Position numbers and translations under genes: made by a program
In this document: positions 1-64,000 of the stretch, one piece after another
How the letters are laid out: every line of letters begins with the position of its first letter
Numbering within the stretch: position 1 is the stretch's first letter
The notes under the pieces: generated by a model
What the model was told of the DNA's origin: nothing
Database searches by the model: none
What the model saw: the letters and a program-made list of their open reading frames with translations, nothing else
DNA from: an uncultured Alphaproteobacteria bacterium
GTDB taxonomy: Bacteria > Pseudomonadota > Alphaproteobacteria > Rhodobacterales > Rhodobacteraceae
Assembly: GCA_963708425.1 (NCBI GenBank)
Contig: OY970206.1
Coordinates: 1,841,208-1,905,207, forward strand
Direction: 5' to 3'
DNA length: 64,000 nucleotides

Positions 1-1
1 G

Positions 2-445
2 GTTACTGCGGCAAAACATGCCGAAGCACACGATTTCATCTTGACCCTGCAAGACCCGGAAGGGCGCAAAGGCTATGAAGCGCATGTTGGCGAACGCGGT
101 GTGAAGTTATCTGGCGGGCAGCGGCAGCGGGTTGGTTTGGCACGGGTCATCCTGAAAGACGCGCCGATCTTGATCTTGGATGAAGCGACGTCCGCGTTGG
201 ATTCAGAGGTTGAAGCCTCAATTCAGGCAACGCTTTACGGGGTGATGCAGGGCAAGACGGTTATCGCGATTGCGCACCGGTTATCGACAATCTCTGCAAT
301 GGACCGGATCATCGTGCTGGATGATGGCCGGGTCGTAGAAACTGGAAGTCATGCGGAATTGCTGGTGAAAAACGGGCTTTATGCCCGGTTCTGGGCGCGC
401 CAATCAGGTGGGTTCATCGGGGCAGAAGAGGACGCTGCAGAATGA
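2..445 (+). CDS. ABC transporter ATP-binding protein/permease, C-terminal NBD fragment (5' end outside the window)
   Basis: The frame is open from the window edge. The translation has the ABC signature LSGGQRQR, Walker [13 protein letters not shown] and H-loop AIAHRL. It closely parallels the C-terminus of the next gene. Its stop overlaps the next start (ATGA at 442-445). Confidence 0.9.
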
Positions 446-2292
446 AAACCCTGATGCGGCTCGGCGAGTTGATTGATGCGTTTCGCCCGGCGGACGGCCC
501 GCCGCCGCAAGAGTTGTGGCCGTTTATGGGGTGGGGCCTCAAAGGGTCTTGGCCAATGTTGTGGGTTTCCGGGATTATCTCGGCGGTCGCGGGGGCAAGC
601 GAGGTCGTCTCGGCGCTGATACTTGGTTGGGTGATTGATGCGGCTGTGGATTCGGGACCGACTTCATTCTTCTCTGACAATATGGCTTTGCTGCTGGGTT
701 TTGTCGTTTTCTACATTGTGCTGCGGCCGCTGGCGTTTGGTGTTTCTGCGGCGTCAAACAGCATTATCGTTGGGCCGAATGTCTTGCCGTTGGTGCTTAG
801 CCGTTTGCACCGCTGGACGCTTGGGCAGCCGGTTACGTTCTTTGACAACGATTTTGCCGGGCGGATTGCGCAAAAACAGATGCAGGCGGCGCGGGCGATG
901 ACCGATGTTGCGACAGAAGTGATCAACACGGTGTTCTTCGCACTGGCCTCGGTTATCGGGTCCGTGGTGTTTCTGGTGGCGGTCGATTTGCGGATTGCTT
1001 TGGCGCTGGCCGCCTGGCTGGTGGCCTATGTGTTGTTGATCAAGTTTTTCATGCCGCGCATCCGGGTGAATGCAGCGGCGCGTGCAAGTTCACGGGCCAT
1101 GGTGACCGGGCAAGTGGTGGATACGATCACCAATATCAAAACCGTCAAATTGTTTGCGCACGCCGCCTATGAAGACAAGGTCGCGCTAAAGGCTATGGAA
1201 GTTTTCCGGGATCGGTCGCTGGAGTTTGGCGTTATCTCAACGTGGTTCCGGCTGGCATTGATGACACTTGCGGGGGTGCTGCCAGTATTGTTGATCGGCG
1301 GCACGGTCGTTTTGTGGCAGCAAGGCAATGCTACGGCTGGGGCAATTGCCGCGTCTGGTGCGATTGCGATGCGCATTGCGCAGATGTCGGGCTGGGTCAG
1401 CTTTACCCTGATGTCGATCTATACCTCGATTGGCGAAGTTGAGGATGGAATGCGAACGCTGTCTGTGCCGCATAAACTTGCCGATGCGCCCGACGCAGTT
1501 GCGCTGCCGCGTGTGGGAGGGGAGATCAGGTTTGAGGAAGCATCTTTCGCGTACGGCCGCCAGCGGGGTGGTGTTGAGGAGGTAACGCTTACGGTGAAAG
1601 CGGGTGAAAAGCTGGGGATAGTGGGGGCTTCTGGGGCGGGAAAGTCATCGCTCGTGTCGTTGCTGCTTCGGCTTTATGACACCGAAAAGGGCCGTATCCT
1701 GATTGATGGCCACGACGTGCGGACAGTAACGCAGGAAAGTTTGCGTCGGCAGATTGGTATGGTCACACAGGAAACCGCCATGTTTAACCGGTCGGCGCGT
1801 GACAACATCCTTTACGGCAGGCCGGACGCCACCGAGGCAGAGGTTGTAGCCGCAGCGACTTCGGCCGAGGCGCATGAATTTATTGCCCAGATGGTCGATC
1901 ACAATGGGCGCAAGGGTTATGATGCGTTTCTTGGCGAGCGCGGCGTGAAGCTTTCGGGCGGGCAGCGGCAACGCATCGCTTTGGCGCGGGCGTTTCTTAA
2001 GGATGCACCAATTCTGGTACTGGATGAGGCGACCTCTGCATTGGACAGCGAAGTTGAGGCTTCGATCCAACAGGCGCTGGGCCGGGTGATGCAGGGCAAA
2101 ACGGTTTTGGCTATTGCGCACCGCCTTAGCACCATTTCGGCGATGGACCGGATTATCGTGATGGATCAAGGACGCATTCTGGAGCAGGGCACACACGCTG
2201 CCCTTCTGGCAATGAATGGGCTATACGCGCGCTATTGGAACCGGCAATCAGGCGGGTTTATTGGTGTAGAAGACAAGGAAGCGGCTGAGTGA
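442..2292 (+). CDS. ABC exporter, fused transmembrane domain plus ATPase (MsbA/type-I exporter-like half transporter)
   Basis: 616 aa. The N-terminal half is hydrophobic with about 6 TM segments. The C-terminal half has Walker [18 protein letters not shown] and Walker [13 protein letters not shown]. It is paralogous to the upstream fragment, so a heterodimeric pair is likely. Confidence 0.9.
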
Positions 2293-3512
2293 AGGTTGTT
2301 ATAGATCGGTTGGGGCACCACGGCGACGGTATTGCGGTGGGGCCAGAAGGGCCGATTTTCGTCAGCCAGATGCTGCCGGGCGAAGAGGTAGAGGGTGATC
2401 TTGCCGGGGACCGGCTGATCAACGCGCGGATCATAACACCGTCTGATCAACGGGTACGCGCCCCTTGTGCCCATGCCAAGACCTGTGGCGGATGTGTGAT
2501 GCAGCACGCCTCGGATAGGTTCGTGGCAGGGTGGAAGGTTGATATCGTTAGATCCGCCTTGGCCGGGCAAGGGTTGCAGGCCGATTTTCTGCCCATTATC
2601 ACCTCGCCACCCCGCAGTCGCAGGCGTGCGACAATTTCGGCGCGGCGCACCAAATCGGGCGCGCTTTTGGGGTTTCACGCGCGGGCGTCCGATATGCTGG
2701 TTGCGGTGCCGCAGTGCCAGCTGCTGCATCCTGATCTGGTAGCGGGCTTTCCGGCCCTGGAAGCCTTGGTGAAAACTGGCGGCTCGCGCAGTGGCGAGGT
2801 TTCTTTGACCATTACGAAATCGCTTGGCGGGCTTGATGTGTCTGTGACTGGCGGCAAGCCGATAGAGTCGGGCTTGGCAATGGAACTCGCGCGGGTGGTC
2901 GAGGCGTTTGGCCTGGCGAGGTTGACTTGGAATGGCGAAGGTGTGGCGCTACGCACGATGCCGATGCAGCGGTTTGGGCGGGCACTTGTGGCACCGCCGC
3001 CGGGTGCGTTCATGCAGGCAACCGCCGAAGGTGAGGCGGCACTGCTGGCAGCCGTGATTAATGCCGTTGGCGACGCACGTCGGATTGTTGATCTGTTTGC
3101 GGGCGCAGGCACGTTTGCCTTGCCCTTGACTGAACGGGCCGAAGTTCATGCTGTTGAGGCTGATGCCGCAATGGTTGGTGCGATGGAGAAGGGTTGGCGT
3201 CAAGCCGATGGTCTGCGTCGCCTAACGACCGAGGCGCGCGATTTGTTTCGCCGTCCGCTGGAGCCGGATGAGTTCAAAGGCTTTGATGCCGTGGTGATTG
3301 ACCCGCCGCGTGCAGGGGCCGAGGCGCAAATCGCCACATTAGCAAAGTCGGAGGTTCCGGTGATTGCATCGGTCAGCTGCAACCCGATTACCTTTGCCCG
3401 CGATGCAAAAGTGTTGGTGCAAGCGGGTTACCGAATGGCTGCGCTGCAAGTGGTTGATCAATTTCGTTGGTCATCGCATGTGGAACTTGTGGCCAAGTTT
3501 GAGCGCAGTTAG
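2289..3512 (+). CDS. Class I SAM-dependent RNA methyltransferase, RumA/TrmA (m5U) family
   Basis: It has the Cys cluster CAHAKTCGGC plus a later VPQCQ, matching the RumA-type 4Fe-4S pattern. It also has the SAM motif DLFAGAGTFALP, the DPPRAG motif and the catalytic-Cys region SVSCNPITFARD. The GTG start overlaps the upstream stop (GTGA). Confidence 0.85.
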   Translation: MKVVIDRLGHHGDGIAVGPEGPIFVSQMLPGEEVEGDLAGDRLINARIITPSDQRVRAPCAHAKTCGGCVMQHASDRFVAGWKVDIVRSALAGQGLQADFLPIITSPPRSRRRATISARRTKSGALLGFHARASDMLVAVPQCQLLHPDLVAGFPALEALVKTGGSRSGEVSLTITKSLGGLDVSVTGGKPIESGLAMELARVVEAFGLARLTWNGEGVALRTMPMQRFGRALVAPPPGAFMQATAEGEAALLAAVINAVGDARRIVDLFAGAGTFALPLTERAEVHAVEADAAMVGAMEKGWRQADGLRRLTTEARDLFRRPLEPDEFKGFDAVVIDPPRAGAEAQIATLAKSEVPVIASVSCNPITFARDAKVLVQAGYRMAALQVVDQFRWSSHVELVAKFERS

Positions 3513-3614
3513 GCCCTTGCGATGACGATACCGTGAAAAGCTGGTGAAAACTCAATCTAGGCAGAACGTCAGATATTCGCTAAGTCTTTGGGAAAAACAC
3601 AAAGCGGGCGAAAA

Positions 3615-4109
3615 ATGTGGGCAGTGCGACTATTCGTGATCTTGGCGTTGGCGCTGGGCCTTTCGGGGTGCGGTTCGAAGTTCTTGCGCTACAACGGCCC
3701 AGAAGTGACGTCCGTTCAGGTGCACAAGTCGGCACGGAAGATGTATCTTCTGCACCATGGTCAGGTGCTGGAAAGCTATGACATCGCCCTTGGGTTTGCT
3801 CCGGTCGGGCACAAGCAGTTCGAAGGCGACGGTAAGACGCCGGAGGGCACCTACATAATTGATCGGCGCAATCCGAAGTCTGAATATCACCTGTCATTGG
3901 GTGTTTCGTACCCAAATATCGCCGATAGGGAATTCGCTGCCCTGATGGAGAAACAGCCGGGAGGCGATATTTTCATCCACGGCCATTCGTACTATCGCGG
4001 CAAGAACAAGGGCGACTGGACGGCAGGCTGTATTGCCGTCAGGGACCGCGAGGTCGAAGTGATCTATTCGATGATCAAGCCCGGCACCGTTATTCACATA
4101 TTGCCGTGA
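3615..4109 (+). CDS. L,D-transpeptidase (YkuD-domain) lipoprotein
   Basis: The signal peptide carries the lipobox LSGC (MWAVRLFVILALALGLSGC). The YkuD catalytic region is IFIHGHS...WTAGCIAV. The ORF-track start 3588 is the upstream alternative. Confidence 0.8.
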   Translation: MWAVRLFVILALALGLSGCGSKFLRYNGPEVTSVQVHKSARKMYLLHHGQVLESYDIALGFAPVGHKQFEGDGKTPEGTYIIDRRNPKSEYHLSLGVSYPNIADREFAALMEKQPGGDIFIHGHSYYRGKNKGDWTAGCIAVRDREVEVIYSMIKPGTVIHILP

Positions 4110-4121
4110 CCGAACGATAAC

Positions 4122-4634
4122 TTAGCCCCCGGTTACCAGCGTCCACCAGATTTTGCCGTTTGATTCCTGGAACCACGCAAAACCCAGTTCCCGCGCGGTC
4201 GGGTCCATGATGACATCGCGGGTATCTGGTTGGGCCATCCAGGCAGACAGCGTTTCAAGCTCGGTCTCGTAGGTTTCCGAGATCAGCTCGCCAACTAGGC
4301 GGCCCGTATATCCGACGCGTTGCACGCGTGCCAAAGGCGATGATCCGTCAGATCCGAAATGCCACGGACGGTTCTGCACCGACATATCACGTGAATGGGT
4401 GGCTGCCGCTGCGTTCAGCTGCGCGCTGAAGGCAAGTGGTGTCAGGCGTTTCGCCGCTCGCAACGAGTTCACGGAATCAAGCAGACGAAACGGGATCTTG
4501 GCCTCCGTATCTGCATTGATCCGGTAAACCTGCGGCAATGGTCTGCCGTCCGGGCTGTTTTGCGTTTCAGGCGCTGGCGCGCAGGCGGCCAAAGCGGCCA
4601 TACCGCTAAGCATCAGGATCATACGTCTGTTCAT
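4122..4634 (-). CDS. CAP/SCP (PR-1-like) domain lipoprotein
   Basis: The N-terminus MNRRMILMLSGMAALAAC is lipobox-like. The body resembles the bacterial CAP domain (LNAAAATHSRDM, WHFGSDG, GELI, ELGFAW). Confidence 0.7.
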   Translation of the reverse strand: MNRRMILMLSGMAALAACAPAPETQNSPDGRPLPQVYRINADTEAKIPFRLLDSVNSLRAAKRLTPLAFSAQLNAAAATHSRDMSVQNRPWHFGSDGSSPLARVQRVGYTGRLVGELISETYETELETLSAWMAQPDTRDVIMDPTARELGFAWFQESNGKIWWTLVTGG

Positions 4635-4822
4635 GGTCGTGCCCTCGTTCTGGACTGCAATTTGAACATCGCGCCCGGATTTTCTACACCGTCCTTACAG
4701 AAAGCCGTGGCGGTGTTCAAACCCAACTCTGCGTCTCTTTGCCGAATGACATTGGTTTGATTTGCGGTTTTCCGCCTTTGGGGCTAGTTAGACGCGAAAT
4801 TACGTGTCGAAGGAGAAAACAC

Positions 4823-5422
4823 ATGAGCACCGATAGCCCGATCAAGTTTGATCGTCGCGCCTTGCTTGGCGGTGCAGCTGTGGCCCTTGGGTCTATTGCG
4901 ATGCCTGCGCTGGCGCAAGTTGGGACGACCGAGTTTGAGGCCCCTCAAGGCCCGATTCGCAACAACATTTCCAGCTTCCGGATGCTGGATTGGCGCCCCT
5001 ACTTCTCGGATACCCGGAAGGGTGCCATTCTGGTTGATATAACCTCGCGCGCGCTTCACTACTGGTCGGAAGATCAGGCAACCTACAAGCTGTATCCAAC
5101 GTCGGTGCCTTTGTCGGAAGACCTGACGCGCCGTGGCCGCACACAAGTTGTGGACAAAGTCGTCAATCCGTCGTGGAGGCCAACCCCGGCTATGCGCGAA
5201 CGCAACCCTGAATGGCCAGAAGTTGTAGAGGGGGGGTCACCTGATAACCCGTTGGGTGTACGCGCCCTTTACCTGTCGTGGACGTATTACCGAATCCACG
5301 GAACGCACGACACGCGCAAGATCGGACGCCGCTCGTCGAACGGTTGTGTCGGCCTTTACAACGAGCACATCTTGGAGCTCTTCGAGATGGCGCAAGTTGG
5401 CACGCAGGTGTTGCTGATCTGA
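4823..5422 (+). CDS. L,D-transpeptidase (YkuD domain), Tat/Sec-exported
   Basis: SD AGGAG at 4811-4815 precedes ATG 4823. The N-terminus is twin-arginine-like (FDRRALLGGAAVALGSIAMPALA). The YkuD motif is YRIHGTHD...SSNGCVGL. Confidence 0.8.
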   Translation: MSTDSPIKFDRRALLGGAAVALGSIAMPALAQVGTTEFEAPQGPIRNNISSFRMLDWRPYFSDTRKGAILVDITSRALHYWSEDQATYKLYPTSVPLSEDLTRRGRTQVVDKVVNPSWRPTPAMRERNPEWPEVVEGGSPDNPLGVRALYLSWTYYRIHGTHDTRKIGRRSSNGCVGLYNEHILELFEMAQVGTQVLLI

Positions 5423-5452
5423 GTTTTCCATTTTTTGGCAAAAAATATAAGG

Positions 5453-5480
5453 CGCGCCAGGATGCTTTGGCGCGTTTTTT
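5453..5480 (+). terminator. Rho-independent terminator after the L,D-transpeptidase gene
   Basis: Stem CGCGCCA (5453-5459) pairs with TGGCGCG (5468-5474), followed by TTTTTT (5475-5480). Confidence 0.6.
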
Positions 5481-5681
5481 CTATGGCGGGGCGCATATTT
5501 GCAGGAAAATCGCGATCTAGTGTTGCTAAATTGACGCCACGATGGTGAAGCGAGTTTTGCCCCAATAAGTCGGATTGCAAAAAGTTGACCAAACTGATTA
5601 GAAGTCAGTTACGAGGATTTGACTTGGGTGTGCGATATCGCCTCTGAAATACCAGATATCGCGCGATAAATGGAGAATACT

Positions 5682-5864
5682 ATGAAAAAGTTCGTACTTG
5701 CTGCCGCTCTGTCGGTTGCTGCTACCACCACTTTCGCTGGCGGCCTTGAAGAGCCAGTAATGGAACCGGCAGTCGTTGCTGAGGAGACTTCGTCTTCCTC
5801 CGCTGGCATCATTGTTCCGCTGCTGCTTCTGCTCGTGATTGCAGCAGCTGCTTCGTCGAACTGA
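5682..5864 (+). CDS. Small (60 aa) exported protein with a C-terminal hydrophobic anchor; unknown function
   Basis: SD GGAGA at 5672-5676 precedes ATG 5682. The signal peptide is MKKFVLAAALSVAATTTFA. It is followed by an acidic, Ser-rich linker and the C-terminal hydrophobic segment GIIVPLLLLLVIAAAA. A strong terminator follows. Confidence 0.5.
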   Translation: MKKFVLAAALSVAATTTFAGGLEEPVMEPAVVAEETSSSSAGIIVPLLLLLVIAAAASSN

Positions 5865-5882
5865 TCTTCGGATCATTTCATT

Positions 5883-5915
5883 AAAAAGACGGCAGCCTGT
5901 CTGCCGTCTTTTTTG
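5883..5915. terminator. Bidirectional rho-independent terminator between the small ORF and hemH
   Basis: AAAAA, then stem GACGGCAG (5888-5895), loop CCTGT, stem CTGCCGTC (5901-5908), then TTTTTT. The A-run and T-run flank an 8-bp GC-rich stem between convergent genes. Confidence 0.75.
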
Positions 5916-5925
5916 TTTTAAGGGC

Positions 5926-7065
5926 CTATCTTGCCAACCAGCCCGAAAGATTGTCCTCTATTATCGCGACCAAAGCTGCGATATGCGAATCGTCGTCGTT
6001 CAGGCAGGGAATGTAGGTAAAGCTTTCGCCGCCAGCGTGTTCGAACGCCTCGCGAATCTCACCATTGATTTCTTCAAGCGTTTCAATGCAATCGGCAGAA
6101 AACGCGGGCGCAATAACGGCGATTTTCTTCTTTCCCGCCGTCGCCAGTTCGGCCACATGTTTCACCGTGTAGGGCTTCAGCCATTCTTCGGGGCCAAACA
6201 CTGATTGGAACGTGGTGTCGATCGCCTCTTTTGGCCAACCAAGCCGTTCACGCAGCAGGCGCGATGTTTTGGCGCAGTGGCAATGATAGGGGTCCCCCAA
6301 CATCAGATAGCGCTTTGGCATCCCGTGATAGGATGCAACTAGAACGTCCGGCTTGTGATCAAGCGCTGCATAAGCCCGTTCAACCGATTGTGCCAAGGCA
6401 TCAATATACATTGGGTGATCGAAGTATTCCGGAACAGTGCGAGATGCGGGCTGCCGCTTTTCTTTCATCAAAGCGCGAAAAAACTGGTCGTTTGCCGTTG
6501 CGACCGTCGCCCCGGCGTAGTGCGGATAGAGCGGAAAAAAGAGTACCTTCTCGCACCCGGCAGCCACCATCGCGCTAACCTTCGAATCGGTAGACGGATT
6601 GCCATAGCGCATGCAGAAATCGACAACCACCTCGGGCCCATGCCGATCGGCCATTGCTGCTGCGATCTTGGCAGTTTGATGCTTGGTGATTGTCATCAAG
6701 GGGCTTTCACCCTTTTCTTGGTTCCAGATCAGCTTGTAATTCGCACCCGAACTGAACGGGCGCTTGGTTAGGATGATCAGTTGCAGCAGCGGTTGCCACT
6801 TCCAACTGGCATAATCTATCACGCGTTTGTCAGACAGGAACTCATTCAGATAGCGGCGCATGGACCAGTAATCGTAGTTGTCTGGGGTGCCGAGGTTTGC
6901 CAGTAGAATCCCAATCTTTGCGGGGCGTACATCTGGATGGTCGGCTGGCGCGTGCGTTAGGCGCCCTTCGCCTGCTGCAACTGTCGCCGTGGAGGCGGCA
7001 GTCGGGGGGGATGCCCGGCCCGGCTTGTCGTCTAACATCGCGTTGGTCCTATCGTTCCTGCGCAT
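5926..7065 (-). CDS. hemH: Ferrochelatase
   Basis: Characteristic ferrochelatase blocks are present: IGILLANLGTPD, MRYGNPS, LFFPLYPHYAGATV, SYHGMP and APAFSADCIETLEEI. The long Ala/Pro-rich N-terminus means the true start may be the internal Met at 7038. Confidence 0.9.
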   Translation of the reverse strand: MRRNDRTNAMLDDKPGRASPPTAASTATVAAGEGRLTHAPADHPDVRPAKIGILLANLGTPDNYDYWSMRRYLNEFLSDKRVIDYASWKWQPLLQLIILTKRPFSSGANYKLIWNQEKGESPLMTITKHQTAKIAAAMADRHGPEVVVDFCMRYGNPSTDSKVSAMVAAGCEKVLFFPLYPHYAGATVATANDQFFRALMKEKRQPASRTVPEYFDHPMYIDALAQSVERAYAALDHKPDVLVASYHGMPKRYLMLGDPYHCHCAKTSRLLRERLGWPKEAIDTTFQSVFGPEEWLKPYTVKHVAELATAGKKKIAVIAPAFSADCIETLEEINGEIREAFEHAGGESFTYIPCLNDDDSHIAALVAIIEDNLSGWLAR

Positions 7066-7096
7066 TCAACTCGACATAACGGCATTCGCGGCCGGG

Positions 7097-7933
7097 TCAA
7101 CTGTCGCCGGGACTGCGTGGCAGCGGCTTTTCATCGGTGCCAAGTTGATCGGCAAGCCGGCGGGTAGCTGATCCGGGGCGAAGCGGCTTTTGCTGGCTGT
7201 CAGCCGGAGCCCAGCCGGTTAGGCAGATAATCTCAAAAGTTGCTGAAACGCGGCCGTCGCCGCCAGCAAAGGTGTCTTGGTAGATTTGCGCTGCTTTGGT
7301 GAAAACGGCTCGTCGCGTTGGGTGACGAAGGCGTTGATGCAGGGCGTTACCCTCGCCCATGGCGCGCAAATCTGCCATCAGATGAAACGCGTCGCGGTAG
7401 CGGACATTGCGGATCAGGCTATCGGCAACCGGCAGGGCAAAACCCGCTCGTTGCAAAAGCCCACCAAGATCGCGAATTTCGCCCATCGGCAGAATGCGCG
7501 GGGATAAGCCGCCCGAAATTTGTGCCTCGGCTTCAGCCATCGCACTCCGCAACTCTGCTAGCGTTTGCCCGCCAAACATCAGCCCGAGGAACAGCCCATC
7601 TGGTTTTAGGGCGCGGCGGCATTGCACCAATTGGCCAACGGGATCATTGGCCCAGTGTAGCGCCATCGCGTGAATAATAAGATCGTGGGTATCTGTCGTC
7701 AGGTCTAACACGTCGGTATCCGCAACAAGGCGTGCCTTTGGCATCACGCCGCGCCACAAATCGGGAAAAGGCGTTACAACGGCGGGCGACGTAAACGATC
7801 TGTTAACCTCAATCAGTCTTTCTTGAACCTCAAGTGCGGCCTCATCGTGCAGGAACAATGCCGGTGCAAGCAAGGCGCGGGCGCGGTTGCGATCTAGGGC
7901 CGGTCGGTCTGTCAGTAGTGGTGCGGTCTGCAT
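7097..7933 (-). CDS. NDUFAF5-like methyltransferase-fold protein (annotated generically as SAM-dependent methyltransferase)
   Basis: Blocks match my recollection of mitochondrial NDUFAF5: DLIIHAMALHWANDP, LKPDGLFLGLMFGGQTLAELR, GGLSPRILPM, DLGGLLQRAGF, MADLRAMGEGN and FEIICLTGWA. The start was chosen at MQTAPLL. The ORF-track start 7975 would overlap comF. Confidence 0.7.
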   Translation of the reverse strand: MQTAPLLTDRPALDRNRARALLAPALFLHDEAALEVQERLIEVNRSFTSPAVVTPFPDLWRGVMPKARLVADTDVLDLTTDTHDLIIHAMALHWANDPVGQLVQCRRALKPDGLFLGLMFGGQTLAELRSAMAEAEAQISGGLSPRILPMGEIRDLGGLLQRAGFALPVADSLIRNVRYRDAFHLMADLRAMGEGNALHQRLRHPTRRAVFTKAAQIYQDTFAGGDGRVSATFEIICLTGWAPADSQQKPLRPGSATRRLADQLGTDEKPLPRSPGDS

Positions 7934-7956
7934 GGCGCGGACCATAAGCGGGACAA

Positions 7957-8679
7957 ATGGGATTGCAAGGCGCACTTCACCTGATCTATCCGCCGCAGTG
8001 CATCAGCTGCGATGCGCTAGTGACCACAGATTTTGGGCTTTGCGGGGCGTGCTGGCGAGAGACGCCATTCGTTACGGGTTTGGTCTGCGATCAATGCGGC
8101 GTGCCATTGCCGGGCGAAGACCCCGGCCATTCTGTTCATTGCGATGATTGCCTGACAATAGCGCGGCCATGGTCACAAGGGCGGGCAGCGCTTTTGTACC
8201 GCGACAACGCCCGCCGAATTGTACTTTCATTGAAACACGGCGACCGGCTTGATTTGGCTCGTCCGGCGGGGGCATGGCTGATGCGCGCCGCAGAGCCGAT
8301 GTTGCAGCCGGGCATGGTTGTCGCTCCGATCCCGCTGCATTGGATGCGGCTGCTCAAACGGCGCTACAATCAGGCGGCGCTGTTATCAGGTGCGTTGGCG
8401 CGGTTGGCCAGCCTTGCACACTGCCCTGATCTGTTGGTTCGGCGGCGCAGTACTGGCAGCCAGGAAGGCCGTGATCGCGACGGGCGCTTTCGCAATATGA
8501 ATGATGCGATTGCAGTCCATCCTAGCCGTACCAAGTATATCGAAGGGCATCATGCGCTTCTGGTTGATGATGTAATGACATCAGGCGCAACGCTTGCCGC
8601 CGCCGCGGAGGCTTGCATTGCAGCAGGCGCAAAGGCGGTTTCTGTTCTGGTTCTGGCACGCGTTGCGAAGGACGCCTAA
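7957..8679 (+). CDS. comF: ComF family protein (phosphoribosyltransferase domain with N-terminal zinc ribbon)
   Basis: The N-terminus has Cys pairs CISC, CGAC, CDQCG and CDDC. The C-terminus has the PRTase motif LLVDDVMTSGATL. Confidence 0.85.
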   Translation: MGLQGALHLIYPPQCISCDALVTTDFGLCGACWRETPFVTGLVCDQCGVPLPGEDPGHSVHCDDCLTIARPWSQGRAALLYRDNARRIVLSLKHGDRLDLARPAGAWLMRAAEPMLQPGMVVAPIPLHWMRLLKRRYNQAALLSGALARLASLAHCPDLLVRRRSTGSQEGRDRDGRFRNMNDAIAVHPSRTKYIEGHHALLVDDVMTSGATLAAAAEACIAAGAKAVSVLVLARVAKDA

Positions 8680-8730
8680 ATACCTATAGTCACGCGCAAG
8701 CAAGTGCGTGTCGGTCAGGAAAAATCGTTC

Positions 8731-8988
8731 ATGAAACCAGTAGAGATTTATACAACCCCAAGCTGCCCTTATTGCTATGCTGCCAAGCGGCTGCTGGCGA
8801 AAAAGGGCGCATCCTACACCGAGATTGATGTCAGCCGTGACCCAACCATGCGGCTGGCGATGACCAACCGCGCGAAAGGTGCGCGCACGGTGCCGCAGAT
8901 ATTCATTGGTGCCACGTATGTTGGCGGATCGGATGATCTGCACGAGCTGGATCACGCGGGCAAACTTGACGCCTTACTGGCAGGGTAG
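8731..8988 (+). CDS. grxC: Glutaredoxin 3
   Basis: 85 aa with the active site CPYC and the TVPQIFI and GGSDDL motifs. ATG 8731 was chosen inside the longer track ORF (8704). Confidence 0.9.
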   Translation: MKPVEIYTTPSCPYCYAAKRLLAKKGASYTEIDVSRDPTMRLAMTNRAKGARTVPQIFIGATYVGGSDDLHELDHAGKLDALLAG

Positions 8989-8994
8989 GCCGTT

Positions 8995-9825
8995 ATGCGG
9001 GTTGGTCTGGTGCAGCTGACTGTTGGTGATGATCCAAGGGCCAACCTGCCTCAGACCATTGCTTTGATTAGAGAAGCCGTGGTCGGTGGTGCAGGTTTTG
9101 TGCTGACCCCGGAATGCACCAATTGCCTGTCGTCAAACCGGGACCATCAACGCGCAGTTTTTCACCAAGAGGCAGACGACCCGACGCTTGCAGCCCTGCG
9201 GGCCGAGGCTGCCATAGCCAAGATTTGGTTGCTGATCGGATCGCTGGGTTTGAAAACCGATGACGGAGATGGCCGGTTTGCCAATCGGTCTTTCCTGATT
9301 ACCCCGGATGGCAGCATTGCCGCTCGCTATGACAAGATCCATATGTTTGACGGGAATGTCTCGGAGACCGAGGTTTACCGAGAATCAGCGGGTTATCGCC
9401 CTGGTAAGCAAGCCATACTGGCTGATACTCCGCTTGGCTGCATTGGCATGACTGTCTGCTATGATCTGCGGTTTCCGCATCTTTATCGACGCCTCGCCAA
9501 AGCGGGTGCGCAGATATTGACCGCCCCTGCCGCCTTTAACCACATAACAGGTGCGGCCCATTGGCAGGTTCTGCTCCGCGCCCGCGCCATCGAAACCGGC
9601 TGTTTTGTGTTAGCGCCAGCACAGACCGGCTTTCATACGGAAACCGCAGGAAAGGGCCGCCGCACGTATGGTCATAGCCTTGTCATCACCCCCTGGGGCG
9701 AGGTTTTGGCGGATGGAGGTGACGTTCTTGGGGTGACCCTTGCCGATATTGATCTTGCTGAGGTTGGTAAGGCGCGCGCGCGCATTCCGTCTCTTGACCA
9801 CGACCGCGAAATTATCGGCCCGTGA
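8995..9825 (+). CDS. Carbon-nitrogen hydrolase family protein (Nit/omega-amidase-like)
   Basis: The nitrilase-superfamily Glu-Lys-Cys triad context is present: VLTPEC, YDKIHMF and MTVCYDLRFP. Confidence 0.85.
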   Translation: MRVGLVQLTVGDDPRANLPQTIALIREAVVGGAGFVLTPECTNCLSSNRDHQRAVFHQEADDPTLAALRAEAAIAKIWLLIGSLGLKTDDGDGRFANRSFLITPDGSIAARYDKIHMFDGNVSETEVYRESAGYRPGKQAILADTPLGCIGMTVCYDLRFPHLYRRLAKAGAQILTAPAAFNHITGAAHWQVLLRARAIETGCFVLAPAQTGFHTETAGKGRRTYGHSLVITPWGEVLADGGDVLGVTLADIDLAEVGKARARIPSLDHDREIIGP

Positions 9826-10268
9826 TGCAAGAAAAGACCGAAGACATAGCAATTGCCTTGTTCGGAGAGCTGTTCACGGCCGATCAGTTAGCGCGCAATC
9901 GCATATCCAAAGTGCTGCCGCGCGGGATGGAGCTTTCGCATTTTTCCGTGCTGAACCATCTTGCGGGCATTGGCGACGAACGATCGCCCGCCCAGCTTGC
10001 GCGCGCCTTTCACGTAACGCGTGGTGCCATGACAAACACGCTGGCCAAACTTGAATGGGCCGGCCATATTCATATTCGCCCGGATTGGGATGACGCGCGG
10101 CGCAAGTTCGTGGCGATCAGTCCCTCTGGCCGAGCCGCACGCGATGCAGCTGTTCAGGCCATAGCGCCGCTGATTGGCGAAGTCGTGCAGGCGCTGGGTG
10201 CAGACCGGGTCCGGTCCGTGCTGCCCGTCTTGCGTGAATTGCGGACCCGGCTGGAAGGCGACGTCTGA
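9822..10268 (+). CDS. MarR family transcriptional regulator
   Basis: About 148 aa with a winged-HTH region (LSHFSVLNHLAG...PAQLARAFHVTRGAMTNTLAKLE). Its start overlaps the upstream stop (GTGATG at 9822-9827). Confidence 0.8.
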   Translation: MMQEKTEDIAIALFGELFTADQLARNRISKVLPRGMELSHFSVLNHLAGIGDERSPAQLARAFHVTRGAMTNTLAKLEWAGHIHIRPDWDDARRKFVAISPSGRAARDAAVQAIAPLIGEVVQALGADRVRSVLPVLRELRTRLEGDV

Positions 10269-10360
10269 TCGTCGGCAGCTAAGATTTTGTCAAACATTTG
10301 GACGTAACTCTTTGTCGCAGTGTCGCCCGTTTCTGGCGCTGTGGTGCAAAGGGATATTTC

Positions 10361-11215
10361 ATGCGGGTTCTGATCACAGGGGCAGCTGGCCGATTGGGGC
10401 GGATGCTGCGCGCCGCTTGGGCAGATACCGCACCGTTGGGGTTTGAGCCGATCTGGTCCGCTCGGTGGGCCGATGGTTCAAACGATCTTGCATGGGATAT
10501 ATTGTCTGGTTCCGCACCCAACATCGCGGAAGGCGCCGCCGTCCTGCACTTGGCCGGAGTTTTGCGGGGCCATTCCGCTGCGCTATCGGAAAATGCGGCT
10601 ATGGCGCTGAAGGTTTGTGCCGCTGCAAGGTTTGCCGGTGCGAGACATGTTTTTCTGACGTCTTCCGCGGCCGTCTATGGCTCAAGTTTTCGCGACCACG
10701 TCGAAGTTCACGCGCCAGCACCCTGTTCCGGGTACGGGCGTGCAAAGCTGGCGATGGAACGCGCGGCATTGTGTTGGGCGCACGACGCGGGGTCAGATGC
10801 ACCGAGTGTGACCTGCATGCGGATCGGGAATGTTCTGGGGGCCGATGCGCTATTAGGCCGGGGTATAACCGGGCACGATATCGTGCTTGATTCGGTTATG
10901 GGGCAGCCGCGCGGCCCACAACGATCCTACATTGGCCCCACGGCGCTGGCGAGGGTTCTGGCCGACTTGATCATGCAGGTCCTAGCTGGCCGGACTATGC
11001 CGCCGATCCTGAATATAGCAGCGCCCGGTGCCGTGTTCATGACAGATTTGCTAGACGCCGCAGGTATGCCATTTCGCTTTGCTCCACACAAGAACCGGAC
11101 CATTCCCAAAGTTAGCCTTTGTACAGCCAAACTATCGCGCATGGTGGCGCTGGGCGCCGCGGATGCCGCTATTATGGTCGCCGACTGGCGGCGGCTGTCG
11201 GTGGCCGTTTCGTGA
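10361..11215 (+). CDS. NAD-dependent epimerase/dehydratase family (extended SDR); candidate sugar-nucleotide 4-reductase
   Basis: It has the Rossmann motif MRVLITGAAGRLG and the catalytic YGRAK (YxxxK). It is coupled to the downstream sugar transferase by a GTGA overlap at 11212-11215. Confidence 0.75.
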   Translation: MRVLITGAAGRLGRMLRAAWADTAPLGFEPIWSARWADGSNDLAWDILSGSAPNIAEGAAVLHLAGVLRGHSAALSENAAMALKVCAAARFAGARHVFLTSSAAVYGSSFRDHVEVHAPAPCSGYGRAKLAMERAALCWAHDAGSDAPSVTCMRIGNVLGADALLGRGITGHDIVLDSVMGQPRGPQRSYIGPTALARVLADLIMQVLAGRTMPPILNIAAPGAVFMTDLLDAAGMPFRFAPHKNRTIPKVSLCTAKLSRMVALGAADAAIMVADWRRLSVAVS

Positions 11216-11832
11216 CGCCTTACAAAAGAGCGTTCGATGTCGCGCTGGTGCTGTGCCTTACTGCGCTACTTGCTTTGCCGGTTTGCTTTGTCATGCTGGC
11301 TCTACTTATCTGCCAGAGTGGTCCGATCTTCTATGCATCTGAACGGATGACGACGCCAGATACGCCGTTCTGGCTTTGGAAGTTCCGCACCATGCAGTTC
11401 TCGATTGCCGACAGTGGCGTGTCTGGTGGTGATAAGGCGGTGCGGATCACGCCAATGGGGCATTTCCTCCGGTGTATGCGGCTGGATGAAGTGCCGCAAC
11501 TGTGGAACATCATTCGCGGCGACATGACCTTTGTTGGCCCCAGGCCGCCGCTGCGCGACTACGTCGAACGCTTTCCGCATCTTTATGCGCGCGTCCTGAA
11601 ATGCAGGCCGGGTGTGACCGGCCTTGCCACGCTGATCTTGCATGAGCGTGAGGAGCGCCTATTGGCCGCCTGTCCAACGGCCGCTGAAACCGACGCGGTC
11701 TATGCGAGGCGATGTGTTCCAGTCAAGGCGCGTATCGATCTGATCTATCAGCAAAAACAGACTCTATTGTTAGACGTTTGGATACTCTTCCTCACCGTTC
11801 TGAATGTTTGCAGAACGGGCAACTCTGCTTAA
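11212..11832 (+). CDS. Small monotopic phosphoglycosyl (sugar) transferase, PglC/WbaP-C-terminal type
   Basis: One N-terminal hydrophobic helix-break-helix is followed by KFRTM, DEVPQLWNIIRGDMTFVGPRP and PGVTGLA motifs. The GTG start at 11212 was chosen. The track ORF start 11119 overlaps the previous gene. Confidence 0.85.
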   Translation: MTPYKRAFDVALVLCLTALLALPVCFVMLALLICQSGPIFYASERMTTPDTPFWLWKFRTMQFSIADSGVSGGDKAVRITPMGHFLRCMRLDEVPQLWNIIRGDMTFVGPRPPLRDYVERFPHLYARVLKCRPGVTGLATLILHEREERLLAACPTAAETDAVYARRCVPVKARIDLIYQQKQTLLLDVWILFLTVLNVCRTGNSA

Positions 11833-11856
11833 CCTGCGATTTACTAGGGCAGAGAT

Positions 11857-13818
11857 ATGGTGAACACAAGTAACGGTTCGGGACTGAAGCTGAGGGTACA
11901 GATGTCAGTGCGCCTATCTCTTTTTTGTCTGGTCAAAGGCCTTTCGTGGCGGCAGAAGTGGCTGGCGTTTCTGCTTGTCGATACGGCTATGGCACTCGGC
12001 GCGTTTGCCCCAGTGCTTGGGTCCGGTTCGCCAGTTGCTCCGCCGCTAGCCGTCGCTTCACTCGCGGCAGTTTCGTGCATTACCGCGGCCGCTTCTTTGG
12101 CGGTGGGTCTACCTCGGATCAAGCTGAATGCATTCGGGCGGCACGCGCTTTTGGTGACGGTCAAGTTTGCGATGCTCGTGACTACTGGCGTTGTGATGGT
12201 TTGCCAAATCGCCTCTTTGGCAATTGATGTGGCTGCTTCGGCGATGTTTGGAAGTAGTCTGTTTATTGGTTGTGTCGCCAGCCGCTATGCCACGCTCAGC
12301 ACGCTTCTTTGGCTGCGTCATCAGGGTCAAACGCGACGTCGGGTGCTGATCTATGGTGCGGGTGATACCGGGGTTCAGATGGCGGTGGCGCTTCGCACTG
12401 ATCCCGGGATTCTGCCGGTGGCATTCTTGGATGGCGATGTCGATCTTCAGGCAATGATAGTTGCAGGCTTGCCAATGCTGTCACCTGCAGGGCCGGACCC
12501 GAATCTGCGCGATTTGGCTGCCGATAGCGTGCTACTGGCGTTACCGTCTGCGCCGGCTGCTAAGTTGCAACAGATCAGCTGCAAGCTGGAACCGCTGGGC
12601 TTCGAGGTGCAGGCGTTACCCTCCTTTGCGCCATTGCTCGGAACTGAAGCGTCGATCGTGCTGGCCGCCCCTGACCGTCCGGGGCAGTTTCTGAGCCGCG
12701 CGGTTGCTGGTGACGAAACGACCGATGTTGGTCGTGCCTATGCAAGGCGAGTAGTCCTAATATCGGGTGCCGGAGGGTCGGTCGGGTCAGAGTTGTGTCG
12801 TCAGCTGATCGTCCATCGGCCCAAAGCCTTAGTCTTGTTGGAACACAGTGAAATTGCGCTGTACACAATTGACCGGGAGTTGCGCGATTTGGTCGCCGGT
12901 CTTGATATTCAAGTCGTTCCAGTCCTTGGGTCGATCTCTGACGCGCGCCTAGCGAAAAGCGCGATGATTGAGGCTGGTGTAGAAGTTGTATTTCATGCTG
13001 CCGCCTACAAGCATGTGCCGTTGGTTGAGGCCAATCCAGTGGCGGGCCTTTCGAACAACGTCATTGGCACTCGTGTCTTTGCAGAGGCCGCGGTTGCCGC
13101 CGGCGTTGCCCGTTTCTTGCTGATTTCCACCGATAAAGCCGTTCGACCCACCAGTGTGATGGGCGCTACAAAGCGGCTCGCCGAACTCGTTGTGCAAGAT
13201 TTGGCACGACGATCATCGAAAACGCAGTTCTCGACGGTGCGCTTTGGTAATGTCCTCGGGTCCTCGGGGTCTGTTCTACCGCTTTTTCGCGATCAGATTG
13301 CCCGGGGTGGCCCCGTTACCCTCACCCACAACGATGTGACACGGTACTTCATGACGTTGGCCGAAGCGGCACGTTTGGTGTTGATAACCGGGGCGCTCCC
13401 GCAGGCCGACGGTTTGGCCGATGTCTTTGTTCTGGATATGGGATTGCCAGTCAAAATTCGTGATCTGGCAGAGCGGATGATCAAGGCCGAAGGACTATCC
13501 GTGCGAAGCGATGATAACCCCTTTGGCGATATCGAGATCGCGGTGATGGGTCTGCGATCGGGCGAAAAATTGCATGAAGAACGGATGATCGGCGGCCACT
13601 CTCTACCTACCCTGCACCCTAAAATACTTCGGACACAAGAGACCGGACTTTCGGAGTTTGCGATGGCCAGAGCGCTGAATGCCGCCCGCGCAGCCATCCA
13701 CTCGGGCGACCATGCGACCGCACGGGCGGTGATCTCTGCTTGGGTGAAAGGGTTTCCCATGTACGAAGCGCGAGACTCTGAACCGATCAAGGAGGTCGAC
13801 GCGCAAGTTCCGGCTTGA
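11857..13818 (+). CDS. Membrane-bound polysaccharide biosynthesis protein, CapD/PglF/WbpM family (UDP-GlcNAc 4,6-dehydratase type)
   Basis: It has N-terminal TM helices and two Rossmann-like regions (LIYGAGDTG; LISGAGGSVGSEL). It also has the catalytic AAAYKHVPLVE and the FGNVLGSSGSVLPLF motif. The exact start is uncertain. Confidence 0.85.
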   Translation: MVNTSNGSGLKLRVQMSVRLSLFCLVKGLSWRQKWLAFLLVDTAMALGAFAPVLGSGSPVAPPLAVASLAAVSCITAAASLAVGLPRIKLNAFGRHALLVTVKFAMLVTTGVVMVCQIASLAIDVAASAMFGSSLFIGCVASRYATLSTLLWLRHQGQTRRRVLIYGAGDTGVQMAVALRTDPGILPVAFLDGDVDLQAMIVAGLPMLSPAGPDPNLRDLAADSVLLALPSAPAAKLQQISCKLEPLGFEVQALPSFAPLLGTEASIVLAAPDRPGQFLSRAVAGDETTDVGRAYARRVVLISGAGGSVGSELCRQLIVHRPKALVLLEHSEIALYTIDRELRDLVAGLDIQVVPVLGSISDARLAKSAMIEAGVEVVFHAAAYKHVPLVEANPVAGLSNNVIGTRVFAEAAVAAGVARFLLISTDKAVRPTSVMGATKRLAELVVQDLARRSSKTQFSTVRFGNVLGSSGSVLPLFRDQIARGGPVTLTHNDVTRYFMTLAEAARLVLITGALPQADGLADVFVLDMGLPVKIRDLAERMIKAEGLSVRSDDNPFGDIEIAVMGLRSGEKLHEERMIGGHSLPTLHPKILRTQETGLSEFAMARALNAARAAIHSGDHATARAVISAWVKGFPMYEARDSEPIKEVDAQVPA

Positions 13819-14067
13819 ACTGACCACTTTCACTATTCGCGCGGCAAGGCTTTGGCAAACCCCACCTCGTCAATTAGATTTCAAAAAATGGAACTTAAGA
13901 GTTGAGGAAACGAAACTCTGCCATTCGGACTTGCCCAAGGTCAGATCACATTGCGATATCGGTCCAGCGGAGGTGCAAAGATGGAGCTTTGCCAAAGATC
14001 GGTGGATTTCGGGCAGGCTGGGCGTCTGGCGTCTGTTCGCGTTGAATCCGACTTCGATGCCGACAAC

Positions 14068-15018
14068 CTAAACCTCATCTTGCAAAATGGTCATACTTTG
14101 GGCCAGCCAAGGAAACGCTTCAAGTCCCGGATCTACCGCCTCAGCCTGCAAGAGACTACGCACGGTGCTGGCTATGATATTGGCAATCTCTTCGGTCCAG
14201 TCGCCCGGTTGGAACAAGGAGATTACGCGGGAAAATCCGGCAAACGGCAGTGGGTAAATGTCAATCTGGCCTTGAAACTGCCGCGCGCGCAAGAAACCAA
14301 GGGGAGTCGATATTGCCCATCCGGCACCGGCCGCGATCAGGCCGAAAATCGCCTGGTTGCTATCCAGTTCAACCCGTCCCGGCGGTTGCAACTTCAACCG
14401 GGCCAGATGCGTGGCAATCTGCCGCCCCATCACTTGGCTTCGATCATAGCGCAGGAATGGCAGGTCTTTCAGCACATCAAGGCTGTGGAGCGACCCTTTC
14501 AGGTAGCCCCGCGGCGCTACCAAAACGAAGGGGTCGCGCAGCAAGGGAGTTTCGGCAACTCCGGCAGGCACCTCAAGCGGTCGTGCAGCAATGCCAATAT
14601 CAAGGCTACGATCAGCAATGCTTTGAAGGATCGCATGGCTGGGTATGGTTTGCAGCGACAAATCGCACTGGGTCAGCACGCTGGCCAACCTGACCGTCAG
14701 CTTTGGCGTGATGTCAGTGTCAAAATCGTCAATGACGCCAAGCCGCAAGCGGCGCAGGCTGGTCATATCCATCAACGACAGGGCAGTCGATCCGTATCGC
14801 AACTGCGCCATTGCATCGTGGACGTGCACCAGATAGGCGCGGCCCGCCCGGGTCAGGGTCAACGGCCGTCGCCCATGATCGACCAAAGTTTGCCCAAGCG
14901 CCGCTTCCAGCTTTTTCAACTGTTGCGAGGCGGCAGGGGCACTGAGGTCAAGTTTATGGGCAGCGTCCTGCAGGCTGCCGGTACGGGCGATCTCTTCGAA
15001 CACCTCGATGGCACGCAA
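14068..15018 (-). CDS. LysR family transcriptional regulator
   Basis: The N-terminal HTH is MRAIEVFEEIARTGSLQDAAHKLDLSAPAASQQLKKLE and the C-terminal part is substrate-binding-like. It has a TTG start and is divergent from the aminotransferase operon. Confidence 0.9.
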   Translation of the reverse strand: MRAIEVFEEIARTGSLQDAAHKLDLSAPAASQQLKKLEAALGQTLVDHGRRPLTLTRAGRAYLVHVHDAMAQLRYGSTALSLMDMTSLRRLRLGVIDDFDTDITPKLTVRLASVLTQCDLSLQTIPSHAILQSIADRSLDIGIAARPLEVPAGVAETPLLRDPFVLVAPRGYLKGSLHSLDVLKDLPFLRYDRSQVMGRQIATHLARLKLQPPGRVELDSNQAIFGLIAAGAGWAISTPLGFLRARQFQGQIDIYPLPFAGFSRVISLFQPGDWTEEIANIIASTVRSLLQAEAVDPGLEAFPWLAQSMTILQDEV

Positions 15019-15029
15019 GGAAACTGTTT

Positions 15030-15047
15030 TGCCAAGAAGCTGTGGCA
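15030..15047. promoter_or_regulatory. Candidate LysR-type operator (inverted repeat TGCCA-N8-TGGCA) in the divergent intergenic region
   Basis: TGCCA (15030-15034) and TGGCA (15043-15047) are reverse complements. The site lies 12 nt from the LysR start and 68 nt upstream of the aminotransferase ATG. Confidence 0.3.
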
Positions 15048-15114
15048 GGATAGTCCCTTTCGGTTGGCGGGTGTTTCAGGGCAAGATACCTCAAACAGCC
15101 GAGGTGCGCCTTAT

Positions 15115-16332
15115 ATGATGGACGTTTTCCGAAAAAGCTTTACGCAGCAAGAGCCAATATCAGAGGCTGCGATTGCAAGGTCAGCAGACGTGATGCGGTC
15201 TGGTCGGCTGCATCGCTATAATGTTGCGCCGGGCGAGGTCGGGCCTGTCGCCGAGTTCGAGCGTGCTTTTGCGGCTTGGTTGGGCGCTCCCTACGCGTTG
15301 GCTTTGGCATCGGGCGGCCAGGCGCTTCAGATTGCTCTGCGCGCGGCGGGCGTCAAGCCGGGCGACCGGGTTCTGACGAACGGCTTCACGCTTGCCCCGG
15401 TCCCAGGTGCGATTGCCGCAGTTGGCGCGCGGCCCTTGTTGGTAGAAACCACCGAAAGCCTGCGCCCCGATCTGGATGATTTGGATGTCAAAGCGGCGAC
15501 TGGCCAAGCGCAGGTTATGATGCTTTCCAATATGCGCGGCCATCTGCCAGATATGGAGGCTATTCAAGCCATTTGCGCCCGGCACGGTTTGCTGCTGTTG
15601 GAGGATTGTGCGCATACGATGGGCGCTGCGTGGAAGGGCAAGCAAAGCGGCACGTTCGGCATTGCCGGGTGTTTTTCGACGCAAACCTACAAGCACATGA
15701 ATTCGGGCGAAGGCGGTATTCTTACGTCAGATGATGCGGCGTTCATGGCGCGGGCGACAGTGCTTTCAGGGTCTTACATGCTTTACGACCGCCACGGTGC
15801 CGGCCCGGATGCCAAGTATTTCGAGGACGCTCGCTATGACATGCCTAACTGTTCTGCCCGGATGGACGCCGTTCGGGCGACATTGTTGCTGGATCAGATT
15901 GGATCTTTGGCAGACCGAATTCGGCGCTGGAATGAACGCTATCATGCGGTGGAAAGGGGGCTTGCCGGGGTGCGGGGGCTGACTTTGCCGCACCGTCCGA
16001 AGGAAGAAAGCTACGTGGGATCTTCGATCCAGTTTCTGGTGCCTAAATCGTGGAGCGAACAGAACTGCACTTGCTTTGCCGAAGCCACTGCAGCGCGCGG
16101 TGTCGAAGTCAAATGGTTTGGTGCGGTAGAACCGAAAGCATTCACCAGCCGCTACGATAGCTGGCACTATGCCAAGCCTGACCCGCTGCCCAACACCGAT
16201 GCTGTACTGGCACGGTTGTTTGATATGCGGCTGCCCCTAACGTTTGATGTAACTGATTGCACGTTGATCGCCCAGATTCTTGTCGACGAATTTGCCAAAG
16301 AAAACCGCAGACCCAATCTGGCAGGCGTGTAA
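15115..16332 (+). CDS. DegT/DnrJ/EryC1/StrS family PLP-dependent aminotransferase
   Basis: It has the LEDCAHTMGA motif and the PLP-lysine region CFSTQTYKHMNSGEGGIL. The real start was taken at ATG 15115. The 5' 1164 nt of the 793-aa track ORF are antisense to the LysR gene. Confidence 0.85.
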   Translation: MMDVFRKSFTQQEPISEAAIARSADVMRSGRLHRYNVAPGEVGPVAEFERAFAAWLGAPYALALASGGQALQIALRAAGVKPGDRVLTNGFTLAPVPGAIAAVGARPLLVETTESLRPDLDDLDVKAATGQAQVMMLSNMRGHLPDMEAIQAICARHGLLLLEDCAHTMGAAWKGKQSGTFGIAGCFSTQTYKHMNSGEGGILTSDDAAFMARATVLSGSYMLYDRHGAGPDAKYFEDARYDMPNCSARMDAVRATLLLDQIGSLADRIRRWNERYHAVERGLAGVRGLTLPHRPKEESYVGSSIQFLVPKSWSEQNCTCFAEATAARGVEVKWFGAVEPKAFTSRYDSWHYAKPDPLPNTDAVLARLFDMRLPLTFDVTDCTLIAQILVDEFAKENRRPNLAGV

Positions 16333-17627
16333 TGACCTTTACCTATTTCAAACGTGGCACGCCCCTTGACGCGGCAGCTTCGGCCGATGTCAGCAGCAGA
16401 GTTGCTCGCCTGTTGGCCGAGATTGAGGCTGGCGGCGAAGCGACGGCCACCCGCATTGCGCGCGAATTTGACCATTGGGATGGCGATATCGTCTTGTCGG
16501 ACGAAACCATTGCCACCGCCTGTGCCCGGGTTCCACAAGGCCTTAAGGACGACATCGCCTATGCGCATGAAAACATTGCGCGGTTTGCCCAAGCGCAGCG
16601 TGACAGTTTTACCGAGACAGAGGTTGAGCTGCGCCCCGGCCTGCGCGTTGGGCAAAAACTGATCCCGGTGCAGGCGGCTGGCTGCTACGTTCCGGGCGGG
16701 CGCTACAGCCATATTGCCAGCGCGATGATGACGGTTACCACAGCTAAGGTGGCGGGCGTTACACACGTGGCCGCGGTCTCCCCGCCTAGGCCTGATGCCA
16801 TAGCCGGCATACCCGATGCCATTTTGTACACCCTGCACCACTGCGGGGCCGATCGGGTTCTGGCGCTTGGTGGCATTCAGGGTGTTGCCGCGATGGCGTT
16901 TGGCCTGTTTGGTTTACCGCGTGCCGACATGCTGGTCGGCCCCGGAAATCAGTTCGTGGCCGAGGCTAAGCGCCTGCTTTACGGTCGTGTCGGCATTGAT
17001 ATGGTTGCAGGCCCGACCGACAGTATGGTCATCGCCGATGCTACTGCTGATGCGCTTGTGGTGGCTTGGGATCTGGTTGGCCAGGCCGAACACGGCGTGA
17101 ATTCCCCAGTGTGGCTTGTGACTACCAGTCCCGAACTTGCTGCCGAAGTGCGTCGATTGGTGCCGCTTTGTGCTGCCGACCTGCCAGAACCAAATCGGTC
17201 GGCTGCGCTCGGCGCTTGGGATGCGCTGGGCGAAATTGTCATCTGCGCAACCCCGGAAGTCATGGCTGCGTATGCCGACAGGGTGGCGCCGGAGCATCTG
17301 CACGTGCAGGCAGATGATCTGGATTGGTGGTTGGGGCGGCTGCGCGCCTATGGGTCGTTGTTTTTGGGGGCCACTTCGACTGTGGCTTTTGGTGATAAGG
17401 CTGCTGGCACCAACCACGTTTTACCCACCAGTGGGGCCGCGCGATATACCGGCGGCTTGTCGGTGCATAAGTTTCTGAAAACGGTAACTTGGCAGACGGT
17501 ATCGGCTGAGGCGTTACCGCAACTCGCCGGGGTAACGGCCCGCATTTCCCGCTTCGAAGGCATGGAAGGCCATGCCCGCACTGCTGACATTCGTCTTGGC
17601 AAACTTGCCGCCAATTCCCCCATCTAA
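16332..17627 (+). CDS. Histidinol-dehydrogenase (HisD) family NAD-dependent dehydrogenase, non-his-operon paralogue
   Basis: HisD blocks are present: GCYVPGGRYSHIAS, GPGNQFVAEAKR, GQAEHGVNSP, APEHLHVQ and HVLPTSGAARYTGGLSV. Its start overlaps the upstream stop (TAATG at 16330-16334). Confidence 0.85.
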   Translation: MTFTYFKRGTPLDAAASADVSSRVARLLAEIEAGGEATATRIAREFDHWDGDIVLSDETIATACARVPQGLKDDIAYAHENIARFAQAQRDSFTETEVELRPGLRVGQKLIPVQAAGCYVPGGRYSHIASAMMTVTTAKVAGVTHVAAVSPPRPDAIAGIPDAILYTLHHCGADRVLALGGIQGVAAMAFGLFGLPRADMLVGPGNQFVAEAKRLLYGRVGIDMVAGPTDSMVIADATADALVVAWDLVGQAEHGVNSPVWLVTTSPELAAEVRRLVPLCAADLPEPNRSAALGAWDALGEIVICATPEVMAAYADRVAPEHLHVQADDLDWWLGRLRAYGSLFLGATSTVAFGDKAAGTNHVLPTSGAARYTGGLSVHKFLKTVTWQTVSAEALPQLAGVTARISRFEGMEGHARTADIRLGKLAANSPI

Positions 17628-17639
17628 AGGACTGATCCA

Positions 17640-18641
17640 TTGAACCTTGCCCGCTTTCCCCGCATTCGCCTTGGCCACCTGCCCACCCCGCTAGAGCTGA
17701 TGCCGCGGCTAACTGCCTTGCTTGGCGGACCAGAGATATGGATCAAACGCGATGATTGCACCGGGCTTTCCACTGGCGGCAACAAGACCCGAAAGTTGGA
17801 GTTTCTAATGGCCGAAGCGGTGGCAATGGGGGCCGATATCGTGCTGACTCAAGGTGCCACGCAATCGAACCACGCGCGGCAAACAGCTGCGGCGGCGGCA
17901 AAGCTGGGCATGGCCTGTCATATCCTGCTGGAAGATCGTACTGGGTATAACGAACCGAACTACCGCATGAACGGTAACGTGTTGCTGGATGTGCTGCACG
18001 GTGCCACGATTGAACATCGCGGGCCGGGGTTGGATATGAACGCCGAGATGATGGCGGTAGCGGACAAGTTTCGCGCCGACGGCCGCATGCCCTATGCCAT
18101 TGTGGGCGGCGGATCGAACGCTACCGGTGCGCTGGGCTATGTGAATTGCGCGTTGGAACTGCTGGGCCAGATGGTAGACAGCGGCCTGGTGTTTGACCAC
18201 ATGATTACGGCGACCGGGTCTGCCGGTACGCAAGCAGGGCTGATTGTTGGGCTTAAGGCGCTAAACGCCCAGTTGCCGCTGTTGGGCATTGGTGTGCGTG
18301 CGCCCAAAGAAACGCAAGAGGCGAACGTATTTCGTCTGGCGCAGGCGGTTGAAGAGAAAATGGGTCTGCAAGGCGTCGTCGCGCGCGCCGACGTGGTGGC
18401 CAACTGCGATTACATCGGGCAGGGTTACGGCATTCCAGCCGACAGCACGCTAGAAGCGATTGATATCTTTGCGAAAACCGAAGCCATTTTGCTTGATCCG
18501 GTCTATTCTGGCAAAGGGGCTGCAGGGTTGATCGACCTGATCCGCAAGGGGCATTTCAGGAAGCGGGAGCGGGTGGTGTTTTTGCATACCGGGGGCGCTA
18601 TTGGCCTGACCGGCTACACCCACGTGCTGCCACACCTGTGA
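17640..18641 (+). CDS. PLP-dependent D-cysteine desulfhydrase / ACC deaminase / cysteate sulfo-lyase (CuyA) family enzyme
   Basis: It is collinear with E. coli DcyD as I recall it: [61 protein letters not shown] and [17 protein letters not shown]. It has a TTG start with SD AAAGGA. Confidence 0.85.
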
Positions 18642-19321
18642 AAGCGGTTGGCATCATCGGCGGTATGGGCCCGGAGGCGACGGTTTTGCTGATGCAAAAG
18701 CTGCTTGCCGCTGTGCCCGCCCGTGATGATGCCGACCATATCCCCCTGATTGTGCACCAAAACCCGGCCGTGCCCAGCCGCATCAAACGGCTGATCGACG
18801 GTGTGGGCGATGATCCGGCCCCTATTCTGGCGCAGATGGCGCAAGACTTGGCGGCGGCTGGCGCGCGGGCGCTTGCAATGCCCTGCAACACCGCACATGC
18901 CTATGCACCGCAAATCATCGCCGCGACGTCGCTGCCATTTCTGGATATGCGCGACGCGAGCATGCAGCATCTGTGCCGTTTTTTGCCGCCCGGGGCAAAA
19001 ATCGGGCTGCTAGCTTCTCCCGCCGTGCGTATGGTTGGCGTGTTCGATCAGCCCTGCGCCAATGCTGGCCTGACGCCAGTCTTTCTGGACGATGATGCGC
19101 CGCTGCTTGGCTTGATCCAAACCGTCAAGTCCGGCGATATGGGTTGTTCTGCTCAGGCTGAAATGGCGCGTCTGGCCGATCTGCTTGCGACCCGCTGCGA
19201 TCATCTTCTGATTGCCTGCACCGAATTGTCGCTGCTGACGTCCGCGCTCGTTGGCTTGGCGTGGACGGATACCCTTGATTGTCTGACGGCAAGGATCGTT
19301 GCCTTTGCCAAAAGCCGCTAG
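18638..19321 (+). CDS. Aspartate/glutamate racemase family protein (PLP-independent amino-acid racemase)
   Basis: The N-terminus is [15 protein letters not shown]. Two catalytic-Cys regions are present (AMPCNTAH and LIACTELS). The GTG start overlaps the upstream stop (GTGA at 18638-18641). Confidence 0.85.
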
Positions 19322-19381
19322 GCTTGCGGCCATCGTCGCCAGCGCCTACCCTTTGCTCGGAATGCTGAAAACGAGGATGCA

Positions 19382-20209
19382 ATGACCTATCTGCGATCTC
19401 TTATGACGCTGATCGCAGCGCTGATGCGGCGCAGCGAACGCGCCGAGTTGGGCCTGATAGCGGCGGGTGTTGCGTTCTTCGGTTTTCTGGCGATCTTTCC
19501 GGCGGTGGCGGTAGTTATTGCCGTTTGGGGGTTTGTGGCAGACCCCGCTGTGATCCGGCAAGAGGTTGCCCTGTTGCAGGACTTTTTGCCGATCGAGGCC
19601 TATGTCTTGATTGTGGCGCAAGTCGACGGCCTGCTTTCTGCCAATAACCGTACATTGGGGTGGTCGACCGTTTTCTCGACGGTGCTTGCGTTTTGGGCGG
19701 CGCGCGCCGGTATGGCCGCGCTGATCCAGGGGCTCAACGCGGTGCATCATCTGCCACAGCGCACCAACGTCTGGCATCAGGTGCAGGCACTGGTCATGAC
19801 GGTTGCGTTGGTGGGGCTTGCCTTGGGTGCGATGTTGGCATCGGTTGTTGGGCCGCTGGTGATCGGGCTTTTACCACTTGGGCGTTTTGCTGCGATTACG
19901 TTAGAGTTGGCGAACTTTGCCTTAGGCGCGGCACTTTTGGTGCTGGCGATCGGACTGGCCTACCGATTTGGCCCGAACCGAACGCTGGCCCATCCCCTGT
20001 TTACGCGGGGGCTGTTACTAGCCCTTATCCTTTGGGCGCTGGCGTCACGTGGGTTTGTGATTTATCTGGCTAACTTTAACACCTATAACCAAATATATGG
20101 ATCAATCGGCGCAGTGGCTGCCCTGCTAATGTGGCTTTATCTTAGCGTGTACGCTGTGCTAATTGGGGCTGCGTACGATGCCGAACGCAGCGCACAGGCC
20201 AATCAATAG
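19382..20209 (+). CDS. YihY/BrkB family inner-membrane protein
   Basis: 275 aa, polytopic. The typical N-terminal GLIAAGVAFFGFLAIFPA block and the C-terminal YGSIGAVAALLMWLYLS block are present. Confidence 0.8.
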   Translation: MTYLRSLMTLIAALMRRSERAELGLIAAGVAFFGFLAIFPAVAVVIAVWGFVADPAVIRQEVALLQDFLPIEAYVLIVAQVDGLLSANNRTLGWSTVFSTVLAFWAARAGMAALIQGLNAVHHLPQRTNVWHQVQALVMTVALVGLALGAMLASVVGPLVIGLLPLGRFAAITLELANFALGAALLVLAIGLAYRFGPNRTLAHPLFTRGLLLALILWALASRGFVIYLANFNTYNQIYGSIGAVAALLMWLYLSVYAVLIGAAYDAERSAQANQ

Positions 20210-23200
20210 TCCTTTTCCAAGACGATGCCGATACCTGTGGTGCCATCCGCACTGGCACGTCCGCGAAGAGTAATGTTGTCGGTTACATCAAGGTTCAGCT
20301 GGATTTGGCTTTTGCCATCTTGGTCAACCTCGATCTCCGAATAAACGTTGCGCGAAATGTATTTGCCTGCCCGCAAAGATGCCGTGCCCTCTTCGTCGGT
20401 GCGTACATCCAGATCGTCCAGCCCAAACCCCTTGCGCAACTTGGCGACGATGCCTTCGCCACCTTTGCCCGCCAGACTCGCCACGGCACTTGCCAACTGA
20501 GCCGCCTGAAATGCCGACAGAGTTTCCAGCCCACGGTCAAACAAAAGTCGCGAAAGAACTTCTTCTTGCGGCAATTCAGGGGATGATGTGAAGCTGACTT
20601 TCGGATCATTTGCCAATCCTTCGATCAGCACGGAACTAGTGATACCATCACTTTCCGTGGATGCTGCAATCCGAATGAAAGGCACGAAATCACCCTGAAG
20701 CTGCACCTGTGCCTCTGATAGAACAAGCCGCTTGCCAAGAATATCAAGTCGGCCACGGATCAGGTTCAGCCCGCCTTCCGGGATCACCGTCGCCGTGTTG
20801 CCCCGTAGCCGCAAACTTCCCCCCAGCTCTGCATCAAGTCCGCGACCGCGCAGAAACACTCGGTTCGGGGCGGAAATTGTCAGATCAAGGCCGTAGGCAC
20901 GAACGTCGGCCCGTCCTTCGCCTCCGTCCGCAGAGCCCAACAGACCAGCACGGGCGCGCGTCGCCCGCACTGGACCAGGTTCGCGGATGTGCCGCAAATC
21001 GGGAATAGCCTCGACACCGCCAAGACCGCTTGAGGGGATCTGCAATTCGGTGTCGCGTAGCGCAATTGTTCCGGCGATCAATGCCCCGCCCACTAGCGGC
21101 CCCCTGACCGTCAGATCGCCAGAGGCGCGGGTTTCGTACAGCTGCGGGTCACGCAAAACGACACCGCGCAGCCCAAGCGCAAGGTCGGCGGTGTTCGGCG
21201 CGGCAAGGCCAACCGAGCCGCTGATCGCGGTTGTGCCACCCGTCGAAACCGCTGCCTGTCCGGTAATCTGCGCCTGCCCGCCAGACAGTTCTGAAACCAG
21301 CGATGCGTCTTGCAAGGCAAACGGCAGGTCAGGGCTGCTGATCCGCCCGCCCGATAGAGACACCCGGCCGGTAAGGGATGCCAGCTGCGTCGGCCCGTTC
21401 AGCCGCAGATCAAAGTTTAGTCCACCAGACAGCGCGCGAGGCTCGATGAACGGATTTGCAAGCGCCGCTTGCCCCGTACCTTTGATCGTCAGATCGGCCT
21501 GACCACCGCTGGCCACCAGGCCTGCCACCGTTGCATTAATCTGTCCCGGCCCCCGCGCCTGCAGGTTCAAGCGGAGCCCTTGGCTTTCATCAATGGCAGT
21601 GCCGGAAACCGTAACTGGGCCTGGAAACTCCGGCAGCAGCAGGCCCAGATTTGCCAGTTTTGCCGTCAGATCAATCTGCGATGCCGCCCCGTTTGGTGCC
21701 TTGGCGTTAACGGTGATTTGCGGATTGCGAACGTTAGCTTCGGCCACCCAGACGTTGCCATCTGTGACGTTCATTTTGAGCGACAGTGTTGACTGGCCGC
21801 GCAGTAGTTTGTCAGCTTCGGCTTGGCCAATCGAGAGGCTGTCACCCAACCCATCAAATGTGATCTTGCCCGATTGCAGCGTTCCCGTCAGCGTAGCCTT
21901 CGCCATCAATGCGCCCTGATACTGCCGCCCCATGGCTGACAGATCGGCAAAATTGAGTTCGGCCACAATTTCACTGCCCGAACTTGCAATTTTGCCCGAC
22001 GCCGTGGCTTTCAGGGTGGCAGCGGTGACAACTAGGTTGCGCAGGTCAGTTCCGGTTTCCGTCCGTAAAACCGACACATCTACGCGGGATTGGCCTTTCA
22101 GCAAAGCATCCACTTCTGCCTGACCAATACGCAAGTCGGTGCCGTTGATTGCCGCTTTCAGGTCGAACGTACCTCCTAGGATACTGGCGGTTCCTACCAG
22201 ACTTGCATTGCCACTTCCGGCAAGTGGGCGCCCTGCAATTGAAGACAGGCGGGCAAGATCGGCAAGTTGCGCCGTGGCTTGTCCAGTCACTGCGATGCCG
22301 GTCGAAAGCCCTTCAATCTTGCCGGTCGCAGTAAGATCAACACCAGTGGCCACCAAATCGAAGGCTGAAAACTCAAGATTGCCAGTTCCTTCTTGCCACA
22401 GTCCACTTGCTGATCCAGTGACTGTGGGGCCAAGTGCTTGCGCCAAAGCCGGGTCCGCAGGTGCCAATCCATCGGCTCTGAATTGGGTCGTGAAATTGAA
22501 AAGCGTCCCTGTGTCGACGCGGCTAATATTGCCCGACCCATCCAACGACAGCCGGGTGATCGTCAGGTCAGGCCGATCAAAACCGTCGATCTGACCCGCG
22601 ATGATCCAGTCATCGCCCTTTGTCGCATCAAACGACAAATCAAGATCGGCGCTCGAAATACGAATTTCCTGATCGGTGGTCAGCGGCAGCAGAACTGGCG
22701 TTCCGTCGGGTGATCCGAGGGCCGCGTTCAGGTTGAACTTCTCTGGTAAGCCATCCGCCGCTATCGCAAGATTTCCCTTTAACGCCAACACCCGCGTCTG
22801 CACCGACAGATCAGATAGCAGCATTCGCCCATCAACCGCGCGCGCGCCCGACGCACTAAGTGCCACGTTTGAACCGAAAAACTCCGCATATTCGGGCAGA
22901 AACAGCGGGGCGAGATCGCCCGCCAAATCGGCACTGAACTGCGTTGCACCGTCCTCGCTGCCACCCAGCGTAACTTTGCCGCTTAACCGATCGACGCCGT
23001 CGGTCGAAAGGCCAATGTCTGCGGTAAAGTCAGTGACTGGCCCGCTGCCCTTGATCGTCAGGCTGGCGCTTGGTAAGCCGGGCAGATCCAGCAGCGTGGC
23101 GGAAATGCCGCCCGCCGCCTCGGTCGCGTCCAGATCAAGCACCAATTGCTGGCTGGCATTGGAATAACTGGCGGAAAGGGCAACGTTGCCGTCCGGTCCA

Positions 23201-23724
23201 TCATCGGTACGATCGACAGTAAAGTTCGCCCGTCCCTCGCCGCCGAACAGCGAGAGTGACGCCTCGAACGTGCCCTCAATTGCGGTACCCATAACGGGCG
23301 CGCCAAGCTTGATCCGTTCGGCAGCGATCCGGCCGATATCAACTGAAACCGGCAATTCCGGCAGTGAAAACCCAGACGCTTCGGGCGATGGCAACGCACT
23401 TTCATCGGCCACCGGTCGTCGGGCGACAATAATTTCCTCGGCCGTCAGCGCGTTTACCGAAAGCTCGCCGCTAAACAGTGCGGCCCGGTTCCAATCCAAC
23501 GCCACACCGTTCAGCGTCAGCCAAACTCCATCCTTGTCGGCAATGGTCATCGACGTAAGTGTTGCCTGCGACGACAACGCCCCCGCAAATCCCGTAATCG
23601 TAACCTTCCGCCCGATGTCAGATAGGTTGTCTTCCAAAAACGCCGTCAGATAACTGCGATCATCTGTTTGCGCCGCGACTATGCAGGGCCACATCAGGAC
23701 AAAGGGGAAAAGCCAGCGCCACAT
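20203..23724 (-). CDS. tamB: Translocation and assembly module inner-membrane subunit TamB
   Basis: About 1173 aa, repetitive and beta-rich, with an N-terminal anchor MWRWLFPFVLMWPCIVA. The C-terminus is DUF490-like (GKYISRNVYSEIEVDQDGKSQIQLNLDV). Start ATG 23724 overlaps the tamA stop by 1 nt. Confidence 0.85.
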   Translation of the reverse strand: MWRWLFPFVLMWPCIVAAQTDDRSYLTAFLEDNLSDIGRKVTITGFAGALSSQATLTSMTIADKDGVWLTLNGVALDWNRAALFSGELSVNALTAEEIIVARRPVADESALPSPEASGFSLPELPVSVDIGRIAAERIKLGAPVMGTAIEGTFEASLSLFGGEGRANFTVDRTDDGPDGNVALSASYSNASQQLVLDLDATEAAGGISATLLDLPGLPSASLTIKGSGPVTDFTADIGLSTDGVDRLSGKVTLGGSEDGATQFSADLAGDLAPLFLPEYAEFFGSNVALSASGARAVDGRMLLSDLSVQTRVLALKGNLAIAADGLPEKFNLNAALGSPDGTPVLLPLTTDQEIRISSADLDLSFDATKGDDWIIAGQIDGFDRPDLTITRLSLDGSGNISRVDTGTLFNFTTQFRADGLAPADPALAQALGPTVTGSASGLWQEGTGNLEFSAFDLVATGVDLTATGKIEGLSTGIAVTGQATAQLADLARLSSIAGRPLAGSGNASLVGTASILGGTFDLKAAINGTDLRIGQAEVDALLKGQSRVDVSVLRTETGTDLRNLVVTAATLKATASGKIASSGSEIVAELNFADLSAMGRQYQGALMAKATLTGTLQSGKITFDGLGDSLSIGQAEADKLLRGQSTLSLKMNVTDGNVWVAEANVRNPQITVNAKAPNGAASQIDLTAKLANLGLLLPEFPGPVTVSGTAIDESQGLRLNLQARGPGQINATVAGLVASGGQADLTIKGTGQAALANPFIEPRALSGGLNFDLRLNGPTQLASLTGRVSLSGGRISSPDLPFALQDASLVSELSGGQAQITGQAAVSTGGTTAISGSVGLAAPNTADLALGLRGVVLRDPQLYETRASGDLTVRGPLVGGALIAGTIALRDTELQIPSSGLGGVEAIPDLRHIREPGPVRATRARAGLLGSADGGEGRADVRAYGLDLTISAPNRVFLRGRGLDAELGGSLRLRGNTATVIPEGGLNLIRGRLDILGKRLVLSEAQVQLQGDFVPFIRIAASTESDGITSSVLIEGLANDPKVSFTSSPELPQEEVLSRLLFDRGLETLSAFQAAQLASAVASLAGKGGEGIVAKLRKGFGLDDLDVRTDEEGTASLRAGKYISRNVYSEIEVDQDGKSQIQLNLDVTDNITLRGRASADGTTGIGIVLEKDY

Positions 23725-25547
23725 CAGAACGATTGCCCAATGCCGACGTAAATCTGCACGCCTTCGCCCGTGTCGCCCCCAACCGGCGTCGCCACGTCCA
23801 GCCGTATCGGGCCAAATCCGGTCGCATAGCGCAGCCCTAATCCTGCCCCAGCGTGCCAATCTGCCGACACGTCATTGAAGCTGGCTAATGATACTTGGCC
23901 GACATCAACAAACCCCACTACTCCGATCCTTTCTGTAACTTTGGCGCGCACTTCTGCACTGGCAGCCACAAAATATGTGCCGCCTGTCTTAATCTCATTG
24001 CCTGGCGTGCCAAGCTCCTCGACGCCCAGCGATTGGTAAGGTTGCCCCCGCACTGTCCCGCCACCGCCGGTGTAAAACAGAAAGTCCCGAGGCGTGCCTT
24101 CAAGGCTTGATCCCAGTATGGCCCCGCCTTGCAGCCGGGCCGCAAAAACCACGCCATTGTTTTCGCCAAACCCGCGATAGGCGCGCCCATCAAACGTCAG
24201 TCTTGCCCCCGAATCCGTTGTGCCAAACCCCAAGAACGGCTTCGCTTCGGCCTCCAGGTAGAACCCCTTGGTGGCATCGGTCTTGTTATCGCGCTTGTCC
24301 CAGACCACACCCAGCGGCAGCGACAAGTTGCGGTACAGAAAATTGCCCGCTTCATCGCTGCCATCCGAATATTCATAGTCCAGCCCGACACTTGCACTTA
24401 GCTGTTCGTTGAAGATGTGCGAAAAGCCAATGCCCGTCGAAACCGTATTCGCGATGAAATCCTGTTCGTCCAGATGGGCTATGTCGAAATGAAAACTGGC
24501 ATTCGTATCGGGCGACAACGTTGCCGGTCGATCCAGCGTCACGCCCAAAGCATAGTCCACACCGCTGGCTTGCGCGCCGATATTGGTGACTTCTGCGGAA
24601 AAGCCAAGCCGTTCACCGCCGCCCAAAAGGTTGCGATGCAGCCATGATCCGGTCAGGTTAAGCCCATCGAAACTGGCAATTTCCGCACCAATGCTGTAGC
24701 GGCGCAGCTTTTCTTCTACCAATGTAGCCGTGACGCCCAGCTGATCCGGCACCGTAACCACCTCATCCTCGGTCAAAGAGACCGATTTGAAAATGCCGGT
24801 GCGCCGCAAGCGTTCTGTCGCGCGTCTGAGCTCGAGCGGGCTGAAAACCTCGCCTTCTGGCAAGCCCGCAATCTTGCGGATACGGCGCTCGCGCATCCGC
24901 TCCTGCCCGGTGATCACCAGCCTGCCAAAGCGCAACTTCTGGCCGGGGTTCAGCTTTACCGATGCCGCCAAGGTGTTGTTGCGATGGTCCGCCGACAAGT
25001 CTTGCGCGGCGGTTTCGGCCTTGGCATGGCCGACATCGCGCCAAGCGTCGATCCCGACAGTCACCGCCTCGCGGATCACGCCAGACGCAGCAACTGCACC
25101 AAGTGCAAACCCTTTTGGCAGCACGGTTCCAGGCGCAAGTGGGGCGATGTCGGCGCGCGAAAACCTAAAAGCTGGCCCTGGCTCAACGATGACTTCAATC
25201 TTCCCTATCTGTGATGGCGCATCCAGCGGAGCAATGTTTGCTGCCTCTTTCCCGTCAATCAAGACGTGGATCACGCCAGAATAGTGCCCGCGCGCATACA
25301 GAGCGCCCAAAAGCCTGCTGTAATCGGCGCGTGCAGCGGCAAACAAATCTTGCGGATCAACCACATTGTCGCGCTTGGCCGCCAGCAACAGTGACGCGCC
25401 GCGCAGGTCGTCACTCAGGTCTTCTGATGCGCCGGGGGTGTTGAACTCGATCCGGTCGAACGCAAAAGCTTGCGGCACAACCAGCATCAGCCCAGCAACC
25501 AGAGCCAAGACCAAACCCGTCTTTGCGTGCCGACCTAACCGTGCCAC
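23724..25547 (-). CDS. tamA: Outer-membrane Omp85-family protein TamA
   Basis: It has a signal peptide, POTRA-like repeats and a C-terminal beta-barrel ending GIGQSF with an aromatic terminal residue. It lies directly upstream of tamB. Confidence 0.85.
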   Translation of the reverse strand: MARLGRHAKTGLVLALVAGLMLVVPQAFAFDRIEFNTPGASEDLSDDLRGASLLLAAKRDNVVDPQDLFAAARADYSRLLGALYARGHYSGVIHVLIDGKEAANIAPLDAPSQIGKIEVIVEPGPAFRFSRADIAPLAPGTVLPKGFALGAVAASGVIREAVTVGIDAWRDVGHAKAETAAQDLSADHRNNTLAASVKLNPGQKLRFGRLVITGQERMRERRIRKIAGLPEGEVFSPLELRRATERLRRTGIFKSVSLTEDEVVTVPDQLGVTATLVEEKLRRYSIGAEIASFDGLNLTGSWLHRNLLGGGERLGFSAEVTNIGAQASGVDYALGVTLDRPATLSPDTNASFHFDIAHLDEQDFIANTVSTGIGFSHIFNEQLSASVGLDYEYSDGSDEAGNFLYRNLSLPLGVVWDKRDNKTDATKGFYLEAEAKPFLGFGTTDSGARLTFDGRAYRGFGENNGVVFAARLQGGAILGSSLEGTPRDFLFYTGGGGTVRGQPYQSLGVEELGTPGNEIKTGGTYFVAASAEVRAKVTERIGVVGFVDVGQVSLASFNDVSADWHAGAGLGLRYATGFGPIRLDVATPVGGDTGEGVQIYVGIGQSF

Positions 25548-25605
25548 GTTTGCCCCCGATCCGATGATCTCAAACTATTGCAGCTTGGCCCGGCAAGGGC
25601 AATGC

Positions 25606-25641
25606 AACCAAAAGTGAAACGGCGAAAACCGCCCTTTGGTT
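25606..25641 (-). terminator. Candidate terminator downstream of the ROK regulator gene
   Basis: On the minus strand, GGCGG-TTTT-CGCC is followed by the T-rich GTTTCACTTTTGGTT. An outer AACCAAA/TTTGGTT pairing is also possible. Confidence 0.4.
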
Positions 25642-25654
25642 CCGTGACTTCGCG

Positions 25655-26854
25655 TTATTGCGCCGCCAAATCCCGGCTTGGTGCAATCAGGCCATCACTA
25701 ACCACCGAAAGCGCGAGCGCAGCCGCGCCATGCGCCCACAGCAGATCGCCCCAAGCATGAATTTCGATCGGCGGCAGTGGCCGCCCCGTTACAATTGCCA
25801 GATTGTCCATTTCGGCCAGAGTTTCGGCCGCATACAGATAGTCATATCGCATCCGTTCGCCGGAAAGGATAATCAACGCAGGATCAAACAGGTTGATAAC
25901 GTTCGAAAGGCCGACTGCCAGATACCGGCCTGCACGTCGAAAAATTGACCGGGCCGCACCATTGCCCGCCTTGGCGTGATCATAAAGGCTTTCCAAAACC
26001 ACCGATATGGATTGGCCTTCCTTATGCTCCCAATTCAGCGCTGTCGTCGCCTCGCGCGCCAGCGCGTAATCGGCAACATACGCCTCAAGGCACCCTCGCT
26101 GACCACAGCGGCAAAGTGCGCCGTCCAGCTGCACCTTAGTATGGCCGAGCTCCATTCCCAGCCGCTGCCCGCCGCGAAAGATCCGGTGATTCAGCACATA
26201 ACCCATGCCGACCCCATGCTCGATTGTTACTACTGCAAAATCGGACAGGCCGCGCCCTGCGCCAAACCACAATTCGGCCAGAGTCACAAGATTGGCGTCG
26301 TTGTCGATGGTAACCGGCAATCCAAGTCGTGACCCAGCTACTGCGGCAAGCGGCACGCCGCGTTCCAACAGTACCGACGACCAATGGACAATGCCTTCAA
26401 CGCAGTCGACAAACCCCGGCATGCCCAATCCCATAGCTGACAGCTGCGATGATGGGATGCCTGCCTTTAGACAAACACGCTCCAAAAGGGTGTCTATTGC
26501 AGCCAATAATTCGGCTAATGACATCGGGCCTGGCTTCCGAGGTATCACATCATCGGCGATCATGTTCCCGGCAAAGTCAACGATCACGGCAGTATGTTCG
26601 CGGTCCGACAGCTTCATGCCCGCAACGAAATGCGCTTCGGCACGAACGCCAAGCGCCACCGCTGGTCTGCCGCGCCCTGCCTCGCCTTCGCGCGGTGCAG
26701 CTACCTCCTCGATTAACCCTGCCTCCAACAGCTCTTGGGTAATGGTGGTAACAGAGGCTGGGCTAACACCTAAGTCCTTGGCAAGCTGAACCCTGGGAAT
26801 AAGCCCAGTCGCGCGCACCCGCTCAAACACCTGTTGCCGCATTGGCCGCAACAT
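25655..26854 (-). CDS. ROK family transcriptional regulator, probable xylose repressor
   Basis: It has an N-terminal wHTH (RVQLAKDLGVSPASVTTITQELLEAGLI). The ROK sugar-kinase-like body carries the zinc motif GHTKV...CRCGQRGCLE. It is divergent from xylF. The start is uncertain (Met at 26854 or 26842; the longest ORF reaches 26974). Confidence 0.8.
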   Translation of the reverse strand: MLRPMRQQVFERVRATGLIPRVQLAKDLGVSPASVTTITQELLEAGLIEEVAAPREGEAGRGRPAVALGVRAEAHFVAGMKLSDREHTAVIVDFAGNMIADDVIPRKPGPMSLAELLAAIDTLLERVCLKAGIPSSQLSAMGLGMPGFVDCVEGIVHWSSVLLERGVPLAAVAGSRLGLPVTIDNDANLVTLAELWFGAGRGLSDFAVVTIEHGVGMGYVLNHRIFRGGQRLGMELGHTKVQLDGALCRCGQRGCLEAYVADYALAREATTALNWEHKEGQSISVVLESLYDHAKAGNGAARSIFRRAGRYLAVGLSNVINLFDPALIILSGERMRYDYLYAAETLAEMDNLAIVTGRPLPPIEIHAWGDLLWAHGAAALALSVVSDGLIAPSRDLAAQ

Positions 26855-27053
26855 GTCGGAAAGCGGCGGAATAAGCGGGCCACAGCCCTTCCGACCCTCT
26901 GATGCTTCCTCTGATGGCGGTCGCGGCAGCATTTCTTCGCTCTCCAAACAAAAGACCGGGGTTTTCTTTCGCAAAGCGCCAGTTTCTGCCGCGACGCAGC
27001 GAAAGATGACCTACACAGCACCAGAACACAGCTTCAACCATGTTTTTTAATTT

Positions 27054-27105
27054 GACAACTGAAATTATTGTCGCCATTTTCGATCCGTGCCGACAAATCT
27101 GTCGG
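27054..27105. promoter_or_regulatory. Two inverted repeats sharing a CGACAA/TTGTCG core in the xylR-xylF control region (candidate operator)
   Basis: IR1 is GACAA (27054-27058) with TTGTC (27068-27072). IR2 is CCGACA (27090-27095) with TGTCGG (27100-27105). They lie 40-90 nt upstream of the xylF ATG. Confidence 0.25.
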
Positions 27106-27144
27106 ACCGGCCATTCGCTGGCCGCATCCATAGGGAGGATAATC

Positions 27145-28170
27145 ATGCGTAAGGCAATTCTGCTGGCAGTAATCGCTGCTGCTGGATTCTCGTCGGCAGC
27201 ACTGGCTGAGGGCAAGAAAATTGGTGTTTCTTGGGCAAGCTTCCAAGAAGAGCGTTGGAAGATCGACGAAGCTGCTATGAAAGCTGCTATCGAAGCCGCT
27301 GGTGACGAATACATTTCGGCTGATGCTGAATCGTCGTCCGCCAAGCAGTTGACTGACGTTGAAGCACTGATCGCACAGGGCGCAAACGCGCTGATCATCA
27401 ACGCCTGGGACAAAGACGCCATTGGGCCTGCCATTGAAGCCGCTGCTGCCGAAGGCATTCCGGTTGTTGGCTATGACCGCCTGATCGAAGATGCGCGCAC
27501 GTTCTATCTGACATTCGACAACATCGGCGTGGGCCGGATCATCGCTGAATCGGTGATGGCCGCGAAGCCTGAAGGCAACTACGCGATCATCAAGGGCGAC
27601 CCCGGTGACCCGAACGCTGCCTTCCTGCTGGAAGGCATGATGACGGTCATTGGCCAGTCGGTCACCGACGGCAAGATCAAGATCGTCGGCGAGGCGTTCT
27701 CCGACAGCTGGAAGCCGGAAAATGCTCAGAAGAACATGGAGCAGATCCTGACCGCCAACAACAACGCCGTTGACGCCGTTCTGGCCGAAAACGACGGTAT
27801 GGCTGGCGGCGTGATCGCTGCGCTGGCGGCGCAGGGCTTGAACATTCCGGTCGGTGGCCAGGACGGTGACCTTGCTGCCCTGAACCGCGTTGCCCGTGGC
27901 AGCCAGACCGTTTCGGTTTGGAAAGATGCCCGTGCGCTGGGTAAAGCTGCTGGCGAAATCGCGTCGGCTCTGGCTGGCGGCGCTGCGCTGGACGCCGTTG
28001 CTGGTGCGACGAAGTTCTCGGGCGGGGCGAATGGCGTTGAAATGAACGCTATCCTGCTTGACCCGACTCCGATCACCAAAGACAACCTGAATGTCGTGAT
28101 CGACGCGGGCCACATTTCGAAAGAAGCGGCTTGCGAAGGTGCGATGGACGGCATCGCTGCTTGCCAGTAA
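27145..28170 (+). CDS. xylF: D-xylose ABC transporter substrate-binding protein
   Basis: SD GGGAGG precedes ATG 27145 and the signal peptide is MRKAILLAVIAAAGFSSAALA. The body is XylF-like (KIGVSWASFQEERW, VVGYDRLI, IKGDPGDPNA). The xylHGBA genes lie downstream. Confidence 0.9.
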   Translation: MRKAILLAVIAAAGFSSAALAEGKKIGVSWASFQEERWKIDEAAMKAAIEAAGDEYISADAESSSAKQLTDVEALIAQGANALIINAWDKDAIGPAIEAAAAEGIPVVGYDRLIEDARTFYLTFDNIGVGRIIAESVMAAKPEGNYAIIKGDPGDPNAAFLLEGMMTVIGQSVTDGKIKIVGEAFSDSWKPENAQKNMEQILTANNNAVDAVLAENDGMAGGVIAALAAQGLNIPVGGQDGDLAALNRVARGSQTVSVWKDARALGKAAGEIASALAGGAALDAVAGATKFSGGANGVEMNAILLDPTPITKDNLNVVIDAGHISKEAACEGAMDGIAACQ

Positions 28171-28183
28171 TAAGTTGACGTCT

Positions 28184-28210
28184 CCGGCGCAGGCCTATGG
28201 TCTGCGCCGG
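28184..28210 (+). other. Intra-operon stem-loop after xylF (no U-tract)
   Basis: The 9-bp stem is CCGGCGCAG (28184-28192) with CTGCGCCGG (28202-28210). It lies 14 nt after the xylF stop. This is the usual position for a hairpin that raises binding-protein mRNA levels relative to the permease and ATPase genes. Confidence 0.4.
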
Positions 28211-28325
28211 AACATTCTCGCGGCATTTCTGTCGGTAGACCCGCAGCAAAACGAGCTATTTGGCGAACGGTCAGGCGCGGCCTGAGATTGTTCAGTCGTC
28301 ATTCCCAACAGTATTGGACGAGGAC

Positions 28326-29657
28326 ATGACCGAAGCAAGCAAACCCACCCCCCCCGCCGGCTACGCCCCTGATGCACAGGCGGGCCCCTTCGCAAGGTTC
28401 TTGCGTGCAACCGAATTAGACACACGCCTTCTGGGCATGGTGGGTGCACTTGTGATGATCTGGATCGGGTTTCATGTCTATGGCGTCCTGTTCCGCGATG
28501 GAGGCACATTCCTGACCCCGCGCAACTTGTGGAACTTGTCGGTTCAGACCTCGTACATCGGCATCATGGCCACCGGGATGGTGTTAGTGATCATCACCCG
28601 CAATATCGACTTGTCGGTTGGGTCAATCATCGGGGTGACGGGTATGGCGATGGGCCTGTTGCAGGCGGAATTCCTGCCGCCGATCCTTGGCATCGGCCAT
28701 CCGATCATCTGGATCGTGACCGCGCTCGTTGGGCTGGTGCTTGGCCTTCTGATCGGCGCCTTTCATGGCTGGCTGATCGCATATCGCAATATTCCGTCCT
28801 TCATTGTCACGCTTGGCGGCCTGCTGATCTGGCGCGGCATGGCCTTTCTTTCAGCCTCGGGCAGAACGATTGCGCCCTTGGATGAAACCTTTGCACTGCT
28901 TGGTGGCGGGCCTTACGGGACGGTCGGGGCAGTTGGCAGCTGGATCGTCGGGGCATTTGCCTGCGCTGGGCTGCTCTATCTTTTGCAGAACGGCAGGTCG
29001 CAGCGCCGCAAGCACCATTTTCCGCAGCGCCCGATGTGGGCAGAGGCGTTTTTGGCCGTTGCCGGATGCAGCGCGATCGTCGGGGCGGTACTTCTGGTCA
29101 ACGCTTATCCTTGGGCCAAAGGCATTGTCGCAAACTATGCCAAGGCAACCGGGCAAGACCTGCCCGAAGGCACCTTTATCAGCCACGGCTTTGCCATCCC
29201 GGTGCTGTTGCTGATCGCCGTCGGCATCCTGATGACCATCATGATGAATCGCACCCGGTTTGGCCGATATGTCTTCGCCATCGGTGGCAATCCCGAGGCC
29301 GCGTTGCTGGCCGGTATCAACACGCGCTGGGTGACGTTGAAGGTCTTTGCCTTAATGGGCGCGCTAGCTGGTCTTGCCGCCGTCATTACCTCTGCCCGGC
29401 AGAATTCTGCCACCAACGCGATGGGCGAACTTGACGAGCTTTACGTTATCGCCTCGGCTGTTATCGGCGGCACGTCTCTGGCGGGCGGGTCCGGTACGAT
29501 CTACGGCGCGATTCTTGGTGCGCTCGTGATCCTGAGCCTGCAATCGGGCATGGTCTTGATTGGTTTTGGTGACGGGTCTTACCAAAAGATTGTCGTCGGT
29601 ACGGCCCTGGTCCTCGCCGTCTACCTCGACATCCTTTATCGCAAAAACGTCAAGTGA
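28326..29657 (+). CDS. xylH: Xylose ABC transporter permease
   Basis: Polytopic membrane protein of the sugar ABC permease (XylH/AraH) type, with blocks [11 protein letters not shown] and [19 protein letters not shown] 28326 was chosen inside the track ORF. Confidence 0.85.
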
Positions 29658-29667
29658 GGGGAAAGCC

Positions 29668-30426
29668 ATGACCAACAGCGGAACACCCCTTGTCGAGTTG
29701 CGCGATATCTCGATCTCTTTCGGCGGCATCAAGGCCGTCGATCACGTGACCGTCGACCTCTATCCTGGCGAGGTTGTTGGCTTATTGGGCCACAATGGTG
29801 CAGGCAAATCGACACTGATCAAATGCCTGTCGGGGGCCTACAAGGCTGATGCTGGCGATATCCTGATCAACGGCGAAAAAGTGGAAATCAACAATCCCCG
29901 CGACGCCCGCGCCCAGAATATCGAGACGATTTACCAGACTCTGGCACTTGCCGATAACCTCGATGCTGCCTCGAACCTCTTCTTGGGGCGCGAGCTGGTC
30001 AGCGCCGCGGGTTTCGTCGATGACAGCACGATGGAGGCCGAGACGCGCAAGATCATGAAGCGTCTCAACCCCAACTTCCGCAAGTTCAATGTTCCAGTGT
30101 CGGCACTTTCAGGTGGACAGCGGCAATCCGTGGCCATTGCGCGCGCGGTCTACTTCAACGCCAAGATATTGATCATGGATGAACCGACCGCCGCCCTTGG
30201 CCCGCATGAAACTCAGATGGTGTCGGAGCTGATCCAAGAACTGAAGGCACAGGGCTTGGGCATCTTCCTGATCGAGCATGACATTCACAACGTCATGAAG
30301 CTGTGCGACCGCGCATCGGTGATGAAAAACGGCCAACTGGTAGGTACGGTCAACGTCAATGAAGTCACCGACGAAGACATTCTCGGCATGATCATTCTGG
30401 GCAAGAAGCCGGCAAAGGCCGCGTGA
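29668..30426 (+). CDS. xylG: Sugar (xylose) ABC transporter ATP-binding protein, single-NBD form
   Basis: 252 aa with Walker [10 protein letters not shown], signature LSGGQRQ, Walker [12 protein letters not shown] and an H-loop in IEHD. The ATG at 29668 follows the xylH stop by 10 nt. Confidence 0.85.
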
Positions 30427-31862
30427 TGTTTATCGGGCTTGATCTGGGGACGTCCGGCCTGAAAGGCATTTTAATCGACGATACTCAACGTGTTTTGGCC
30501 GAGGCGATAGCCCCATTGACCGTAAACCGACCGCAGGACGGTTGGTCGGAACAAGCGCCAAGTGATTGGATTGCCGCTGCCGAAACGGTGATGGACGCGC
30601 TTGCAGCCTACGGCTTGGGCAAGGTGAAAGGAATTGGTCTATCGGGCCAAATGCACGGTGCCACTTTGCTGGACTCCGCCGACGAAGTGCTACGCCCGTG
30701 TATCTTGTGGAATGACACCCGCAGTAGTGATGAAGCAACCGAGTTGGACGCCGATCCAATGTTTCGGCGCATTTCCGGCAATATTGTTTTCCCCGGCTTT
30801 ACCGCGCCGAAACTCGATTGGGTCCGTAACCACGAACCAGCCATCTGGGCGAAAGTCACCAAAGTTCTATTGCCCAAGGACTATCTACGCCTTTGGCTCA
30901 CCGGTGACCATGTTGGGGAAATGTCGGATGCCGCAGGCACCGCTTGGTTCAACACCGGTGCGCGCGACTGGTCGGATGAACTTCTGGCTGCAACGGGCCT
31001 TTCACGTGCCCATATGCCGCGCTTGGTTGAAGGCTCGGCGGTTTCCGGCACCATCCGCGCCGCACTTGCGGGCCGTTGGGGCCTGCCAAAAAGCGTCGTC
31101 ATTGCTGGCGGTGGTGGCGACAATGCTGCATCCGGCGTCGGCGTCGGCGTGGTCCGCGCGGGTGAAGCGTTTGTTTCGCTTGGGACCTCCGGCGTTCTGT
31201 TTGCCGCCAATGATCGCTATCAGCCTGACCCTGCCACCGCCGTTCACACCTTCTGCCATGCGTTGCCCAACACGTGGCATCAGATGGGCGTTATCCTGTC
31301 CGCGACGGATTCGCTGAATTGGTATGCCGGTATGGTCGGCACTGATGCAGTCAGCCTGACTCGTGGTCTGACCGCGCTGCAAGCTCCCGGCAAACCGCTG
31401 TTTTTGCCCTATCTTGGCGGCGAACGTACGCCGTTAAACTCTGCTTCGATCCGCGGTGCGTTCCTGGGGCTTGAACATACGACCGACCGCACCGCCGGTA
31501 CTCGCGCCGTGCTGGAAGGTGTGACCTTTGCAATCCGTGATTGCCGCGATGCACTGGCCTCCACGGGCACCAAGCTAAAGCACCTGCTTGCCGTTGGGGG
31601 CGGGTCGCGGTCAGACTACTGGCTGTCAGCCATTGCAACTGCGTTGAACTGTCCCGTTTCGGTGCCGGTCGCGGGTGATTTCGGCGGCGCGTTTGGGGCT
31701 GCGCGACTTGGCCTTATGGCTGCAACTGGTGCCGGTGCCGAAATCGCTACTCTACCCGCCATTGCCCGCCAAATAGACCCTGATCAATCCCTTCTCGCGG
31801 CTTTCGATGCGGGCCACGCCCGGTTTCGCGCCGCCCAAACTGCCATCAAGGATCTGCAATGA
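30423..31862 (+). CDS. xylB: Xylulokinase
   Basis: FGGY kinase N-terminus [14 protein letters not shown], plus [13 protein letters not shown] and the C-terminal GGGSRSDYW. It has ATGA-type overlaps with both neighbours. Confidence 0.9.
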
Positions 31863-33160
31863 CCGATTTTTTCAAAGATATCCCCGCCATCAAGTACGAA
31901 GGCCCATCGTCAAGCAACGAATTCGCCTTCCGGCACTACAACCCTGATGAAGTGATCATGGGCAAACGCATGGAAGACCACATGCGTTTTGCCGTTGCAT
32001 ATTGGCATAGCTTTGCGTGGCCGGGCGGCGACCCGTTCGGCGGGCAAACCTTGGATCGGCCATGGTTCGGCGACACCATGGCGCTGGCAAAGATGAAGGC
32101 CGATGTTGCGTTCGAAATGTTCGATATCTTGGGCGCGCCATTCTATTGCATGCATGATGCCGACGCGCGGCCCGAAGGCGCGACCTTCGCCGAAAGCAAA
32201 CGCAACCTCGAAGAGATCGTCGATTACCTCGGCACAAAGCAAACCAACCACAAAACCAAACTGCTGTGGGGCACTGCCAACCTTTTCTCCCACAAACGCT
32301 GGATGTCGGGTGCCGCGACCAATCCCGATCCCGACGTTTTTGCCTATGCCGCTGCAACCGTGAAGTCCTGCATGGATGCCACGATGAAACTTGGTGGTGC
32401 CAACTACGTCCTGTGGGGCGGGCGCGAAGGCTATGAAACCTTGCTGAACACCGACTTGTCGCGCGAGGCGGAACAAGCTGGTCGGTTCCTGACGATGGTT
32501 GTGGAATACAAACACAAGATGGGCTTCAAAGGCGCGATCCTTATCGAGCCAAAGCCACAAGAGCCGTCAAAGCACCAATATGATTACGACGTGGCAACCG
32601 TATTCGGCTTCTTGCAGCGCTTTGGTCTTGAGAAAGAAGTGCAGTTGAACATCGAACAAGGCCACGCGATCCTGGCGGGCCACAGCTTCGAACATGAAAT
32701 TGCGTTGGCCGCCTCGCTTGGCATTTTCGGCTCCATCGACATGAACCGCAATGATTACCAATCGGGCTGGGATACTGATCAATTCCCCAACAACCACGCC
32801 GAAAAAGCCGTCGCCTTTTACGAGATTCTGCGCGCGGGCGGCTACACCACTGGTGGCACCAACTTTGATGCTAAAATCCGCCGCCAAAGCCTTGATCCTG
32901 CCGATCTGATCCTCGCCCATGTTGGCGGCATGGATACCTGTGCCCGCGCGATGAAATCCGCTGCGGCCCTACTGGCTGACGGCAGTATGGAAGCCAACCG
33001 TAACGCCCGCTACTCGGGTTGGGACAAGCCCGCTAACAAAGCGATGCTCACTTCGTCGCTTGAAGCCATTGCCGCCGACGTCCTGACCAAAAACATCAAC
33101 CCAAACCCACGATCGGGCCGCCAGGAACGTCTCGAAAACCTGTGGAACCGCTTCATCTAA
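31859..33160 (+). CDS. xylA: Xylose isomerase
   Basis: Classic class II XylA blocks are present: [23 protein letters not shown]-like [30 protein letters not shown] and DANRGD-like [16 protein letters not shown]. Confidence 0.95.
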
Positions 33161-33238
33161 CCTTGCGGCTTCCTGGTAGTCCAAATACTCATCTGTTGGT
33201 CGGGCCACTCGCCCGACCGCAGCAAAGGGACGAAAGCC

Positions 33239-34270
33239 ATGGCCTACCACCCCGCCGAAAATCGCTATGACCGGATGATCTATCGTCGCACAGGTCGGTC
33301 GGGCATGATGCTCCCGGCTATTTCGCTGGGCCTGTGGCACAACTTCGGGCACGACACCCCGCACGATACCAAACGCGCCATCTGCCACGCTGCGTTTGAC
33401 AATGGCATCACCCATTTCGATCTGGCCAACAACTACGGCCCCCCGGCCGGCAGTGCCGAATCCGCCTTTGGCGAGATTTTGAAGACCGATTTCAAGCACC
33501 TTCGTGACGAGCTGATCATTTCGTCCAAAGCGGGCTACCACATGTGGAACGGCCCCTACGGCGAGTGGGGGTCGCGCAAGTACCTGATCGCGTCCTGTGA
33601 CCAGTCGTTAAAGCGAATGGGTCTTGATTACGTCGATATCTTCTATTCGCACCGCTTTGACCCTGACACGCCGCTGGAAGAAACCATGGGCGCGCTGGAT
33701 CACATCGTGCGGTCCGGCCGCGCCCAATATGTCGGCCTGTCCAGCTACAATTCCGAAAAGACACGTGAGGCCGTGGCAATTCTGAAATCGCTTGGCACAC
33801 CCTGCCTGATCCATCAGCCCAGCTATAACATCCTCAATCGCTGGGTCGAGAAGGATGGTTTGCGCGAAACGCTTGCCGAACTGGGCGTTGGATCAATCGC
33901 CTTTACGCCGTTGGCCCAAGGCATCCTAACCCGCAAATATCTGGGCGGTATTCCCGAAGGCAGCCGTGCTTCCCAAGGCAAGAGCCTTGATCCGGCGGTC
34001 ATTACCGCACGCGCCATTCAATCGGTCCGCGCGTTGGATGCAATGGCGCAAAAGCGTGGTCAAACTCTTGCGCAAATGGCATTGGCATGGGTGCTGCGCG
34101 GCGGAATGATCACGACGGCGCTGATCGGGGCTTCGAAGCCGGAACAAGTCGTGGATTGCGTCGGCGCGATCCAAAACCTTGATTTTACACCGGCAGAGCT
34201 TGCCGAAATTGACCAAATCTCGTCGGAAGAGGCGGTAAATCTTTGGGCTAAGTCATCTGCTACTGACTAA
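33239..34270 (+). CDS. Aldo/keto reductase (YghZ/Tas, L-glyceraldehyde-3-phosphate reductase-like)
   Basis: AKR blocks are present: GITHFDLANNYGPP, ISSKAGY, LDYVDIFYSHRFDP, GLSSYN and IHQPSYNIL. Confidence 0.9.
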   Translation: MAYHPAENRYDRMIYRRTGRSGMMLPAISLGLWHNFGHDTPHDTKRAICHAAFDNGITHFDLANNYGPPAGSAESAFGEILKTDFKHLRDELIISSKAGYHMWNGPYGEWGSRKYLIASCDQSLKRMGLDYVDIFYSHRFDPDTPLEETMGALDHIVRSGRAQYVGLSSYNSEKTREAVAILKSLGTPCLIHQPSYNILNRWVEKDGLRETLAELGVGSIAFTPLAQGILTRKYLGGIPEGSRASQGKSLDPAVITARAIQSVRALDAMAQKRGQTLAQMALAWVLRGGMITTALIGASKPEQVVDCVGAIQNLDFTPAELAEIDQISSEEAVNLWAKSSATD

Positions 34271-34284
34271 GTTCTTACGCTGAC

Positions 34285-34313
34285 GGTGCCTAAAATCTGG
34301 GCACCTTCTTTTG
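34285..34313 (+). terminator. Rho-independent terminator after the aldo/keto reductase gene
   Basis: Stem GGTGCC (34285-34290) pairs with GGCACC (34300-34305), followed by TTCTTTTG. Confidence 0.55.
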
Positions 34314-34403
34314 CAAAATGCAAACGCGCACGTGTTTTTTGCGTATCTTAGGACGCTGCGACATCTGGTCACTTGACCTTTAGGTAACTCAAACCACTTG
34401 AGT

Positions 34404-34419
34404 GAATGAACGTTCATTC
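34404..34419. promoter_or_regulatory. Perfect 16-bp palindrome GAATGAACGTTCATTC; candidate TetR operator
   Basis: Read directly from the sequence. It lies about 60 nt upstream of the probable TetR start and is the only strong dyad in the 34271-34478 intergenic region. Confidence 0.4.
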
Positions 34420-34478
34420 TTTCTGTGTCGCTGCCGATTCCCTCGGCGATGCAGCCTATCAAGTGGAAGCCTGCTCTA

Positions 34479-35090
34479 ATGACGATGCCCGCCCCTCCCG
34501 CTGATCTTCGCAGCGCCTTGATCTTGGCTTCGATTCGGCGCGCCTTCATGGAAAAAGGTTTTGACGGCGCATCCATGCAGGATTTGGCGCGCGAAGCGGG
34601 AATGAGTGTCGGTAATTTCTATCGCTATTTTCCGTCCAAAGCCGCCATTGTCGAAGCCATAATCACCGGCGACCTCGCAGAGTTGGAGCGGGATTTTTTC
34701 GCAATCATCGGGTCCGCTGACCCGATGCAAAGCCTGCGCGACACGATCAAGCGGCACGTGGAAGACAATCTTTGCGATGGTGAAGGCCAACTTTGGGCAG
34801 AGATAACAGCCGTTGCCCTGCGCAAGCCGGAAATAGCCGCCATCGTTGGCAGGATGGAAGTCGACCTGAAGCTTTATCTGACAACGGTATTTTCAATCAC
34901 CAGTGGCCTAAGCATGGCCAAAACGATTGAACAGTTTTCCGGCCACGCGTCGTTGGTGATCTTGATGGTCAAGGCAAGCGCCATGCAAGCCTGTGCCGCT
35001 GGGCAACAGCAGGCCGATCTGACCGCGCTTGTGTTGCGCACTATCAATCAGACGCTTGATGAAATTCCTCAGATGACGCTGAAGGGCTGA
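34479..35090 (+). CDS. TetR/AcrR family transcriptional regulator
   Basis: The N-terminal HTH is FDGASMQDLAREAGMSVGNFYRYFPSK. It is the first gene of the efflux operon. The start is uncertain (longest ORF 34425). Confidence 0.85.
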   Translation: MTMPAPPADLRSALILASIRRAFMEKGFDGASMQDLAREAGMSVGNFYRYFPSKAAIVEAIITGDLAELERDFFAIIGSADPMQSLRDTIKRHVEDNLCDGEGQLWAEITAVALRKPEIAAIVGRMEVDLKLYLTTVFSITSGLSMAKTIEQFSGHASLVILMVKASAMQACAAGQQQADLTALVLRTINQTLDEIPQMTLKG

Positions 35091-35094
35091 TCCG

Positions 35095-36276
35095 ATGCCA
35101 ATCTACCACACTTTGCTTTCGTTTCTTGTCGGCATAATTTTGATGACGTCACCTGCGGCCTTTGCCGAAACGGCCAAGCCTGCCGCGCCGCCATCTTCGG
35201 TGCCTGCAATCACCGTGTCGTCGGTTGCCATGCAGGTGCTGCGCGATCAGGTTTATGTTTCCGGTCTTGTTGGCCCGCTTGAAGAAGTACAGGTGCAGCC
35301 GCTTATCGAGGGCCAGCCAATAGAGACGCTGAATGTCGATATTGGCGACAGAGTTGTCGCAGGGCAAGTGCTGGCAAAGCTGTCTGCAACGACGCTGGAA
35401 CTTCAAAAAAGCCAATATAATGCATCGCTTGCCTCGGCCCGGGCCACCATTGCGCAAGCCGAAGCACAGTTGATTGAAGCCCGCGCTTCTGCCGAAGAAT
35501 CGCAGCGCGTGAATGATCGCACCGCCAGGCTAAAGGCCCAAGGCACGGCATCGCAGGCGGCGGCAGACCAAGCCAATGCCGCTGCAATCTCCGCCACGGC
35601 GCGCGTTACCGTCGCCGCCCAATCACTAGAGGCGGCCCGCGCCCAACTATCGCTGGCCCAAGCTCAATTAGCAAATGTGGAATTGCAGCTCACCCGTACA
35701 AGTGTCGTCGCACCGGTTTCGGGTGAGGTTGTAGAACGGAACGCACTTGTCGGTGGTATCGCATCGGCGGCGGGCCCCGCGATGTTCAAATTGATCCGCG
35801 ATGGGGCGCTGGAACTGCGCGCCGACGTGGCCGAGGCTGACTTGGTGCGCCTTGCACCGGGCCAAACAGCGCAGATGACGGCAGTAGGCACTCATGAGCC
35901 GTTGACCGGCACCGTTCGCCTTGTCGAGCCGACGATAGACACCACCTCGCGGCTTGGCCGGGTCCGCATCACGCTTGATCAGCCAGACTTTGTCCGCTCG
36001 GGCATGTTCGTTGACGCTACAGTTCTGGTGGTCGAGCGCGAAACAATCGCGGCACCTGTCACCGCCATCGGCTCCAGTCCCGAAGGGGCAACTGTCATGC
36101 GCGTGCGTGACGGCTTGGTCGAACGGATTGCCGTGGAAACCGGCATTCGTGACGGCGGCATGGTGGAAATCACGTCGGGCGTTGTTCCGGGCGATCTGAT
36201 CGTGACCAAGGCCGCTGCCTTTGTTCGCGATGGTGATCGCATCAATCCGGTTCAGGCGCAGGTTGAAACAAACTAG
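35095..36276 (+). CDS. Efflux RND transporter periplasmic adaptor (membrane fusion protein)
   Basis: It has a signal/anchor, a long Ala/Gln-rich coiled-coil hairpin, VVAPVSGEVVER (lipoyl/beta-barrel motif) and a C-terminal beta domain. Confidence 0.9.
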   Translation: MPIYHTLLSFLVGIILMTSPAAFAETAKPAAPPSSVPAITVSSVAMQVLRDQVYVSGLVGPLEEVQVQPLIEGQPIETLNVDIGDRVVAGQVLAKLSATTLELQKSQYNASLASARATIAQAEAQLIEARASAEESQRVNDRTARLKAQGTASQAAADQANAAAISATARVTVAAQSLEAARAQLSLAQAQLANVELQLTRTSVVAPVSGEVVERNALVGGIASAAGPAMFKLIRDGALELRADVAEADLVRLAPGQTAQMTAVGTHEPLTGTVRLVEPTIDTTSRLGRVRITLDQPDFVRSGMFVDATVLVVERETIAAPVTAIGSSPEGATVMRVRDGLVERIAVETGIRDGGMVEITSGVVPGDLIVTKAAAFVRDGDRINPVQAQVETN

Positions 36277-36288
36277 AGGCACTTTTCG

Positions 36289-39200
36289 ATGAACTTCTCA
36301 GCCTGGTCGATCCGAAATCCGATTGCGCCGCTATTGGCATTCCTGATGCTGATGGTGCTTGGGTGGCAGTCTTTCCAAAGCATGCCGATCACCCGGTTTC
36401 CCAACATCGACGTGCCTTTGGTTGCAGTGACGGTCACCCAATCCGGTGCTGCCCCGGCAGAGCTGGAAGCGCAAGTTACCAAGAAGATCGAAGACGCGCT
36501 TGCAGGGATTGCCGGGGTCAAGAACGTGATCTCCACGGTGACCGATGGTGTTTCGACCACAGCCGCCGAATTCAACATGGAAGTGCCTACCGAAAAGGCC
36601 GTGCAAGACGCCAAAGATGCGATTGACCAGATCCGCGGCAATTTGCCCGGCGACATCGAAGCGCCGATTGTCACGCGAATAGATGTCGAAGGTCAGGCGA
36701 TCATGTCCTTCGCCGTCTCGGCACCCAGCATGTCAATCGAAGAGCTGTCGTGGTTCGTCGATGACAAAATCACCCGAAATCTGCAGGGCCGTCCCGGCGT
36801 AGGCCGGGTTGATCGCTATGGCGGAGCCGATCGTGAAATTCGGGTTGAACTGGACCCTGTGCGTCTTGACAGCTTTGGCATTACCGCCCAAGCGGTCAGC
36901 GCCCAGCTTAGCGCCACCAACACAAATCTGGGTGCTGGACGCAGTGAAATCGGCACCGGCGAACAAGCCATCCGCACGCTTGGCGATGCTGCCACCGTCG
37001 AAGGCCTGGCCAGCACCACCATAGCCCTACCCTCCGGTCGCTTTGTCCGGCTGTCCGATCTGGGCACCGTGCTTGATACCTACGAAGAACTGCGATCCTT
37101 CTCGCGCTTCAACGGTGAACAGGTCGTCACTATGGCCGTATTCCGTGCCAAGGGATCGTCCGAAGTCTCGGTCGCCGAGGTGGTAAATTCGTCGCTTGAC
37201 GGTATCCGCGAAAAGTATCCTGATGTGGCGATTACCGCGGTCGATGACACCGTGTTCTACACCTACGGCAACTACGAAGCCGCCCTCACCACCCTCGTTG
37301 AAGGCGCGATCCTCGCCGTTCTGGTGGTGCTTGCCTTCTTGAAGAACTGGCGCGCCACCCTGATTGCTGCCGTCGCCCTGCCACTATCCGCCGTCCCAAC
37401 TTTCTGGATGATGGATCTGCTGGGCTTTTCCCTGAACCTGATCAGCTTCCTCGCCATCACCCTCGCAACCGGCATCCTGGTCGACGACGCCATCGTCGAA
37501 ATAGAAAACATCGCGCGACACATCCGAATGGGCAAAACCCCCTACCGCGCCTCAATCGAGGCTGCTGATGAAATCGGCCTTGCCGTCATCGCCACTACCT
37601 TCACCATCGTCGCCGTGTTCGTGCCAGTGTCGTTCATGCCCGGCATCCCCGGCCAGTATTTCCGCCAGTTCGGCCTGACCGTCGCCATCGCCGTGCTGTT
37701 CAGCCTGCTGGTCGCCCGCCTGATCACCCCGATGATGGCCGCGTATTTGATGCGCGCGAAAGACGCCCATGAGGAAAACCAAAAAGACGGCTGGATCATG
37801 CGCAACTATCTGCGGTTCGTGAAATCCAGCACCAAAACCATCAAACTGCCGTTCGGGCTAAAGCTGGGCAAATATTACCTGACCCTGCTTGCAGCACTCG
37901 GCGTGCTTGCCACATCGATCTACTTCATGCTTCAAATCCCCGGCAGCTTTATCCCGCCCGAAGATGTCAGCCGCATCGCCATCAGCGTCGAATTGCCCCC
38001 CGGTTCAACCCTTGCCGATACCGACACCACCACCACCGCGATCGTCGACAAGATCAAGGATCTTGAGGGAGTCGACAATGTCTTCGTGCTCGGCGGCAGT
38101 TCCCCCACCGGCGAACGCGATATCCGCCGCGCCAGTGTCACTGTGCTGCTTGGCAAGCTGGATCACTCACTGATTCACAAGTTCAGCAAAATAGGCCAAT
38201 CGATTCCCCTGATCGGCCCGTACGTCCCCAAAACGGAGTCAACGGGTCGCGAAGTGCCGCAAAACCAGATCGAGGCGCAGATTTTCGCGCTGCTGGCCGA
38301 CGTGCCCGATGTGCGCGCCTTCAAACTGAACGACCGCGGCGAACGCGATATCTCGTTCTCGATCCTGTCGTCGAATGAGGCCGATTTGAACGTCGCCGTT
38401 GGCCGACTAGAGGCGGCACTGCGCGGCGATCCACTACTTGCCGGTGTTGCCGCATCAGGCGCACTGCCCCGCCCCGAGGTGCAGATTACCCCGCGCGCGG
38501 AAGAGGCCGCTCGTCTAGGCATCACCGCCCAGCAAATTGCTGCCGTGGTGCGTGTCGCCACCATCGGCGATATCGACGCAGCGCTTGCGAAGCTGTCCAT
38601 CGATAATCGGCAAATTCCAATCCGCGTCCGGCTGAATGATGATGCCCGCGCCGATCTCGGCCGTTTGGCCGCCCTGAAGGTCAACACCGCCAGCGGGGCC
38701 ACGGTGCCGCTTAGCTCGGTTGCCGAGATCACCATCGCCGAAGGCCCCAGCGTTGTAGACCGTCTTAACCGCGAACGCCGCGCCACCATCGGGGCCAACC
38801 TGCCCGTCGGCGTGGCGCTTGGCACGGCAACTGCGCGCTTCAAAGAAATCACCGACAGCGTCGAACTACCGGCCTCCGTCCGCGTGGCCGAAGCTGGCGA
38901 CGCCGAAATTCAGGCCGAACTGAACCAAAGCTTTGGCAACGCCATGATCTTTGGCCTGATGCTGGTGCTCACCGTGCTGATCTTGCTATTCAAATCTGTC
39001 CTTCAGCCCTTCACCATCCTGTTCTCGTTGCCTCTTGCCATCGGCGGCGTTGCGGCGGCACTGATCATCACCGGCAATGCCGTCTCGATGCCGGTGTTGA
39101 TCGGCATTCTGATGCTGATGGGCATCGTCACCAAAAACGCCATCCTGCTGATCGACTTCGCCATCGAAATGACCCGCCAAGGCATGGGTCGCCTAGAGGC

Positions 39201-39609
39201 GGTGATAGAGGCAGGCCACAAACGCGCCCGCCCCATCGTGATGACATCCATCGCCATGTCGGCAGGCATGTTGCCATCGGCAATGGGCGCGGGCGAAGGC
39301 GGCTCTTTCCGGTCGCCAATGGCCATCGCCGTCATCGGCGGCATCATCGTGTCAACCGTGCTTAGCCTGGTGATCGTGCCGTCGTTCTACCTGATCATGG
39401 ACGATATATCGCACCTGATCAGTCGGTTCTTCAAACAATTCGTTGGCAGCAAAGAGGCTGAGCCAGAGGCACCCGAAGCCGCAGTTCTTGCAGAACGCAT
39501 CGCGGCGGGAAAAGCAGAGATTTCAGATCTCGAAAGCCGCATCGACGATCTGGAAGCCATGCTAGGCCCAAAAAGTCGCAAGAGAGGCGAGTTGCACGTG
39601 GCTGAATGA
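36289..39609 (+). CDS. Efflux RND transporter permease (AcrB/AcrD/AcrF family) with an extended C-terminal tail
   Basis: 1106 aa. It starts MNFSAWSIRNPIAP, has the 12-TM/2-loop architecture, and the proton-relay region GILVDDAIVEIENI. Confidence 0.9.
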   Translation: MNFSAWSIRNPIAPLLAFLMLMVLGWQSFQSMPITRFPNIDVPLVAVTVTQSGAAPAELEAQVTKKIEDALAGIAGVKNVISTVTDGVSTTAAEFNMEVPTEKAVQDAKDAIDQIRGNLPGDIEAPIVTRIDVEGQAIMSFAVSAPSMSIEELSWFVDDKITRNLQGRPGVGRVDRYGGADREIRVELDPVRLDSFGITAQAVSAQLSATNTNLGAGRSEIGTGEQAIRTLGDAATVEGLASTTIALPSGRFVRLSDLGTVLDTYEELRSFSRFNGEQVVTMAVFRAKGSSEVSVAEVVNSSLDGIREKYPDVAITAVDDTVFYTYGNYEAALTTLVEGAILAVLVVLAFLKNWRATLIAAVALPLSAVPTFWMMDLLGFSLNLISFLAITLATGILVDDAIVEIENIARHIRMGKTPYRASIEAADEIGLAVIATTFTIVAVFVPVSFMPGIPGQYFRQFGLTVAIAVLFSLLVARLITPMMAAYLMRAKDAHEENQKDGWIMRNYLRFVKSSTKTIKLPFGLKLGKYYLTLLAALGVLATSIYFMLQIPGSFIPPEDVSRIAISVELPPGSTLADTDTTTTAIVDKIKDLEGVDNVFVLGGSSPTGERDIRRASVTVLLGKLDHSLIHKFSKIGQSIPLIGPYVPKTESTGREVPQNQIEAQIFALLADVPDVRAFKLNDRGERDISFSILSSNEADLNVAVGRLEAALRGDPLLAGVAASGALPRPEVQITPRAEEAARLGITAQQIAAVVRVATIGDIDAALAKLSIDNRQIPIRVRLNDDARADLGRLAALKVNTASGATVPLSSVAEITIAEGPSVVDRLNRERRATIGANLPVGVALGTATARFKEITDSVELPASVRVAEAGDAEIQAELNQSFGNAMIFGLMLVLTVLILLFKSVLQPFTILFSLPLAIGGVAAALIITGNAVSMPVLIGILMLMGIVTKNAILLIDFAIEMTRQGMGRLEAVIEAGHKRARPIVMTSIAMSAGMLPSAMGAGEGGSFRSPMAIAVIGGIIVSTVLSLVIVPSFYLIMDDISHLISRFFKQFVGSKEAEPEAPEAAVLAERIAAGKAEISDLESRIDDLEAMLGPKSRKRGELHVAE

Positions 39610-39655
39610 CACTTTGCGGGACATGGCCATTTGGCCGTGTTCGTCACCACCTCAG

Positions 39656-41338
39656 TCAGCCCTTCCCATACAACTCGTCCGCTTCCGCCTTGGAATACCG
39701 CCCCAACCGCACATCCTCGGCAACGGCTGCAGGCTCGCGCCTTGCCGGATCGCCGTATCCACCGCCGCCCGGTGTTCGCACCCGCACCCGGTCGCCCGGC
39801 CCAAGCACAATGTCCTGCGCCTTCGACAGATGCTCCGGCACCATCACCACGCCGCCCCGCGTCACTTCAACCCTGTTCAAAGCGCCGTCGCCACCACCCA
39901 ACGCGCCTTGCGGCCCGGTGCGCCCGTGATCCATCACGAAACTGGCCCGCGCGTTGCCCCGCAGTAGCTCAATCTCGTAATCCAATCCAAAACCGCCCCG
40001 ATGCTGCCCCGCGCCGCCAGATCCTTCATGCAAACCATAGCGGCGATACAGCACCGGAAAGTTCTGTTCCATAATCTCAACCGGCGGGGCTTTCGAAATG
40101 CCAATAGTCGAACAGCCATTGCTTAACCCGTCATGGTCGGCATTGCCGCCATAGCCGCCACCCGAAATCTGATACATCACATAATCGCGCCCGCGCTCCG
40201 GGTCATGTCCACCAAGGCCAAAGTTGCCAGACGTGCCTGCGGGTGACGCTGTTACCCGATCCGGCAACGCCTGTACCAATGCCGCAAACACTGCTTCGGC
40301 AATGCGCTGGCTTACCTCGGCCGCACAGCCAGACACCGGGCGCGGATATTGCGCATCAAGAAACGTACCTTCAATCCCGGTCACTACCAACGGCTCGAAC
40401 GCGCCGGCAGAAATCGGCACATCCGGAAAGATATGACGCATCGCCAGATAAACTGACGACAGCGTTGTTGCGCGAACCGAATTCATCGGCCCCATACAGG
40501 GCAGCGACGACCCAGCAAAATCAAACGTCAACGCATCACCATTCGCCGTCACCGTCAGCGCAATCGTCAATGGTTCATTCACCACGCCGTCGCTATCGAC
40601 ATAGGCGCTGGCGGTGTAACTTCCCTCCGGGATCAGCCCGATGTTGGCCCGCATCTGCCGCGCCGCAAGCACCCGCATTTCGGCAATCGCCTCGGTCACT
40701 ACGACATCGCTATAGCGATCCAGCAATGCCGTCAGCCGTGCCGCCCCTACCAACAGCGCCGATGCCTGCGCCTTTACATCGCCAATCCGTTGTTCGGAAA
40801 CCCGTATGTTGGAGCAGATGATCTGGTAAATCTCAGTATCCATCACACCGCGCTTGAACAGCTTCACCGGCGGCAGACGCAGACCCTCTTGTTCGGCACT
40901 TGTCGCACTTGCTGAAAACCCGCCGGGCACTGACCCGCCAGTATCTGGCCAATGTCCGGTGTTGGACAACCAGCAATAGATCACCCCATCTCGATAAAAC
41001 GGCATCGCAAAGCGCACATCCATCAAATGGGTACCGCCAAGATAGGGGTCATTAACAATATAAATGTCGCCCGGCTCCGGTGCCGCCGTCACCCCCGCTG
41101 CAATACGCTCCACAATATGCCGGGTCGAAAACTGCATGGTGCCGACAAACACTGGCAGACCACGCGCGCCCTGCGCAATCAAAGCGCCATCCACAGCGGA
41201 ATAAATGCCATCCGACCGATCATCCGCTTCGGCTATCACCGGCGAAAACGCGGCACGGCTGAAGGTCAGGTCCATCTCATCGCAGACCTGCTGCAACCCC
41301 GCCTGAATAACCGCCAATGTTACCGGATCAAGCATCAT
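39656..41338 (-). CDS. hyuB: Hydantoinase B/oxoprolinase family protein
   Basis: Blocks present: DPVTLAVIQAGLQQVCDEM, NDPYLGGTHLMD, GGGYGG and PGGGGYGDP. The ATG at 41338 (or 41335) overlaps the end of hyuA. Confidence 0.9.
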   Translation of the reverse strand: MMLDPVTLAVIQAGLQQVCDEMDLTFSRAAFSPVIAEADDRSDGIYSAVDGALIAQGARGLPVFVGTMQFSTRHIVERIAAGVTAAPEPGDIYIVNDPYLGGTHLMDVRFAMPFYRDGVIYCWLSNTGHWPDTGGSVPGGFSASATSAEQEGLRLPPVKLFKRGVMDTEIYQIICSNIRVSEQRIGDVKAQASALLVGAARLTALLDRYSDVVVTEAIAEMRVLAARQMRANIGLIPEGSYTASAYVDSDGVVNEPLTIALTVTANGDALTFDFAGSSLPCMGPMNSVRATTLSSVYLAMRHIFPDVPISAGAFEPLVVTGIEGTFLDAQYPRPVSGCAAEVSQRIAEAVFAALVQALPDRVTASPAGTSGNFGLGGHDPERGRDYVMYQISGGGYGGNADHDGLSNGCSTIGISKAPPVEIMEQNFPVLYRRYGLHEGSGGAGQHRGGFGLDYEIELLRGNARASFVMDHGRTGPQGALGGGDGALNRVEVTRGGVVMVPEHLSKAQDIVLGPGDRVRVRTPGGGGYGDPARREPAAVAEDVRLGRYSKAEADELYGKG

Positions 41339-43374
41339 GTCCCCCAATCGTGATGATCAGATTGCCATCGGCGTCGCTGGTCACGAGGTCCCCCGGTTCC
41401 ACCACAATCGTCGTATCCATCTGCTCGATAATCGCCGGGCCAGTCAGCTTGGCATCCAGTGGCAGGTGATCGCGCCAGTAAACCGGCGTCTCCACCCAAT
41501 TGCCAAAATAGACCCTACGCTGGCCTTTTTGCGCATCTTTCACCGAATTTCGTCTCCCTGCGGGATCAATCAACCGTGATAAATCCACCTCCGGTCGCCG
41601 CCCGATTACCGAAACGTTCAAGTTCATCAAATTCGCCCGGATGTTCGGCAAATCCACATGAAACCGAGCATGATAGGCCGCCTCAAAAAGTAACTGAAGC
41701 GTTTCCCGATCGGGCGTTGCATCGGGCAGAGCTATGCGTAAAAGATGGGTCTGCCCCACAAATTGCATATCACACGTGTTACGCACCTCGATGCCGCGCA
41801 ATTCCAGCTTTTCAGCCGCGATCAAAGCCCGCCCTTCCGCCGCCTGATCCGCCAAAATCGCATGAACCCGCCCCATATCAACGCTATCCAGCGGCTGATT
41901 CAAAGACCGAACAAAATCATGCCTCAAATCCGCAACCACGCAGCCCAAAGCATTCGTAATGCCTGGCCTCGCCGGGACCAAAACTCGCGGGATAGCCAGC
42001 TCCCGCGCCAAAGCCGCCGCATGAAGCGGCCCCGCCCCGCCAAAAGCAAACAAAGCAAAGTCGCGAGGATCAGCCCCCATCGAGATGGAAACCATCCGGA
42101 TAGCCCCCCCCATATGCGCGTTCGCGACCCGTATCACCGCCTCGGCAGCCGCTTCCACCGACAGCCCCAACGGCGCTGCAATCTGATCCTGCATCGCCGC
42201 CCGCGCTGCCCCGATCGCCTGCCCGAACCGTTCCGCAGGCAGCCTTCCTAGCAGCAAGTTTGCAGTCGGAAATCGTCACGCGGGTACCACCCAACCCGTA
42301 ACAAACCGGCCCCGGATGCGACCCCGCACTTTCTGGACCCACCCGCAGCATCCCCCCCGCATCAACCCGCGCGATAGACCCACCCCCAGCCCCAACGGTG
42401 CGAACGTCCACCATCGGCACATGAATCGGCATTGCGTACTCAATCTCGATCTCGTTCGAAACAGGTGCCAAACCGCCCTTAATCAGTGCCACATCGGTTG
42501 AGGTGCCGCCCATATCATAGGTCACCAAATCAGCCATGCCCGCCCGAGCTCCGGTGTAAACCGCTGCCATAACCCCCGATGCTGGCCCGGACATCACGGT
42601 TTTCACCGCCTCGCGTGACACTTTCGCCGCCGACACCATGCCCCCATTGCCGTTCATCACCAGCAACTCGCGCGCATACCCCCGCGCTGCCAACCCTTCG
42701 GCCAGCCTCCCGATGTACCGTTCCAACATCGGCTGCACCGAGGCGTTCACCGCCGCTGTCACCCCCCGCTCATATTCCCGGCTTTCCGACAGCAAGGCAT
42801 GGCCCATCGTGATGTATGGTGTCGGCCAAAGACTGGCGGCAATCTCCGCCGCGCGGCGTTCATGGGCCGGGTTGGCATAGCTGTGCAGAAAGTGGATCAC
42901 CAAGCTTTCGCACCCAGCAGCGACAAGCTGGGCCACCGCATCGCGCACCGCACCCTCGTCCAAAGCCGTTACCACACGCCCTTGCGCATCCATCCGCTCC
43001 GGAACTTCCAGACGCAGATCGCGCGGGATGATCGGGGTAAAGCGCCCCGTCATGCCATACGGATTTGGTCGTGTGCGCCGCCCCAGCTCCAACACATCGC
43101 GAAATCCGACAGTCGTGATCATCCCTGTCCGACATAATTTCCGTTCCAACACGGCATTTGTCGTCGTCGTTGTACCGTGCACGATCAGATCAATATCGGC
43201 CAGCGGGGCGTCAGCAGTCTCTAACGCTGCCAAAACGCCTGCCGCCTGACCACCCGACGCTGGGTCTAGCGTTGTTGGCACCTTGGCTAGTCGCACGGCG
43301 CCAGTTAGGGGATCAAAGATCACGAGATCGGTAAATGTGCCGCCAACATCAACGCCTGCAACCAGCCCAGCCAT
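41328..43374 (-). pseudogene. hyuA: Hydantoinase A/oxoprolinase family gene interrupted by a single-nucleotide frameshift at 42264
   Basis: The N-terminal ORF (43374 down to about 42265) has GVDVGGTFTD and reaches ...GTRVTISD. The C-terminal ORF (42263 down to 41328) continues ANLLLGRLPAERF... in the +1 frame. Removing the base at 42264 gives a continuous 681-aa HyuA with the canonical junction TISDANLLLGRL. Confidence 0.75.
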
Positions 43375-43377
43375 CCG

Positions 43378-44073
43378 TCAGACCCCCACGTATTTGCGAA
43401 ACTGCGGGGCGTCCGCCGTCAAATCGCCTACCGCAACGGCTTCCATCACTTTGCCACCCACCATAAAGGCTACTTGATCGGCCAAAGACAGCACCGCATC
43501 CACCCTTTGTTCGACTAGAACGGTCGCCACCCCCGTGGATTTCAACGCCAGAACCGTTTCGCGAATCAGCGCAATCATGGATGGTTGCAAGCCCTCTGTC
43601 GGTTCATCCAATAGCAAAACCTGCGGCTCCAGACACAATGCGCGGGCCATGGCCAGCATCTGCTGCTCGCCGCCAGAGAGGGTGCGCGACTGCTGTGCCA
43701 ATCTTTCGCGCAACCGCGGAAACAGGTCTAACACCCGATCCTTGGTCGCCGCCCCTTTTCCGCGCGTCATCAGCCCGATTTCGATGTTTTCGGCCACAGT
43801 CAACTCACCAAACAAACGGCGGCCCTGCGGCACATAGCCAATTCCGTGACGCGGCACCTCATGCGCGGGTAGATCGCCAATATCTGTGCCGGCCAGCGTA
43901 ATCTTGCCGCGCGTGACACGCACTTGCCCCATCACAGCGCGCAAAGCGGTGGTTTTACCCGCTCCGTTGCGCCCCATCAGGCACGTCACCTGCCCCGCTC
44001 GGGCGAATACTGTCAGCCCATTCAACACCTGGACGACACCATAGCCTGCATCAACATCGTCAATCCGCAGCAT
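43378..44073 (-). CDS. Branched-chain-amino-acid-type ABC transporter ATP-binding protein (LivF-like)
   Basis: Walker A GRNGAGKTT, signature LSGGEQQML and Walker B LLLDEPTEGL. The start at Met 44073 overlaps the LivG-like stop. Confidence 0.85.
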   Translation of the reverse strand: MLRIDDVDAGYGVVQVLNGLTVFARAGQVTCLMGRNGAGKTTALRAVMGQVRVTRGKITLAGTDIGDLPAHEVPRHGIGYVPQGRRLFGELTVAENIEIGLMTRGKGAATKDRVLDLFPRLRERLAQQSRTLSGGEQQMLAMARALCLEPQVLLLDEPTEGLQPSMIALIRETVLALKSTGVATVLVEQRVDAVLSLADQVAFMVGGKVMEAVAVGDLTADAPQFRKYVGV

Positions 44074-44776
44074 AGTCCGCCCCCAGATAAGCGGCCTGCA
44101 CGGCGGCACTGCCGCGTATTTCGGCGGGCGCTCCCTGCGCCAGAACCTTGCCATAATTCATTACGGTAATACGGTCTGCCAGATCCATGACCACATCCAT
44201 GTTGTGTTCGATGAGCAGCACTGTGGTTTGCGGAATAAGGCTCTGAATAAGGCTTTTGAAGCTTTCAGTCTCGGCATTCGCCAGACCTTGGGTCGGTTCG
44301 TCCAGGATCAAAAGCCGAGGCTGCAGCGCCAACCCCATGGCGATTTCCAACAACCGTTGATGGCCATAAGCCAGCGTTCCGGCAGTTTGCGCGGCCAAGT
44401 CGGCTAGGCCCACCCGAGCAAGGGCCGCATCAGTTTCGGTACGCAAATCCTTCGGACCCCGCCGCTGCACCGCCAGAGCCACGTTATCAAACACCGAAAG
44501 CCGCCCGTAGATTGAGGTGATCTGAAACGTGTAGGCAATGCCGCGCGCAACACGGGCATGGGCGGCCAGATGCGTTATGTTGTTGCCATCAAAGACAATC
44601 GTGCCAGCCTGCACCGCAACCCGTCCACATAGCAGGCCCACCAACGTGGTTTTCCCTGCCCCGTTCGGCCCGATCAAGGCATGAATTTCGCCCGCCATCA
44701 CGTCGAAGTCCACATTGTCAACGGCCTGAAGCCCGCCATAGTGCCGGGTTAGGCCACGCGTTTGCAGCAACGTCAT
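44060..44776 (-). CDS. Branched-chain-amino-acid-type ABC transporter ATP-binding protein (LivG-like)
   Basis: Walker A GPNGAGKTT, LAYGHQRLLEIAM and Walker B LILDEPTQGL. It has an ATGA overlap with the upstream permease gene (44773-44776). Confidence 0.85.
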   Translation of the reverse strand: MTLLQTRGLTRHYGGLQAVDNVDFDVMAGEIHALIGPNGAGKTTLVGLLCGRVAVQAGTIVFDGNNITHLAAHARVARGIAYTFQITSIYGRLSVFDNVALAVQRRGPKDLRTETDAALARVGLADLAAQTAGTLAYGHQRLLEIAMGLALQPRLLILDEPTQGLANAETESFKSLIQSLIPQTTVLLIEHNMDVVMDLADRITVMNYGKVLAQGAPAEIRGSAAVQAAYLGADYAAD

Positions 44777-45720
44777 GGCAGCCATGGCAACCACCGTTCT
44801 CGCACCATGCCCAATATGCCGCGCGGGGCAAATAATACTAGAACAAGCAGTGCTACACCGACGACCAACAGGTTCGCTGTGGTGTAACTGCTTGAAAGAT
44901 CAATAAGATAAAACATCAGCAGGGCACCGATGAATGGCCCCAACACCACCCCTGCACCACCCAGCAGCACCCACAGCATCGGCAAAATGGAGTACTGGAT
45001 GGTAGCAAAGCTAGCCCCAGCATAGCCAAACATCAATGCAAACGCCGCCCCAGCCACGCCCGCGTAAAGACCAGAGATGACCATGACGATCAATTTTGTG
45101 CGGTAGGGATCGTAGCCTAACATCCGACTGCGATCCTCGTTTTCGCGCATGCCCACCATCACCCGGCCAAACGGTGCGCGCACCAGCGCCAGATTGCCGA
45201 TCAAAGCGACGCCAAACAGAAGCCACGCCACGAGATAACGCGGCATCTCGGCCGAAAGGTTGAGACCCACCAAGACACGGGATTGCGCCGTAATCACGAT
45301 GCCCTCGTCGCCGCCAGTAACGGCACCAAAGTAAAGCACGCACAGATACCCCGCCTGCGCGAACATCAGTGTGACAATCATGAAAGACACCCCGGCAGTA
45401 CGGAGCGCCAACGCACCAACCGCCGCGGCCATCAGCCCGCCGGCAAGCAGCCCGGCAATCATTGCGGGCAGGGCAGGCCATGCGAAAAGTTGCGCCGTGA
45501 GCCCCGCACCATAAAGACCGGCGGCAAACAGCAGGGCGTGACCGAGGCTAAGCAACCCCGTGTAACCAAACGCTATGTTGTAACCCATCGCGAACACCGC
45601 CAACACCATAATGCGCGCCAGATTGGTGTGGTGATAGGCCGGCAAGAGCCAGTTCAGCGCCAGCGCCAAGGCAACGACCCCAAGATGCAGTGCCCAAATT
45701 TTGCGGCCATGTCCGATCAT
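44773..45720 (-). CDS. Branched-chain-amino-acid-type ABC transporter permease (LivM-like)
   Basis: Polytopic, with blocks GYTGLLSLGHALLFAAGLY and MRENEDRSRMLGY. It has an ATGA overlap with the LivH-like gene. Confidence 0.85.
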   Translation of the reverse strand: MIGHGRKIWALHLGVVALALALNWLLPAYHHTNLARIMVLAVFAMGYNIAFGYTGLLSLGHALLFAAGLYGAGLTAQLFAWPALPAMIAGLLAGGLMAAAVGALALRTAGVSFMIVTLMFAQAGYLCVLYFGAVTGGDEGIVITAQSRVLVGLNLSAEMPRYLVAWLLFGVALIGNLALVRAPFGRVMVGMRENEDRSRMLGYDPYRTKLIVMVISGLYAGVAGAAFALMFGYAGASFATIQYSILPMLWVLLGGAGVVLGPFIGALLMFYLIDLSSSYTTANLLVVGVALLVLVLFAPRGILGMVRERWLPWLP

Positions 45721-46595
45721 GGCTTTGCCCCAAACAGGCCCTGCGGGCGGAAGACCAACACCATGGCCACAAGCAGGGTGGCAATAATCTTAGCCAACGT
45801 GGGCGAGAAAAACATCGAGATGACGCCATCCGACAACCCGATCATCAGCGCTGCCACAAAGGTGCCGCGCAGGCTGCCCAAGCCACCAATGATCACCACG
45901 ATGAACGCCAATAGTAACGGATCGCCGCCCATCAAATACTGCGCTTGGCTGATCGGCACGATTAGCACTGCAGCCACCGCCGCCAACCCAGCGCCAAGGG
46001 CAAAAACGCCAGTATAGACCCTATTTACGTTGATCCCGAACGCCTGCGCCGTTGTACGATCTATCTGCGTTGCCCGCATGATCAGCCCTGTTTTGGTGCG
46101 GGTCATCACCCACCAAACTGCACCCAAAATCAGCATCGTAGCCATCACCACAAACAGTTTGTAGCCAGAATAGCCGAACCATGGGAATTGCAGGCGCAGG
46201 GTAAACGGCGCCTCGACCGGGCGGGCATCGGGGCCGTAAATCGACAGCGCGGCCTGCTGAAAAATGTAAAGCAACCCGATGGTGGCAAGGATCGTCGCCT
46301 CGGGGTCATAGTTCAGGCGTTTCAGCACTAGCCGATCGGCAATCGCCGCTACCGCTGCAATCGCCAACGGACACAAAACCAGCGCCGCAATAAAGCCAAT
46401 CCATGGCGGGCCGGGTGCCGCTTGTGTTACAAACCACGCACCGACGGCACCCAGCATGAAAAACTCGCCATGCGCGACGTTCACCACGCGCATCACGCCA
46501 AACACCAGACTTAAGCCAACAGCCGTCAGCGCCAGCACCGCCGACGTGACCAGCCCCTCCATCACGGCCAGCAATAGGTGTGGTCCGAAATCCAA
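45717..46595 (-). CDS. Branched-chain-amino-acid-type ABC transporter permease (LivH-like)
   Basis: Polytopic, with blocks VNVAHGEFFMLGA, MRATQIDRTTAQAFGINV and GGLGSLRGTF. Confidence 0.85.
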   Translation of the reverse strand: MDFGPHLLLAVMEGLVTSAVLALTAVGLSLVFGVMRVVNVAHGEFFMLGAVGAWFVTQAAPGPPWIGFIAALVLCPLAIAAVAAIADRLVLKRLNYDPEATILATIGLLYIFQQAALSIYGPDARPVEAPFTLRLQFPWFGYSGYKLFVVMATMLILGAVWWVMTRTKTGLIMRATQIDRTTAQAFGINVNRVYTGVFALGAGLAAVAAVLIVPISQAQYLMGGDPLLLAFIVVIIGGLGSLRGTFVAALMIGLSDGVISMFFSPTLAKIIATLLVAMVLVFRPQGLFGAKP

Positions 46596-46651
46596 TATGC
46601 GCTATCCGGGAAATGTGGGGGGTCCGCCAACTGCAGACCCCCTATTTGTTA

Positions 46652-47947
46652 TCAGAACGACTGCGTGGTGTAATCCACCGCGTCGGGGTACGCGCCGTCT
46701 TCAAGCGAAGTGGTATGCACCCGCATCAACTTTCCGCCTTCGACCTTGGATATGTTCTGATGGCCGAACACTTGGTGTGTCTTGCCATTGAAGCGCTTGT
46801 CGCCCTGCGGGCGTTCCATGCCCGCGGGCAGGTCGTTCATCGCCTCAATCGCCTCGACAAACTTCTGGCGGTCTGCGGTCGTTTGATAACCAGACGCCTC
46901 CATCCCGGCCTTGATCATGAACAACGTCTCCCAGCAGGAAAACATGTGCGAATAGGTCGCGACGTCGGCAGGATCGGTTATGGATGCACCATTATCATCC
47001 ACACCAACCGCTGCACGGTAGAATGTTTCATGTTCTGACGCGTCGGCCTGTTTGAATCGATTGTGCGCTTCCCAGAAATGGGTGCCTTCAAGGAATTCCA
47101 AACCGGGGCTGGCAATATCTACGGCTTCGACGCTGTCGATGAAGCCAAAAATTTGTGGTCGCGTGCCACTACCGTAAAACTCGCCCAGTTCCTTTACAAA
47201 CGTCAACACAGCCGGGCCAACCATCACGTGATACAGCACTTCGGTATCGGTCGGAATTTGTGGGAAATAGCGGGTGAAGGTAGTCTCTGTCGGCGGAATT
47301 GCAATCTGCGCAAGCACTTCGCCGCCCTGCGCCTCGATCGCAGCTTTGAAAAAATCCCGGTGGTCATAGCCAAAGGCGAAGTCGGGGAACACCATGGTGA
47401 TCTTCTTGCCAAGGTTCGCCGCCACCCACGGCGCCATCGCCGAAATCTGCGACCGCACATCAGTGATGCCGGGTTGCAAAGTCCAACGGTTCAGCATCCC
47501 CGATGCGACATGGAACCCCTCCGAACAGACCAGATAGGGCACCTTAAGTTCCGCCGCGCGCGGGGCAGAGCCAATCACCACATGGCTGAACAATGGCCCG
47601 AAAACTGCATCGACGCCTTGCTGGTTCACCAGCTTTTCAATCACCTCGGACCCGCGCTGTGGATCGGTCGCGTCATCTTCAAACACAATCTCGACCGGGC
47701 GGCCATTGATACCGCCGCCATCGTTGATCACCTTCAACGCCGCTTGGGCAGTGCGTTCGTACCAGCGGCCGTACGATGCGCCAATCCCGGTACGGTGCAG
47801 CTGAAAGCCGAGTTTGATGGGCGCGGCTGTCTGCGCCTGAATGAACCGAGGCATCGCGAAAGTGCCTACCCCTGCTGCAGCTCCGGCTGCAAGCCCGCGC
47901 AAAACCGTACGGCGCGATGGTTTGGTGTCGATCAAAAGCTTTGTCAT
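46652..47947 (-). CDS. Periplasmic substrate-binding protein of the LivK/amide-urea type, Tat-type signal
   Basis: It has the twin-arginine leader SRRTVLRGLAAGAAAGVGTFAMP and a type-I PBP body (IKLGFQLHRTGIGASYG, GGINGRPVEIVFEDD). Confidence 0.85.
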   Translation of the reverse strand: MTKLLIDTKPSRRTVLRGLAAGAAAGVGTFAMPRFIQAQTAAPIKLGFQLHRTGIGASYGRWYERTAQAALKVINDGGGINGRPVEIVFEDDATDPQRGSEVIEKLVNQQGVDAVFGPLFSHVVIGSAPRAAELKVPYLVCSEGFHVASGMLNRWTLQPGITDVRSQISAMAPWVAANLGKKITMVFPDFAFGYDHRDFFKAAIEAQGGEVLAQIAIPPTETTFTRYFPQIPTDTEVLYHVMVGPAVLTFVKELGEFYGSGTRPQIFGFIDSVEAVDIASPGLEFLEGTHFWEAHNRFKQADASEHETFYRAAVGVDDNGASITDPADVATYSHMFSCWETLFMIKAGMEASGYQTTADRQKFVEAIEAMNDLPAGMERPQGDKRFNGKTHQVFGHQNISKVEGGKLMRVHTTSLEDGAYPDAVDYTTQSF

Positions 47948-48035
47948 TGGTCATTCTCCACTGTTGATTGTTCGCGTCTTAGCCGCGCGTTTTTGGTTAA
48001 AGTTTGTCGGCACACAAATGAAAAGTCTACTGATT

Positions 48036-49391
48036 TCAGGCTCCCCTGGCTGTCGACAAAAGCCAAAGACCAAGAACGGTATATGCCACCATAAGAACGG
48101 TCGTTGGAAGATGTGCCGATACCGGCATCGTGCCATTTCGCCCAGCCAGCTTCAGGGTCAGAATCACCGCCAATATATGCGCACCAAGAATGGCGGAAAA
48201 TTGGGCAGCATAAATCAGACTCATGCTGGCGCCATCCGTCAGAAATCCGAAAGAGACATAGGCGAAGGGCAGTCCCAACAGGCTGTCGCCCCGAAACAGC
48301 GGATCATCCAGCGCCGCCAGCGTATATTGCCCGGTGGTCAATAGCGTCACCAGATGGTGCGCCGCGTGGTAGCCTGCCGCGATGGCAAGAAAGCTTAGCA
48401 CCACCGGCCCTGCGGAAAATCCTGCACCGCCGATCCAGCTTGACACCCGCAGCGCCGCCAAGATCAGGGACGCCGTCAGCACCCAAACAGAGACTAATCC
48501 AGTGGAATTGACCCAAACCACTGCCGATCTACCGGTAAATTCAAGCGGGTTTTGGCCAATTAGCCCCATCCACCAAAATGTTTCGGAAAGTCCGTCAAAC
48601 GTGAGCACCGCCAACGCCAGCGTGACAAATGCGATGGCCGATGGTGTCAACGCCTCCATCCGCAACACTTGCGCGCCCGGAACCCCCACAAATAGCCGCG
48701 CGCGTTGCCCGTCCTGATCAAGCCAAACCGGCGCAATCTTGGCAATGTAGCCAAAGAACACTGTCAGAAACTCGCCCTGCGGCAACCAATCGTCGCCCTC
48801 GGCCACTGCCAGCACAAAGATCACCAACCAGTAAATCAACGCTGCCTGCGCCAAAACGGCGGGGTCATCGGGCGACAGTGATACGATCTGAAACCAGCCA
48901 AATCCCGCATATCCCAGAACTGCCGGCCAATACCCGAACCGGCGCAGGCCAATACCTCGCGTCCGGCCCAGCAAGATACGGGCGATGCGGACCGGTGCCG
49001 TCCACGGATTCAATGCACGCCACAAATTGCCAAACACCATGCTGGCCAGCGGCAGGGCAATCCAGACCCCAGTCCAGAACACCAAGGTCATCAAGTTGTG
49101 CATCGGGTCGCGGGAGCCATAAAACCCGATCACGACAAGCCCCAGAAAGCACAGGAAACTGATGTAGGATGTCACCGAAACCGGCACCCAAGCCCGGCGT
49201 TCGTAAATCAGATGCGCCTGCATCGTGGGCAGGCGCTGCGCCATCGCGCCCAACATGGCGGTCAGTGCAACCGTCACAGCGGCACCTAAGATGTAGTGCC
49301 CCGTCGGCAGTGTCAGGATGACCGAGGGTGGCAAGGCGCAGGCAAAACCGGCACTTGGCAGCAGCGCAAGGCCTGCCGCCAGCGCCCGCAT
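48036..49391 (-). CDS. Polytopic membrane protein of unknown family (about 451 aa)
   Basis: About 10-12 hydrophobic segments and no family motif that I recognise. Start ATG 49391 overlaps the upstream stop by 1 nt. The 97 extra N-terminal codons of the track ORF overlap the upstream gene and are Arg/Cys-rich, so I reject them. Confidence 0.65.
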   Translation of the reverse strand: MRALAAGLALLPSAGFACALPPSVILTLPTGHYILGAAVTVALTAMLGAMAQRLPTMQAHLIYERRAWVPVSVTSYISFLCFLGLVVIGFYGSRDPMHNLMTLVFWTGVWIALPLASMVFGNLWRALNPWTAPVRIARILLGRTRGIGLRRFGYWPAVLGYAGFGWFQIVSLSPDDPAVLAQAALIYWLVIFVLAVAEGDDWLPQGEFLTVFFGYIAKIAPVWLDQDGQRARLFVGVPGAQVLRMEALTPSAIAFVTLALAVLTFDGLSETFWWMGLIGQNPLEFTGRSAVVWVNSTGLVSVWVLTASLILAALRVSSWIGGAGFSAGPVVLSFLAIAAGYHAAHHLVTLLTTGQYTLAALDDPLFRGDSLLGLPFAYVSFGFLTDGASMSLIYAAQFSAILGAHILAVILTLKLAGRNGTMPVSAHLPTTVLMVAYTVLGLWLLSTARGA

Positions 49392-49966
49392 CAGCGTAGC
49401 CCGTCCTTGCCGGTTACATCCCACGCCTCTAGCCCGCCCATGCGCGAATGGATGCGCGGCCCTTTCGCCATGGCCAGCACGAATACAATCTCGCCTGCGC
49501 GGGGCCCGTCGGGCACGCTGACAGTTATCGCATCGAAATGACTGCGCACATAGGCCGCGTTGATATGGCCTAACGGTACATCCAGGCTGCCACCCATGCC
49601 CGCAACTTTCATCACCGACGGAACAATGGCCCGGCTTTCTCCCAGCCGTTCGCGCATCGCATAGCCGCCCGGCACATGCCAAAGTGCCGCATGTTCCGCC
49701 TCGCCGGCCTCGCCCACTATGGCCCCTTTGCCATAGCCATCGATGCCATCGATCCCGCCCAAAGCCGCTATCAAACGGTCGGTCAACATCAGGCCAAGCG
49801 GCTTCAGATCGTCCATCGCCGCTTGCAAATCTGGCGCATGATGCCCGGCAAATGGGTTCGTCACTACGGCCATGATGGCCCCGCGTTGGCGTAACCCAAC
49901 TGGCCCGCCTTCGTGCAGGATATCTTCAATCAGCACGGTAATCCGGCGCACGGAGAATTCAGGCAA
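49391..49966 (-). CDS. Amino-acid-synthesis family protein (DUF1185/PF06684-like); function unknown
   Basis: 191 aa. The N-terminus SVRRITVLIEDILHEGGP...AIMAVVTNPFAG and the GKGAIVGEAGEAEHAALWH block match my recollection of this family. Confidence 0.7.
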   Translation of the reverse strand: MPEFSVRRITVLIEDILHEGGPVGLRQRGAIMAVVTNPFAGHHAPDLQAAMDDLKPLGLMLTDRLIAALGGIDGIDGYGKGAIVGEAGEAEHAALWHVPGGYAMRERLGESRAIVPSVMKVAGMGGSLDVPLGHINAAYVRSHFDAITVSVPDGPRAGEIVFVLAMAKGPRIHSRMGGLEAWDVTGKDGLR

Positions 49967-50786
49967 AAGCAGGCTCCTTCATAGCGAGTGGTCCAACAAT
50001 ACGACTTTCACCCTGCAGGAAAAGTGCTGCAGATTGAATCAATCCGGCAGAACGATAGGCGCTTGCCGCCGCCGCCCCCCTGGCTAATGCCGCGTTCACA
50101 TCAGCCCGGGTCAGCCGCCCGACCGCAACCGTCACCAACCGCGCGCCAAGGTCACTGTCGGCTTGCAGGTCACGCGCCGGCCTACGGATAATCGCTGAAT
50201 GCCCCAGCAAATCCACTGCGTTCGCAATCATCGTCGCCGCCGCGTCTGCGATAGCGGCAGTTCTAGCCAAAACAGACACTGAATCCGCAATCCCCAAAGA
50301 CCAGCTACGCCCGCGCCACCCCGACGTCGCAATCCCTCGTACGGCATCTTGGCTGCGGATGGTGATCTGGCTATCCGCCCCGGCAATCGCACAAACCAAG
50401 CGTTCGCCCGGCGTTAAATGCAGCGCCATGTCGCCCCCATTGTTCACGTAGGCTCGGCTGATCCCCGACCCTACCAATGCGGCCAGCACCGCCTCGGCCA
50501 CCGCCCCCGCTACTGCTGCCATCGGAGTGATGAACTGCGGGCGAAACGGCGCAACCGCCCTGCCCATCGCCTGCGGAATTGGGCCGATTAGAGCCTTATT
50601 CTCACTGCGAAGCGCGGGCAGCTCTGAAACCAGCTCCTCCAGCAAGCCGTCAAACCTGCGGCAAGCGCGCCGATAGCCCGCTTCGACCAAATCGCTTCGC
50701 CCCCAAGCCTCACAGATCAAATCAATCGGCCCGTGCTGCAAATGCAACCGCCCGTCCGGCAACCGGTTTGCCACGGCAACGCTCAT
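49959..50786 (-). CDS. UPF0280 family protein
   Basis: Blocks TPMAAVAGAVAEAV, VNNGGDMAL, GIATSGWRG.S.SLGIADSV match my recollection of UPF0280. It has an ATGA overlap with the upstream gene. Confidence 0.6.
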   Translation of the reverse strand: MSVAVANRLPDGRLHLQHGPIDLICEAWGRSDLVEAGYRRACRRFDGLLEELVSELPALRSENKALIGPIPQAMGRAVAPFRPQFITPMAAVAGAVAEAVLAALVGSGISRAYVNNGGDMALHLTPGERLVCAIAGADSQITIRSQDAVRGIATSGWRGRSWSLGIADSVSVLARTAAIADAAATMIANAVDLLGHSAIIRRPARDLQADSDLGARLVTVAVGRLTRADVNAALARGAAAASAYRSAGLIQSAALFLQGESRIVGPLAMKEPAFA

Positions 50787-52225
50787 TCGTCACCCTCCGG
50801 CCAATTTTCTAGCCGCGCCGCAGTTTGATATTCGCCACCCGCCCGCATCACCTGATCCAGCGTTCTAATCGCATCATCATGCCCACCCAGCGCCAAGTAG
50901 TCGTCGCGCGGCATGGTAAACTCCAGCGGTGCCACCAATGCAGGTGTCGGCACATAACCGAACGCCCCCTTCGGCAGCGCCAGCACATCGACCATAAAGG
51001 TAATCCCGCCGCCCGGCCATACATAGCATGCTGCCCCGCCACTGGTCAGCCGCGTTGCCCGCGATTGCACAGACCGCGTCAACCGAACCGGGTTTTTCGT
51101 CACCCCGGCGCGCAGGCTGCCCCCCGCACCACCCATGAACAGCACTGTACAAAGCGACGGCTCGCAGTTTTCATCAATCATCTCGACCGATGGCTGCAGC
51201 GCCTTCGGAAGTGCATGTTTCTGCGGTATCAGAGCCTCATCCAGCACAAAGTAAGCATATTCCTCACCAGTGGTTGATACCATCAACATCGTCAAACCCG
51301 GCCGCGCACCCTTCTTCGGGTTCCATTCGCCGAGGATCTCCAGCGGGTCGGTCAACTTGGTACCGCCCCAGCCCAACCCCGGTTCTGACACCTTGAAATA
51401 CCGCCCCGGTGTCGACCGATGACCCTTGATCTTGATCCCCGACGGTTGCCATCCCAGCACCTTACCCGCTTGATGTTCCGAGACGACGCCGGTGATGTGG
51501 TCATCCACCACCACAACCTCATCCACCAGCCCATACCACTGCGCCGCGAACATGCCGATCGTCGCCGATCCACAGCCCACCCGCATCCGCCGTTCCGCCG
51601 TGCCATCCACAATCGGTGCCGCCCCCGCCTGCACCACAACCGCCGATCCACCATCAATCGTCAGCGCCACCGCTTCGGCATTACACAGCGCAAGCATTGC
51701 GGCACAGGTCACCCGCCCCTCGGCTTTCGCACCGCCAGTCAGATGATGCACCCCGCCGATAGACAGCATCTGGCTGCCATACTCCGCGGTCGTCACATGG
51801 CCAATCGCCTCGCCCTCTGCTCGAACAACCGCCCCTTCCGGCCCAAGATAGCGGTCGGTGTCAATTTTCACCTTGACCCCGCAATAGGAAAAGATCGCCT
51901 CCGTCACCACCGTCACCATATCAGCGCCTGCCACTTTTGATGACACGATGAAAGGCGCTGGCTTGTAATCCGGGTACGTAGTGCCAGACCCGATCCCGGT
52001 TACAAACGTATCGTCAGGCACCATGTCGCCGTCCCAATTGCGAAGGGCGAACGGCACAATGCGCGATCCGTCGACTAGGGCATTTGACAGCATCACCACC
52101 GGATCGGTGCGCACAATCCGCCCAGCATCATTGGCATAACGATCGCACGCCCCAGTCTGCCCCGGCGCGATATAGCACATCACCGGGCAGGCATCGCAAC
52201 GGATCTTTTCGGCGGGTTCGGTCAT
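50783..52225 (-). CDS. 6-hydroxynicotinate-reductase-like protein (putative Fe-S enzyme)
   Basis: 480 aa with an N-terminal four-Cys motif CDACPVMCYIAPGQTGAC. It resembles proteobacterial proteins annotated as 6-hydroxynicotinate reductase (recollection, not searched). It is flanked by ATGA overlaps. Confidence 0.55.
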   Translation of the reverse strand: MTEPAEKIRCDACPVMCYIAPGQTGACDRYANDAGRIVRTDPVVMLSNALVDGSRIVPFALRNWDGDMVPDDTFVTGIGSGTTYPDYKPAPFIVSSKVAGADMVTVVTEAIFSYCGVKVKIDTDRYLGPEGAVVRAEGEAIGHVTTAEYGSQMLSIGGVHHLTGGAKAEGRVTCAAMLALCNAEAVALTIDGGSAVVVQAGAAPIVDGTAERRMRVGCGSATIGMFAAQWYGLVDEVVVVDDHITGVVSEHQAGKVLGWQPSGIKIKGHRSTPGRYFKVSEPGLGWGGTKLTDPLEILGEWNPKKGARPGLTMLMVSTTGEEYAYFVLDEALIPQKHALPKALQPSVEMIDENCEPSLCTVLFMGGAGGSLRAGVTKNPVRLTRSVQSRATRLTSGGAACYVWPGGGITFMVDVLALPKGAFGYVPTPALVAPLEFTMPRDDYLALGGHDDAIRTLDQVMRAGGEYQTAARLENWPEGDE

Positions 52226-54924
52226 AGCCGTGCTGCCTTGATTGCGTCCAGCACCCTATGCGGCAGCGCTGGCAGTTTGGTAATCACCGCCCCGGTAGCA
52301 TGGCGAATTGCGTTTAGAATCGCGGGCGCAGTCGGGATCAGTACGTGTTCGCCCAAACCCTTCGCCCCCAATGGTCCCTCAGGGTCGGGCACTTCGATCA
52401 GAATGCTGTCAATAGGCGGCACGTCCCCCGTGGTGGGTATCAGGTAATCATGAAGGTTTTCGGTGCGCCCTGGCAAGTATTCCTCCATCAGCGCCATCCC
52501 GATGCCTTGCGCGATACCACCTTCAATCTGCCCTTCTGCCAGTTGCGGATTGATCGCTCGGCCAAGGTCGTGTGCTGCAGTGATCTTGATTAGTTTCACG
52601 GTGCCGAGGCGGGTATCAACCGCCAGTTCGACCATCTGTGCCCCATAACCATAAACCGCATAGGGTGCGCCTTGACCACTTGCATCCAACGCACTGGTCG
52701 GTGGATCATAGGTTTCCTCCGCCGAAATGGCATAGCCAAACGCGTCCGTCGGCAAGGGCAAAAGATTAATTTTCCGCCGAACAGAGCCTTCTGACACCAC
52801 CAGATGCCCATCCTCAAACCCAATCATTGCAGCATCGCTCGCGTTCGCCAACCGCAGCACTTTGGCCCGCAGACTACGCCCCGCCGCCAACGCCGCCCGC
52901 CCGGTCACGAAGGTTTGCCTGCTGGCAGATGTCTTGCCTGCATCTGGCGTAAGCGCGGTATCTGGCCCAATCAGGCTGATGCAATCCAGCGGCAAACCCA
53001 GACCATCCGCCGCAATCTGCGCGATCACAGTGTTCGACCCCTGGCCAATATCCGTCGCCCCTTGGTGCAGCATCACCTTGCCCTGCGCGGTAATCCCGAT
53101 GCGAATCGTCGATGGGTTCGGCAGGGCCGTATTCCCGCAGCCATACCAGCACGACGCCACACCAACCCCCCTCCGCATCACCGGATTGCCCAGATTGGCA
53201 GCTTTCGCGTCGGCCAGTGCGCTGCCCCACGGCACGCGCAGGGCTTCCAGACAGTCCCGAATCCCCACCGCCTGTAACTGTTGCCCAGTGGCGCTGGCAT
53301 CGCCGTCCCGCAGTGCGTTGATCAAGCGAAACTCCAGCCGATCTATGCCCGCAGCCTCGGCCAGCCGATCATACATCGTTTCCTGCCAGACCGCCGCTTG
53401 TGGCACCCCAAAGCCCCGAAACGCGCCCGAAACCGGGCCATTAGTATGAATGGCGCGGGCTGTAGCGGTGATATTTGGTGTCAAATACGGCCCGGAAACA
53501 TGCACCGGCACGCGGTTGGCCACAGTCGGGCCCCAACTGGAATACGCGCCGGTATCAAACCGCCCATCAAACTCCACCCCGGTAATCCGGCCCTTGGCAT
53601 CGCAGCCAATCCGTCCCTGCATTTCCGCCGGATGCCGCTTGGTTGTGGACGCCATGCTTTCGCTGCGCGAATAAACCATCCGCGCAGGTCGCCCAGTCTT
53701 CAACACCACCAACCCAAGCAGCGGCTGCAAGCTGACGTCCAACTTTGATCCGAACCCGCCCCCCACCGCGGATGGAATGATGCGCACGCAGTTTTGCGGC
53801 AGGCCCAGAATCGCTGCCGTCTCATCGCGGTCCATCACCGGTGCTTGGGTGCAGGCGCGGATCACCAGCGTATCGCCGTCCATCCACGCGGCCCCCGCCT
53901 CCGGCTCGATGTAGGCGTGCTCCACGAAAGAGGTAGCTACACTGCCCGACACTACATGGGCAGACCCAGCAAGTGCCGCTGCCACATCGCCCTTACGAAC
54001 ACGGCCCTCGATCAGCCTATTAAGGGGTCGATTTGCGTGGATCAGAGCCGCATTTGGTGCTTCGGCGGCGCTTGCGCTCATCAACGCGGGCAACGGTTCC
54101 CACAGAACGGGAAACGCTGAAATGTCGGTATCCGCCCCCGGTTCAAACGCAACCAAGGCTACCGCCTCGCCCCGAAACCGCGCGGGGCTTGGCGCAAGTG
54201 CTGGCTGGTCGGCGAATGGCGGTATTACCCCAAACGCATTGCGCCCGCGAACATCTGCTGCTGTCAGCACGCATGCCACACCGGGTCGCGCGGCAAAATC
54301 CGCCAGATCGCCAAACTGAAATGCGGCATGGTTATGCGGCGACCTGACCGCCTTCACCACCAGCGCACCTTCGGGCCCATAGTCGGCACCAAAACTGTCA
54401 CCGGCCACTTTTGCTGCCCCATCAAGCCGCGCCACGCTTTTGCCAACGGCATTGCCAGCGGTGGGTAAGTCGGACACCGCATTACCGCCTACATCGCAAA
54501 CCGCCGCAATAATCTTGGCATACCCGGTGCAGCGGCACAAAACCCCACCAAGGGCATCGCGCGCCTGACTTGGCGTCGGGTTGGCAACATTAGACACTAA
54601 CTCCGCCGCCATCATCAACATGCCCGGCGTGCAAATCCCGCATTGCGCGGCCCCATTACGCAGAAACGATGCGCGCAGGCGGGCCAAAATATCAGTCTTC
54701 GCCTCAACGGTTTCAACCCGGCACCCCTCGGCTCGGGCTGCCGGAACAAGGCAGGCGCAAACTGCCCGCCCGTCCATCAGCACTGTACAGGCCCCGCAAT
54801 CGCCAGCGTCACAGCCCACTTTCGTGCCTTTCAACCCGGCTTTTTCGCGCAAAACCTCTGACAAGCGCTCGGTTGGTGCTGCATCCAGTGCAACGTCTGC
54901 CCCATTCAGCGTAAAGCGGATCAT
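52222..54924 (-). CDS. Xanthine-dehydrogenase-family molybdopterin hydroxylase with a fused N-terminal [2Fe-2S] domain
   Basis: The N-terminus has GCDAGDCGACTV and CGICTPG...CRCTGY (two 2Fe-2S sites). The C-terminal roughly 750 aa carries Mo-cofactor large-subunit blocks (GGGFGSK, GQGSNT, AVYGYGAQ and the E-containing GLGE). Confidence 0.9.
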   Translation of the reverse strand: MIRFTLNGADVALDAAPTERLSEVLREKAGLKGTKVGCDAGDCGACTVLMDGRAVCACLVPAARAEGCRVETVEAKTDILARLRASFLRNGAAQCGICTPGMLMMAAELVSNVANPTPSQARDALGGVLCRCTGYAKIIAAVCDVGGNAVSDLPTAGNAVGKSVARLDGAAKVAGDSFGADYGPEGALVVKAVRSPHNHAAFQFGDLADFAARPGVACVLTAADVRGRNAFGVIPPFADQPALAPSPARFRGEAVALVAFEPGADTDISAFPVLWEPLPALMSASAAEAPNAALIHANRPLNRLIEGRVRKGDVAAALAGSAHVVSGSVATSFVEHAYIEPEAGAAWMDGDTLVIRACTQAPVMDRDETAAILGLPQNCVRIIPSAVGGGFGSKLDVSLQPLLGLVVLKTGRPARMVYSRSESMASTTKRHPAEMQGRIGCDAKGRITGVEFDGRFDTGAYSSWGPTVANRVPVHVSGPYLTPNITATARAIHTNGPVSGAFRGFGVPQAAVWQETMYDRLAEAAGIDRLEFRLINALRDGDASATGQQLQAVGIRDCLEALRVPWGSALADAKAANLGNPVMRRGVGVASCWYGCGNTALPNPSTIRIGITAQGKVMLHQGATDIGQGSNTVIAQIAADGLGLPLDCISLIGPDTALTPDAGKTSASRQTFVTGRAALAAGRSLRAKVLRLANASDAAMIGFEDGHLVVSEGSVRRKINLLPLPTDAFGYAISAEETYDPPTSALDASGQGAPYAVYGYGAQMVELAVDTRLGTVKLIKITAAHDLGRAINPQLAEGQIEGGIAQGIGMALMEEYLPGRTENLHDYLIPTTGDVPPIDSILIEVPDPEGPLGAKGLGEHVLIPTAPAILNAIRHATGAVITKLPALPHRVLDAIKAARL

Positions 54925-55748
54925 GCCACCACCTGAGCTATCGCCCGCCGCACCAGTTCGGCAGCGGCTTCGGCCCGATAACCAGCAGTCGCGCGAACAT
55001 CGTCGATCGGCGCAAGTGCCGCCGCCACATCGGCGTTGCGCACCAGCCCAGCGGCTAAAGCAGTCGGCGCATTCACCAGCGCCGCCTCAACTTCCTGCAG
55101 CCGTCGTGCAACGCCGCTGCACGACCCCACGGCAATATGCGCCTGCACTACCCGGCCCTGTTTCACCACCAACCGCACCGCCACCATCGCGATTGAAATG
55201 ACCAAATGCGCCCGCGCGCCCAGCTTGATGAATGCCGAGCTTCCCAGCAGCCCCGCGGGCGGTATCCACACCGCCGTCAAAATCTCATCCGCCGCCAACG
55301 CGGTTTGCCGTGGCCCGGTGATAAACGCCCCCAGCGGCAATCGCCTCGTCCCACCTGGCGATGCCAACTCCACGTCCGCCCCCAGCACCAAGAGCGGCGG
55401 GACACCATCGGCAGCAGGCGATGCATTGCACAAATTCCCTGCAATAGTGCCTGTATTCTGGATCTGACGGCCACCAATCTGCACCGCCGCCTGCTGCAAG
55501 GCAATCAGTGCAGGCGGCAGACGCGCCTCCGCAATTGCCGCCCAAGTTGTGCAAGCCCCAATCCGCAAGGCACCATCCTGCATCGCAATACCCTGCAACG
55601 CCGCGATCCGCGTCACATCCAGCATTGGCCCCACCAACGACGCCCCCGCACCCGGATAATGGTCCGTCCCGCCCGCCAGAACCCGCGATCCGGCACTGCG
55701 CAGCGTCAATGCCTCGGTTAGCGTCGTCGGGCGGGAATAGTCGCGCAT
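54921..55748 (-). CDS. FAD-binding subunit of a xanthine-dehydrogenase-family enzyme (CoxM/medium-subunit type)
   Basis: Blocks YSRPTTLTEALTL, LAGGTD, IQNTGTIAGNLCNASPAAD. Start Met 55748 is preceded by GAGG. The longest ORF reaches 55871 and overlaps the divergent MarR gene. Confidence 0.8.
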   Translation of the reverse strand: MRDYSRPTTLTEALTLRSAGSRVLAGGTDHYPGAGASLVGPMLDVTRIAALQGIAMQDGALRIGACTTWAAIAEARLPPALIALQQAAVQIGGRQIQNTGTIAGNLCNASPAADGVPPLLVLGADVELASPGGTRRLPLGAFITGPRQTALAADEILTAVWIPPAGLLGSSAFIKLGARAHLVISIAMVAVRLVVKQGRVVQAHIAVGSCSGVARRLQEVEAALVNAPTALAAGLVRNADVAAALAPIDDVRATAGYRAEAAAELVRRAIAQVVA

Positions 55749-55852
55749 CAGCCTCGCCGTATTGTTTGTGTGCATATTAATCTGATCGCAGAACGCCGCA
55801 TCTGTCAACTTTCTTGCGTGGTCTGTTGTGGCCCTGTATCCCGAACCGCATA

Positions 55853-56272
55853 ATGCCAAATAAAACGCCATATGTGTTGGATGACCAGATCGGTTATGTG
55901 CTGCGGCGCGTAATGCAGCGCCATCTTGTGATATTCTCGGAAACCATCCCCAGCATCACCACCACCCAGTTTGCCGTTCTGGCCCGGTTGGCGCAGATGG
56001 GCCCGCTGTCACAAAATCTGTTGGGTCGCGAAACGGCGATGGACGCGGCAACTATCAAGGGCGTCGTCGACAGGCTGGCCAAGCAAGATCTGGTGACCAC
56101 TGCTGCCGATCCCGCAGATCGCCGCCGCCTGACCGTGCAGTTGACAAAAACGGGGGCCGCATTGTTCGACAGCACCCGCGATGCCGCAATCGCTGTGTCA
56201 TCCCAGACATTGGGGCCGCTGTCAAAGGGCGAACGCGCAGCTTTGCTGGGGCTTCTGGGTAGACTGGTGTGA
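55853..56272 (+). CDS. MarR family transcriptional regulator
   Basis: About 139 aa with wHTH blocks TTTQFAVLARLAQMGPLSQNLLGRETAMDAATIKGVVDRL and the RR-wing DPADRRRL. It is divergent from the Mo-hydroxylase operon. Confidence 0.8.
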   Translation: MPNKTPYVLDDQIGYVLRRVMQRHLVIFSETIPSITTTQFAVLARLAQMGPLSQNLLGRETAMDAATIKGVVDRLAKQDLVTTAADPADRRRLTVQLTKTGAALFDSTRDAAIAVSSQTLGPLSKGERAALLGLLGRLV

Positions 56273-56276
56273 TGGC

Positions 56277-56292
56277 TGGCCAGTTCTGGCCA
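56277..56292. promoter_or_regulatory. Inverted repeat TGGCCAG-TT-CTGGCCA between marR and the flavoenzyme gene
   Basis: The 7-bp arms are exact reverse complements (56277-56283 and 56286-56292). It lies 5 nt after the marR stop and 77 nt before the next ATG. It could be an operator or a hairpin. Confidence 0.3.
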
Positions 56293-56368
56293 CGAAATGT
56301 CGGTTTTCCACGTTCAGATTGCTGACCCTAAACCTACCCTGAAACCAAACCACACACGGGAATACGCC

Positions 56369-58402
56369 ATGTCAACCGATCCGCTGCTGCAACCCTATCA
56401 GCTAAAGCACCTGACGCTGAAAAATCGGATCATGACGACCAGCCACGAACCAGCTTATCCCGAAGACGGCATGCCGAAAGATCGCTATCGCCTGTATCAC
56501 CTTGAACGCGCCAAAGCGGGCGTCGCCCTTACAATGACCGCCGGTTCAGCTGCCGTTTCGCGCGACAGCCCACCCGTTTTCAACAACATTCTGGCCTACA
56601 AGGACGAGGTCGTCGGCTGGATGCGTCGCATGGCCGATGATGTGCACGAACAGGGCTGTGCAATCATGATCCAGTTGACACACCTTGGCCGTCGCACCCG
56701 CTGGGACAAAGGCGATTGGCTGCCGGTGGTGGCGGCTGGCCCATCGCGCGAGCCATCGCACCGTGCGTTCCCAAAGGTGATCGAGGATTGGGACATTGCC
56801 CGCATCATCGAAGATTACGCCGATGCTGCCGAACGGATGCAGGCCGCAGGCCTCGATGGGGTCGAATTTGAATGCTACGGCCACTTGATGGATCAGTTTA
56901 TGTCGCCGCTGACCAATGCGCTTGCAGCTCCCTATGGTGGCAGTTTTGAAAACCGCGCCCGCTTTGCGATGGATGTGCTGGCAGCCTGCCGCAAGCGCGT
57001 GGGCGAGACATTCTTGCTGGGCGTGCGCTATACGGCAGACGAGGCGGCGCAGGGCGGCATCACCCCTGATGAGGGCATCGCCATCGGCAAACTGTTCCGC
57101 GACTCGGGGCTGGTTGATTTTCTGAACATCATCAAAGGCCGTATCTTTACCGATCCCGCGATGACCGATGTTATCCCGATCCAAGGCATGAAATCCGCGC
57201 CGCACTTGGATTTTGCCGGGCGCATCCGTACCGAGGTCGGCCTGCCCACCTTCCACGCCGCCCGCATCCCCGATGTGGCCACCGCGCGTCACGCCATTGC
57301 CACAGGCCAGCTCGATATGGTCGGCATGACCCGCGCCCATATGGCCGATCCGCATATTGTGCGCAAAATCATTGAAGGCCGCGAAGAAGATATTCGCCCC
57401 TGCGTTGGGGCGACTTACTGCCTTGATCGCATCTACCAAGGCGGTATGGCCCTGTGCATCCACAACCCGGCGACCGGCCGTGAAGAAACCATGCCACATG
57501 ACATTTCCCCAGCAATAGGGTCGAAAAAGGTCGTTGTTGTCGGCGCTGGCCCAGCCGGACTAGAGGCCGCTCGCGTCGCCGCACTGCGCGGCCACTCAGT
57601 AACCGTGTTCGAAGCGGCACCCCACCCCGGAGGGCAAATTCGCTTGACCGCACAAAGCCCAAGACGGCGCGAAATGATCGGCATCATCGATTGGCGCATG
57701 GCGCAATGCGCTGCCCGAGGCGTTGAGTTTCGCTTTAACACTTTCGCCGAGACCGCCGATGTCACCGCGCTGACCCCCGATGTGGTGATCATTGCCACCG
57801 GTGGATTGCCTGAAACTGCGGTGTTAGAAACTGGGAATGATCTCGTCGTGTCCACATGGGACATTCTGTCAGGGGATGTGAAGCCCGGCTCAAACGTGCT
57901 GCTCTATGATGACGCTGGCGATCACGCCGCCTTACAAGCCGCACAGATGATCGCCGAGGCCGGGTCGCATGTTGAAGTGATGACGCCCGACCGCAGCTTT
58001 GCCCCCGACGTGATGGCGATGAACCTGGTGCCCTATATGCGTGCGATGCAGGATAAAGACGTCACTTTCACCGTAACCTATCGCCTGCGGGCTGTTGCCC
58101 GCGACGGCAATCAACTGCGCGCCACCATCGGCAGCGATTACATGAATCTCGCGAAGGAACGGCAGTTCGATCAGGTCGTGGTCAACCATGGCACGCAGCC
58201 GCTGGCAGAGATTTACTTCGATCTGAAGCCGCTGTCGTCAAACCTTGGCGCAGTGGATTACGACGCGCTGATTGATGGCCGCCCGCAGGCACTGAACGGC
58301 GGCCCGGCTGGTTTCCAGTTGTTCCGCATCGGCGACGCGGTAGAAGCACGCAATACCCACGCTGCGATTTACGATGCATTGCGGCTGATGAAGGATATCT
58401 GA
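56369..58402 (+). CDS. Two-domain flavoenzyme: N-terminal OYE-like FMN TIM barrel plus C-terminal FAD/NAD(P)-binding domain (2,4-dienoyl-CoA reductase / N-methylproline demethylase type)
   Basis: The N-terminus has LKHLTLKNRIMTTSH and the QLTHLGRR block. The middle Cys region is RPCVGATYCLDRIYQGGMALCIHNP. The dinucleotide fold is VVVVGAGPAGLEAA. ATG 56369 was chosen inside the track ORF. Confidence 0.85.
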   Translation: MSTDPLLQPYQLKHLTLKNRIMTTSHEPAYPEDGMPKDRYRLYHLERAKAGVALTMTAGSAAVSRDSPPVFNNILAYKDEVVGWMRRMADDVHEQGCAIMIQLTHLGRRTRWDKGDWLPVVAAGPSREPSHRAFPKVIEDWDIARIIEDYADAAERMQAAGLDGVEFECYGHLMDQFMSPLTNALAAPYGGSFENRARFAMDVLAACRKRVGETFLLGVRYTADEAAQGGITPDEGIAIGKLFRDSGLVDFLNIIKGRIFTDPAMTDVIPIQGMKSAPHLDFAGRIRTEVGLPTFHAARIPDVATARHAIATGQLDMVGMTRAHMADPHIVRKIIEGREEDIRPCVGATYCLDRIYQGGMALCIHNPATGREETMPHDISPAIGSKKVVVVGAGPAGLEAARVAALRGHSVTVFEAAPHPGGQIRLTAQSPRRREMIGIIDWRMAQCAARGVEFRFNTFAETADVTALTPDVVIIATGGLPETAVLETGNDLVVSTWDILSGDVKPGSNVLLYDDAGDHAALQAAQMIAEAGSHVEVMTPDRSFAPDVMAMNLVPYMRAMQDKDVTFTVTYRLRAVARDGNQLRATIGSDYMNLAKERQFDQVVVNHGTQPLAEIYFDLKPLSSNLGAVDYDALIDGRPQALNGGPAGFQLFRIGDAVEARNTHAAIYDALRLMKDI

Positions 58403-59143
58403 TCAGCGCTTCACACTAGCCGTAACATAGTTCACCGACAGATCGCGGCTGGAAAGGCTCCACGACCACGCAACGGGATTGAACACCATGCCTTTGCGAT
58501 CAACAGGGTCTAAACCGGCCTTTCGGACTAATTCCGCCAACTCATCCGGCGTGATGAACTTTTTCCAATCATGCGTGCCTTTGGGCAACCAACGCATCAC
58601 CCACTCCGCCCCGATAATCGCCATGCCAAAGCTTTTGGCATTTCGGTTCAGGGTCGAACAAATCATCAGGCCCCCCGGCTTCAGCAGGGTCTGACAAGCG
58701 GTCAGAAAGGATTGCGGGTCGGGCACGTGCTCGACGACCTCCATGTTCAGCACCACATCAAACTGCTCGCCCGCCGCTGCCAGATCTTCCGCAGTGGTCA
58801 GGCGGTAATCAATCGTCAACCCCGATTGTTCGGCATGCAACTGCGCCACCGGGATGTTGCGGGTGGCCGGATCGGCCCCAACCACGTCGGCCCCCAGCCG
58901 GGCCATCGGTTCTGACAACAGGCCGCCACCGCAGCCAATATCCAGGATACGCAGGCCCGCGAATGGCAAAGGTGCCACCAGATCCCGATCAAATTCGGTT
59001 GCGATTTGTGAGGTGATATAGTCGAGCCGACAGGGGTTCAGCATGTGCAATGGCTTAAACTTGCCATCAGGGTTCCACCATTCGGCGGCCATCGCCTCAA
59101 ACTTCGCCACTTCAGTGGGGTCAACAGTTGACGCAGGATTCAT
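58403..59143 (-). CDS. ubiG: Bifunctional 3-demethylubiquinol 3-O-methyltransferase / 2-polyprenyl-6-hydroxyphenol methylase
   Basis: Blocks [23 protein letters not shown], the SAM motif [19 protein letters not shown], and [10 protein letters not shown]. Confidence 0.85.
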
Positions 59144-59203
59144 TGGGTGTCCTTGTTCTTTCGGCCATAGCCGGGCGGCCTCTGTAAGGCTATATAAGAG
59201 AAT

Positions 59204-60178
59204 ATGGACCACAGATCAGGCCAAAAGCGCGCAGTCGAGTTTTTATACCCGCCGATCGATCCGTTCGATCAGCGGGTGATGGATGTTGGTGGCGGGCATC
59301 GAATTTATGTTGAACAGTGTGGCAATCCGCGGGGTATCCCGGTGATCGTGCTGCACGGCGGGCCGGGGGGTGGGTGCAGCCCGGCGATGCGGCGGTATTT
59401 TGACCCCCATGTTTACCGCGTGGTGCTGTTTGATCAGCGGGGCTGTGGGCGGTCGCGGCCGCATGCGAGCGTCGAGGAAAACACGACCTGGCATCTGGTG
59501 CAGGATATCGAGGCGATCCGTGCGGCGTTGGGGATTGAGCGGTTCATCGTTTTCGGCGGCAGCTGGGGCGCGACGCTGGCGTTAATCTATGCGATCACGC
59601 ACCCTGATCAGGTGTCGCAACTGGTCCTGCGTGGCGTGTTCTTGATGACCAAGGCAGAGCTGGACTGGTTTTATGGCGGCGGGGCGGGGGCGTTCTTTCC
59701 GGAACTGTGGGCGCGGTTTGTCAATCCGATCCCGGCGGCGGAGCGGAAGAACCTGATTGACGCGTATAATCGGCGGCTGTTTTCCGGCAACTTGATGGAA
59801 GAAACCCGGTTCGGACGAACTTGGGCAAACTGGGAAAACGCGCTGGCTTCGGTTCAGAATGAGGGGCCGATCGGGGAAAGCCCGGCCGAGTATGCGCGGG
59901 CCTTTTCGCGGCTGGAAAATCATTACTTCCAGAACGGCGGTTTCCTGCAAACAGATGGCTGGATTTTGCGGGAGAGGCACCGGATCGAGCATATTCCGGC
60001 GACGATTGTTCAGGGTCGGTATGATATGATTTGCCCGCCGGTTTCGGCTTGGAAATTGGCGGACGGGTGGGATAACTGCGCGCTTCGGATGGTTGCGATG
60101 GCGGGGCATGCTTTATCGGAGCCGGGGATTTCGGCAGAGCTGGTTCAGGTTATGGATGGGTTGAAATTGTTGGCGTAA
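59204..60178 (+). CDS. pip: Prolyl aminopeptidase (proline iminopeptidase)
   Basis: Alpha/beta hydrolase with HGGPGGG, the nucleophile elbow GGSWGATL, and [10 protein letters not shown] with the C-terminal AGH. Confidence 0.9.
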
Positions 60179-60421
60179 CACGCGTGTTACAGTTTATAAG
60201 TATTTGATTTATAATGGTATGTTGAATTTTATTTACTGAATTTTAACAGATTTCTTGCGGTAACACGGGCGGTAATCTGGCGGAGGCGCGTGCCGCGCCA
60301 TTGCTTTTGCCTCGGCTTCGCGACTTCGCGCGCAGGCTCAGAGTGAAGATGGATATTTGGCCGATGCGAATTTGGGGCGGGTGCGATGACAATCCCGTGA
60401 TCCGCGGCATTGGGCACAAAA

Positions 60422-60454
60422 CTATACTACCGCGACGTCATGTCGCGGGTATAG
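60422..60454 (+). promoter_or_regulatory. 13-bp interrupted stem-loop or dyad 33 nt upstream of the cytochrome c gene
   Basis: CTATAC (60422-60427) pairs with GTATAG (60449-60454). CCGCGAC (60430-60436) pairs with GTCGCGG (60442-60448). There is a 2-nt bulge and a 5-nt loop GTCAT. Confidence 0.35.
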
Positions 60455-60486
60455 TGGCGGGGAATTTGAAGCAGGAGAGCGGGAAA

Positions 60487-60918
60487 ATGAAGTTTGTAAC
60501 CAAGGCCCTAGTGGCTGGACTGATCTTCAGTGCAGGAATCGCGTTCGCCGGGAAATCTACTGATCCAGATGCGAAGGCACGTCAGGATCTGATGGATGCC
60601 AATGGTATGAATACTGGCATTCTGGGTGACATGGCCGGGGGCAAGACAGAGTTTGACGCCGCCAAGGCCGAAGCCGCAAAAGCCGCAATTATCGAGATCG
60701 CAGGAAAGATTCCGGCGACTTTCGAGCCACAGGGCACGGATACGGAATCCAAGGCGAAACCCGAGATTTGGACCAACTGGGAGAAGTTCTTGGCCCATGG
60801 CGAGAAACTGGGTGCTGCCGCAACGGCACTTGATGCGACAAGCCTTGAAGGCGTGCAGGCTGGCATGGCTGGCCTAGGTGGGGTCTGCAAGGACTGCCAT
60901 ACCGAATTCCGCCTGTAA
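60487..60918 (+). CDS. Class II c-type cytochrome (cytochrome c-prime / c-556 family)
   Basis: SD AGGAGAG precedes ATG 60487 and the signal peptide is MKFVTKALVAGLIFSAGIAFA. It is a four-helix-bundle-sized protein of about 120 aa when mature. The haem site CKDCH lies 6 residues from the C-terminus. Confidence 0.8.
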   Translation: MKFVTKALVAGLIFSAGIAFAGKSTDPDAKARQDLMDANGMNTGILGDMAGGKTEFDAAKAEAAKAAIIEIAGKIPATFEPQGTDTESKAKPEIWTNWEKFLAHGEKLGAAATALDATSLEGVQAGMAGLGGVCKDCHTEFRL

Positions 60919-60953
60919 GATTGGCTTAGGCTTGATTTGGGATCGGCCGTGGG

Positions 60954-60974
60954 CGACCGCGGTCGATTTTTTTT
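60954..60974 (+). terminator. Rho-independent terminator after the cytochrome c gene
   Basis: The palindromic stem CGACCGCGGTCG (60954-60965) is followed by ATTTTTTTT. Confidence 0.6.
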
Positions 60975-61197
60975 CTGGTGAGTTGCGAGTTGGTGCCTAG
61001 CGCCAGACGGCCAAGCGAATTTAGCCGGGCAAAGGCGCGATTCGCGGCAGGTGACGCGGGGGATTGCCGTTCTGGCGTGCCTTTGGGCAAGATTCGCGTG
61101 CCCAGAGCTGCCGGGTCAGGGAAGCATATTTACACGCGGCGCGGTTCGGCAGAGAGAGCGGCGATTGGCAAAGTCTTCTTACTGGGTCGGCCCCGGA

Positions 61198-62298
61198 TCA
61201 GCCGCTGAACAGGAAGTGCAGAACGTCACCGTCTTTGACCTCATACGTTTTGCCTTCGACGCGGAACTTGCCAGCTTCTTTGGCCCCGGCTTCGCCATTA
61301 CCGGCGATGTAATCATCGTAGGCAACGGTTTCGGAGCGGATGAAGCCTTTTTCGAAATCGCCATGGATGACGCCAGCCGCCTGTGGCGCCAACGTGCCCT
61401 TTGGAATGGTCCAGGCGCGGGCTTCTTTGGGGCCGACGGTGAAATAGGTTTGCAGACCCAGCAACTGGTAGCCTGCCTTGATCAGACGATCTAACCCGGC
61501 TTCGTGCAGGCCCATTTCTTCGAGGAACATGGCGGCTTCGTCATCGGCAAGCTGGCTGATCTCTTCTTCGATACGGGCAGAAATAACGACGGAGGCAGCA
61601 CCCTGTTTGGTGGCCATTTCGGCAACGCGAGCGGATTGGGAATTGCCGTTTGCGGCACATGCCTCTTCGACATTGCAGACGTAAAGCACTGGTTTTGAAG
61701 TTAAAAGCTGTAGCAGCCGCCATTGGCGTTGATCGTCTTCGGCGATTTTGACGGACCGTGCGGGAATGCCTTTTTCAAGTGCCGCAAGGGCGGCGCGCAA
61801 CAGGCGGTCTTGGTCGGCGGCGTCTTTATCGGACCCACCGCGCAGTTTGCGGGCAAGGTTGGCCAAGCGCTTTTCGATGGATTCAAGGTCGGCGAGCATG
61901 AGCTCGGTTTCGATGGTTTCGGCATCGGCAACCGGGTCTATGCGGCCTTCGACATGGGTGATATCGCCATCTTCGAAACAGCGCAGCACATGGGCGATGG
62001 CATCACATTCGCGGATGTTGGCGAGGAATTGGTTGCCGAGGCCCTCGCCCTTTGAAGCACCGCGCACCAGCCCGGCGATATCAACGAAGGTCATCCGGGT
62101 GGGGATGATCTGTTTCGAGCCAGCAATAACAGCGAGCTTATCAAGCCGGGCATCGGGCACTGCCACCTCGCCGACATTCGGTTCAATCGTGCAGAACGGA
62201 AAGTTTGCCGCCTGCGCCGCTGCTGTGCGGGTTAGCGCGTTGAAAAGGGTTGATTTGCCAACGTTTGGCAAACCCACAATACCCATCTTGAAACCCAT
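61198..62298 (-). CDS. ychF: Redox-regulated ribosome-binding ATPase YchF
   Basis: [33 protein letters not shown], and a C-terminal TGS-like domain ending DGDVLHFLF. Confidence 0.95.
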
Positions 62299-62410
62299 AG
62301 CCGCACCTCCATTGTCGGGGCCGTTCTAGTGGGGTGGTGGTAAAGGTTCAAGCTTTCGCGACTCGGGCAGCGGGACTATGATTTTGGCATTCAGCCGGAG
62401 GAGATGGATC

Positions 62411-62824
62411 ATGAGTTTTGCCCCCTATTTAGGTTTTCAAGGTAACGCCCGCGAAGCGATGACGCGGTATGCCGAGATATTTGGCGCGACAGATTTGATG
62501 GTTATGACCTTTGCCGAAGCGCCGCCGGAGCAGCGCCCACCGATGATGGATGACAAGGTTATGCATGCACAGTTCAGTGCTGGACCCGGCGCGCCGTTGA
62601 TGGGGTCCGACACGCCGCCGGGGATGGAAGGGACGATGAAAAGCGCGTCGGTTTATCATGCGGCAGACAGTGTCGAAAAGGCGGAGCAGATTTTTGCTGC
62701 CTTGTCGGAAGGTGGGACAGTGACGATGCCAATGGCGCCGACGTTTTGGGCACCGATTTTTGGCATGGTGACGGACCGTTGGAACACCTCTTGGATGATT
62801 ACCACGGAGCAGAATGCTGCATGA
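62411..62824 (+). CDS. VOC (glyoxalase/PhnB-like) family protein
   Basis: 137 aa. SD GGAGGAG precedes ATG 62411. The PhnB-like pattern is [13 protein letters not shown]...FG and the C-terminus is DRWNTSWMI. Confidence 0.75.
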
Positions 62825-62891
62825 GGCATTGATTTTCCACGCGCGCCCGTGCAAACCGCAGCTGGATTTGCAGGGATGGATGGGCCGCGGA

Positions 62892-63683
62892 ATGACTAGG
62901 ATTGACGATACCTTTGCGCGGTTGCGGGCGCAGAAGAAGAAGGCGTTTGTCGCCTATATCATGGCGGGCGATCCAAGCGTTGAGGCGTCTTATGCGGTGA
63001 TGCAGGGCTTGCCGGCGGCGGGGGTGGATATCATCGAGTTGGGGATGCCGTTTACCGACCCGATGGCGGATGGGCCGACGATACAGCTGGCGGGGCAGCG
63101 GGCGCTGGAGGCTGGCATGACGCTGCAGAAGACGCTGGACATGGCGACGGCGTTTCGGCGCAGCGATAGCACGACGCCGATTGTGATGATGGGGTATTAC
63201 AACCCGATCTATTCACGCGGGGTGACGCGGTTTCTGGCGGATGCCAAGGCGGCGGGAATTGATGGGTTGATCGTGGTGGATCTGCCGCCGGAAGAGGATG
63301 CTGAATTGTGCATTCCGGCGCAGGCGGCGGGGTTGAACTTTATTCGTTTGGCGACGCCGACGACCGATGCAAAGCGGCTGCCGAAGGTGCTGCAGAACAC
63401 GTCGGGGTTTGTGTATTACGTGTCTATTACAGGGATTACCGGGGCAGCGGCGGCGCGGCCTGAAGATGTGGCACCAGAAGTGGCGCGGATCAAGGCGGCA
63501 ACGGATTTGCCGGTGATTGTGGGGTTTGGGATTACCACGCCGGAAGCGGCGCAGGGGATTGCGGCGATTGCGGATGGGTGCGTGGTTGGGTCTGCGATTG
63601 TGAAGGATATCGGGTCGGGGATGCCTGCGTCGGAGGTGCTGGCGCGGGTGGCAGCACTTGCTGCGGGCGCGCATCGGGGGTGA
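62892..63683 (+). CDS. trpA: Tryptophan synthase alpha subunit
   Basis: Blocks [46 protein letters not shown] and VGFGI. ATG 62892 was chosen inside the longer track ORF. Confidence 0.9.
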
Positions 63684-63769
63684 GGTTCGGGAAAAGTCGG
63701 GCCCTTTGAAACTTTTCGTCGGTCGCCGCCGTAACGCCAGACAAGAGCGATGTTTTGTGGGAGGTGGCG

Positions 63770-64000
63770 ATGGCTGGGGATTTGAAGGGACCGCTGATTT
63801 ACCGGCAGTCGCGGTGGACGCGGGCGACGCATTGGGTTTGGGCGGTGTGCCTGTTTTTCCTGATGCTGACGGGGCTGCAGATTTTCAACGCCTATCCGTC
63901 GCTGCATATTGGGTTGGAAGCTGGGTTTGAGTATGACAACGCGATCCTGGAGATTGGCGCGCGGGAAGAGGAGCTGGCGAGGTATTCCGGCTATACCAAG
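63770..64000 (+). CDS. Cytochrome b (b561 / PhsC-like) domain membrane protein, 5' fragment running off the window
   Basis: This ORF is not in the track because no stop falls in the window. My translation from ATG 63770 (SD GGGAGGTGG upstream) is MAGDLKGPLIYRQSRWTRATHWVWAVCLFFLMLTGLQIFNAYPSLHIG... The RxxHW motif plus a TM helix is typical of b-type cytochrome subunits. Confidence 0.55.
   Translation, partial: MAGDLKGPLIYRQSRWTRATHWVWAVCLFFLMLTGLQIFNAYPSLHIGLEAGFEYDNAILEIGAREEELARYSGYTK

Follow-up and report, generated by a model that had tools for sequence, protein, structure and literature searches.

A probable cuyC-hpsN-cuyA-cuyB operon for D-cysteinolate dissimilation on a Paracoccaceae chromosome

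Four tightly packed plus-strand genes on a Paracoccaceae chromosome (genome of ~3.7 Mb) very probably constitute a cuyC-hpsN-cuyA-cuyB operon with the full enzyme set for dissimilation of D-cysteinolate (2-amino-3-hydroxypropane-1-sulfonate), an osmolyte of algae and bacteria. The genes lie within the 64,000-nucleotide stretch of DNA that was analysed, referred to here as the window. Sequence tests assign HpsN, CuyA and CuyB to their families and group CuyC with homologues that lie inside cuy clusters; the D-cysteinolate activities of these particular four proteins are predicted from those assignments. The same four-enzyme set was characterised as the D-cysteinolate pathway in Bilophila and Desulfovibrio litoralis (JBC, December 2025; PMC12814064), and the four activities were measured on Bilophila, B. 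wadsworthia and R. pomeroyi enzymes (PMC12814064, PMC11193023). The pathway is known biochemically and, for aerobic alphaproteobacteria, is so far a prediction at the physiological level (PMC12814064). The locus is a further example of this published system, in which the genes stand in an unusual order and no dedicated transporter is encoded.

In the predicted pathway, CuyC, a PLP enzyme of the DegT fold, would epimerise D-cysteinolate to L-cysteinolate, the primary alcohol of which HpsN would oxidise to L-cysteate in a HisD-type four-electron reaction requiring Zn2+ and two NAD+. CuyB would racemise L-cysteate to D-cysteate, from which the PLP enzyme CuyA would eliminate sulfite, the resulting aminoacrylate intermediate hydrolysing to pyruvate and ammonium. 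The net reaction would convert cysteinolate and 2 NAD+ into pyruvate, NH4+, sulfite and 2 NADH, while uptake and sulfite disposal would be encoded elsewhere in the genome. The initial annotation had proposed a route from cysteinolic acid to cysteate, followed by racemisation and breakdown to pyruvate, ammonia and sulfite, which matches the published pathway (PMC12814064) and is borne out by the family tests; its remark that it knew of no characterised operon with this exact combination was overtaken by the December 2025 report (PMC12814064).

Locus layout and the divergent regulator

A gene for a LysR-family protein is transcribed divergently from the four coupled genes, and all five genes and the three junctions were found as first annotated:

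14068-15018, minus strand: LysR-family regulator, TTG start at 15018
15019-15114: divergent intergenic region of 96 bp, presumed cuyC promoter/operator
15115-16332, plus strand: cuyC, DegT/DnrJ/EryC1/StrS-family PLP enzyme, ATG at 15115
16332-17627, plus strand: hpsN, HisD-family Zn/NAD+ dehydrogenase, ATG inside TAATG at 16330-16334
17640-18641, plus strand: cuyA, predicted PALP-fold PLP-dependent D-cysteate sulfo-lyase, TTG start
18638-19321, plus strand: cuyB, predicted Asp/Glu-racemase-family cysteate racemase, GTG inside GTGA at 18638-18641

The 12-nt gap between hpsN and cuyA, AGGACTGATCCA, combines with the end of the hpsN stop codon into an AAGGA ribosome-binding site. The chosen starts of hpsN, cuyA and cuyB are supported by alignments that begin at residue 1, with PDB 8wwe, R. 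pomeroyi CuyA and the aspartate racemase 1jfl, respectively, and translation of cuyC from 15116 instead of 15115 would run into 11 stop codons. The related contigs L082 and L087 (proteins 70-96% identical) share both four-base overlaps and the 12-nt gap with AAGGA, and L093 (68-83% identical) shares the overlaps and the 12-nt gap. The junctions therefore represent a conserved operon structure rather than chance open reading frames.

The LysR protein matches Pfam HTH_1 (64.4 bits) and LysR_substrate (91.3 bits), with domains spanning it from residue 2, and reaches the cut-off of no NCBIfam equivalog. Orthology to R. pomeroyi CuyR was considered and rejected, because the resemblance is confined to the helix-turn-helix region (15/43 residues). 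A 76%-identical orthologue was found only in L082/L083 and is missing from L084 and L087-L089. The intergenic region and cuyC start show 74-76% DNA identity upstream of cuyC in L082, L084 and L087, so that conservation extends to contigs lacking the LysR gene; 15019-15114 gave no match to a sigma-70 consensus promoter, a terminator or an Rfam family. We presume from its position that the divergent LysR protein is an activator of the operon that responds to the substrate or to a pathway intermediate. The description of the operon as LysR-controlled was itself a positional inference, and contigs L087-L089 keep the operon and its upstream region without the regulator.

As had been noted at the outset, the window ORFs scanned include neither a TauE/CuyZ exporter nor a sulfonate-type importer. 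Their absence counts against the cysteinolate reading, since fuller alphaproteobacterial clusters carry both.

HpsN and its substrate

The HisD-family product (PF00815, 415 bits) falls on the HpsN side of the family, scoring 547 bits (60.6% identity) against the (R)-DHPS dehydrogenase 8wwe and 470 bits (53.4%) against C. pinatubonensis HpsN (CpHpsN, 8v35), compared with at most 234 bits against any solved HisD. The HpsN-specific GRYSH motif is present at residues 123-127, and all ten CpHpsN active-site positions are conserved (10/10), a Thr taking the place of Ser226 as it does in 8wwe. His127 and Lys356 correspond to the sulfonate-binding His126 and Lys353 of CpHpsN, where HisD 9lbv has Tyr at both positions. 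The HpsN of characterised cysteinolate clusters oxidises L-cysteinolate to L-cysteate, and its substrate-binding residues are identical to those of enzymes acting on (R)-DHPS (PMC12814064). The choice of substrate for HpsN therefore comes from operon context, on which it is predicted to be an L-cysteinolate dehydrogenase yielding L-cysteate. In JGI annotations, 90%-identical cluster members carry the names 'L-cysteate sulfo-lyase' and 'sulfopropanediol 3-dehydrogenase'.

In an improbable alternative, HpsN would oxidise (R)-DHPS to (R)-sulfolactate, which would pass to sulfopyruvate, and transamination of the latter by the DegT enzyme would yield the cysteate on which CuyB and CuyA act. HpsN was originally described as an (R)-DHPS 3-dehydrogenase, the activity of 8wwe and CpHpsN to which the window protein was compared above; the majority of DegT-family enzymes are aminotransferases, and R. 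pomeroyi channels DHPS through cysteate to CuyA. (R)-DHPS is a slower substrate of Bilophila HpsN, the best one in that cluster type being L-cysteinolate (PMC12814064); the window HpsN may likewise oxidise (R)-DHPS in addition. The operon and the scanned window ORFs contain neither a sulfolactate dehydrogenase (SlcD/ComC) nor hpsO/hpsP. The DHPS route contains the original suggestion that the DegT enzyme interconverts keto and amino sulfonates. That suggestion was not sustained: the characterised member of this DegT subgroup, CuyC, is a racemase, and together with it HpsN forms NADH from D-cysteinolate with no need for an amino acceptor (PMC12814064).

CuyC, CuyA and CuyB

The DegT-family CuyC of such clusters is a PLP-dependent cysteinolate racemase converting D- to L-cysteinolate, and most CuyC homologues occur in Paracoccaceae and Roseobacteraceae (PMC12814064). 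The window protein (PF01041, 194.5 bits), a predicted D/L-cysteinolate racemase, scores far under the cut-off of every NCBIfam sugar-aminotransferase equivalog (e.g., PseC, 114 vs 423.5), and its best solved structure reaches only ~101 bits. K193, within TYKHMNSGEGG, is the PLP lysine and occupies an invariant column in alignment A1. CuyC shares 54-65% identity with homologues that have cuyA and cuyB on either side in ~20 genomes, the hosts of these sandwiched genes being Alpha- and Betaproteobacteria, and 54% identical to a gammaproteobacterial homologue in L078 that has hpsN nearby. In a neighbour-joining tree its clade comprises L082, L087, L091 and L093, in all of which the four-gene order recurs. 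Counting against the cysteinolate reading, the close relative L084 retains cuyC at the same site without hpsN, cuyA or cuyB, and because most roseobacter homologues are solitary, the CuyC family may have roles beyond the cysteinolate pathway.

Upstream of cuyC, beyond the LysR gene, lie three polysaccharide genes:

10298-11215: epimerase
11119-11832: Bac_transf
11857-13818: Polysacc_synt_2

DegT enzymes are frequent partners of 4,6-dehydratases of the Polysacc_synt_2 family. A sulfonate module limited to hpsN-cuyA-cuyB, with the DegT protein acting as a sugar aminotransferase of these upstream genes, would account for the position of the DegT gene after Polysacc_synt_2 in every close relative, including L084. 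We regard this arrangement as very unlikely. The association with sugar genes is limited to the clade of the window: of the 80 best genomic homologues, none lies near such genes and ~20 have cuyA and cuyB on either side, and Gemmobacter-like relatives that keep Polysacc_synt_2 ... BrkB-TamB lack a DegT gene there and have yjbH and yjbF at this position. In the window, moreover, the divergent LysR gene stands between the sugar genes and DegT, whose stop codon shares bases with the start codon of hpsN, and the sugar-aminotransferase models fail as given above.

The 17640-18641 product passes the NCBIfam model for CuyA (NF052482, 529.6 bits, cut-off 450) and falls under the cut-offs of the D-cysteine desulfhydrase (DcyD) and ACC deaminase equivalogs, the DcyD models giving 287-303 bits against cut-offs of 429-610. 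Over 333 residues it shares 74% identity with the R. pomeroyi CuyA that has been assayed (megaplasmid NC_006569), compared with 47% for E. coli DcyD, and it keeps residues matching Salmonella DcyD N50, K51, S78, N79, Y287 and T315. CuyB passes its own model (NF052483, 259 bits, cut-off 190; PF01177, 119 bits) with both cysteine motifs of the fold, MPCNTAH (C83) and ACTELS (C194). CuyA is specific for D-cysteate and CuyB is a cysteate racemase (PMC11193023), the latter being the enzyme that the initial annotation had correctly placed beside cuyA. The model scores disfavour its alternative of a D-amino-acid route. A detoxification or catabolic module for D-cysteine or D-amino acids, with a D-cysteine desulfhydrase and a racemase of Asp, Glu or Cys, is very improbable, even though the nearest solved structure (7ysk, 416 bits) and RefSeq homologues are named D-cysteine desulfhydrase and CuyA enzymes retain some activity on D-cysteine (0.1-0.2 per second vs 3-5 per second on D-cysteate): the model scores and identities favour CuyA, and such a module leaves a sulfonate-specific HpsN with GRYSH unexplained.

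That the HisD-family gene is the histidinol dehydrogenase of the cell, placed in the operon incidentally, can be dismissed with near certainty, for although the protein passes TIGR00069 hisD (408 bits, cut-off 243.8) and Pfam Histidinol_dh, it carries GRYSH rather than G-S-A-P-L, the motif of HisD, a Lys (356) at a position that is Tyr in HisD and the far higher score to HpsN, CpHpsN is inactive on L-histidinol, and, as first noted, no other his gene is present among the window ORFs scanned.

Comparison with known sulfonate clusters

Compared by family, the D-cysteinolate cluster of Bilophila sp. (hpsN, cuyC, cuyA, cuyB) unites the same four enzymes and shares the predicted chemistry, two racemases around a four-electron oxidation followed by PLP-dependent desulfonation, whereas the window has the order cuyC-hpsN-cuyA-cuyB with a divergent LysR gene. 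Hosts of the Bilophila type are sulfite/sulfate reducers, in which sulfite is the terminal electron acceptor; in the aerobic-type Paracoccaceae host of the window it would serve as a sulfur source or be waste.

Within the Alphaproteobacteria, clusters of Cypionkella aquatica NBRC 111766 (L041), Limimaricola (L067, L076) and Cognatishimia (L040) encode the same four enzymes (CuyC 58-65%, HpsN 63-69%, CuyA 63-75% and CuyB 46-55% identical to those of the window) together with an importer and exporter. Their order is a minus-strand LysR gene followed by cuyA-cuyC-cuyB-[ABC importer, TauABC-like or OpuAC type]-hpsN-cuyZ (PF03601), and their LysR is CuyR-like, 41% identical to the regulator adjoining R. 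pomeroyi cuyA. The window differs in gene order, in its unrelated LysR and in lacking the importer and cuyZ. The cuyR-cuyA-cuyZ locus on the R. pomeroyi DSS-3 megaplasmid shares a divergent LysR-type regulator, not orthologous to that of the window, beside the 74%-identical cuyA, but of the four enzyme genes it holds only cuyA, accompanied by a TRAP transporter and CuyZ as exporter, and cuyB, cuyC and hpsN are at other loci.

The DHPS clusters (hpsRNOUP-suyAB of Cupriavidus pinatubonensis and hpsN/hpsO/hpsP of roseobacters) encode an HpsN that agrees with the window protein in fold, in Zn ligands, in the catalytic Glu/His/Asp and in the His/Lys that bind the sulfonate; it is paired with HpsO/HpsP and SuyAB or SlcD and acts on a diol sulfonate. 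Unlike in those clusters, translation of hpsN in the window is coupled to that of cuyC, with cuyA and cuyB next in line, and this context points to an amino-alcohol sulfonate as the substrate.

Layout of the operon and its conserved enzymes

The initial annotation described a LysR gene transcribed divergently from four tightly coupled plus-strand genes, a layout borne out by the ORF map as well as by the raw sequence:

14068-15018, minus strand: LysR regulator gene, TTG start at 15018, Pfam HTH_1 match from residue 2
15019-15114: 96-bp intergenic region between the LysR gene and cuyC
15115-16332, plus strand: cuyC (Pfam DegT_DnrJ_EryC1), first ATG at 15115
16332-17627, plus strand: hpsN (Pfam Histidinol_dh)
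17640-18641, plus strand: cuyA (Pfam PALP)
18638-19321, plus strand: cuyB (Pfam Asp_Glu_race)

The three junctions reported for these genes are likewise present in the raw sequence: TAATG at 16330-16334 between cuyC and hpsN, a 12-nt gap between hpsN and cuyA in which an AAGGA ribosome-binding site is formed with the final base of the stop codon, and GTGA at 18638-18641 between cuyA and cuyB. The cuyC ATG lies at 15115, and the frame read from 15116 runs into stop codons. Since homologue alignments begin at residue 1 of the predicted N-termini and the same junction geometry recurs in related contigs, the genes are real and translationally coupled.

CuyA prefers D-cysteate 50- to 100-fold, and CuyB, of the Asp/Glu racemase family, makes D-cysteate from L-cysteate (PMC11193023). 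Purified CuyA of Bilophila sp. 4_1_30, coupled with Bilophila wadsworthia CuyB, yields sulfite and pyruvate (PMC12814064). The product of 17640-18641 falls with CuyA rather than with D-cysteine desulfhydrase (DcyD) or ACC deaminase (AcdS): it scores 529.6 bits on the NCBIfam model NF052482, "D-cysteate sulfo-lyase CuyA" (cut-off 450), and stays below the cut-offs of the DcyD models (287-303 bits versus 429-610) and of the ACC deaminase model (250 versus 392). Over 333 residues it shares 74% identity with a Ruegeria pomeroyi megaplasmid gene that lies between LysR and "sulfate exporter family" genes and is that of the assayed SpCuyA; its identity to E. coli DcyD is 47%. N48, K49, S76, N77, Y289 and T317 are kept, among them the PLP lysine and the equivalent of the base Tyr287; these residues are common to DcyD and so alone non-discriminating. 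The closest solved structure to CuyA, 7ysk (416 bits, versus 272 for Salmonella DcyD), was deposited as "D-cysteine desulfhydrase", the label that RefSeq also gives R. pomeroyi CuyA and its homologues; 7ysk may itself be a CuyA-type enzyme, and a literature search found no paper naming it.

Against NF052483, the NCBIfam model "cysteate racemase CuyB" with a cut-off of 190, the last gene product scores 259 bits. Aligned with 1jfl, its C83 (in MPCNTAH) and C194 (in ACTELS) supply both cysteine motifs of the cofactor-independent Asp/Glu racemase fold, whereas the abstract of PMC12814064 calls cysteate racemase PLP-dependent.

The product of 16332-17627 matches PF00815 with 415 bits and passes the NCBIfam hisD model TIGR00069 (408 bits, cut-off 243.8). 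HpsN proteins are marked by G-R-Y-A/S-H, a motif that binds the sulfonate through its final His, at the position where HisD has G-S-A-P-L (PMC11382572). In the window protein the motif reads GRYSH (residues 123-127), and Lys356 in its GDKAAG corresponds to the second sulfonate ligand, Lys353, of Cupriavidus pinatubonensis HpsN (CpHpsN; PDB 8v35). At the sulfonate-ligand sites the solved HisD 9lbv reads GGKASY and GDYCAG, with Tyr at both. The protein keeps every zinc ligand of the HisD fold as well as its catalytic Glu-His and Asp, Gln251, His254, His414, Asp355, Glu321, His322 and His362 being equivalent to Gln248, His251, His411, Asp352, Glu318, His319 and His359 of CpHpsN. The top solved structures are 8wwe, named "(R)-DHPS dehydrogenase" (547 bits, 60.6% identity), and CpHpsN (470 bits, 53.4%); 8wwe probably corresponds to the HpsN of R. 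pomeroyi whose structure appears in PMC11131964. HisD structures score at most 234 bits, and no his genes occur among the window ORFs scanned. The scores, the motif, Lys356 and the conserved zinc-binding and catalytic residues thus identify the protein, as judged from its sequence, as HpsN and not a biosynthetic HisD, upholding the earlier view that this HisD paralogue does not serve histidine biosynthesis. Because the TIGR00069 cut-off is exceeded and no HpsN-specific or CuyC-specific model was matched in the NCBIfam search, automatic annotation will nonetheless say histidinol dehydrogenase. The enzyme is predicted to oxidise L-cysteinolate to L-cysteate with NAD+, perhaps in preference to the (R) form of 2,3-dihydroxypropanesulfonate (DHPS); HpsN enzymes of the DHPS type and of the cysteinolate type share identical binding residues (PMC12814064).

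A predicted cysteinolate racemase

A probable function for the first gene comes from a study published in December 2025 (J Biol Chem; PMC12814064), which observed that clusters with cuyA and cuyB often include a homologue of HpsN and a then uncharacterised enzyme of family PF01041, named CuyC. Purified CuyC of Bilophila sp. 4_1_30 exchanges the alpha-proton of D-cysteinolate, and together with HpsN and NAD+ it converts D-cysteinolate to cysteate; for Bilophila HpsN, L-cysteinolate is a better substrate than (R)-DHPS, and D-cysteinolate is not oxidised (PMC12814064). The cluster also occurs in Desulfovibrio litoralis, an organism that respires with D-cysteinolate (PMC12814064). The route proposed initially for the window, from cysteinolate to cysteate and through racemisation to desulfonation, matches this published pathway for the same enzyme set. 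Two accompanying statements fare less well: given the proton exchange catalysed by CuyC of this cluster type, the DegT enzyme is probably not an aminotransferase that interconverts keto and amino sulfonates, and the view that no operon of this combination had been characterised is superseded.

The assignment of the window gene to CuyC is well supported by context and indirectly by sequence. The protein matches PF01041 with 194.5 bits, its PLP-binding lysine K193 is invariant in the sequence alignment, and HpsN, CuyA and CuyB are encoded by the next three genes downstream; PMC12814064 recognised CuyC by co-localisation of HpsN, CuyB and CuyA within 5 ORFs. All NCBIfam sugar-aminotransferase equivalogs score far below their cut-offs, and the best solved structure reaches only about 101 bits. 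NCBIfam holds no curated CuyC model, and no residue signature telling a CuyC-type racemase from an aminotransferase has been published. The protein is 56-58% identical (E ~1e-146) to CuyC homologues from other Ruegeria species. The published sequence cluster around the assayed Bilophila CuyC, UniProt G1V6E7, was drawn at E <=1e-110 and about 45% identity (PMC12814064); a 50%-clustered library holds about 8 full-length representatives at least 45% identical to the window protein and, beyond those, only sequences at 35-41%, a drop that fits such a compact cluster.

CuyC homologues are mostly alphaproteobacterial, especially from Paracoccaceae and Roseobacteraceae (PMC12814064). A genome scan returned at least 598 homologues of the window CuyC, the best only 64-65% identical, with none above 65% among species representatives. 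The best 80 of these at least 598 loci are all proteobacterial; about 20 are cuyA-cuyC-cuyB sandwiches, often with a downstream hpsN and a PF03601 (CuyZ-type) gene and with cuyC 54-65% identical to that of the window, and the others are solitary. Metagenomic relatives at 70-89% identity share the order cuyC-hpsN-cuyA-cuyB, and the window groups with exactly these in a neighbour-joining tree.

Two further arrangements were seen. Solitary cuyC homologues, comprising most roseobacter loci among L003-L081 of the related loci compared, make up a separate clade of the tree. In one of them, from Ruegeria arenilitoris (L036, 3976-13744), cuyC is flanked by glmS, glmU and genes for a HAD hydrolase, an acyl-CoA dehydrogenase and an AMP-binding enzyme, and sulfonate genes were not found nearby. 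Such solitary genes could act in cysteinolate catabolism with dispersed partners or in another role, for example cysteinolide lipid metabolism. At L040, L049 and L091-L094, which span two CuyC clades, the cuy genes adjoin four others (for example L093 653-6942 and L091 1851-8000): an MttB-family methyltransferase (PF06253), a DAO/GCV_T fusion like dimethylglycine dehydrogenase, an AraC regulator with a DJ-1/PfpI domain and an OpuAC binding protein. At L091 and L093, mttB ends 0-20 nt ahead of cuyC on the same strand. Such a neighbourhood may hint at a cysteinolate-like substrate that is N-methylated, or it may simply be an osmolyte-catabolism island; the four neighbours are absent from the window.

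Genomic slot and regulator

The operon is flanked by the following genes:

10298-13818, plus strand: NAD-dependent epimerase/reductase, Bac_transf phosphoglycosyl transferase and membrane Polysacc_synt_2 4,6-dehydratase, co-directional
19382-20209, plus strand: YihY/BrkB membrane protein, 60 nt after cuyB, with a 7-nt overlap with the convergent tamB

In the window's clade the DegT gene invariably follows the three sugar genes, and one metagenome-assembled genome (L084) keeps it at this site without LysR, hpsN, cuyA and cuyB, which raised the possibility that it encodes a sugar aminotransferase. This reading is contradicted by the wider comparison: such sugar genes lie near cuyC in none of the 80 best other loci, and the DegT gene is missing from the Gemmobacter-like backbone. 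The sugar genes resemble a three-gene set with which Rhizobium etli begins O-antigen synthesis from QuiNAc, and for which no aminotransferase is needed.

Gemmobacter-like genomes have the order Polysacc_synt_2-yjbH-yjbF-BrkB-TamB-TamA-ROK with neither DegT nor cuy genes, so the stretch from Polysacc_synt_2 to BrkB reads as a variable slot. Across the window and related loci, L084, L095 and L096 among them, four contents of the slot were seen: yjbHF; cuyC on its own; the four cuy genes; and these four together with LysR. No terminator is predicted between cuyB and the YihY/BrkB gene. This gene was considered as the missing transporter or exporter, but its adjacency to TamB and Polysacc_synt_2 is kept in the genomes without cuy genes, which marks it as a resident of the backbone. 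Recent horizontal insertion is likewise disfavoured: no flanking repeats or tRNA genes were found, and GC content equals that of the flanks. The named relatives of YihY, at 61-65% identity, and those of CuyA, at 90% or more, stem from Gemmobacter, Pseudorhodobacter and Paracoccaceae metagenome-assembled genomes, which places the window in a Paracoccaceae (Rhodobacterales) lineage.

A LysR gene divergent from its target across a short intergenic region is a classical arrangement, and on this ground LysR control of the operon, as first proposed, stays plausible. The control is not conserved, and the regulator is not an orthologue of CuyR, the LysR protein encoded next to R. pomeroyi cuyA: likeness to CuyR is confined to the helix-turn-helix region (15/43 identities). 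Three related contigs (L087-L089) keep the operon and its upstream region (about 76% DNA identity) and lack the LysR gene. Each retains a remnant of the LysR C-terminus (18 residues, 56% identity, E ~6e-4; at ~9851-10000 in L087) that adjoins the conserved ~95-nt region upstream of cuyC (15019-15114 in the window); the regulator was apparently deleted in this lineage and the operon kept. Searches for promoters, terminators, LysR boxes and riboswitches (Rfam) found nothing above chance in the 96-bp region and after cuyB.

Transport, physiological role and relation to known clusters

The module had been described as lacking its own transporter and a TauE/CuyZ-type sulfite exporter, and neither was found among the window ORFs scanned, the others of which are housekeeping or unrelated catabolic genes: ferrochelatase; TamAB; a ROK, ABC transporter and FGGY-kinase sugar cluster; RND efflux; a hydantoinase with a Liv-type ABC transporter; molybdopterin dehydrogenase; YchF; and TrpA. 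We infer that transport and sulfite handling are encoded elsewhere on the chromosome. One of these genes appears to be split into two overlapping ORFs:

41328-43374, minus strand: hydantoinase/oxoprolinase A

The ORF at 42070-43374 carries Hydant_A_N and the first 171 Hydantoinase_A positions, and that at 41328-42257 carries positions 171-290 and Hydant_A_C; this division suggests a frameshift, reflecting a pseudogene or a sequencing error.

An enzymes-only operon with a non-CuyR LysR would also suit turnover of the cell's own cysteinolate, with the LysR as a new sensor of cysteinolate or cysteate, instead of scavenging from algae; we regard this as improbable. Such a pool might consist of a compatible solute or of head groups from cysteinolide aminolipids, both made by related Rhodobacterales.

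So far the validation of the pathway comes solely from anaerobes that reduce sulfite or sulfate; for aerobes, R. pomeroyi among them, PMC12814064 describes the use of cysteinolate as not yet validated. The window adds an aerobic Paracoccaceae lineage, known chiefly from metagenomes, to the predicted mineralisers of this abundant algal sulfonate, and its operon, compact and self-contained within an alphaproteobacterial genome of 3.7 Mb, would be a convenient test case for an aerobic role. Genes that pipelines call "DegT aminotransferase", "histidinol dehydrogenase", "D-cysteine desulfhydrase" and "aspartate racemase" can now be given a confident functional annotation. Fuller alphaproteobacterial clusters, such as that of Cypionkella aquatica, also encode an ABC importer, TauABC-like or of OpuAC type, and an exporter of the CuyZ type, both missing here, and their LysR is CuyR-like (41% identical over at least half its length), unlike that of the window. 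No new mechanism is involved, the chemistry, the enzymes and their broad alphaproteobacterial distribution having already been published; the locus is a further example of the known cysteinolate pathway, peculiar in its gene order, its non-CuyR regulator and its lack of a transporter or exporter.

Follow-up and report, generated by a model that had tools for sequence, protein, structure and literature searches.

[quoted passage not shown] The cluster is conserved in A. caulinodans ORS571, B. japonicum USDA110, R. palustris HaA2 and strain SG-6C (PMC3511419). The HyuAB family, in turn, includes enzymes needed for the breakdown of delta- and epsilon-lactams (PMC6838509, PMC8453981). One member, OplBA, is needed for lactam breakdown, and in vitro reconstitution of the P. 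putida OplBA did not succeed (PMC6838509); another, caprolactamase, also acts in lactam breakdown (PMC8453981).

We analysed a 64,000-nucleotide stretch of DNA (the window), in which one tightly packed gene block runs on the minus strand from 55748 down to 39656 (Table 1). Its members include a Mo-hydroxylase, a homologue of 6-hydroxynicotinate reductase (Hnr), UPF0280, DUF1185 and a Liv/Urt-type ABC importer. As judged by homology and synteny, the block is the proteobacterial '6-hydroxynicotinate reductase' nicotinate cluster that was noted in 2006 and 2012. The cluster family is therefore already known, and the variant part is HyuAB in the place of enamidase. An earlier note on this DNA took nicotinate as only the closest analogy. 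That caution can be relaxed, since membership of a known nicotinate cluster family makes nicotinate the most likely substrate.

We consider it fairly likely that the block is a catabolic operon under MarR control, belonging to the 'reductive' nicotinate pathway of Azorhizobium and E. barkeri, and that it comprises three modules. In the first (55748-49391), the two-subunit Mo-hydroxylase would convert nicotinate to 6-hydroxynicotinate, and the short-form Hnr would reduce 6-hydroxynicotinate to 1,4,5,6-tetrahydro-6-oxonicotinate (THON), a cyclic enamide and delta-lactam. The ApbE-like UPF0280 protein probably serves in flavin handling or in Hnr maturation, and DUF1185 would be a second conserved partner. 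The second module (49391-43378), comprising the Liv/Urt-type ABC importer with its Tat-type binding protein and a 10-TM accessory protein, would take up the substrate. In the third (43374-39656), HyuA/HyuB, of the N-methylhydantoinase / 5-oxoprolinase / caprolactamase family, would open the THON ring as an ATP-dependent lactamase, in the position filled by the metal-dependent enamidase in other versions of the cluster.

Table 1. Features of the gene block and its upstream flank, in order of decreasing coordinates.
Position	Strand	Feature	Basis
56297..58402	+	OYE/FadH-type flavoenzyme (Oxidored_FMN + Pyr_redox_2)	Pfam, NCBIfam
55814..56272	+	MarR-family regulator, divergent from operon	Pfam MarR_2/MarR, E 2.6e-11
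54921..55748	-	FAD-binding subunit, xanthine-dehydrogenase-family Mo-hydroxylase	Pfam FAD_binding_5 (4.4e-40), CO_deh_flav_C
52222..54924	-	Fused 2x[2Fe-2S] + molybdopterin subunit, 900 aa	Pfam
50783..52225	-	Short-form 6-hydroxynicotinate reductase homologue, 480 aa	Homologues, naming by NCBI/JGI
49959..50786	-	UPF0280 protein, ApbE-superfamily fold	NCBIfam PRK04334.1-2
49391..49966	-	DUF1185 / 'amino acid synthesis' family protein	Pfam AA_synth, 3.7e-61
48036..49391	-	Membrane protein, ~10 TM helices, 451 aa	Hydropathy analysis
46652..47947	-	Periplasmic substrate-binding protein (SBP; Peripla_BP_6), twin-arginine-like signal	Pfam 1.8e-50; weak TAT_signal match
46596..46651	-	GC-rich 10-bp hairpin without T-tract, directly after SBP stop	Intergenic
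45717..46595	-	HAAT-family ABC permease, LivH/UrtB-like	Pfam BPD_transp_2, 4e-35
44773..45720	-	HAAT-family ABC permease, LivM/UrtC-like	Pfam BPD_transp_2, 3e-36
44060..44776	-	ABC ATPase, LivG/UrtD-like	Pfam ABC_tran, BCA_ABC_TP_C
43378..44073	-	ABC ATPase, LivF/UrtE-like	Pfam ABC_tran
41328..43374	-	hyuA (hydantoinase/oxoprolinase A subunit), 1-nt insertion ~42264	Frame analysis, Pfam
39656..41338	-	hyuB (hydantoinase B/oxoprolinase subunit), intact	Pfam Hydantoinase_B, 4e-152

Layout of the block and the hyuA reading frame

Every start, stop and junction listed in the earlier note was recovered exactly. ATGA overlaps lie at 54921-54924, 52222-52225, 50783-50786, 45717-45720 and 44773-44776, and the UPF0280 and DUF1185 genes overlap at 49959-49966 (TTGCCTGA). 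Further overlaps are of 1 nt (49391), 14 nt (44060-44073) and 11 nt (41328-41338). Two genes are separated by 3 nt (43375-43377), and the only real gaps are of 88 nt (47948-48035) and 56 nt (46596-46651). The start of the FAD subunit is 55748, the annotated start of its Fuscovulum homologue, and not the longer ORF start at 55871; the starts of DUF1185 (TTG, 49966) and the membrane protein (49391) also agree with homologues. Tight packing of this kind is normal in bacterial operons. A scan of the block found no excess of internal promoter-like or terminator-like sites over shuffled sequence. The hairpin in the 56-nt gap has an RNA folding energy of -21.4 kcal/mol (z = -2.5). The block is probably co-transcribed. 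The 13-gene operon described earlier thus stands in its packing and coordinates, but its twelfth gene, hyuA, is not an intact ORF; the block consists of 12 intact genes and one frameshifted gene.

The hyuA span is 2047 nt long, which is not divisible by three. It is covered by one ORF of 434 aa (42070-43374) and another of 309 aa (41328-42257), which overlap and are read in different frames. The Hydantoinase_A domain is divided between them at profile position 171, the first ORF matching Hydant_A_N and Hydantoinase_A(1-171) and the second Hydantoinase_A(171-290) and Hydant_A_C in Pfam. The break is due to one extra base at ~42264 (GAC-T-GCA-AAC). Deleting it restores TISDANLLLGRLPA, and all 28 related HyuA genes are in frame through this region (TISDANL[LI]LGRL). 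The ring-opening step in this genome may therefore be inactive, unless the insertion is a sequencing error.

If the frameshift is real, the cluster could be a decaying or non-functional remnant in which ring opening is blocked and the close packing of the genes only reflects recent ancestry. We regard this as a serious possibility, though one that falls somewhat short of likely. The inserted base is not part of a homopolymer (GAC-T-GCA), neither a slippery sequence nor a stop-codon feature hints at programmed frameshifting, and the gene is in frame in 28/28 relatives. However, all other genes are intact, and neither half of hyuA contains a further stop, both being still 73-80% identical to relatives, suggesting that the change is either very recent or an error of sequencing or assembly. 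If it is not a sequencing error, the mutation is recent. A remnant in this strain would also be compatible with a functional reading of the cluster family.

The upstream enzymes, their partners and the substrate

The 900-aa subunit carries the Pfam domains Fer2, Fer2_2, Ald_Xan_dh_C, MoCoBD_1 and MoCoBD_2, and is a putative nicotinate 6-hydroxylase. The best PDB relatives of its Mo domain are the E. barkeri nicotinate dehydrogenase subunits NdhL (257.5 bits, residues 159-563) and NdhM (221.9 bits, residues 584-898); 4-hydroxybenzoyl-CoA reductase (300 bits) and xanthine dehydrogenase (276 bits) serve as comparison.

The homology to Hnr on which the earlier scheme was built is borne out. The 480-aa protein has more than 8000 homologues, the family is named 6-hydroxynicotinate reductase by NCBI and JGI, and the link to E. 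barkeri runs through a homologue: Bradyrhizobiaceae homologues share about 70% identity with the protein, and one of them shares 42% identity with E. barkeri Hnr (PMC3511419). The window Hnr has 65-73% identity with its counterparts in Bradyrhizobium, Afipia and Bosea loci. It is without the N-terminal 2x[4Fe-4S] domain, has invariant cysteines C10, C13, C17, C27 and C218, and is 37-47% identical to long forms with an N-terminal 4Fe-4S dicluster (Fer4) domain. A single long-form neighbourhood (L083-L085) was found to have both an enamidase orthologue and a three-subunit Mo-hydroxylase adjoining Hnr. No Pfam or NCBIfam model matched the 480-aa protein, and its AF2 model (pLDDT 73.6) has no fold neighbour in the PDB.

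The E. barkeri Hnr reportedly (Alhapel, in 2006) carries covalently bound flavin. In 63 of 75 loci the gene directly downstream of Hnr encodes UPF0280, a candidate flavin-handling or maturation partner of Hnr. UPF0280 scores 350 bits against its NCBIfam model (cut-off 290), and a Foldseek search with its AF2 model (pLDDT 91) retrieved DVU1097 (2o34, E 2e-9) and, at ranks 3-41, only ApbE/Ftp/FmnB flavin transferases; hhalign against E. coli Ftp gave E 3.7e-4. The protein is below the Pfam ApbE threshold and, unlike ApbE, is without the His-containing loop. Long-form Hnr loci are without UPF0280 and DUF1185, which counts against UPF0280 as a general requirement for Hnr flavinylation. DUF1185 travels with short-form Hnr and is present in 68 of 74 Hnr loci. 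It matches PDB entries 3byq (E 3e-47) and 2qtp, with a fold like Bacillus chorismate mutase, and the sole basis for its family name is the presence of Liv-type ABC genes nearby (PMC2954203).

A pathway or maturation role had been proposed for all three proteins of unknown function. It remains plausible for UPF0280 and DUF1185 as conserved partners of Hnr, but not for the membrane protein, which co-varies with the ABC-transporter module. Its gene always adjoins the SBP gene and is missing from transporter-less variants, and we therefore infer that the protein is a transport accessory rather than a catalytic or maturation factor. It has no Pfam or NCBIfam match even at E 10. Among the matches listed from its 1174 homologues, all but one UniRef label are 'hypothetical protein' or unnamed; conserved motifs are NPWT, PDDP, FDGxxETFWW and YHxAH. 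The top NCBIfam matches of the SBP are urea and Liv SBPs, all far under cut-offs, and the LivH/UrtB-like permease matches UrtB at 193 bits, also under the cut-off.

The same logic could serve another N-heterocyclic carboxylate, such as picolinate, isonicotinate, a methylated pyridine carboxylate or a pyrimidine-like compound. In that case the Hnr homologue would reduce some other hydroxylated ring, and the lactam formed would require HyuAB because enamidase does not act on it. The transport genes would fit such a difference: the permeases and ATPases are only ~35-40% identical to those of the Bradyrhizobium-type cluster, the SBP falls in a different cluster and the 10-TM protein also differs. 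The FAD and fused FeS/Mo architecture is likewise unlike that of E. barkeri NdhFSLM and unlike that of the NicAB-like enzyme in Bradyrhizobium loci, and no catalytic subunit reaches an NCBIfam equivalog threshold. However, the Hnr proteins of HyuAB-type and enamidase-type clusters share 65-73% identity, and on the Hnr tree the two types are intermingled. The FAD and fused FeS/Mo enzyme also occurs with enamidase, at 55-59% identity (L038, L070, L075, L078 and an S. pontiacus plasmid), so the upstream chemistry is probably the same. We consider a different substrate unlikely.

HyuAB and enamidase at related loci

HyuB is closest in the PDB to caprolactamase-type 6yra_B (2.9e-74) and N-methylhydantoinase (3e-66), and acetophenone carboxylase matches only at 1e-31, which places HyuAB nearer to lactamases than to carboxylases. 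No enamidase is encoded in the 64-kb window. At 91 related loci, otherwise homologous clusters for which the sequence around each locus was considered, HyuAB is present in 32, an enamidase orthologue (E 2.4e-108 to PDB 2VUN) in 23 and both in none. The remaining 36 have neither hydrolase in the available sequence; many are short contigs or flank-limited, so the phyletic pattern is incomplete. In a neighbour-joining tree of Hnr, HyuAB-type loci fall into at least three groups, with enamidase-type loci interspersed between them.

Plasmids carry the two types in almost identical layouts. In Pseudosulfitobacter, FAD-MoL-HyuA-HyuB is divergent from FNR-Hnr-UPF0280-DUF1185x2; in S. pontiacus, enamidase is divergent from FNR-FAD-MoL-Hnr-UPF0280-DUF1185x2. 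HyuA overlaps or abuts the preceding gene in the window. In transporter-less variants (L014, L019, L022) it comes straight after DUF1185, and on the Pseudosulfitobacter plasmid it overlaps the gene for the Mo subunit. Seventeen plasmid records have HyuB with at least 70% identity, and in at least 10 of them it lies within ~8 kb of Hnr. The mutual exclusion, the interleaving and the matched layouts together support the earlier proposal that HyuAB replaces enamidase, apparently a non-orthologous displacement. We found no description of HyuAB as the hydrolase of such a nicotinate cluster in the searchable literature.

It is improbable, in our view, that HyuAB instead acts downstream or in parallel on a different lactam, with THON opened otherwise or by an enzyme encoded elsewhere, given the strict exclusion across 55 informative loci, the matched Sulfitobacter and Pseudosulfitobacter layouts and the translational coupling of HyuAB to Mo-hydroxylase genes on the Pseudosulfitobacter plasmid. 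The broad substrate range of the family would allow it, the lactam being either an unrelated imported lactam or hydantoin, or fully saturated 6-oxopiperidine-3-carboxylate from the OYE/FadH-type reductase. The gene for this flavoenzyme begins 24 nt downstream of marR, and 12 close Paracoccaceae loci have it upstream of the cluster, conserved at 71-80% identity. However, most HyuAB-type loci outside one Paracoccaceae clade do not have it, and it was not found in enamidase-type loci or on the Fuscovulum plasmid. It is possibly co-regulated with the cluster, with a putative role in the pathway. An S. medicae plasmid carries HyuAB (70-73% identity) and DUF1185 (60%) with no nearby Hnr, beside nucleoside hydrolases and a nucleoside-type ABC transporter, indicating that the HyuAB clade is not strictly tied to Hnr.

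The divergent MarR gene in the upstream intergenic region was missed by the earlier note. It adjoins the cluster in many related loci and on the Fuscovulum, Sulfitobacter and Pseudosulfitobacter plasmids, and its product is a probable repressor of the cluster.

The operon and its reductase homologue

An earlier note had laid out the minus-strand block as a tightly packed operon (see table), and our ORF map and scripted check reproduced all of its starts, stops and junction coordinates. Five of the junctions are ATGA overlaps; five others comprise overlaps of 8, 1, 14 and 11 nt and one 3-nt gap. The only true intergenic spaces are 88 nt before and 56 nt after the gene for the ABC substrate-binding protein (SBP), and promoter-like or terminator-like patterns are not enriched within the block over shuffled sequence. 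The exception was hyuA, which had been taken as an intact gene and whose 2047-nt interval is made of two ORFs in different frames. Past hyuB, the operon and the RND pump gene converge, with a spacer of 46 nt between their stops (39656 and 39609). The wider window carries unrelated housekeeping and sugar-utilisation genes. Its flanks encode the TetR/RND efflux system, an aldo-keto reductase, FGGY-kinase and ROK-family sugar-utilisation proteins, TamAB, UbiG, prolyl aminopeptidase, cytochrome c', YchF and TrpA, and no genes of the downstream 2-formylglutarate pathway are found within the window. Twelve close Paracoccaceae loci retain the MarR and OYE/FadH-type pair upstream of the cluster, and others do not; the flavoenzyme might reduce a pathway intermediate.

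Genes of the operon and its immediate neighbours, in window coordinates
Feature	Position	Strand	Remark
FAD subunit, xanthine-dehydrogenase-family enzyme	54921-55748	-	
900-aa fusion, two [2Fe-2S] domains and molybdopterin domains	52222-54924	-	
480-aa protein (Hnr homologue), no Pfam/NCBIfam model	50783-52225	-	
UPF0280	49959-50786	-	PRK04334.1-2, above cut-off
DUF1185 / AA_synth	49391-49966	-	
451-aa membrane protein, ~10 TM helices, no family match	48036-49391	-	
Peripla_BP_6 SBP with twin-arginine-like signal	46652-47947	-	
Two HAAT-family permeases	45717-46595, 44773-45720	-	
Two HAAT-family ATPases	44060-44776, 43378-44073	-	
hyuA, frameshifted	41328-43374	-	
hyuB	39656-41338	-	
MarR gene	55814-56272	+	upstream of block, divergent
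OYE/FadH-type flavoenzyme, 701 aa (Oxidored_FMN + Pyr_redox_2)	56297-58402	+	24 nt after MarR gene
Aldo-keto reductase, then TetR - RND adaptor - RND pump efflux unit	33239-39609	+	convergent with operon end

The FAD_binding_5/CO_deh_flav_C subunit, together with two [2Fe-2S] domains and MoCoBD_1/2, places the Mo-dependent hydroxylase in the xanthine dehydrogenase family. Among solved structures, the best relatives of its Mo domain are the two Mo subunits of Eubacterium barkeri nicotinate dehydrogenase, NdhL and NdhM (257.5 + 221.9 bits; comparison scores for the Mo subunit are 300 bits for 4-hydroxybenzoyl-CoA reductase and 276 bits for xanthine dehydrogenase). The hydroxylase adjoins the 480-aa protein, which the earlier note had read as similar to 6-hydroxynicotinate reductase (Hnr). 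Two lines of homology bear out this identity. A search of 1.8 billion cluster representatives returned full-length relatives of ~510 aa with 37-47% identity over ~450 residues. The surplus 55 N-terminal residues of these long forms are a 4Fe-4S dicluster domain, and one long form has an enamidase orthologue and a Mo-hydroxylase of three subunits as direct neighbours, making up the E. barkeri trio. The window protein is also ~70% identical to homologues in Bradyrhizobium and Afipia, and a Bradyrhizobiaceae homologue is 42% identical to E. barkeri Hnr (PMC3511419). Together these identities indicate homology to Hnr over the catalytic core. There are more than 8000 close relatives, and those named by their sources are called 6-hydroxynicotinate reductase (NCBI, JGI) or 'hypothetical protein'.

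The N-terminal 2x[4Fe-4S] domain is absent from the window Hnr, which begins ~55 residues later than the long forms and has no Fer4 match in Pfam. Five cysteines (C10, C13, C17, C27 and C218) are invariant in the Hnr family and are candidate ligands or attachment sites for an additional Fe-S cluster and a covalently bound flavin. A sequence search of the PDB with Hnr gave no match, and Foldseek found no significant PDB fold neighbour for its AlphaFold model (pLDDT 73.6). A faint signal for a GCV_T_C-like barrel was seen (Pfam E 0.012; Foldseek probability 0.4-0.5 to glycine-cleavage T-proteins). A conserved ApbE-type flavinylation motif in Hnr was considered and rejected; the threonine of 'CGSAT' at 216-222 is not conserved in the family.

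Enamidase and HyuAB in related clusters

Azorhizobium caulinodans, Bradyrhizobium japonicum, Rhodopseudomonas palustris and strain SG-6C share a conserved nicotinate cluster, as set out in PMC3511419 with reference to Alhapel et al. 2006; the known loci are AZC_2790-2804, blr3818-3830 and RPB_1658-1671 in the first three species, respectively (Shettigar et al. 2012, PMC3511419). All the components described there are common to the window except the third enzyme. [quoted passage not shown] The Mo-enzymes differ as well, with an FAD subunit and a fused FeS/Mo subunit in the window and a NicAB-like enzyme with a cytochrome c domain in the Bradyrhizobium loci. The ABC module of the window is of another type and comes with the 10-TM protein.

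The order of the chemistry (hydroxylation, ring reduction, hydrolytic ring opening) is also that of E. barkeri ndhFSLM, hnr and ena, and the Hnr family and the affinity of the Mo domain to NdhL/NdhM are common to both systems. However, the window Hnr lacks the N-terminal iron-sulfur domain of the E. barkeri protein, and the window Mo subunit is fused with FeS rather than split. UPF0280 and DUF1185 are present in the window but absent from the long-form (Fer4) loci examined, and enamidase is replaced in the window. The earlier interpretation of the operon, namely uptake, hydroxylation, ring reduction and ATP-driven opening of an N-heterocyclic acid, largely holds. It needs revision on three points: both the family of clusters and nicotinate as its likely substrate were known before; the membrane protein goes with the transporter instead of the catalytic genes; and hyuA is broken in this genome.

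GTDB species representatives were scanned with an Hnr alignment, which gave 80 loci with 10-kb flanks onto which the window proteins were mapped by tblastn; plasmid and metagenome loci brought the set to 91. At family level, the scan places the window in the Paracoccaceae, close to Tabrizicola. HyuAB was found in 32 of these loci and enamidase in 23; none contained both, and 36 contained neither within the locus sequence covered. This mutually exclusive distribution in otherwise orthologous clusters supports the earlier proposal that HyuAB stands in place of enamidase. The Bradyrhizobium-type loci encode a 407-aa amidohydrolase that is orthologous to enamidase (E 2.4e-108 to PDB 2VUN), and tblastn with an enamidase-orthologue query found no enamidase in the 64-kb window at E <= 1e-3. 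In a neighbour-joining tree of Hnr, the HyuAB-type loci fall into three or more groups interspersed with enamidase-type loci.

The order FAD-Mo-Hnr-UPF0280-DUF1185-membrane-SBP-permeases-ATPases-HyuA(-HyuB) recurs in ~20 Paracoccaceae, including Tabrizicola, Pseudotabrizicola, Neotabrizicola, Gemmobacter, Frigidibacter, Fertoeibacter and Pseudorhodobacter, and on a Fuscovulum ytuae plasmid (PGAP annotation). Three loci have neither the membrane protein nor the ABC genes, and DUF1185 leads directly into HyuA, so the block is modular. At seven more loci (Roseibium, Actibacterium, a Stappiaceae MAG, Marinobacter and others), HyuBA adjoins the Mo-enzyme genes in a different orientation. On a plasmid of Pseudosulfitobacter sp. 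DSM 107133, FAD-Mo-HyuA-HyuB, with hyuA overlapping the Mo gene, is divergent from FNR-Hnr-UPF0280-DUF1185-DUF1185. On a Sulfitobacter pontiacus plasmid, an enamidase with 74% identity to that of Bradyrhizobium is divergent from FNR-FAD-Mo-Hnr-UPF0280-DUF1185-DUF1185. The exchange of the hydrolase is explicit in these two plasmids. Plasmid HyuB proteins with at least 70% identity are encoded within ~8 kb of Hnr in at least 10 of 17 records. In the literature searched, we found no paper describing a HyuAB variant of the nicotinate cluster, and the systematic use of an ATP-dependent HyuAB lactamase in place of enamidase, as the genomes suggest, appears to be undescribed so far.

Some loci carry other genes. 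In the Pseudosulfitobacter and Sulfitobacter plasmid loci, the Hnr or Mo-enzyme genes come directly after a ferredoxin-NADP reductase (FNR) gene, and downstream of the DUF1185 pair lies a gene for a Rieske oxygenase alpha subunit; the window has neither. The FNR could serve as electron donor to short-form Hnr. An ENA metagenome contig (k141_2470910) encodes a long-form Hnr (Fer4) whose flanks carry TctABC tripartite transporters, a Peptidase_M19 protein of the renal-dipeptidase type and the large subunit of a Mo-hydroxylase. Enamidase is absent from this locus, and the Peptidase_M19 protein is possibly a third alternative ring-opening hydrolase. Roseobacter-type loci (L031-L036, L039, L043 and L046) have the order membrane-SBP-ABC-FAD-Mo-Hnr-UPF0280-DUF1185, with no HyuAB and no enamidase within the locus sequence covered.

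HyuAB and the transport module

Pfam searches identified Hydant_A_N, Hydantoinase_A and Hydant_A_C in the A subunit, complete only with both ORFs joined, and Hydantoinase_B in HyuB, whose gene is adjacent. The solved structure closest to HyuB is of caprolactamase type (6yra, E 2.9e-74), followed by an N-methylhydantoinase (3e-66), with acetophenone and acetone carboxylases far behind. The best NCBIfam models for HyuAB are the caprolactamase equivalogs NF050156 and NF050157, with scores far under the CapA/CapB cut-off of 1000 bits (A halves 303 + 172 bits, B 308 bits). P. putida OplBA is needed for growth on valerolactam (PMC6838509) and CapAB is an ATP-dependent caprolactamase (PMC8453981). 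Since THON is a delta-lactam and the family has precedents for delta- and epsilon-lactams, hydrolysis of this cyclic enamide-carboxylate by HyuAB is chemically plausible by analogy. The window HyuAB has the two-subunit A/B composition and the adjacent, overlapping genes of N-methylhydantoinase, 5-oxoprolinase, P. jessenii CapAB and P. putida OplBA. Unlike these ATP-dependent lactamases, it sits inside a nicotinate cluster and its hyuA is frameshifted.

The break in hyuA is one surplus base (+1) at ~42264 (GAC-T-GCA-AAC), and the Hydantoinase_A domain is divided between the two ORFs at Pfam profile position 171. Deletion of this base gives TISDANLLLGRLPA, which is encoded in frame by 28 of 28 related hyuA genes; the hyuB reading frame is intact. 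A programmed +1 frameshift was rejected, as the site GAC-U-GCA has no slippery sequence, stop or rare codon, or upstream SD-like element, and the in-frame reading of all 28 relatives also counters it. The surplus base is explained either by a sequencing error or by a mutation that recently inactivated the gene. Look-ups of exact products, covering the 434-aa ORF, HyuB with either start and the membrane protein, gave no entry on record, and a Logan contig 99.955% identical to the window spans just Hnr and parts of its two neighbour genes. With the frameshift, this particular genome may not run the pathway.

The membrane protein had been proposed as a pathway or maturation component, and its co-occurrence speaks against a catalytic or maturation role. 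It is found only beside this type of SBP/ABC module and is missing wherever the module is missing, suggesting that it functions in uptake rather than catalysis. Its loops contain the strongly conserved motifs NPWT, PDDP, FDGxxETFWW and YHxAH. None of its 1174 homologues has an informative source name, and it has no Pfam match at E 10. The permeases and ATPases match the urea Urt system best, under threshold. The 56-nt spacer (46596-46651, minus strand) holds a 10-bp GC-rich hairpin, GGGGGUCUGC...GCGGACCCCC, directly after the SBP stop codon (-21.4 kcal/mol, z = -2.5; no T-tract). The hairpin probably stabilises the mRNA within the operon or acts as an attenuator, raising SBP stoichiometry.

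UPF0280, DUF1185 and the proposed pathway

UPF0280 immediately follows Hnr in 63 of 75 loci. With its AlphaFold model (pLDDT 91), Foldseek returned DVU1097 (2o34) and then only ApbE/Ftp/FmnB chains (39 chains at ranks 3-41; E 1.5e-4 to 2e-2, TM-scores 0.35-0.54). Sequence and profile searches of the PDB found only DVU1097 and no ApbE structure, and the Pfam ApbE (PF02424) threshold is not reached (12.1 bits, E 0.13, cut-off 25.6). An hhalign alignment with E. coli Ftp covers 103 columns (E 3.7e-4, probability 36.6%) and pairs NNGGD with SVGGA, IATSG with ISTSG and ADAAAT with ADAWDT. The His-containing HxxDPxTG loop between TSG and ADxxxT, HVIDPQTGRP in Ftp, lies opposite a gap in UPF0280. UPF0280 therefore has the fold and aligned motifs of the ApbE/Ftp FAD:protein FMN transferases but lacks this loop, a signal peptide and a lipobox; it belongs to the ApbE superfamily without being a canonical ApbE. 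The lack of a signal peptide and lipobox also indicates a cytoplasmic location. E. barkeri Hnr reportedly carries a covalently bound flavin. From this, and by analogy with ApbE, it is attractive to suppose that UPF0280 delivers or attaches flavin to Hnr. Against such a role, UPF0280 is missing from the long-form Hnr loci examined, and Hnr has no conserved ApbE-type target motif.

DUF1185 is present in 68 of 74 loci, frequently as two tandem paralogues. Its 'amino acid synthesis' name derives only from adjacent Liv-type ABC genes (PMC2954203), and these neighbours belong to the same clusters as described here. A chorismate-mutase/YjgF-like fold makes it conceivable that DUF1185 handles an enamine or imine product, which is one possibility by structural analogy.

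We tentatively combine these roles in a joint reading, which we consider rather unlikely to hold as a whole. In a reductive nicotinate catabolism widespread in alpha- and gamma-proteobacteria, enamidase, whose reaction is reversible and metal-dependent, would be swapped for ATP-consuming HyuAB opening THON. UPF0280 would form a cytoplasmic branch of the ApbE superfamily without the His loop and would supply or install the flavin of Hnr, which itself lacks the ferredoxin domain, and DUF1185 would process the enamine/imine ring-opening product. If this is true, THON is a new physiological substrate for the hydantoinase/oxoprolinase family.

Independently of UPF0280 and DUF1185, opening of THON by HyuAB would, if real, add a natural, pathway-embedded delta-lactam substrate to the ATP-dependent lactamase family, which is of interest for nylon-monomer biocatalysis. 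It would also explain nicotinate catabolism without enamidase in Rhodobacterales (many of them marine or freshwater), Stappiaceae and some Marinobacter. The cluster context corrects several misleading annotations: HyuAB genes in such clusters go under 'N-methylhydantoinase' or 'acetophenone carboxylase', DUF1185 under 'amino acid synthesis family' and the importer under 'branched-chain amino acid transporter'. It also offers testable roles for UPF0280 and DUF1185, two long-standing uncharacterised families.

A close HyuAB pair (69-73% identity; HyuA C-terminal half 58%) also occurs on Sinorhizobium medicae WSM419 pSMED01 (90430-112100), convergent with a DUF1185 gene (60%). The next genes encode MarR, two inosine-uridine nucleoside hydrolases and a Bmp/PnrA-type nucleoside ABC transporter. 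Since neither Hnr nor a Mo-hydroxylase is encoded in the vicinity, this HyuAB and DUF1185 pair may serve another N-heterocycle or nucleoside pathway.
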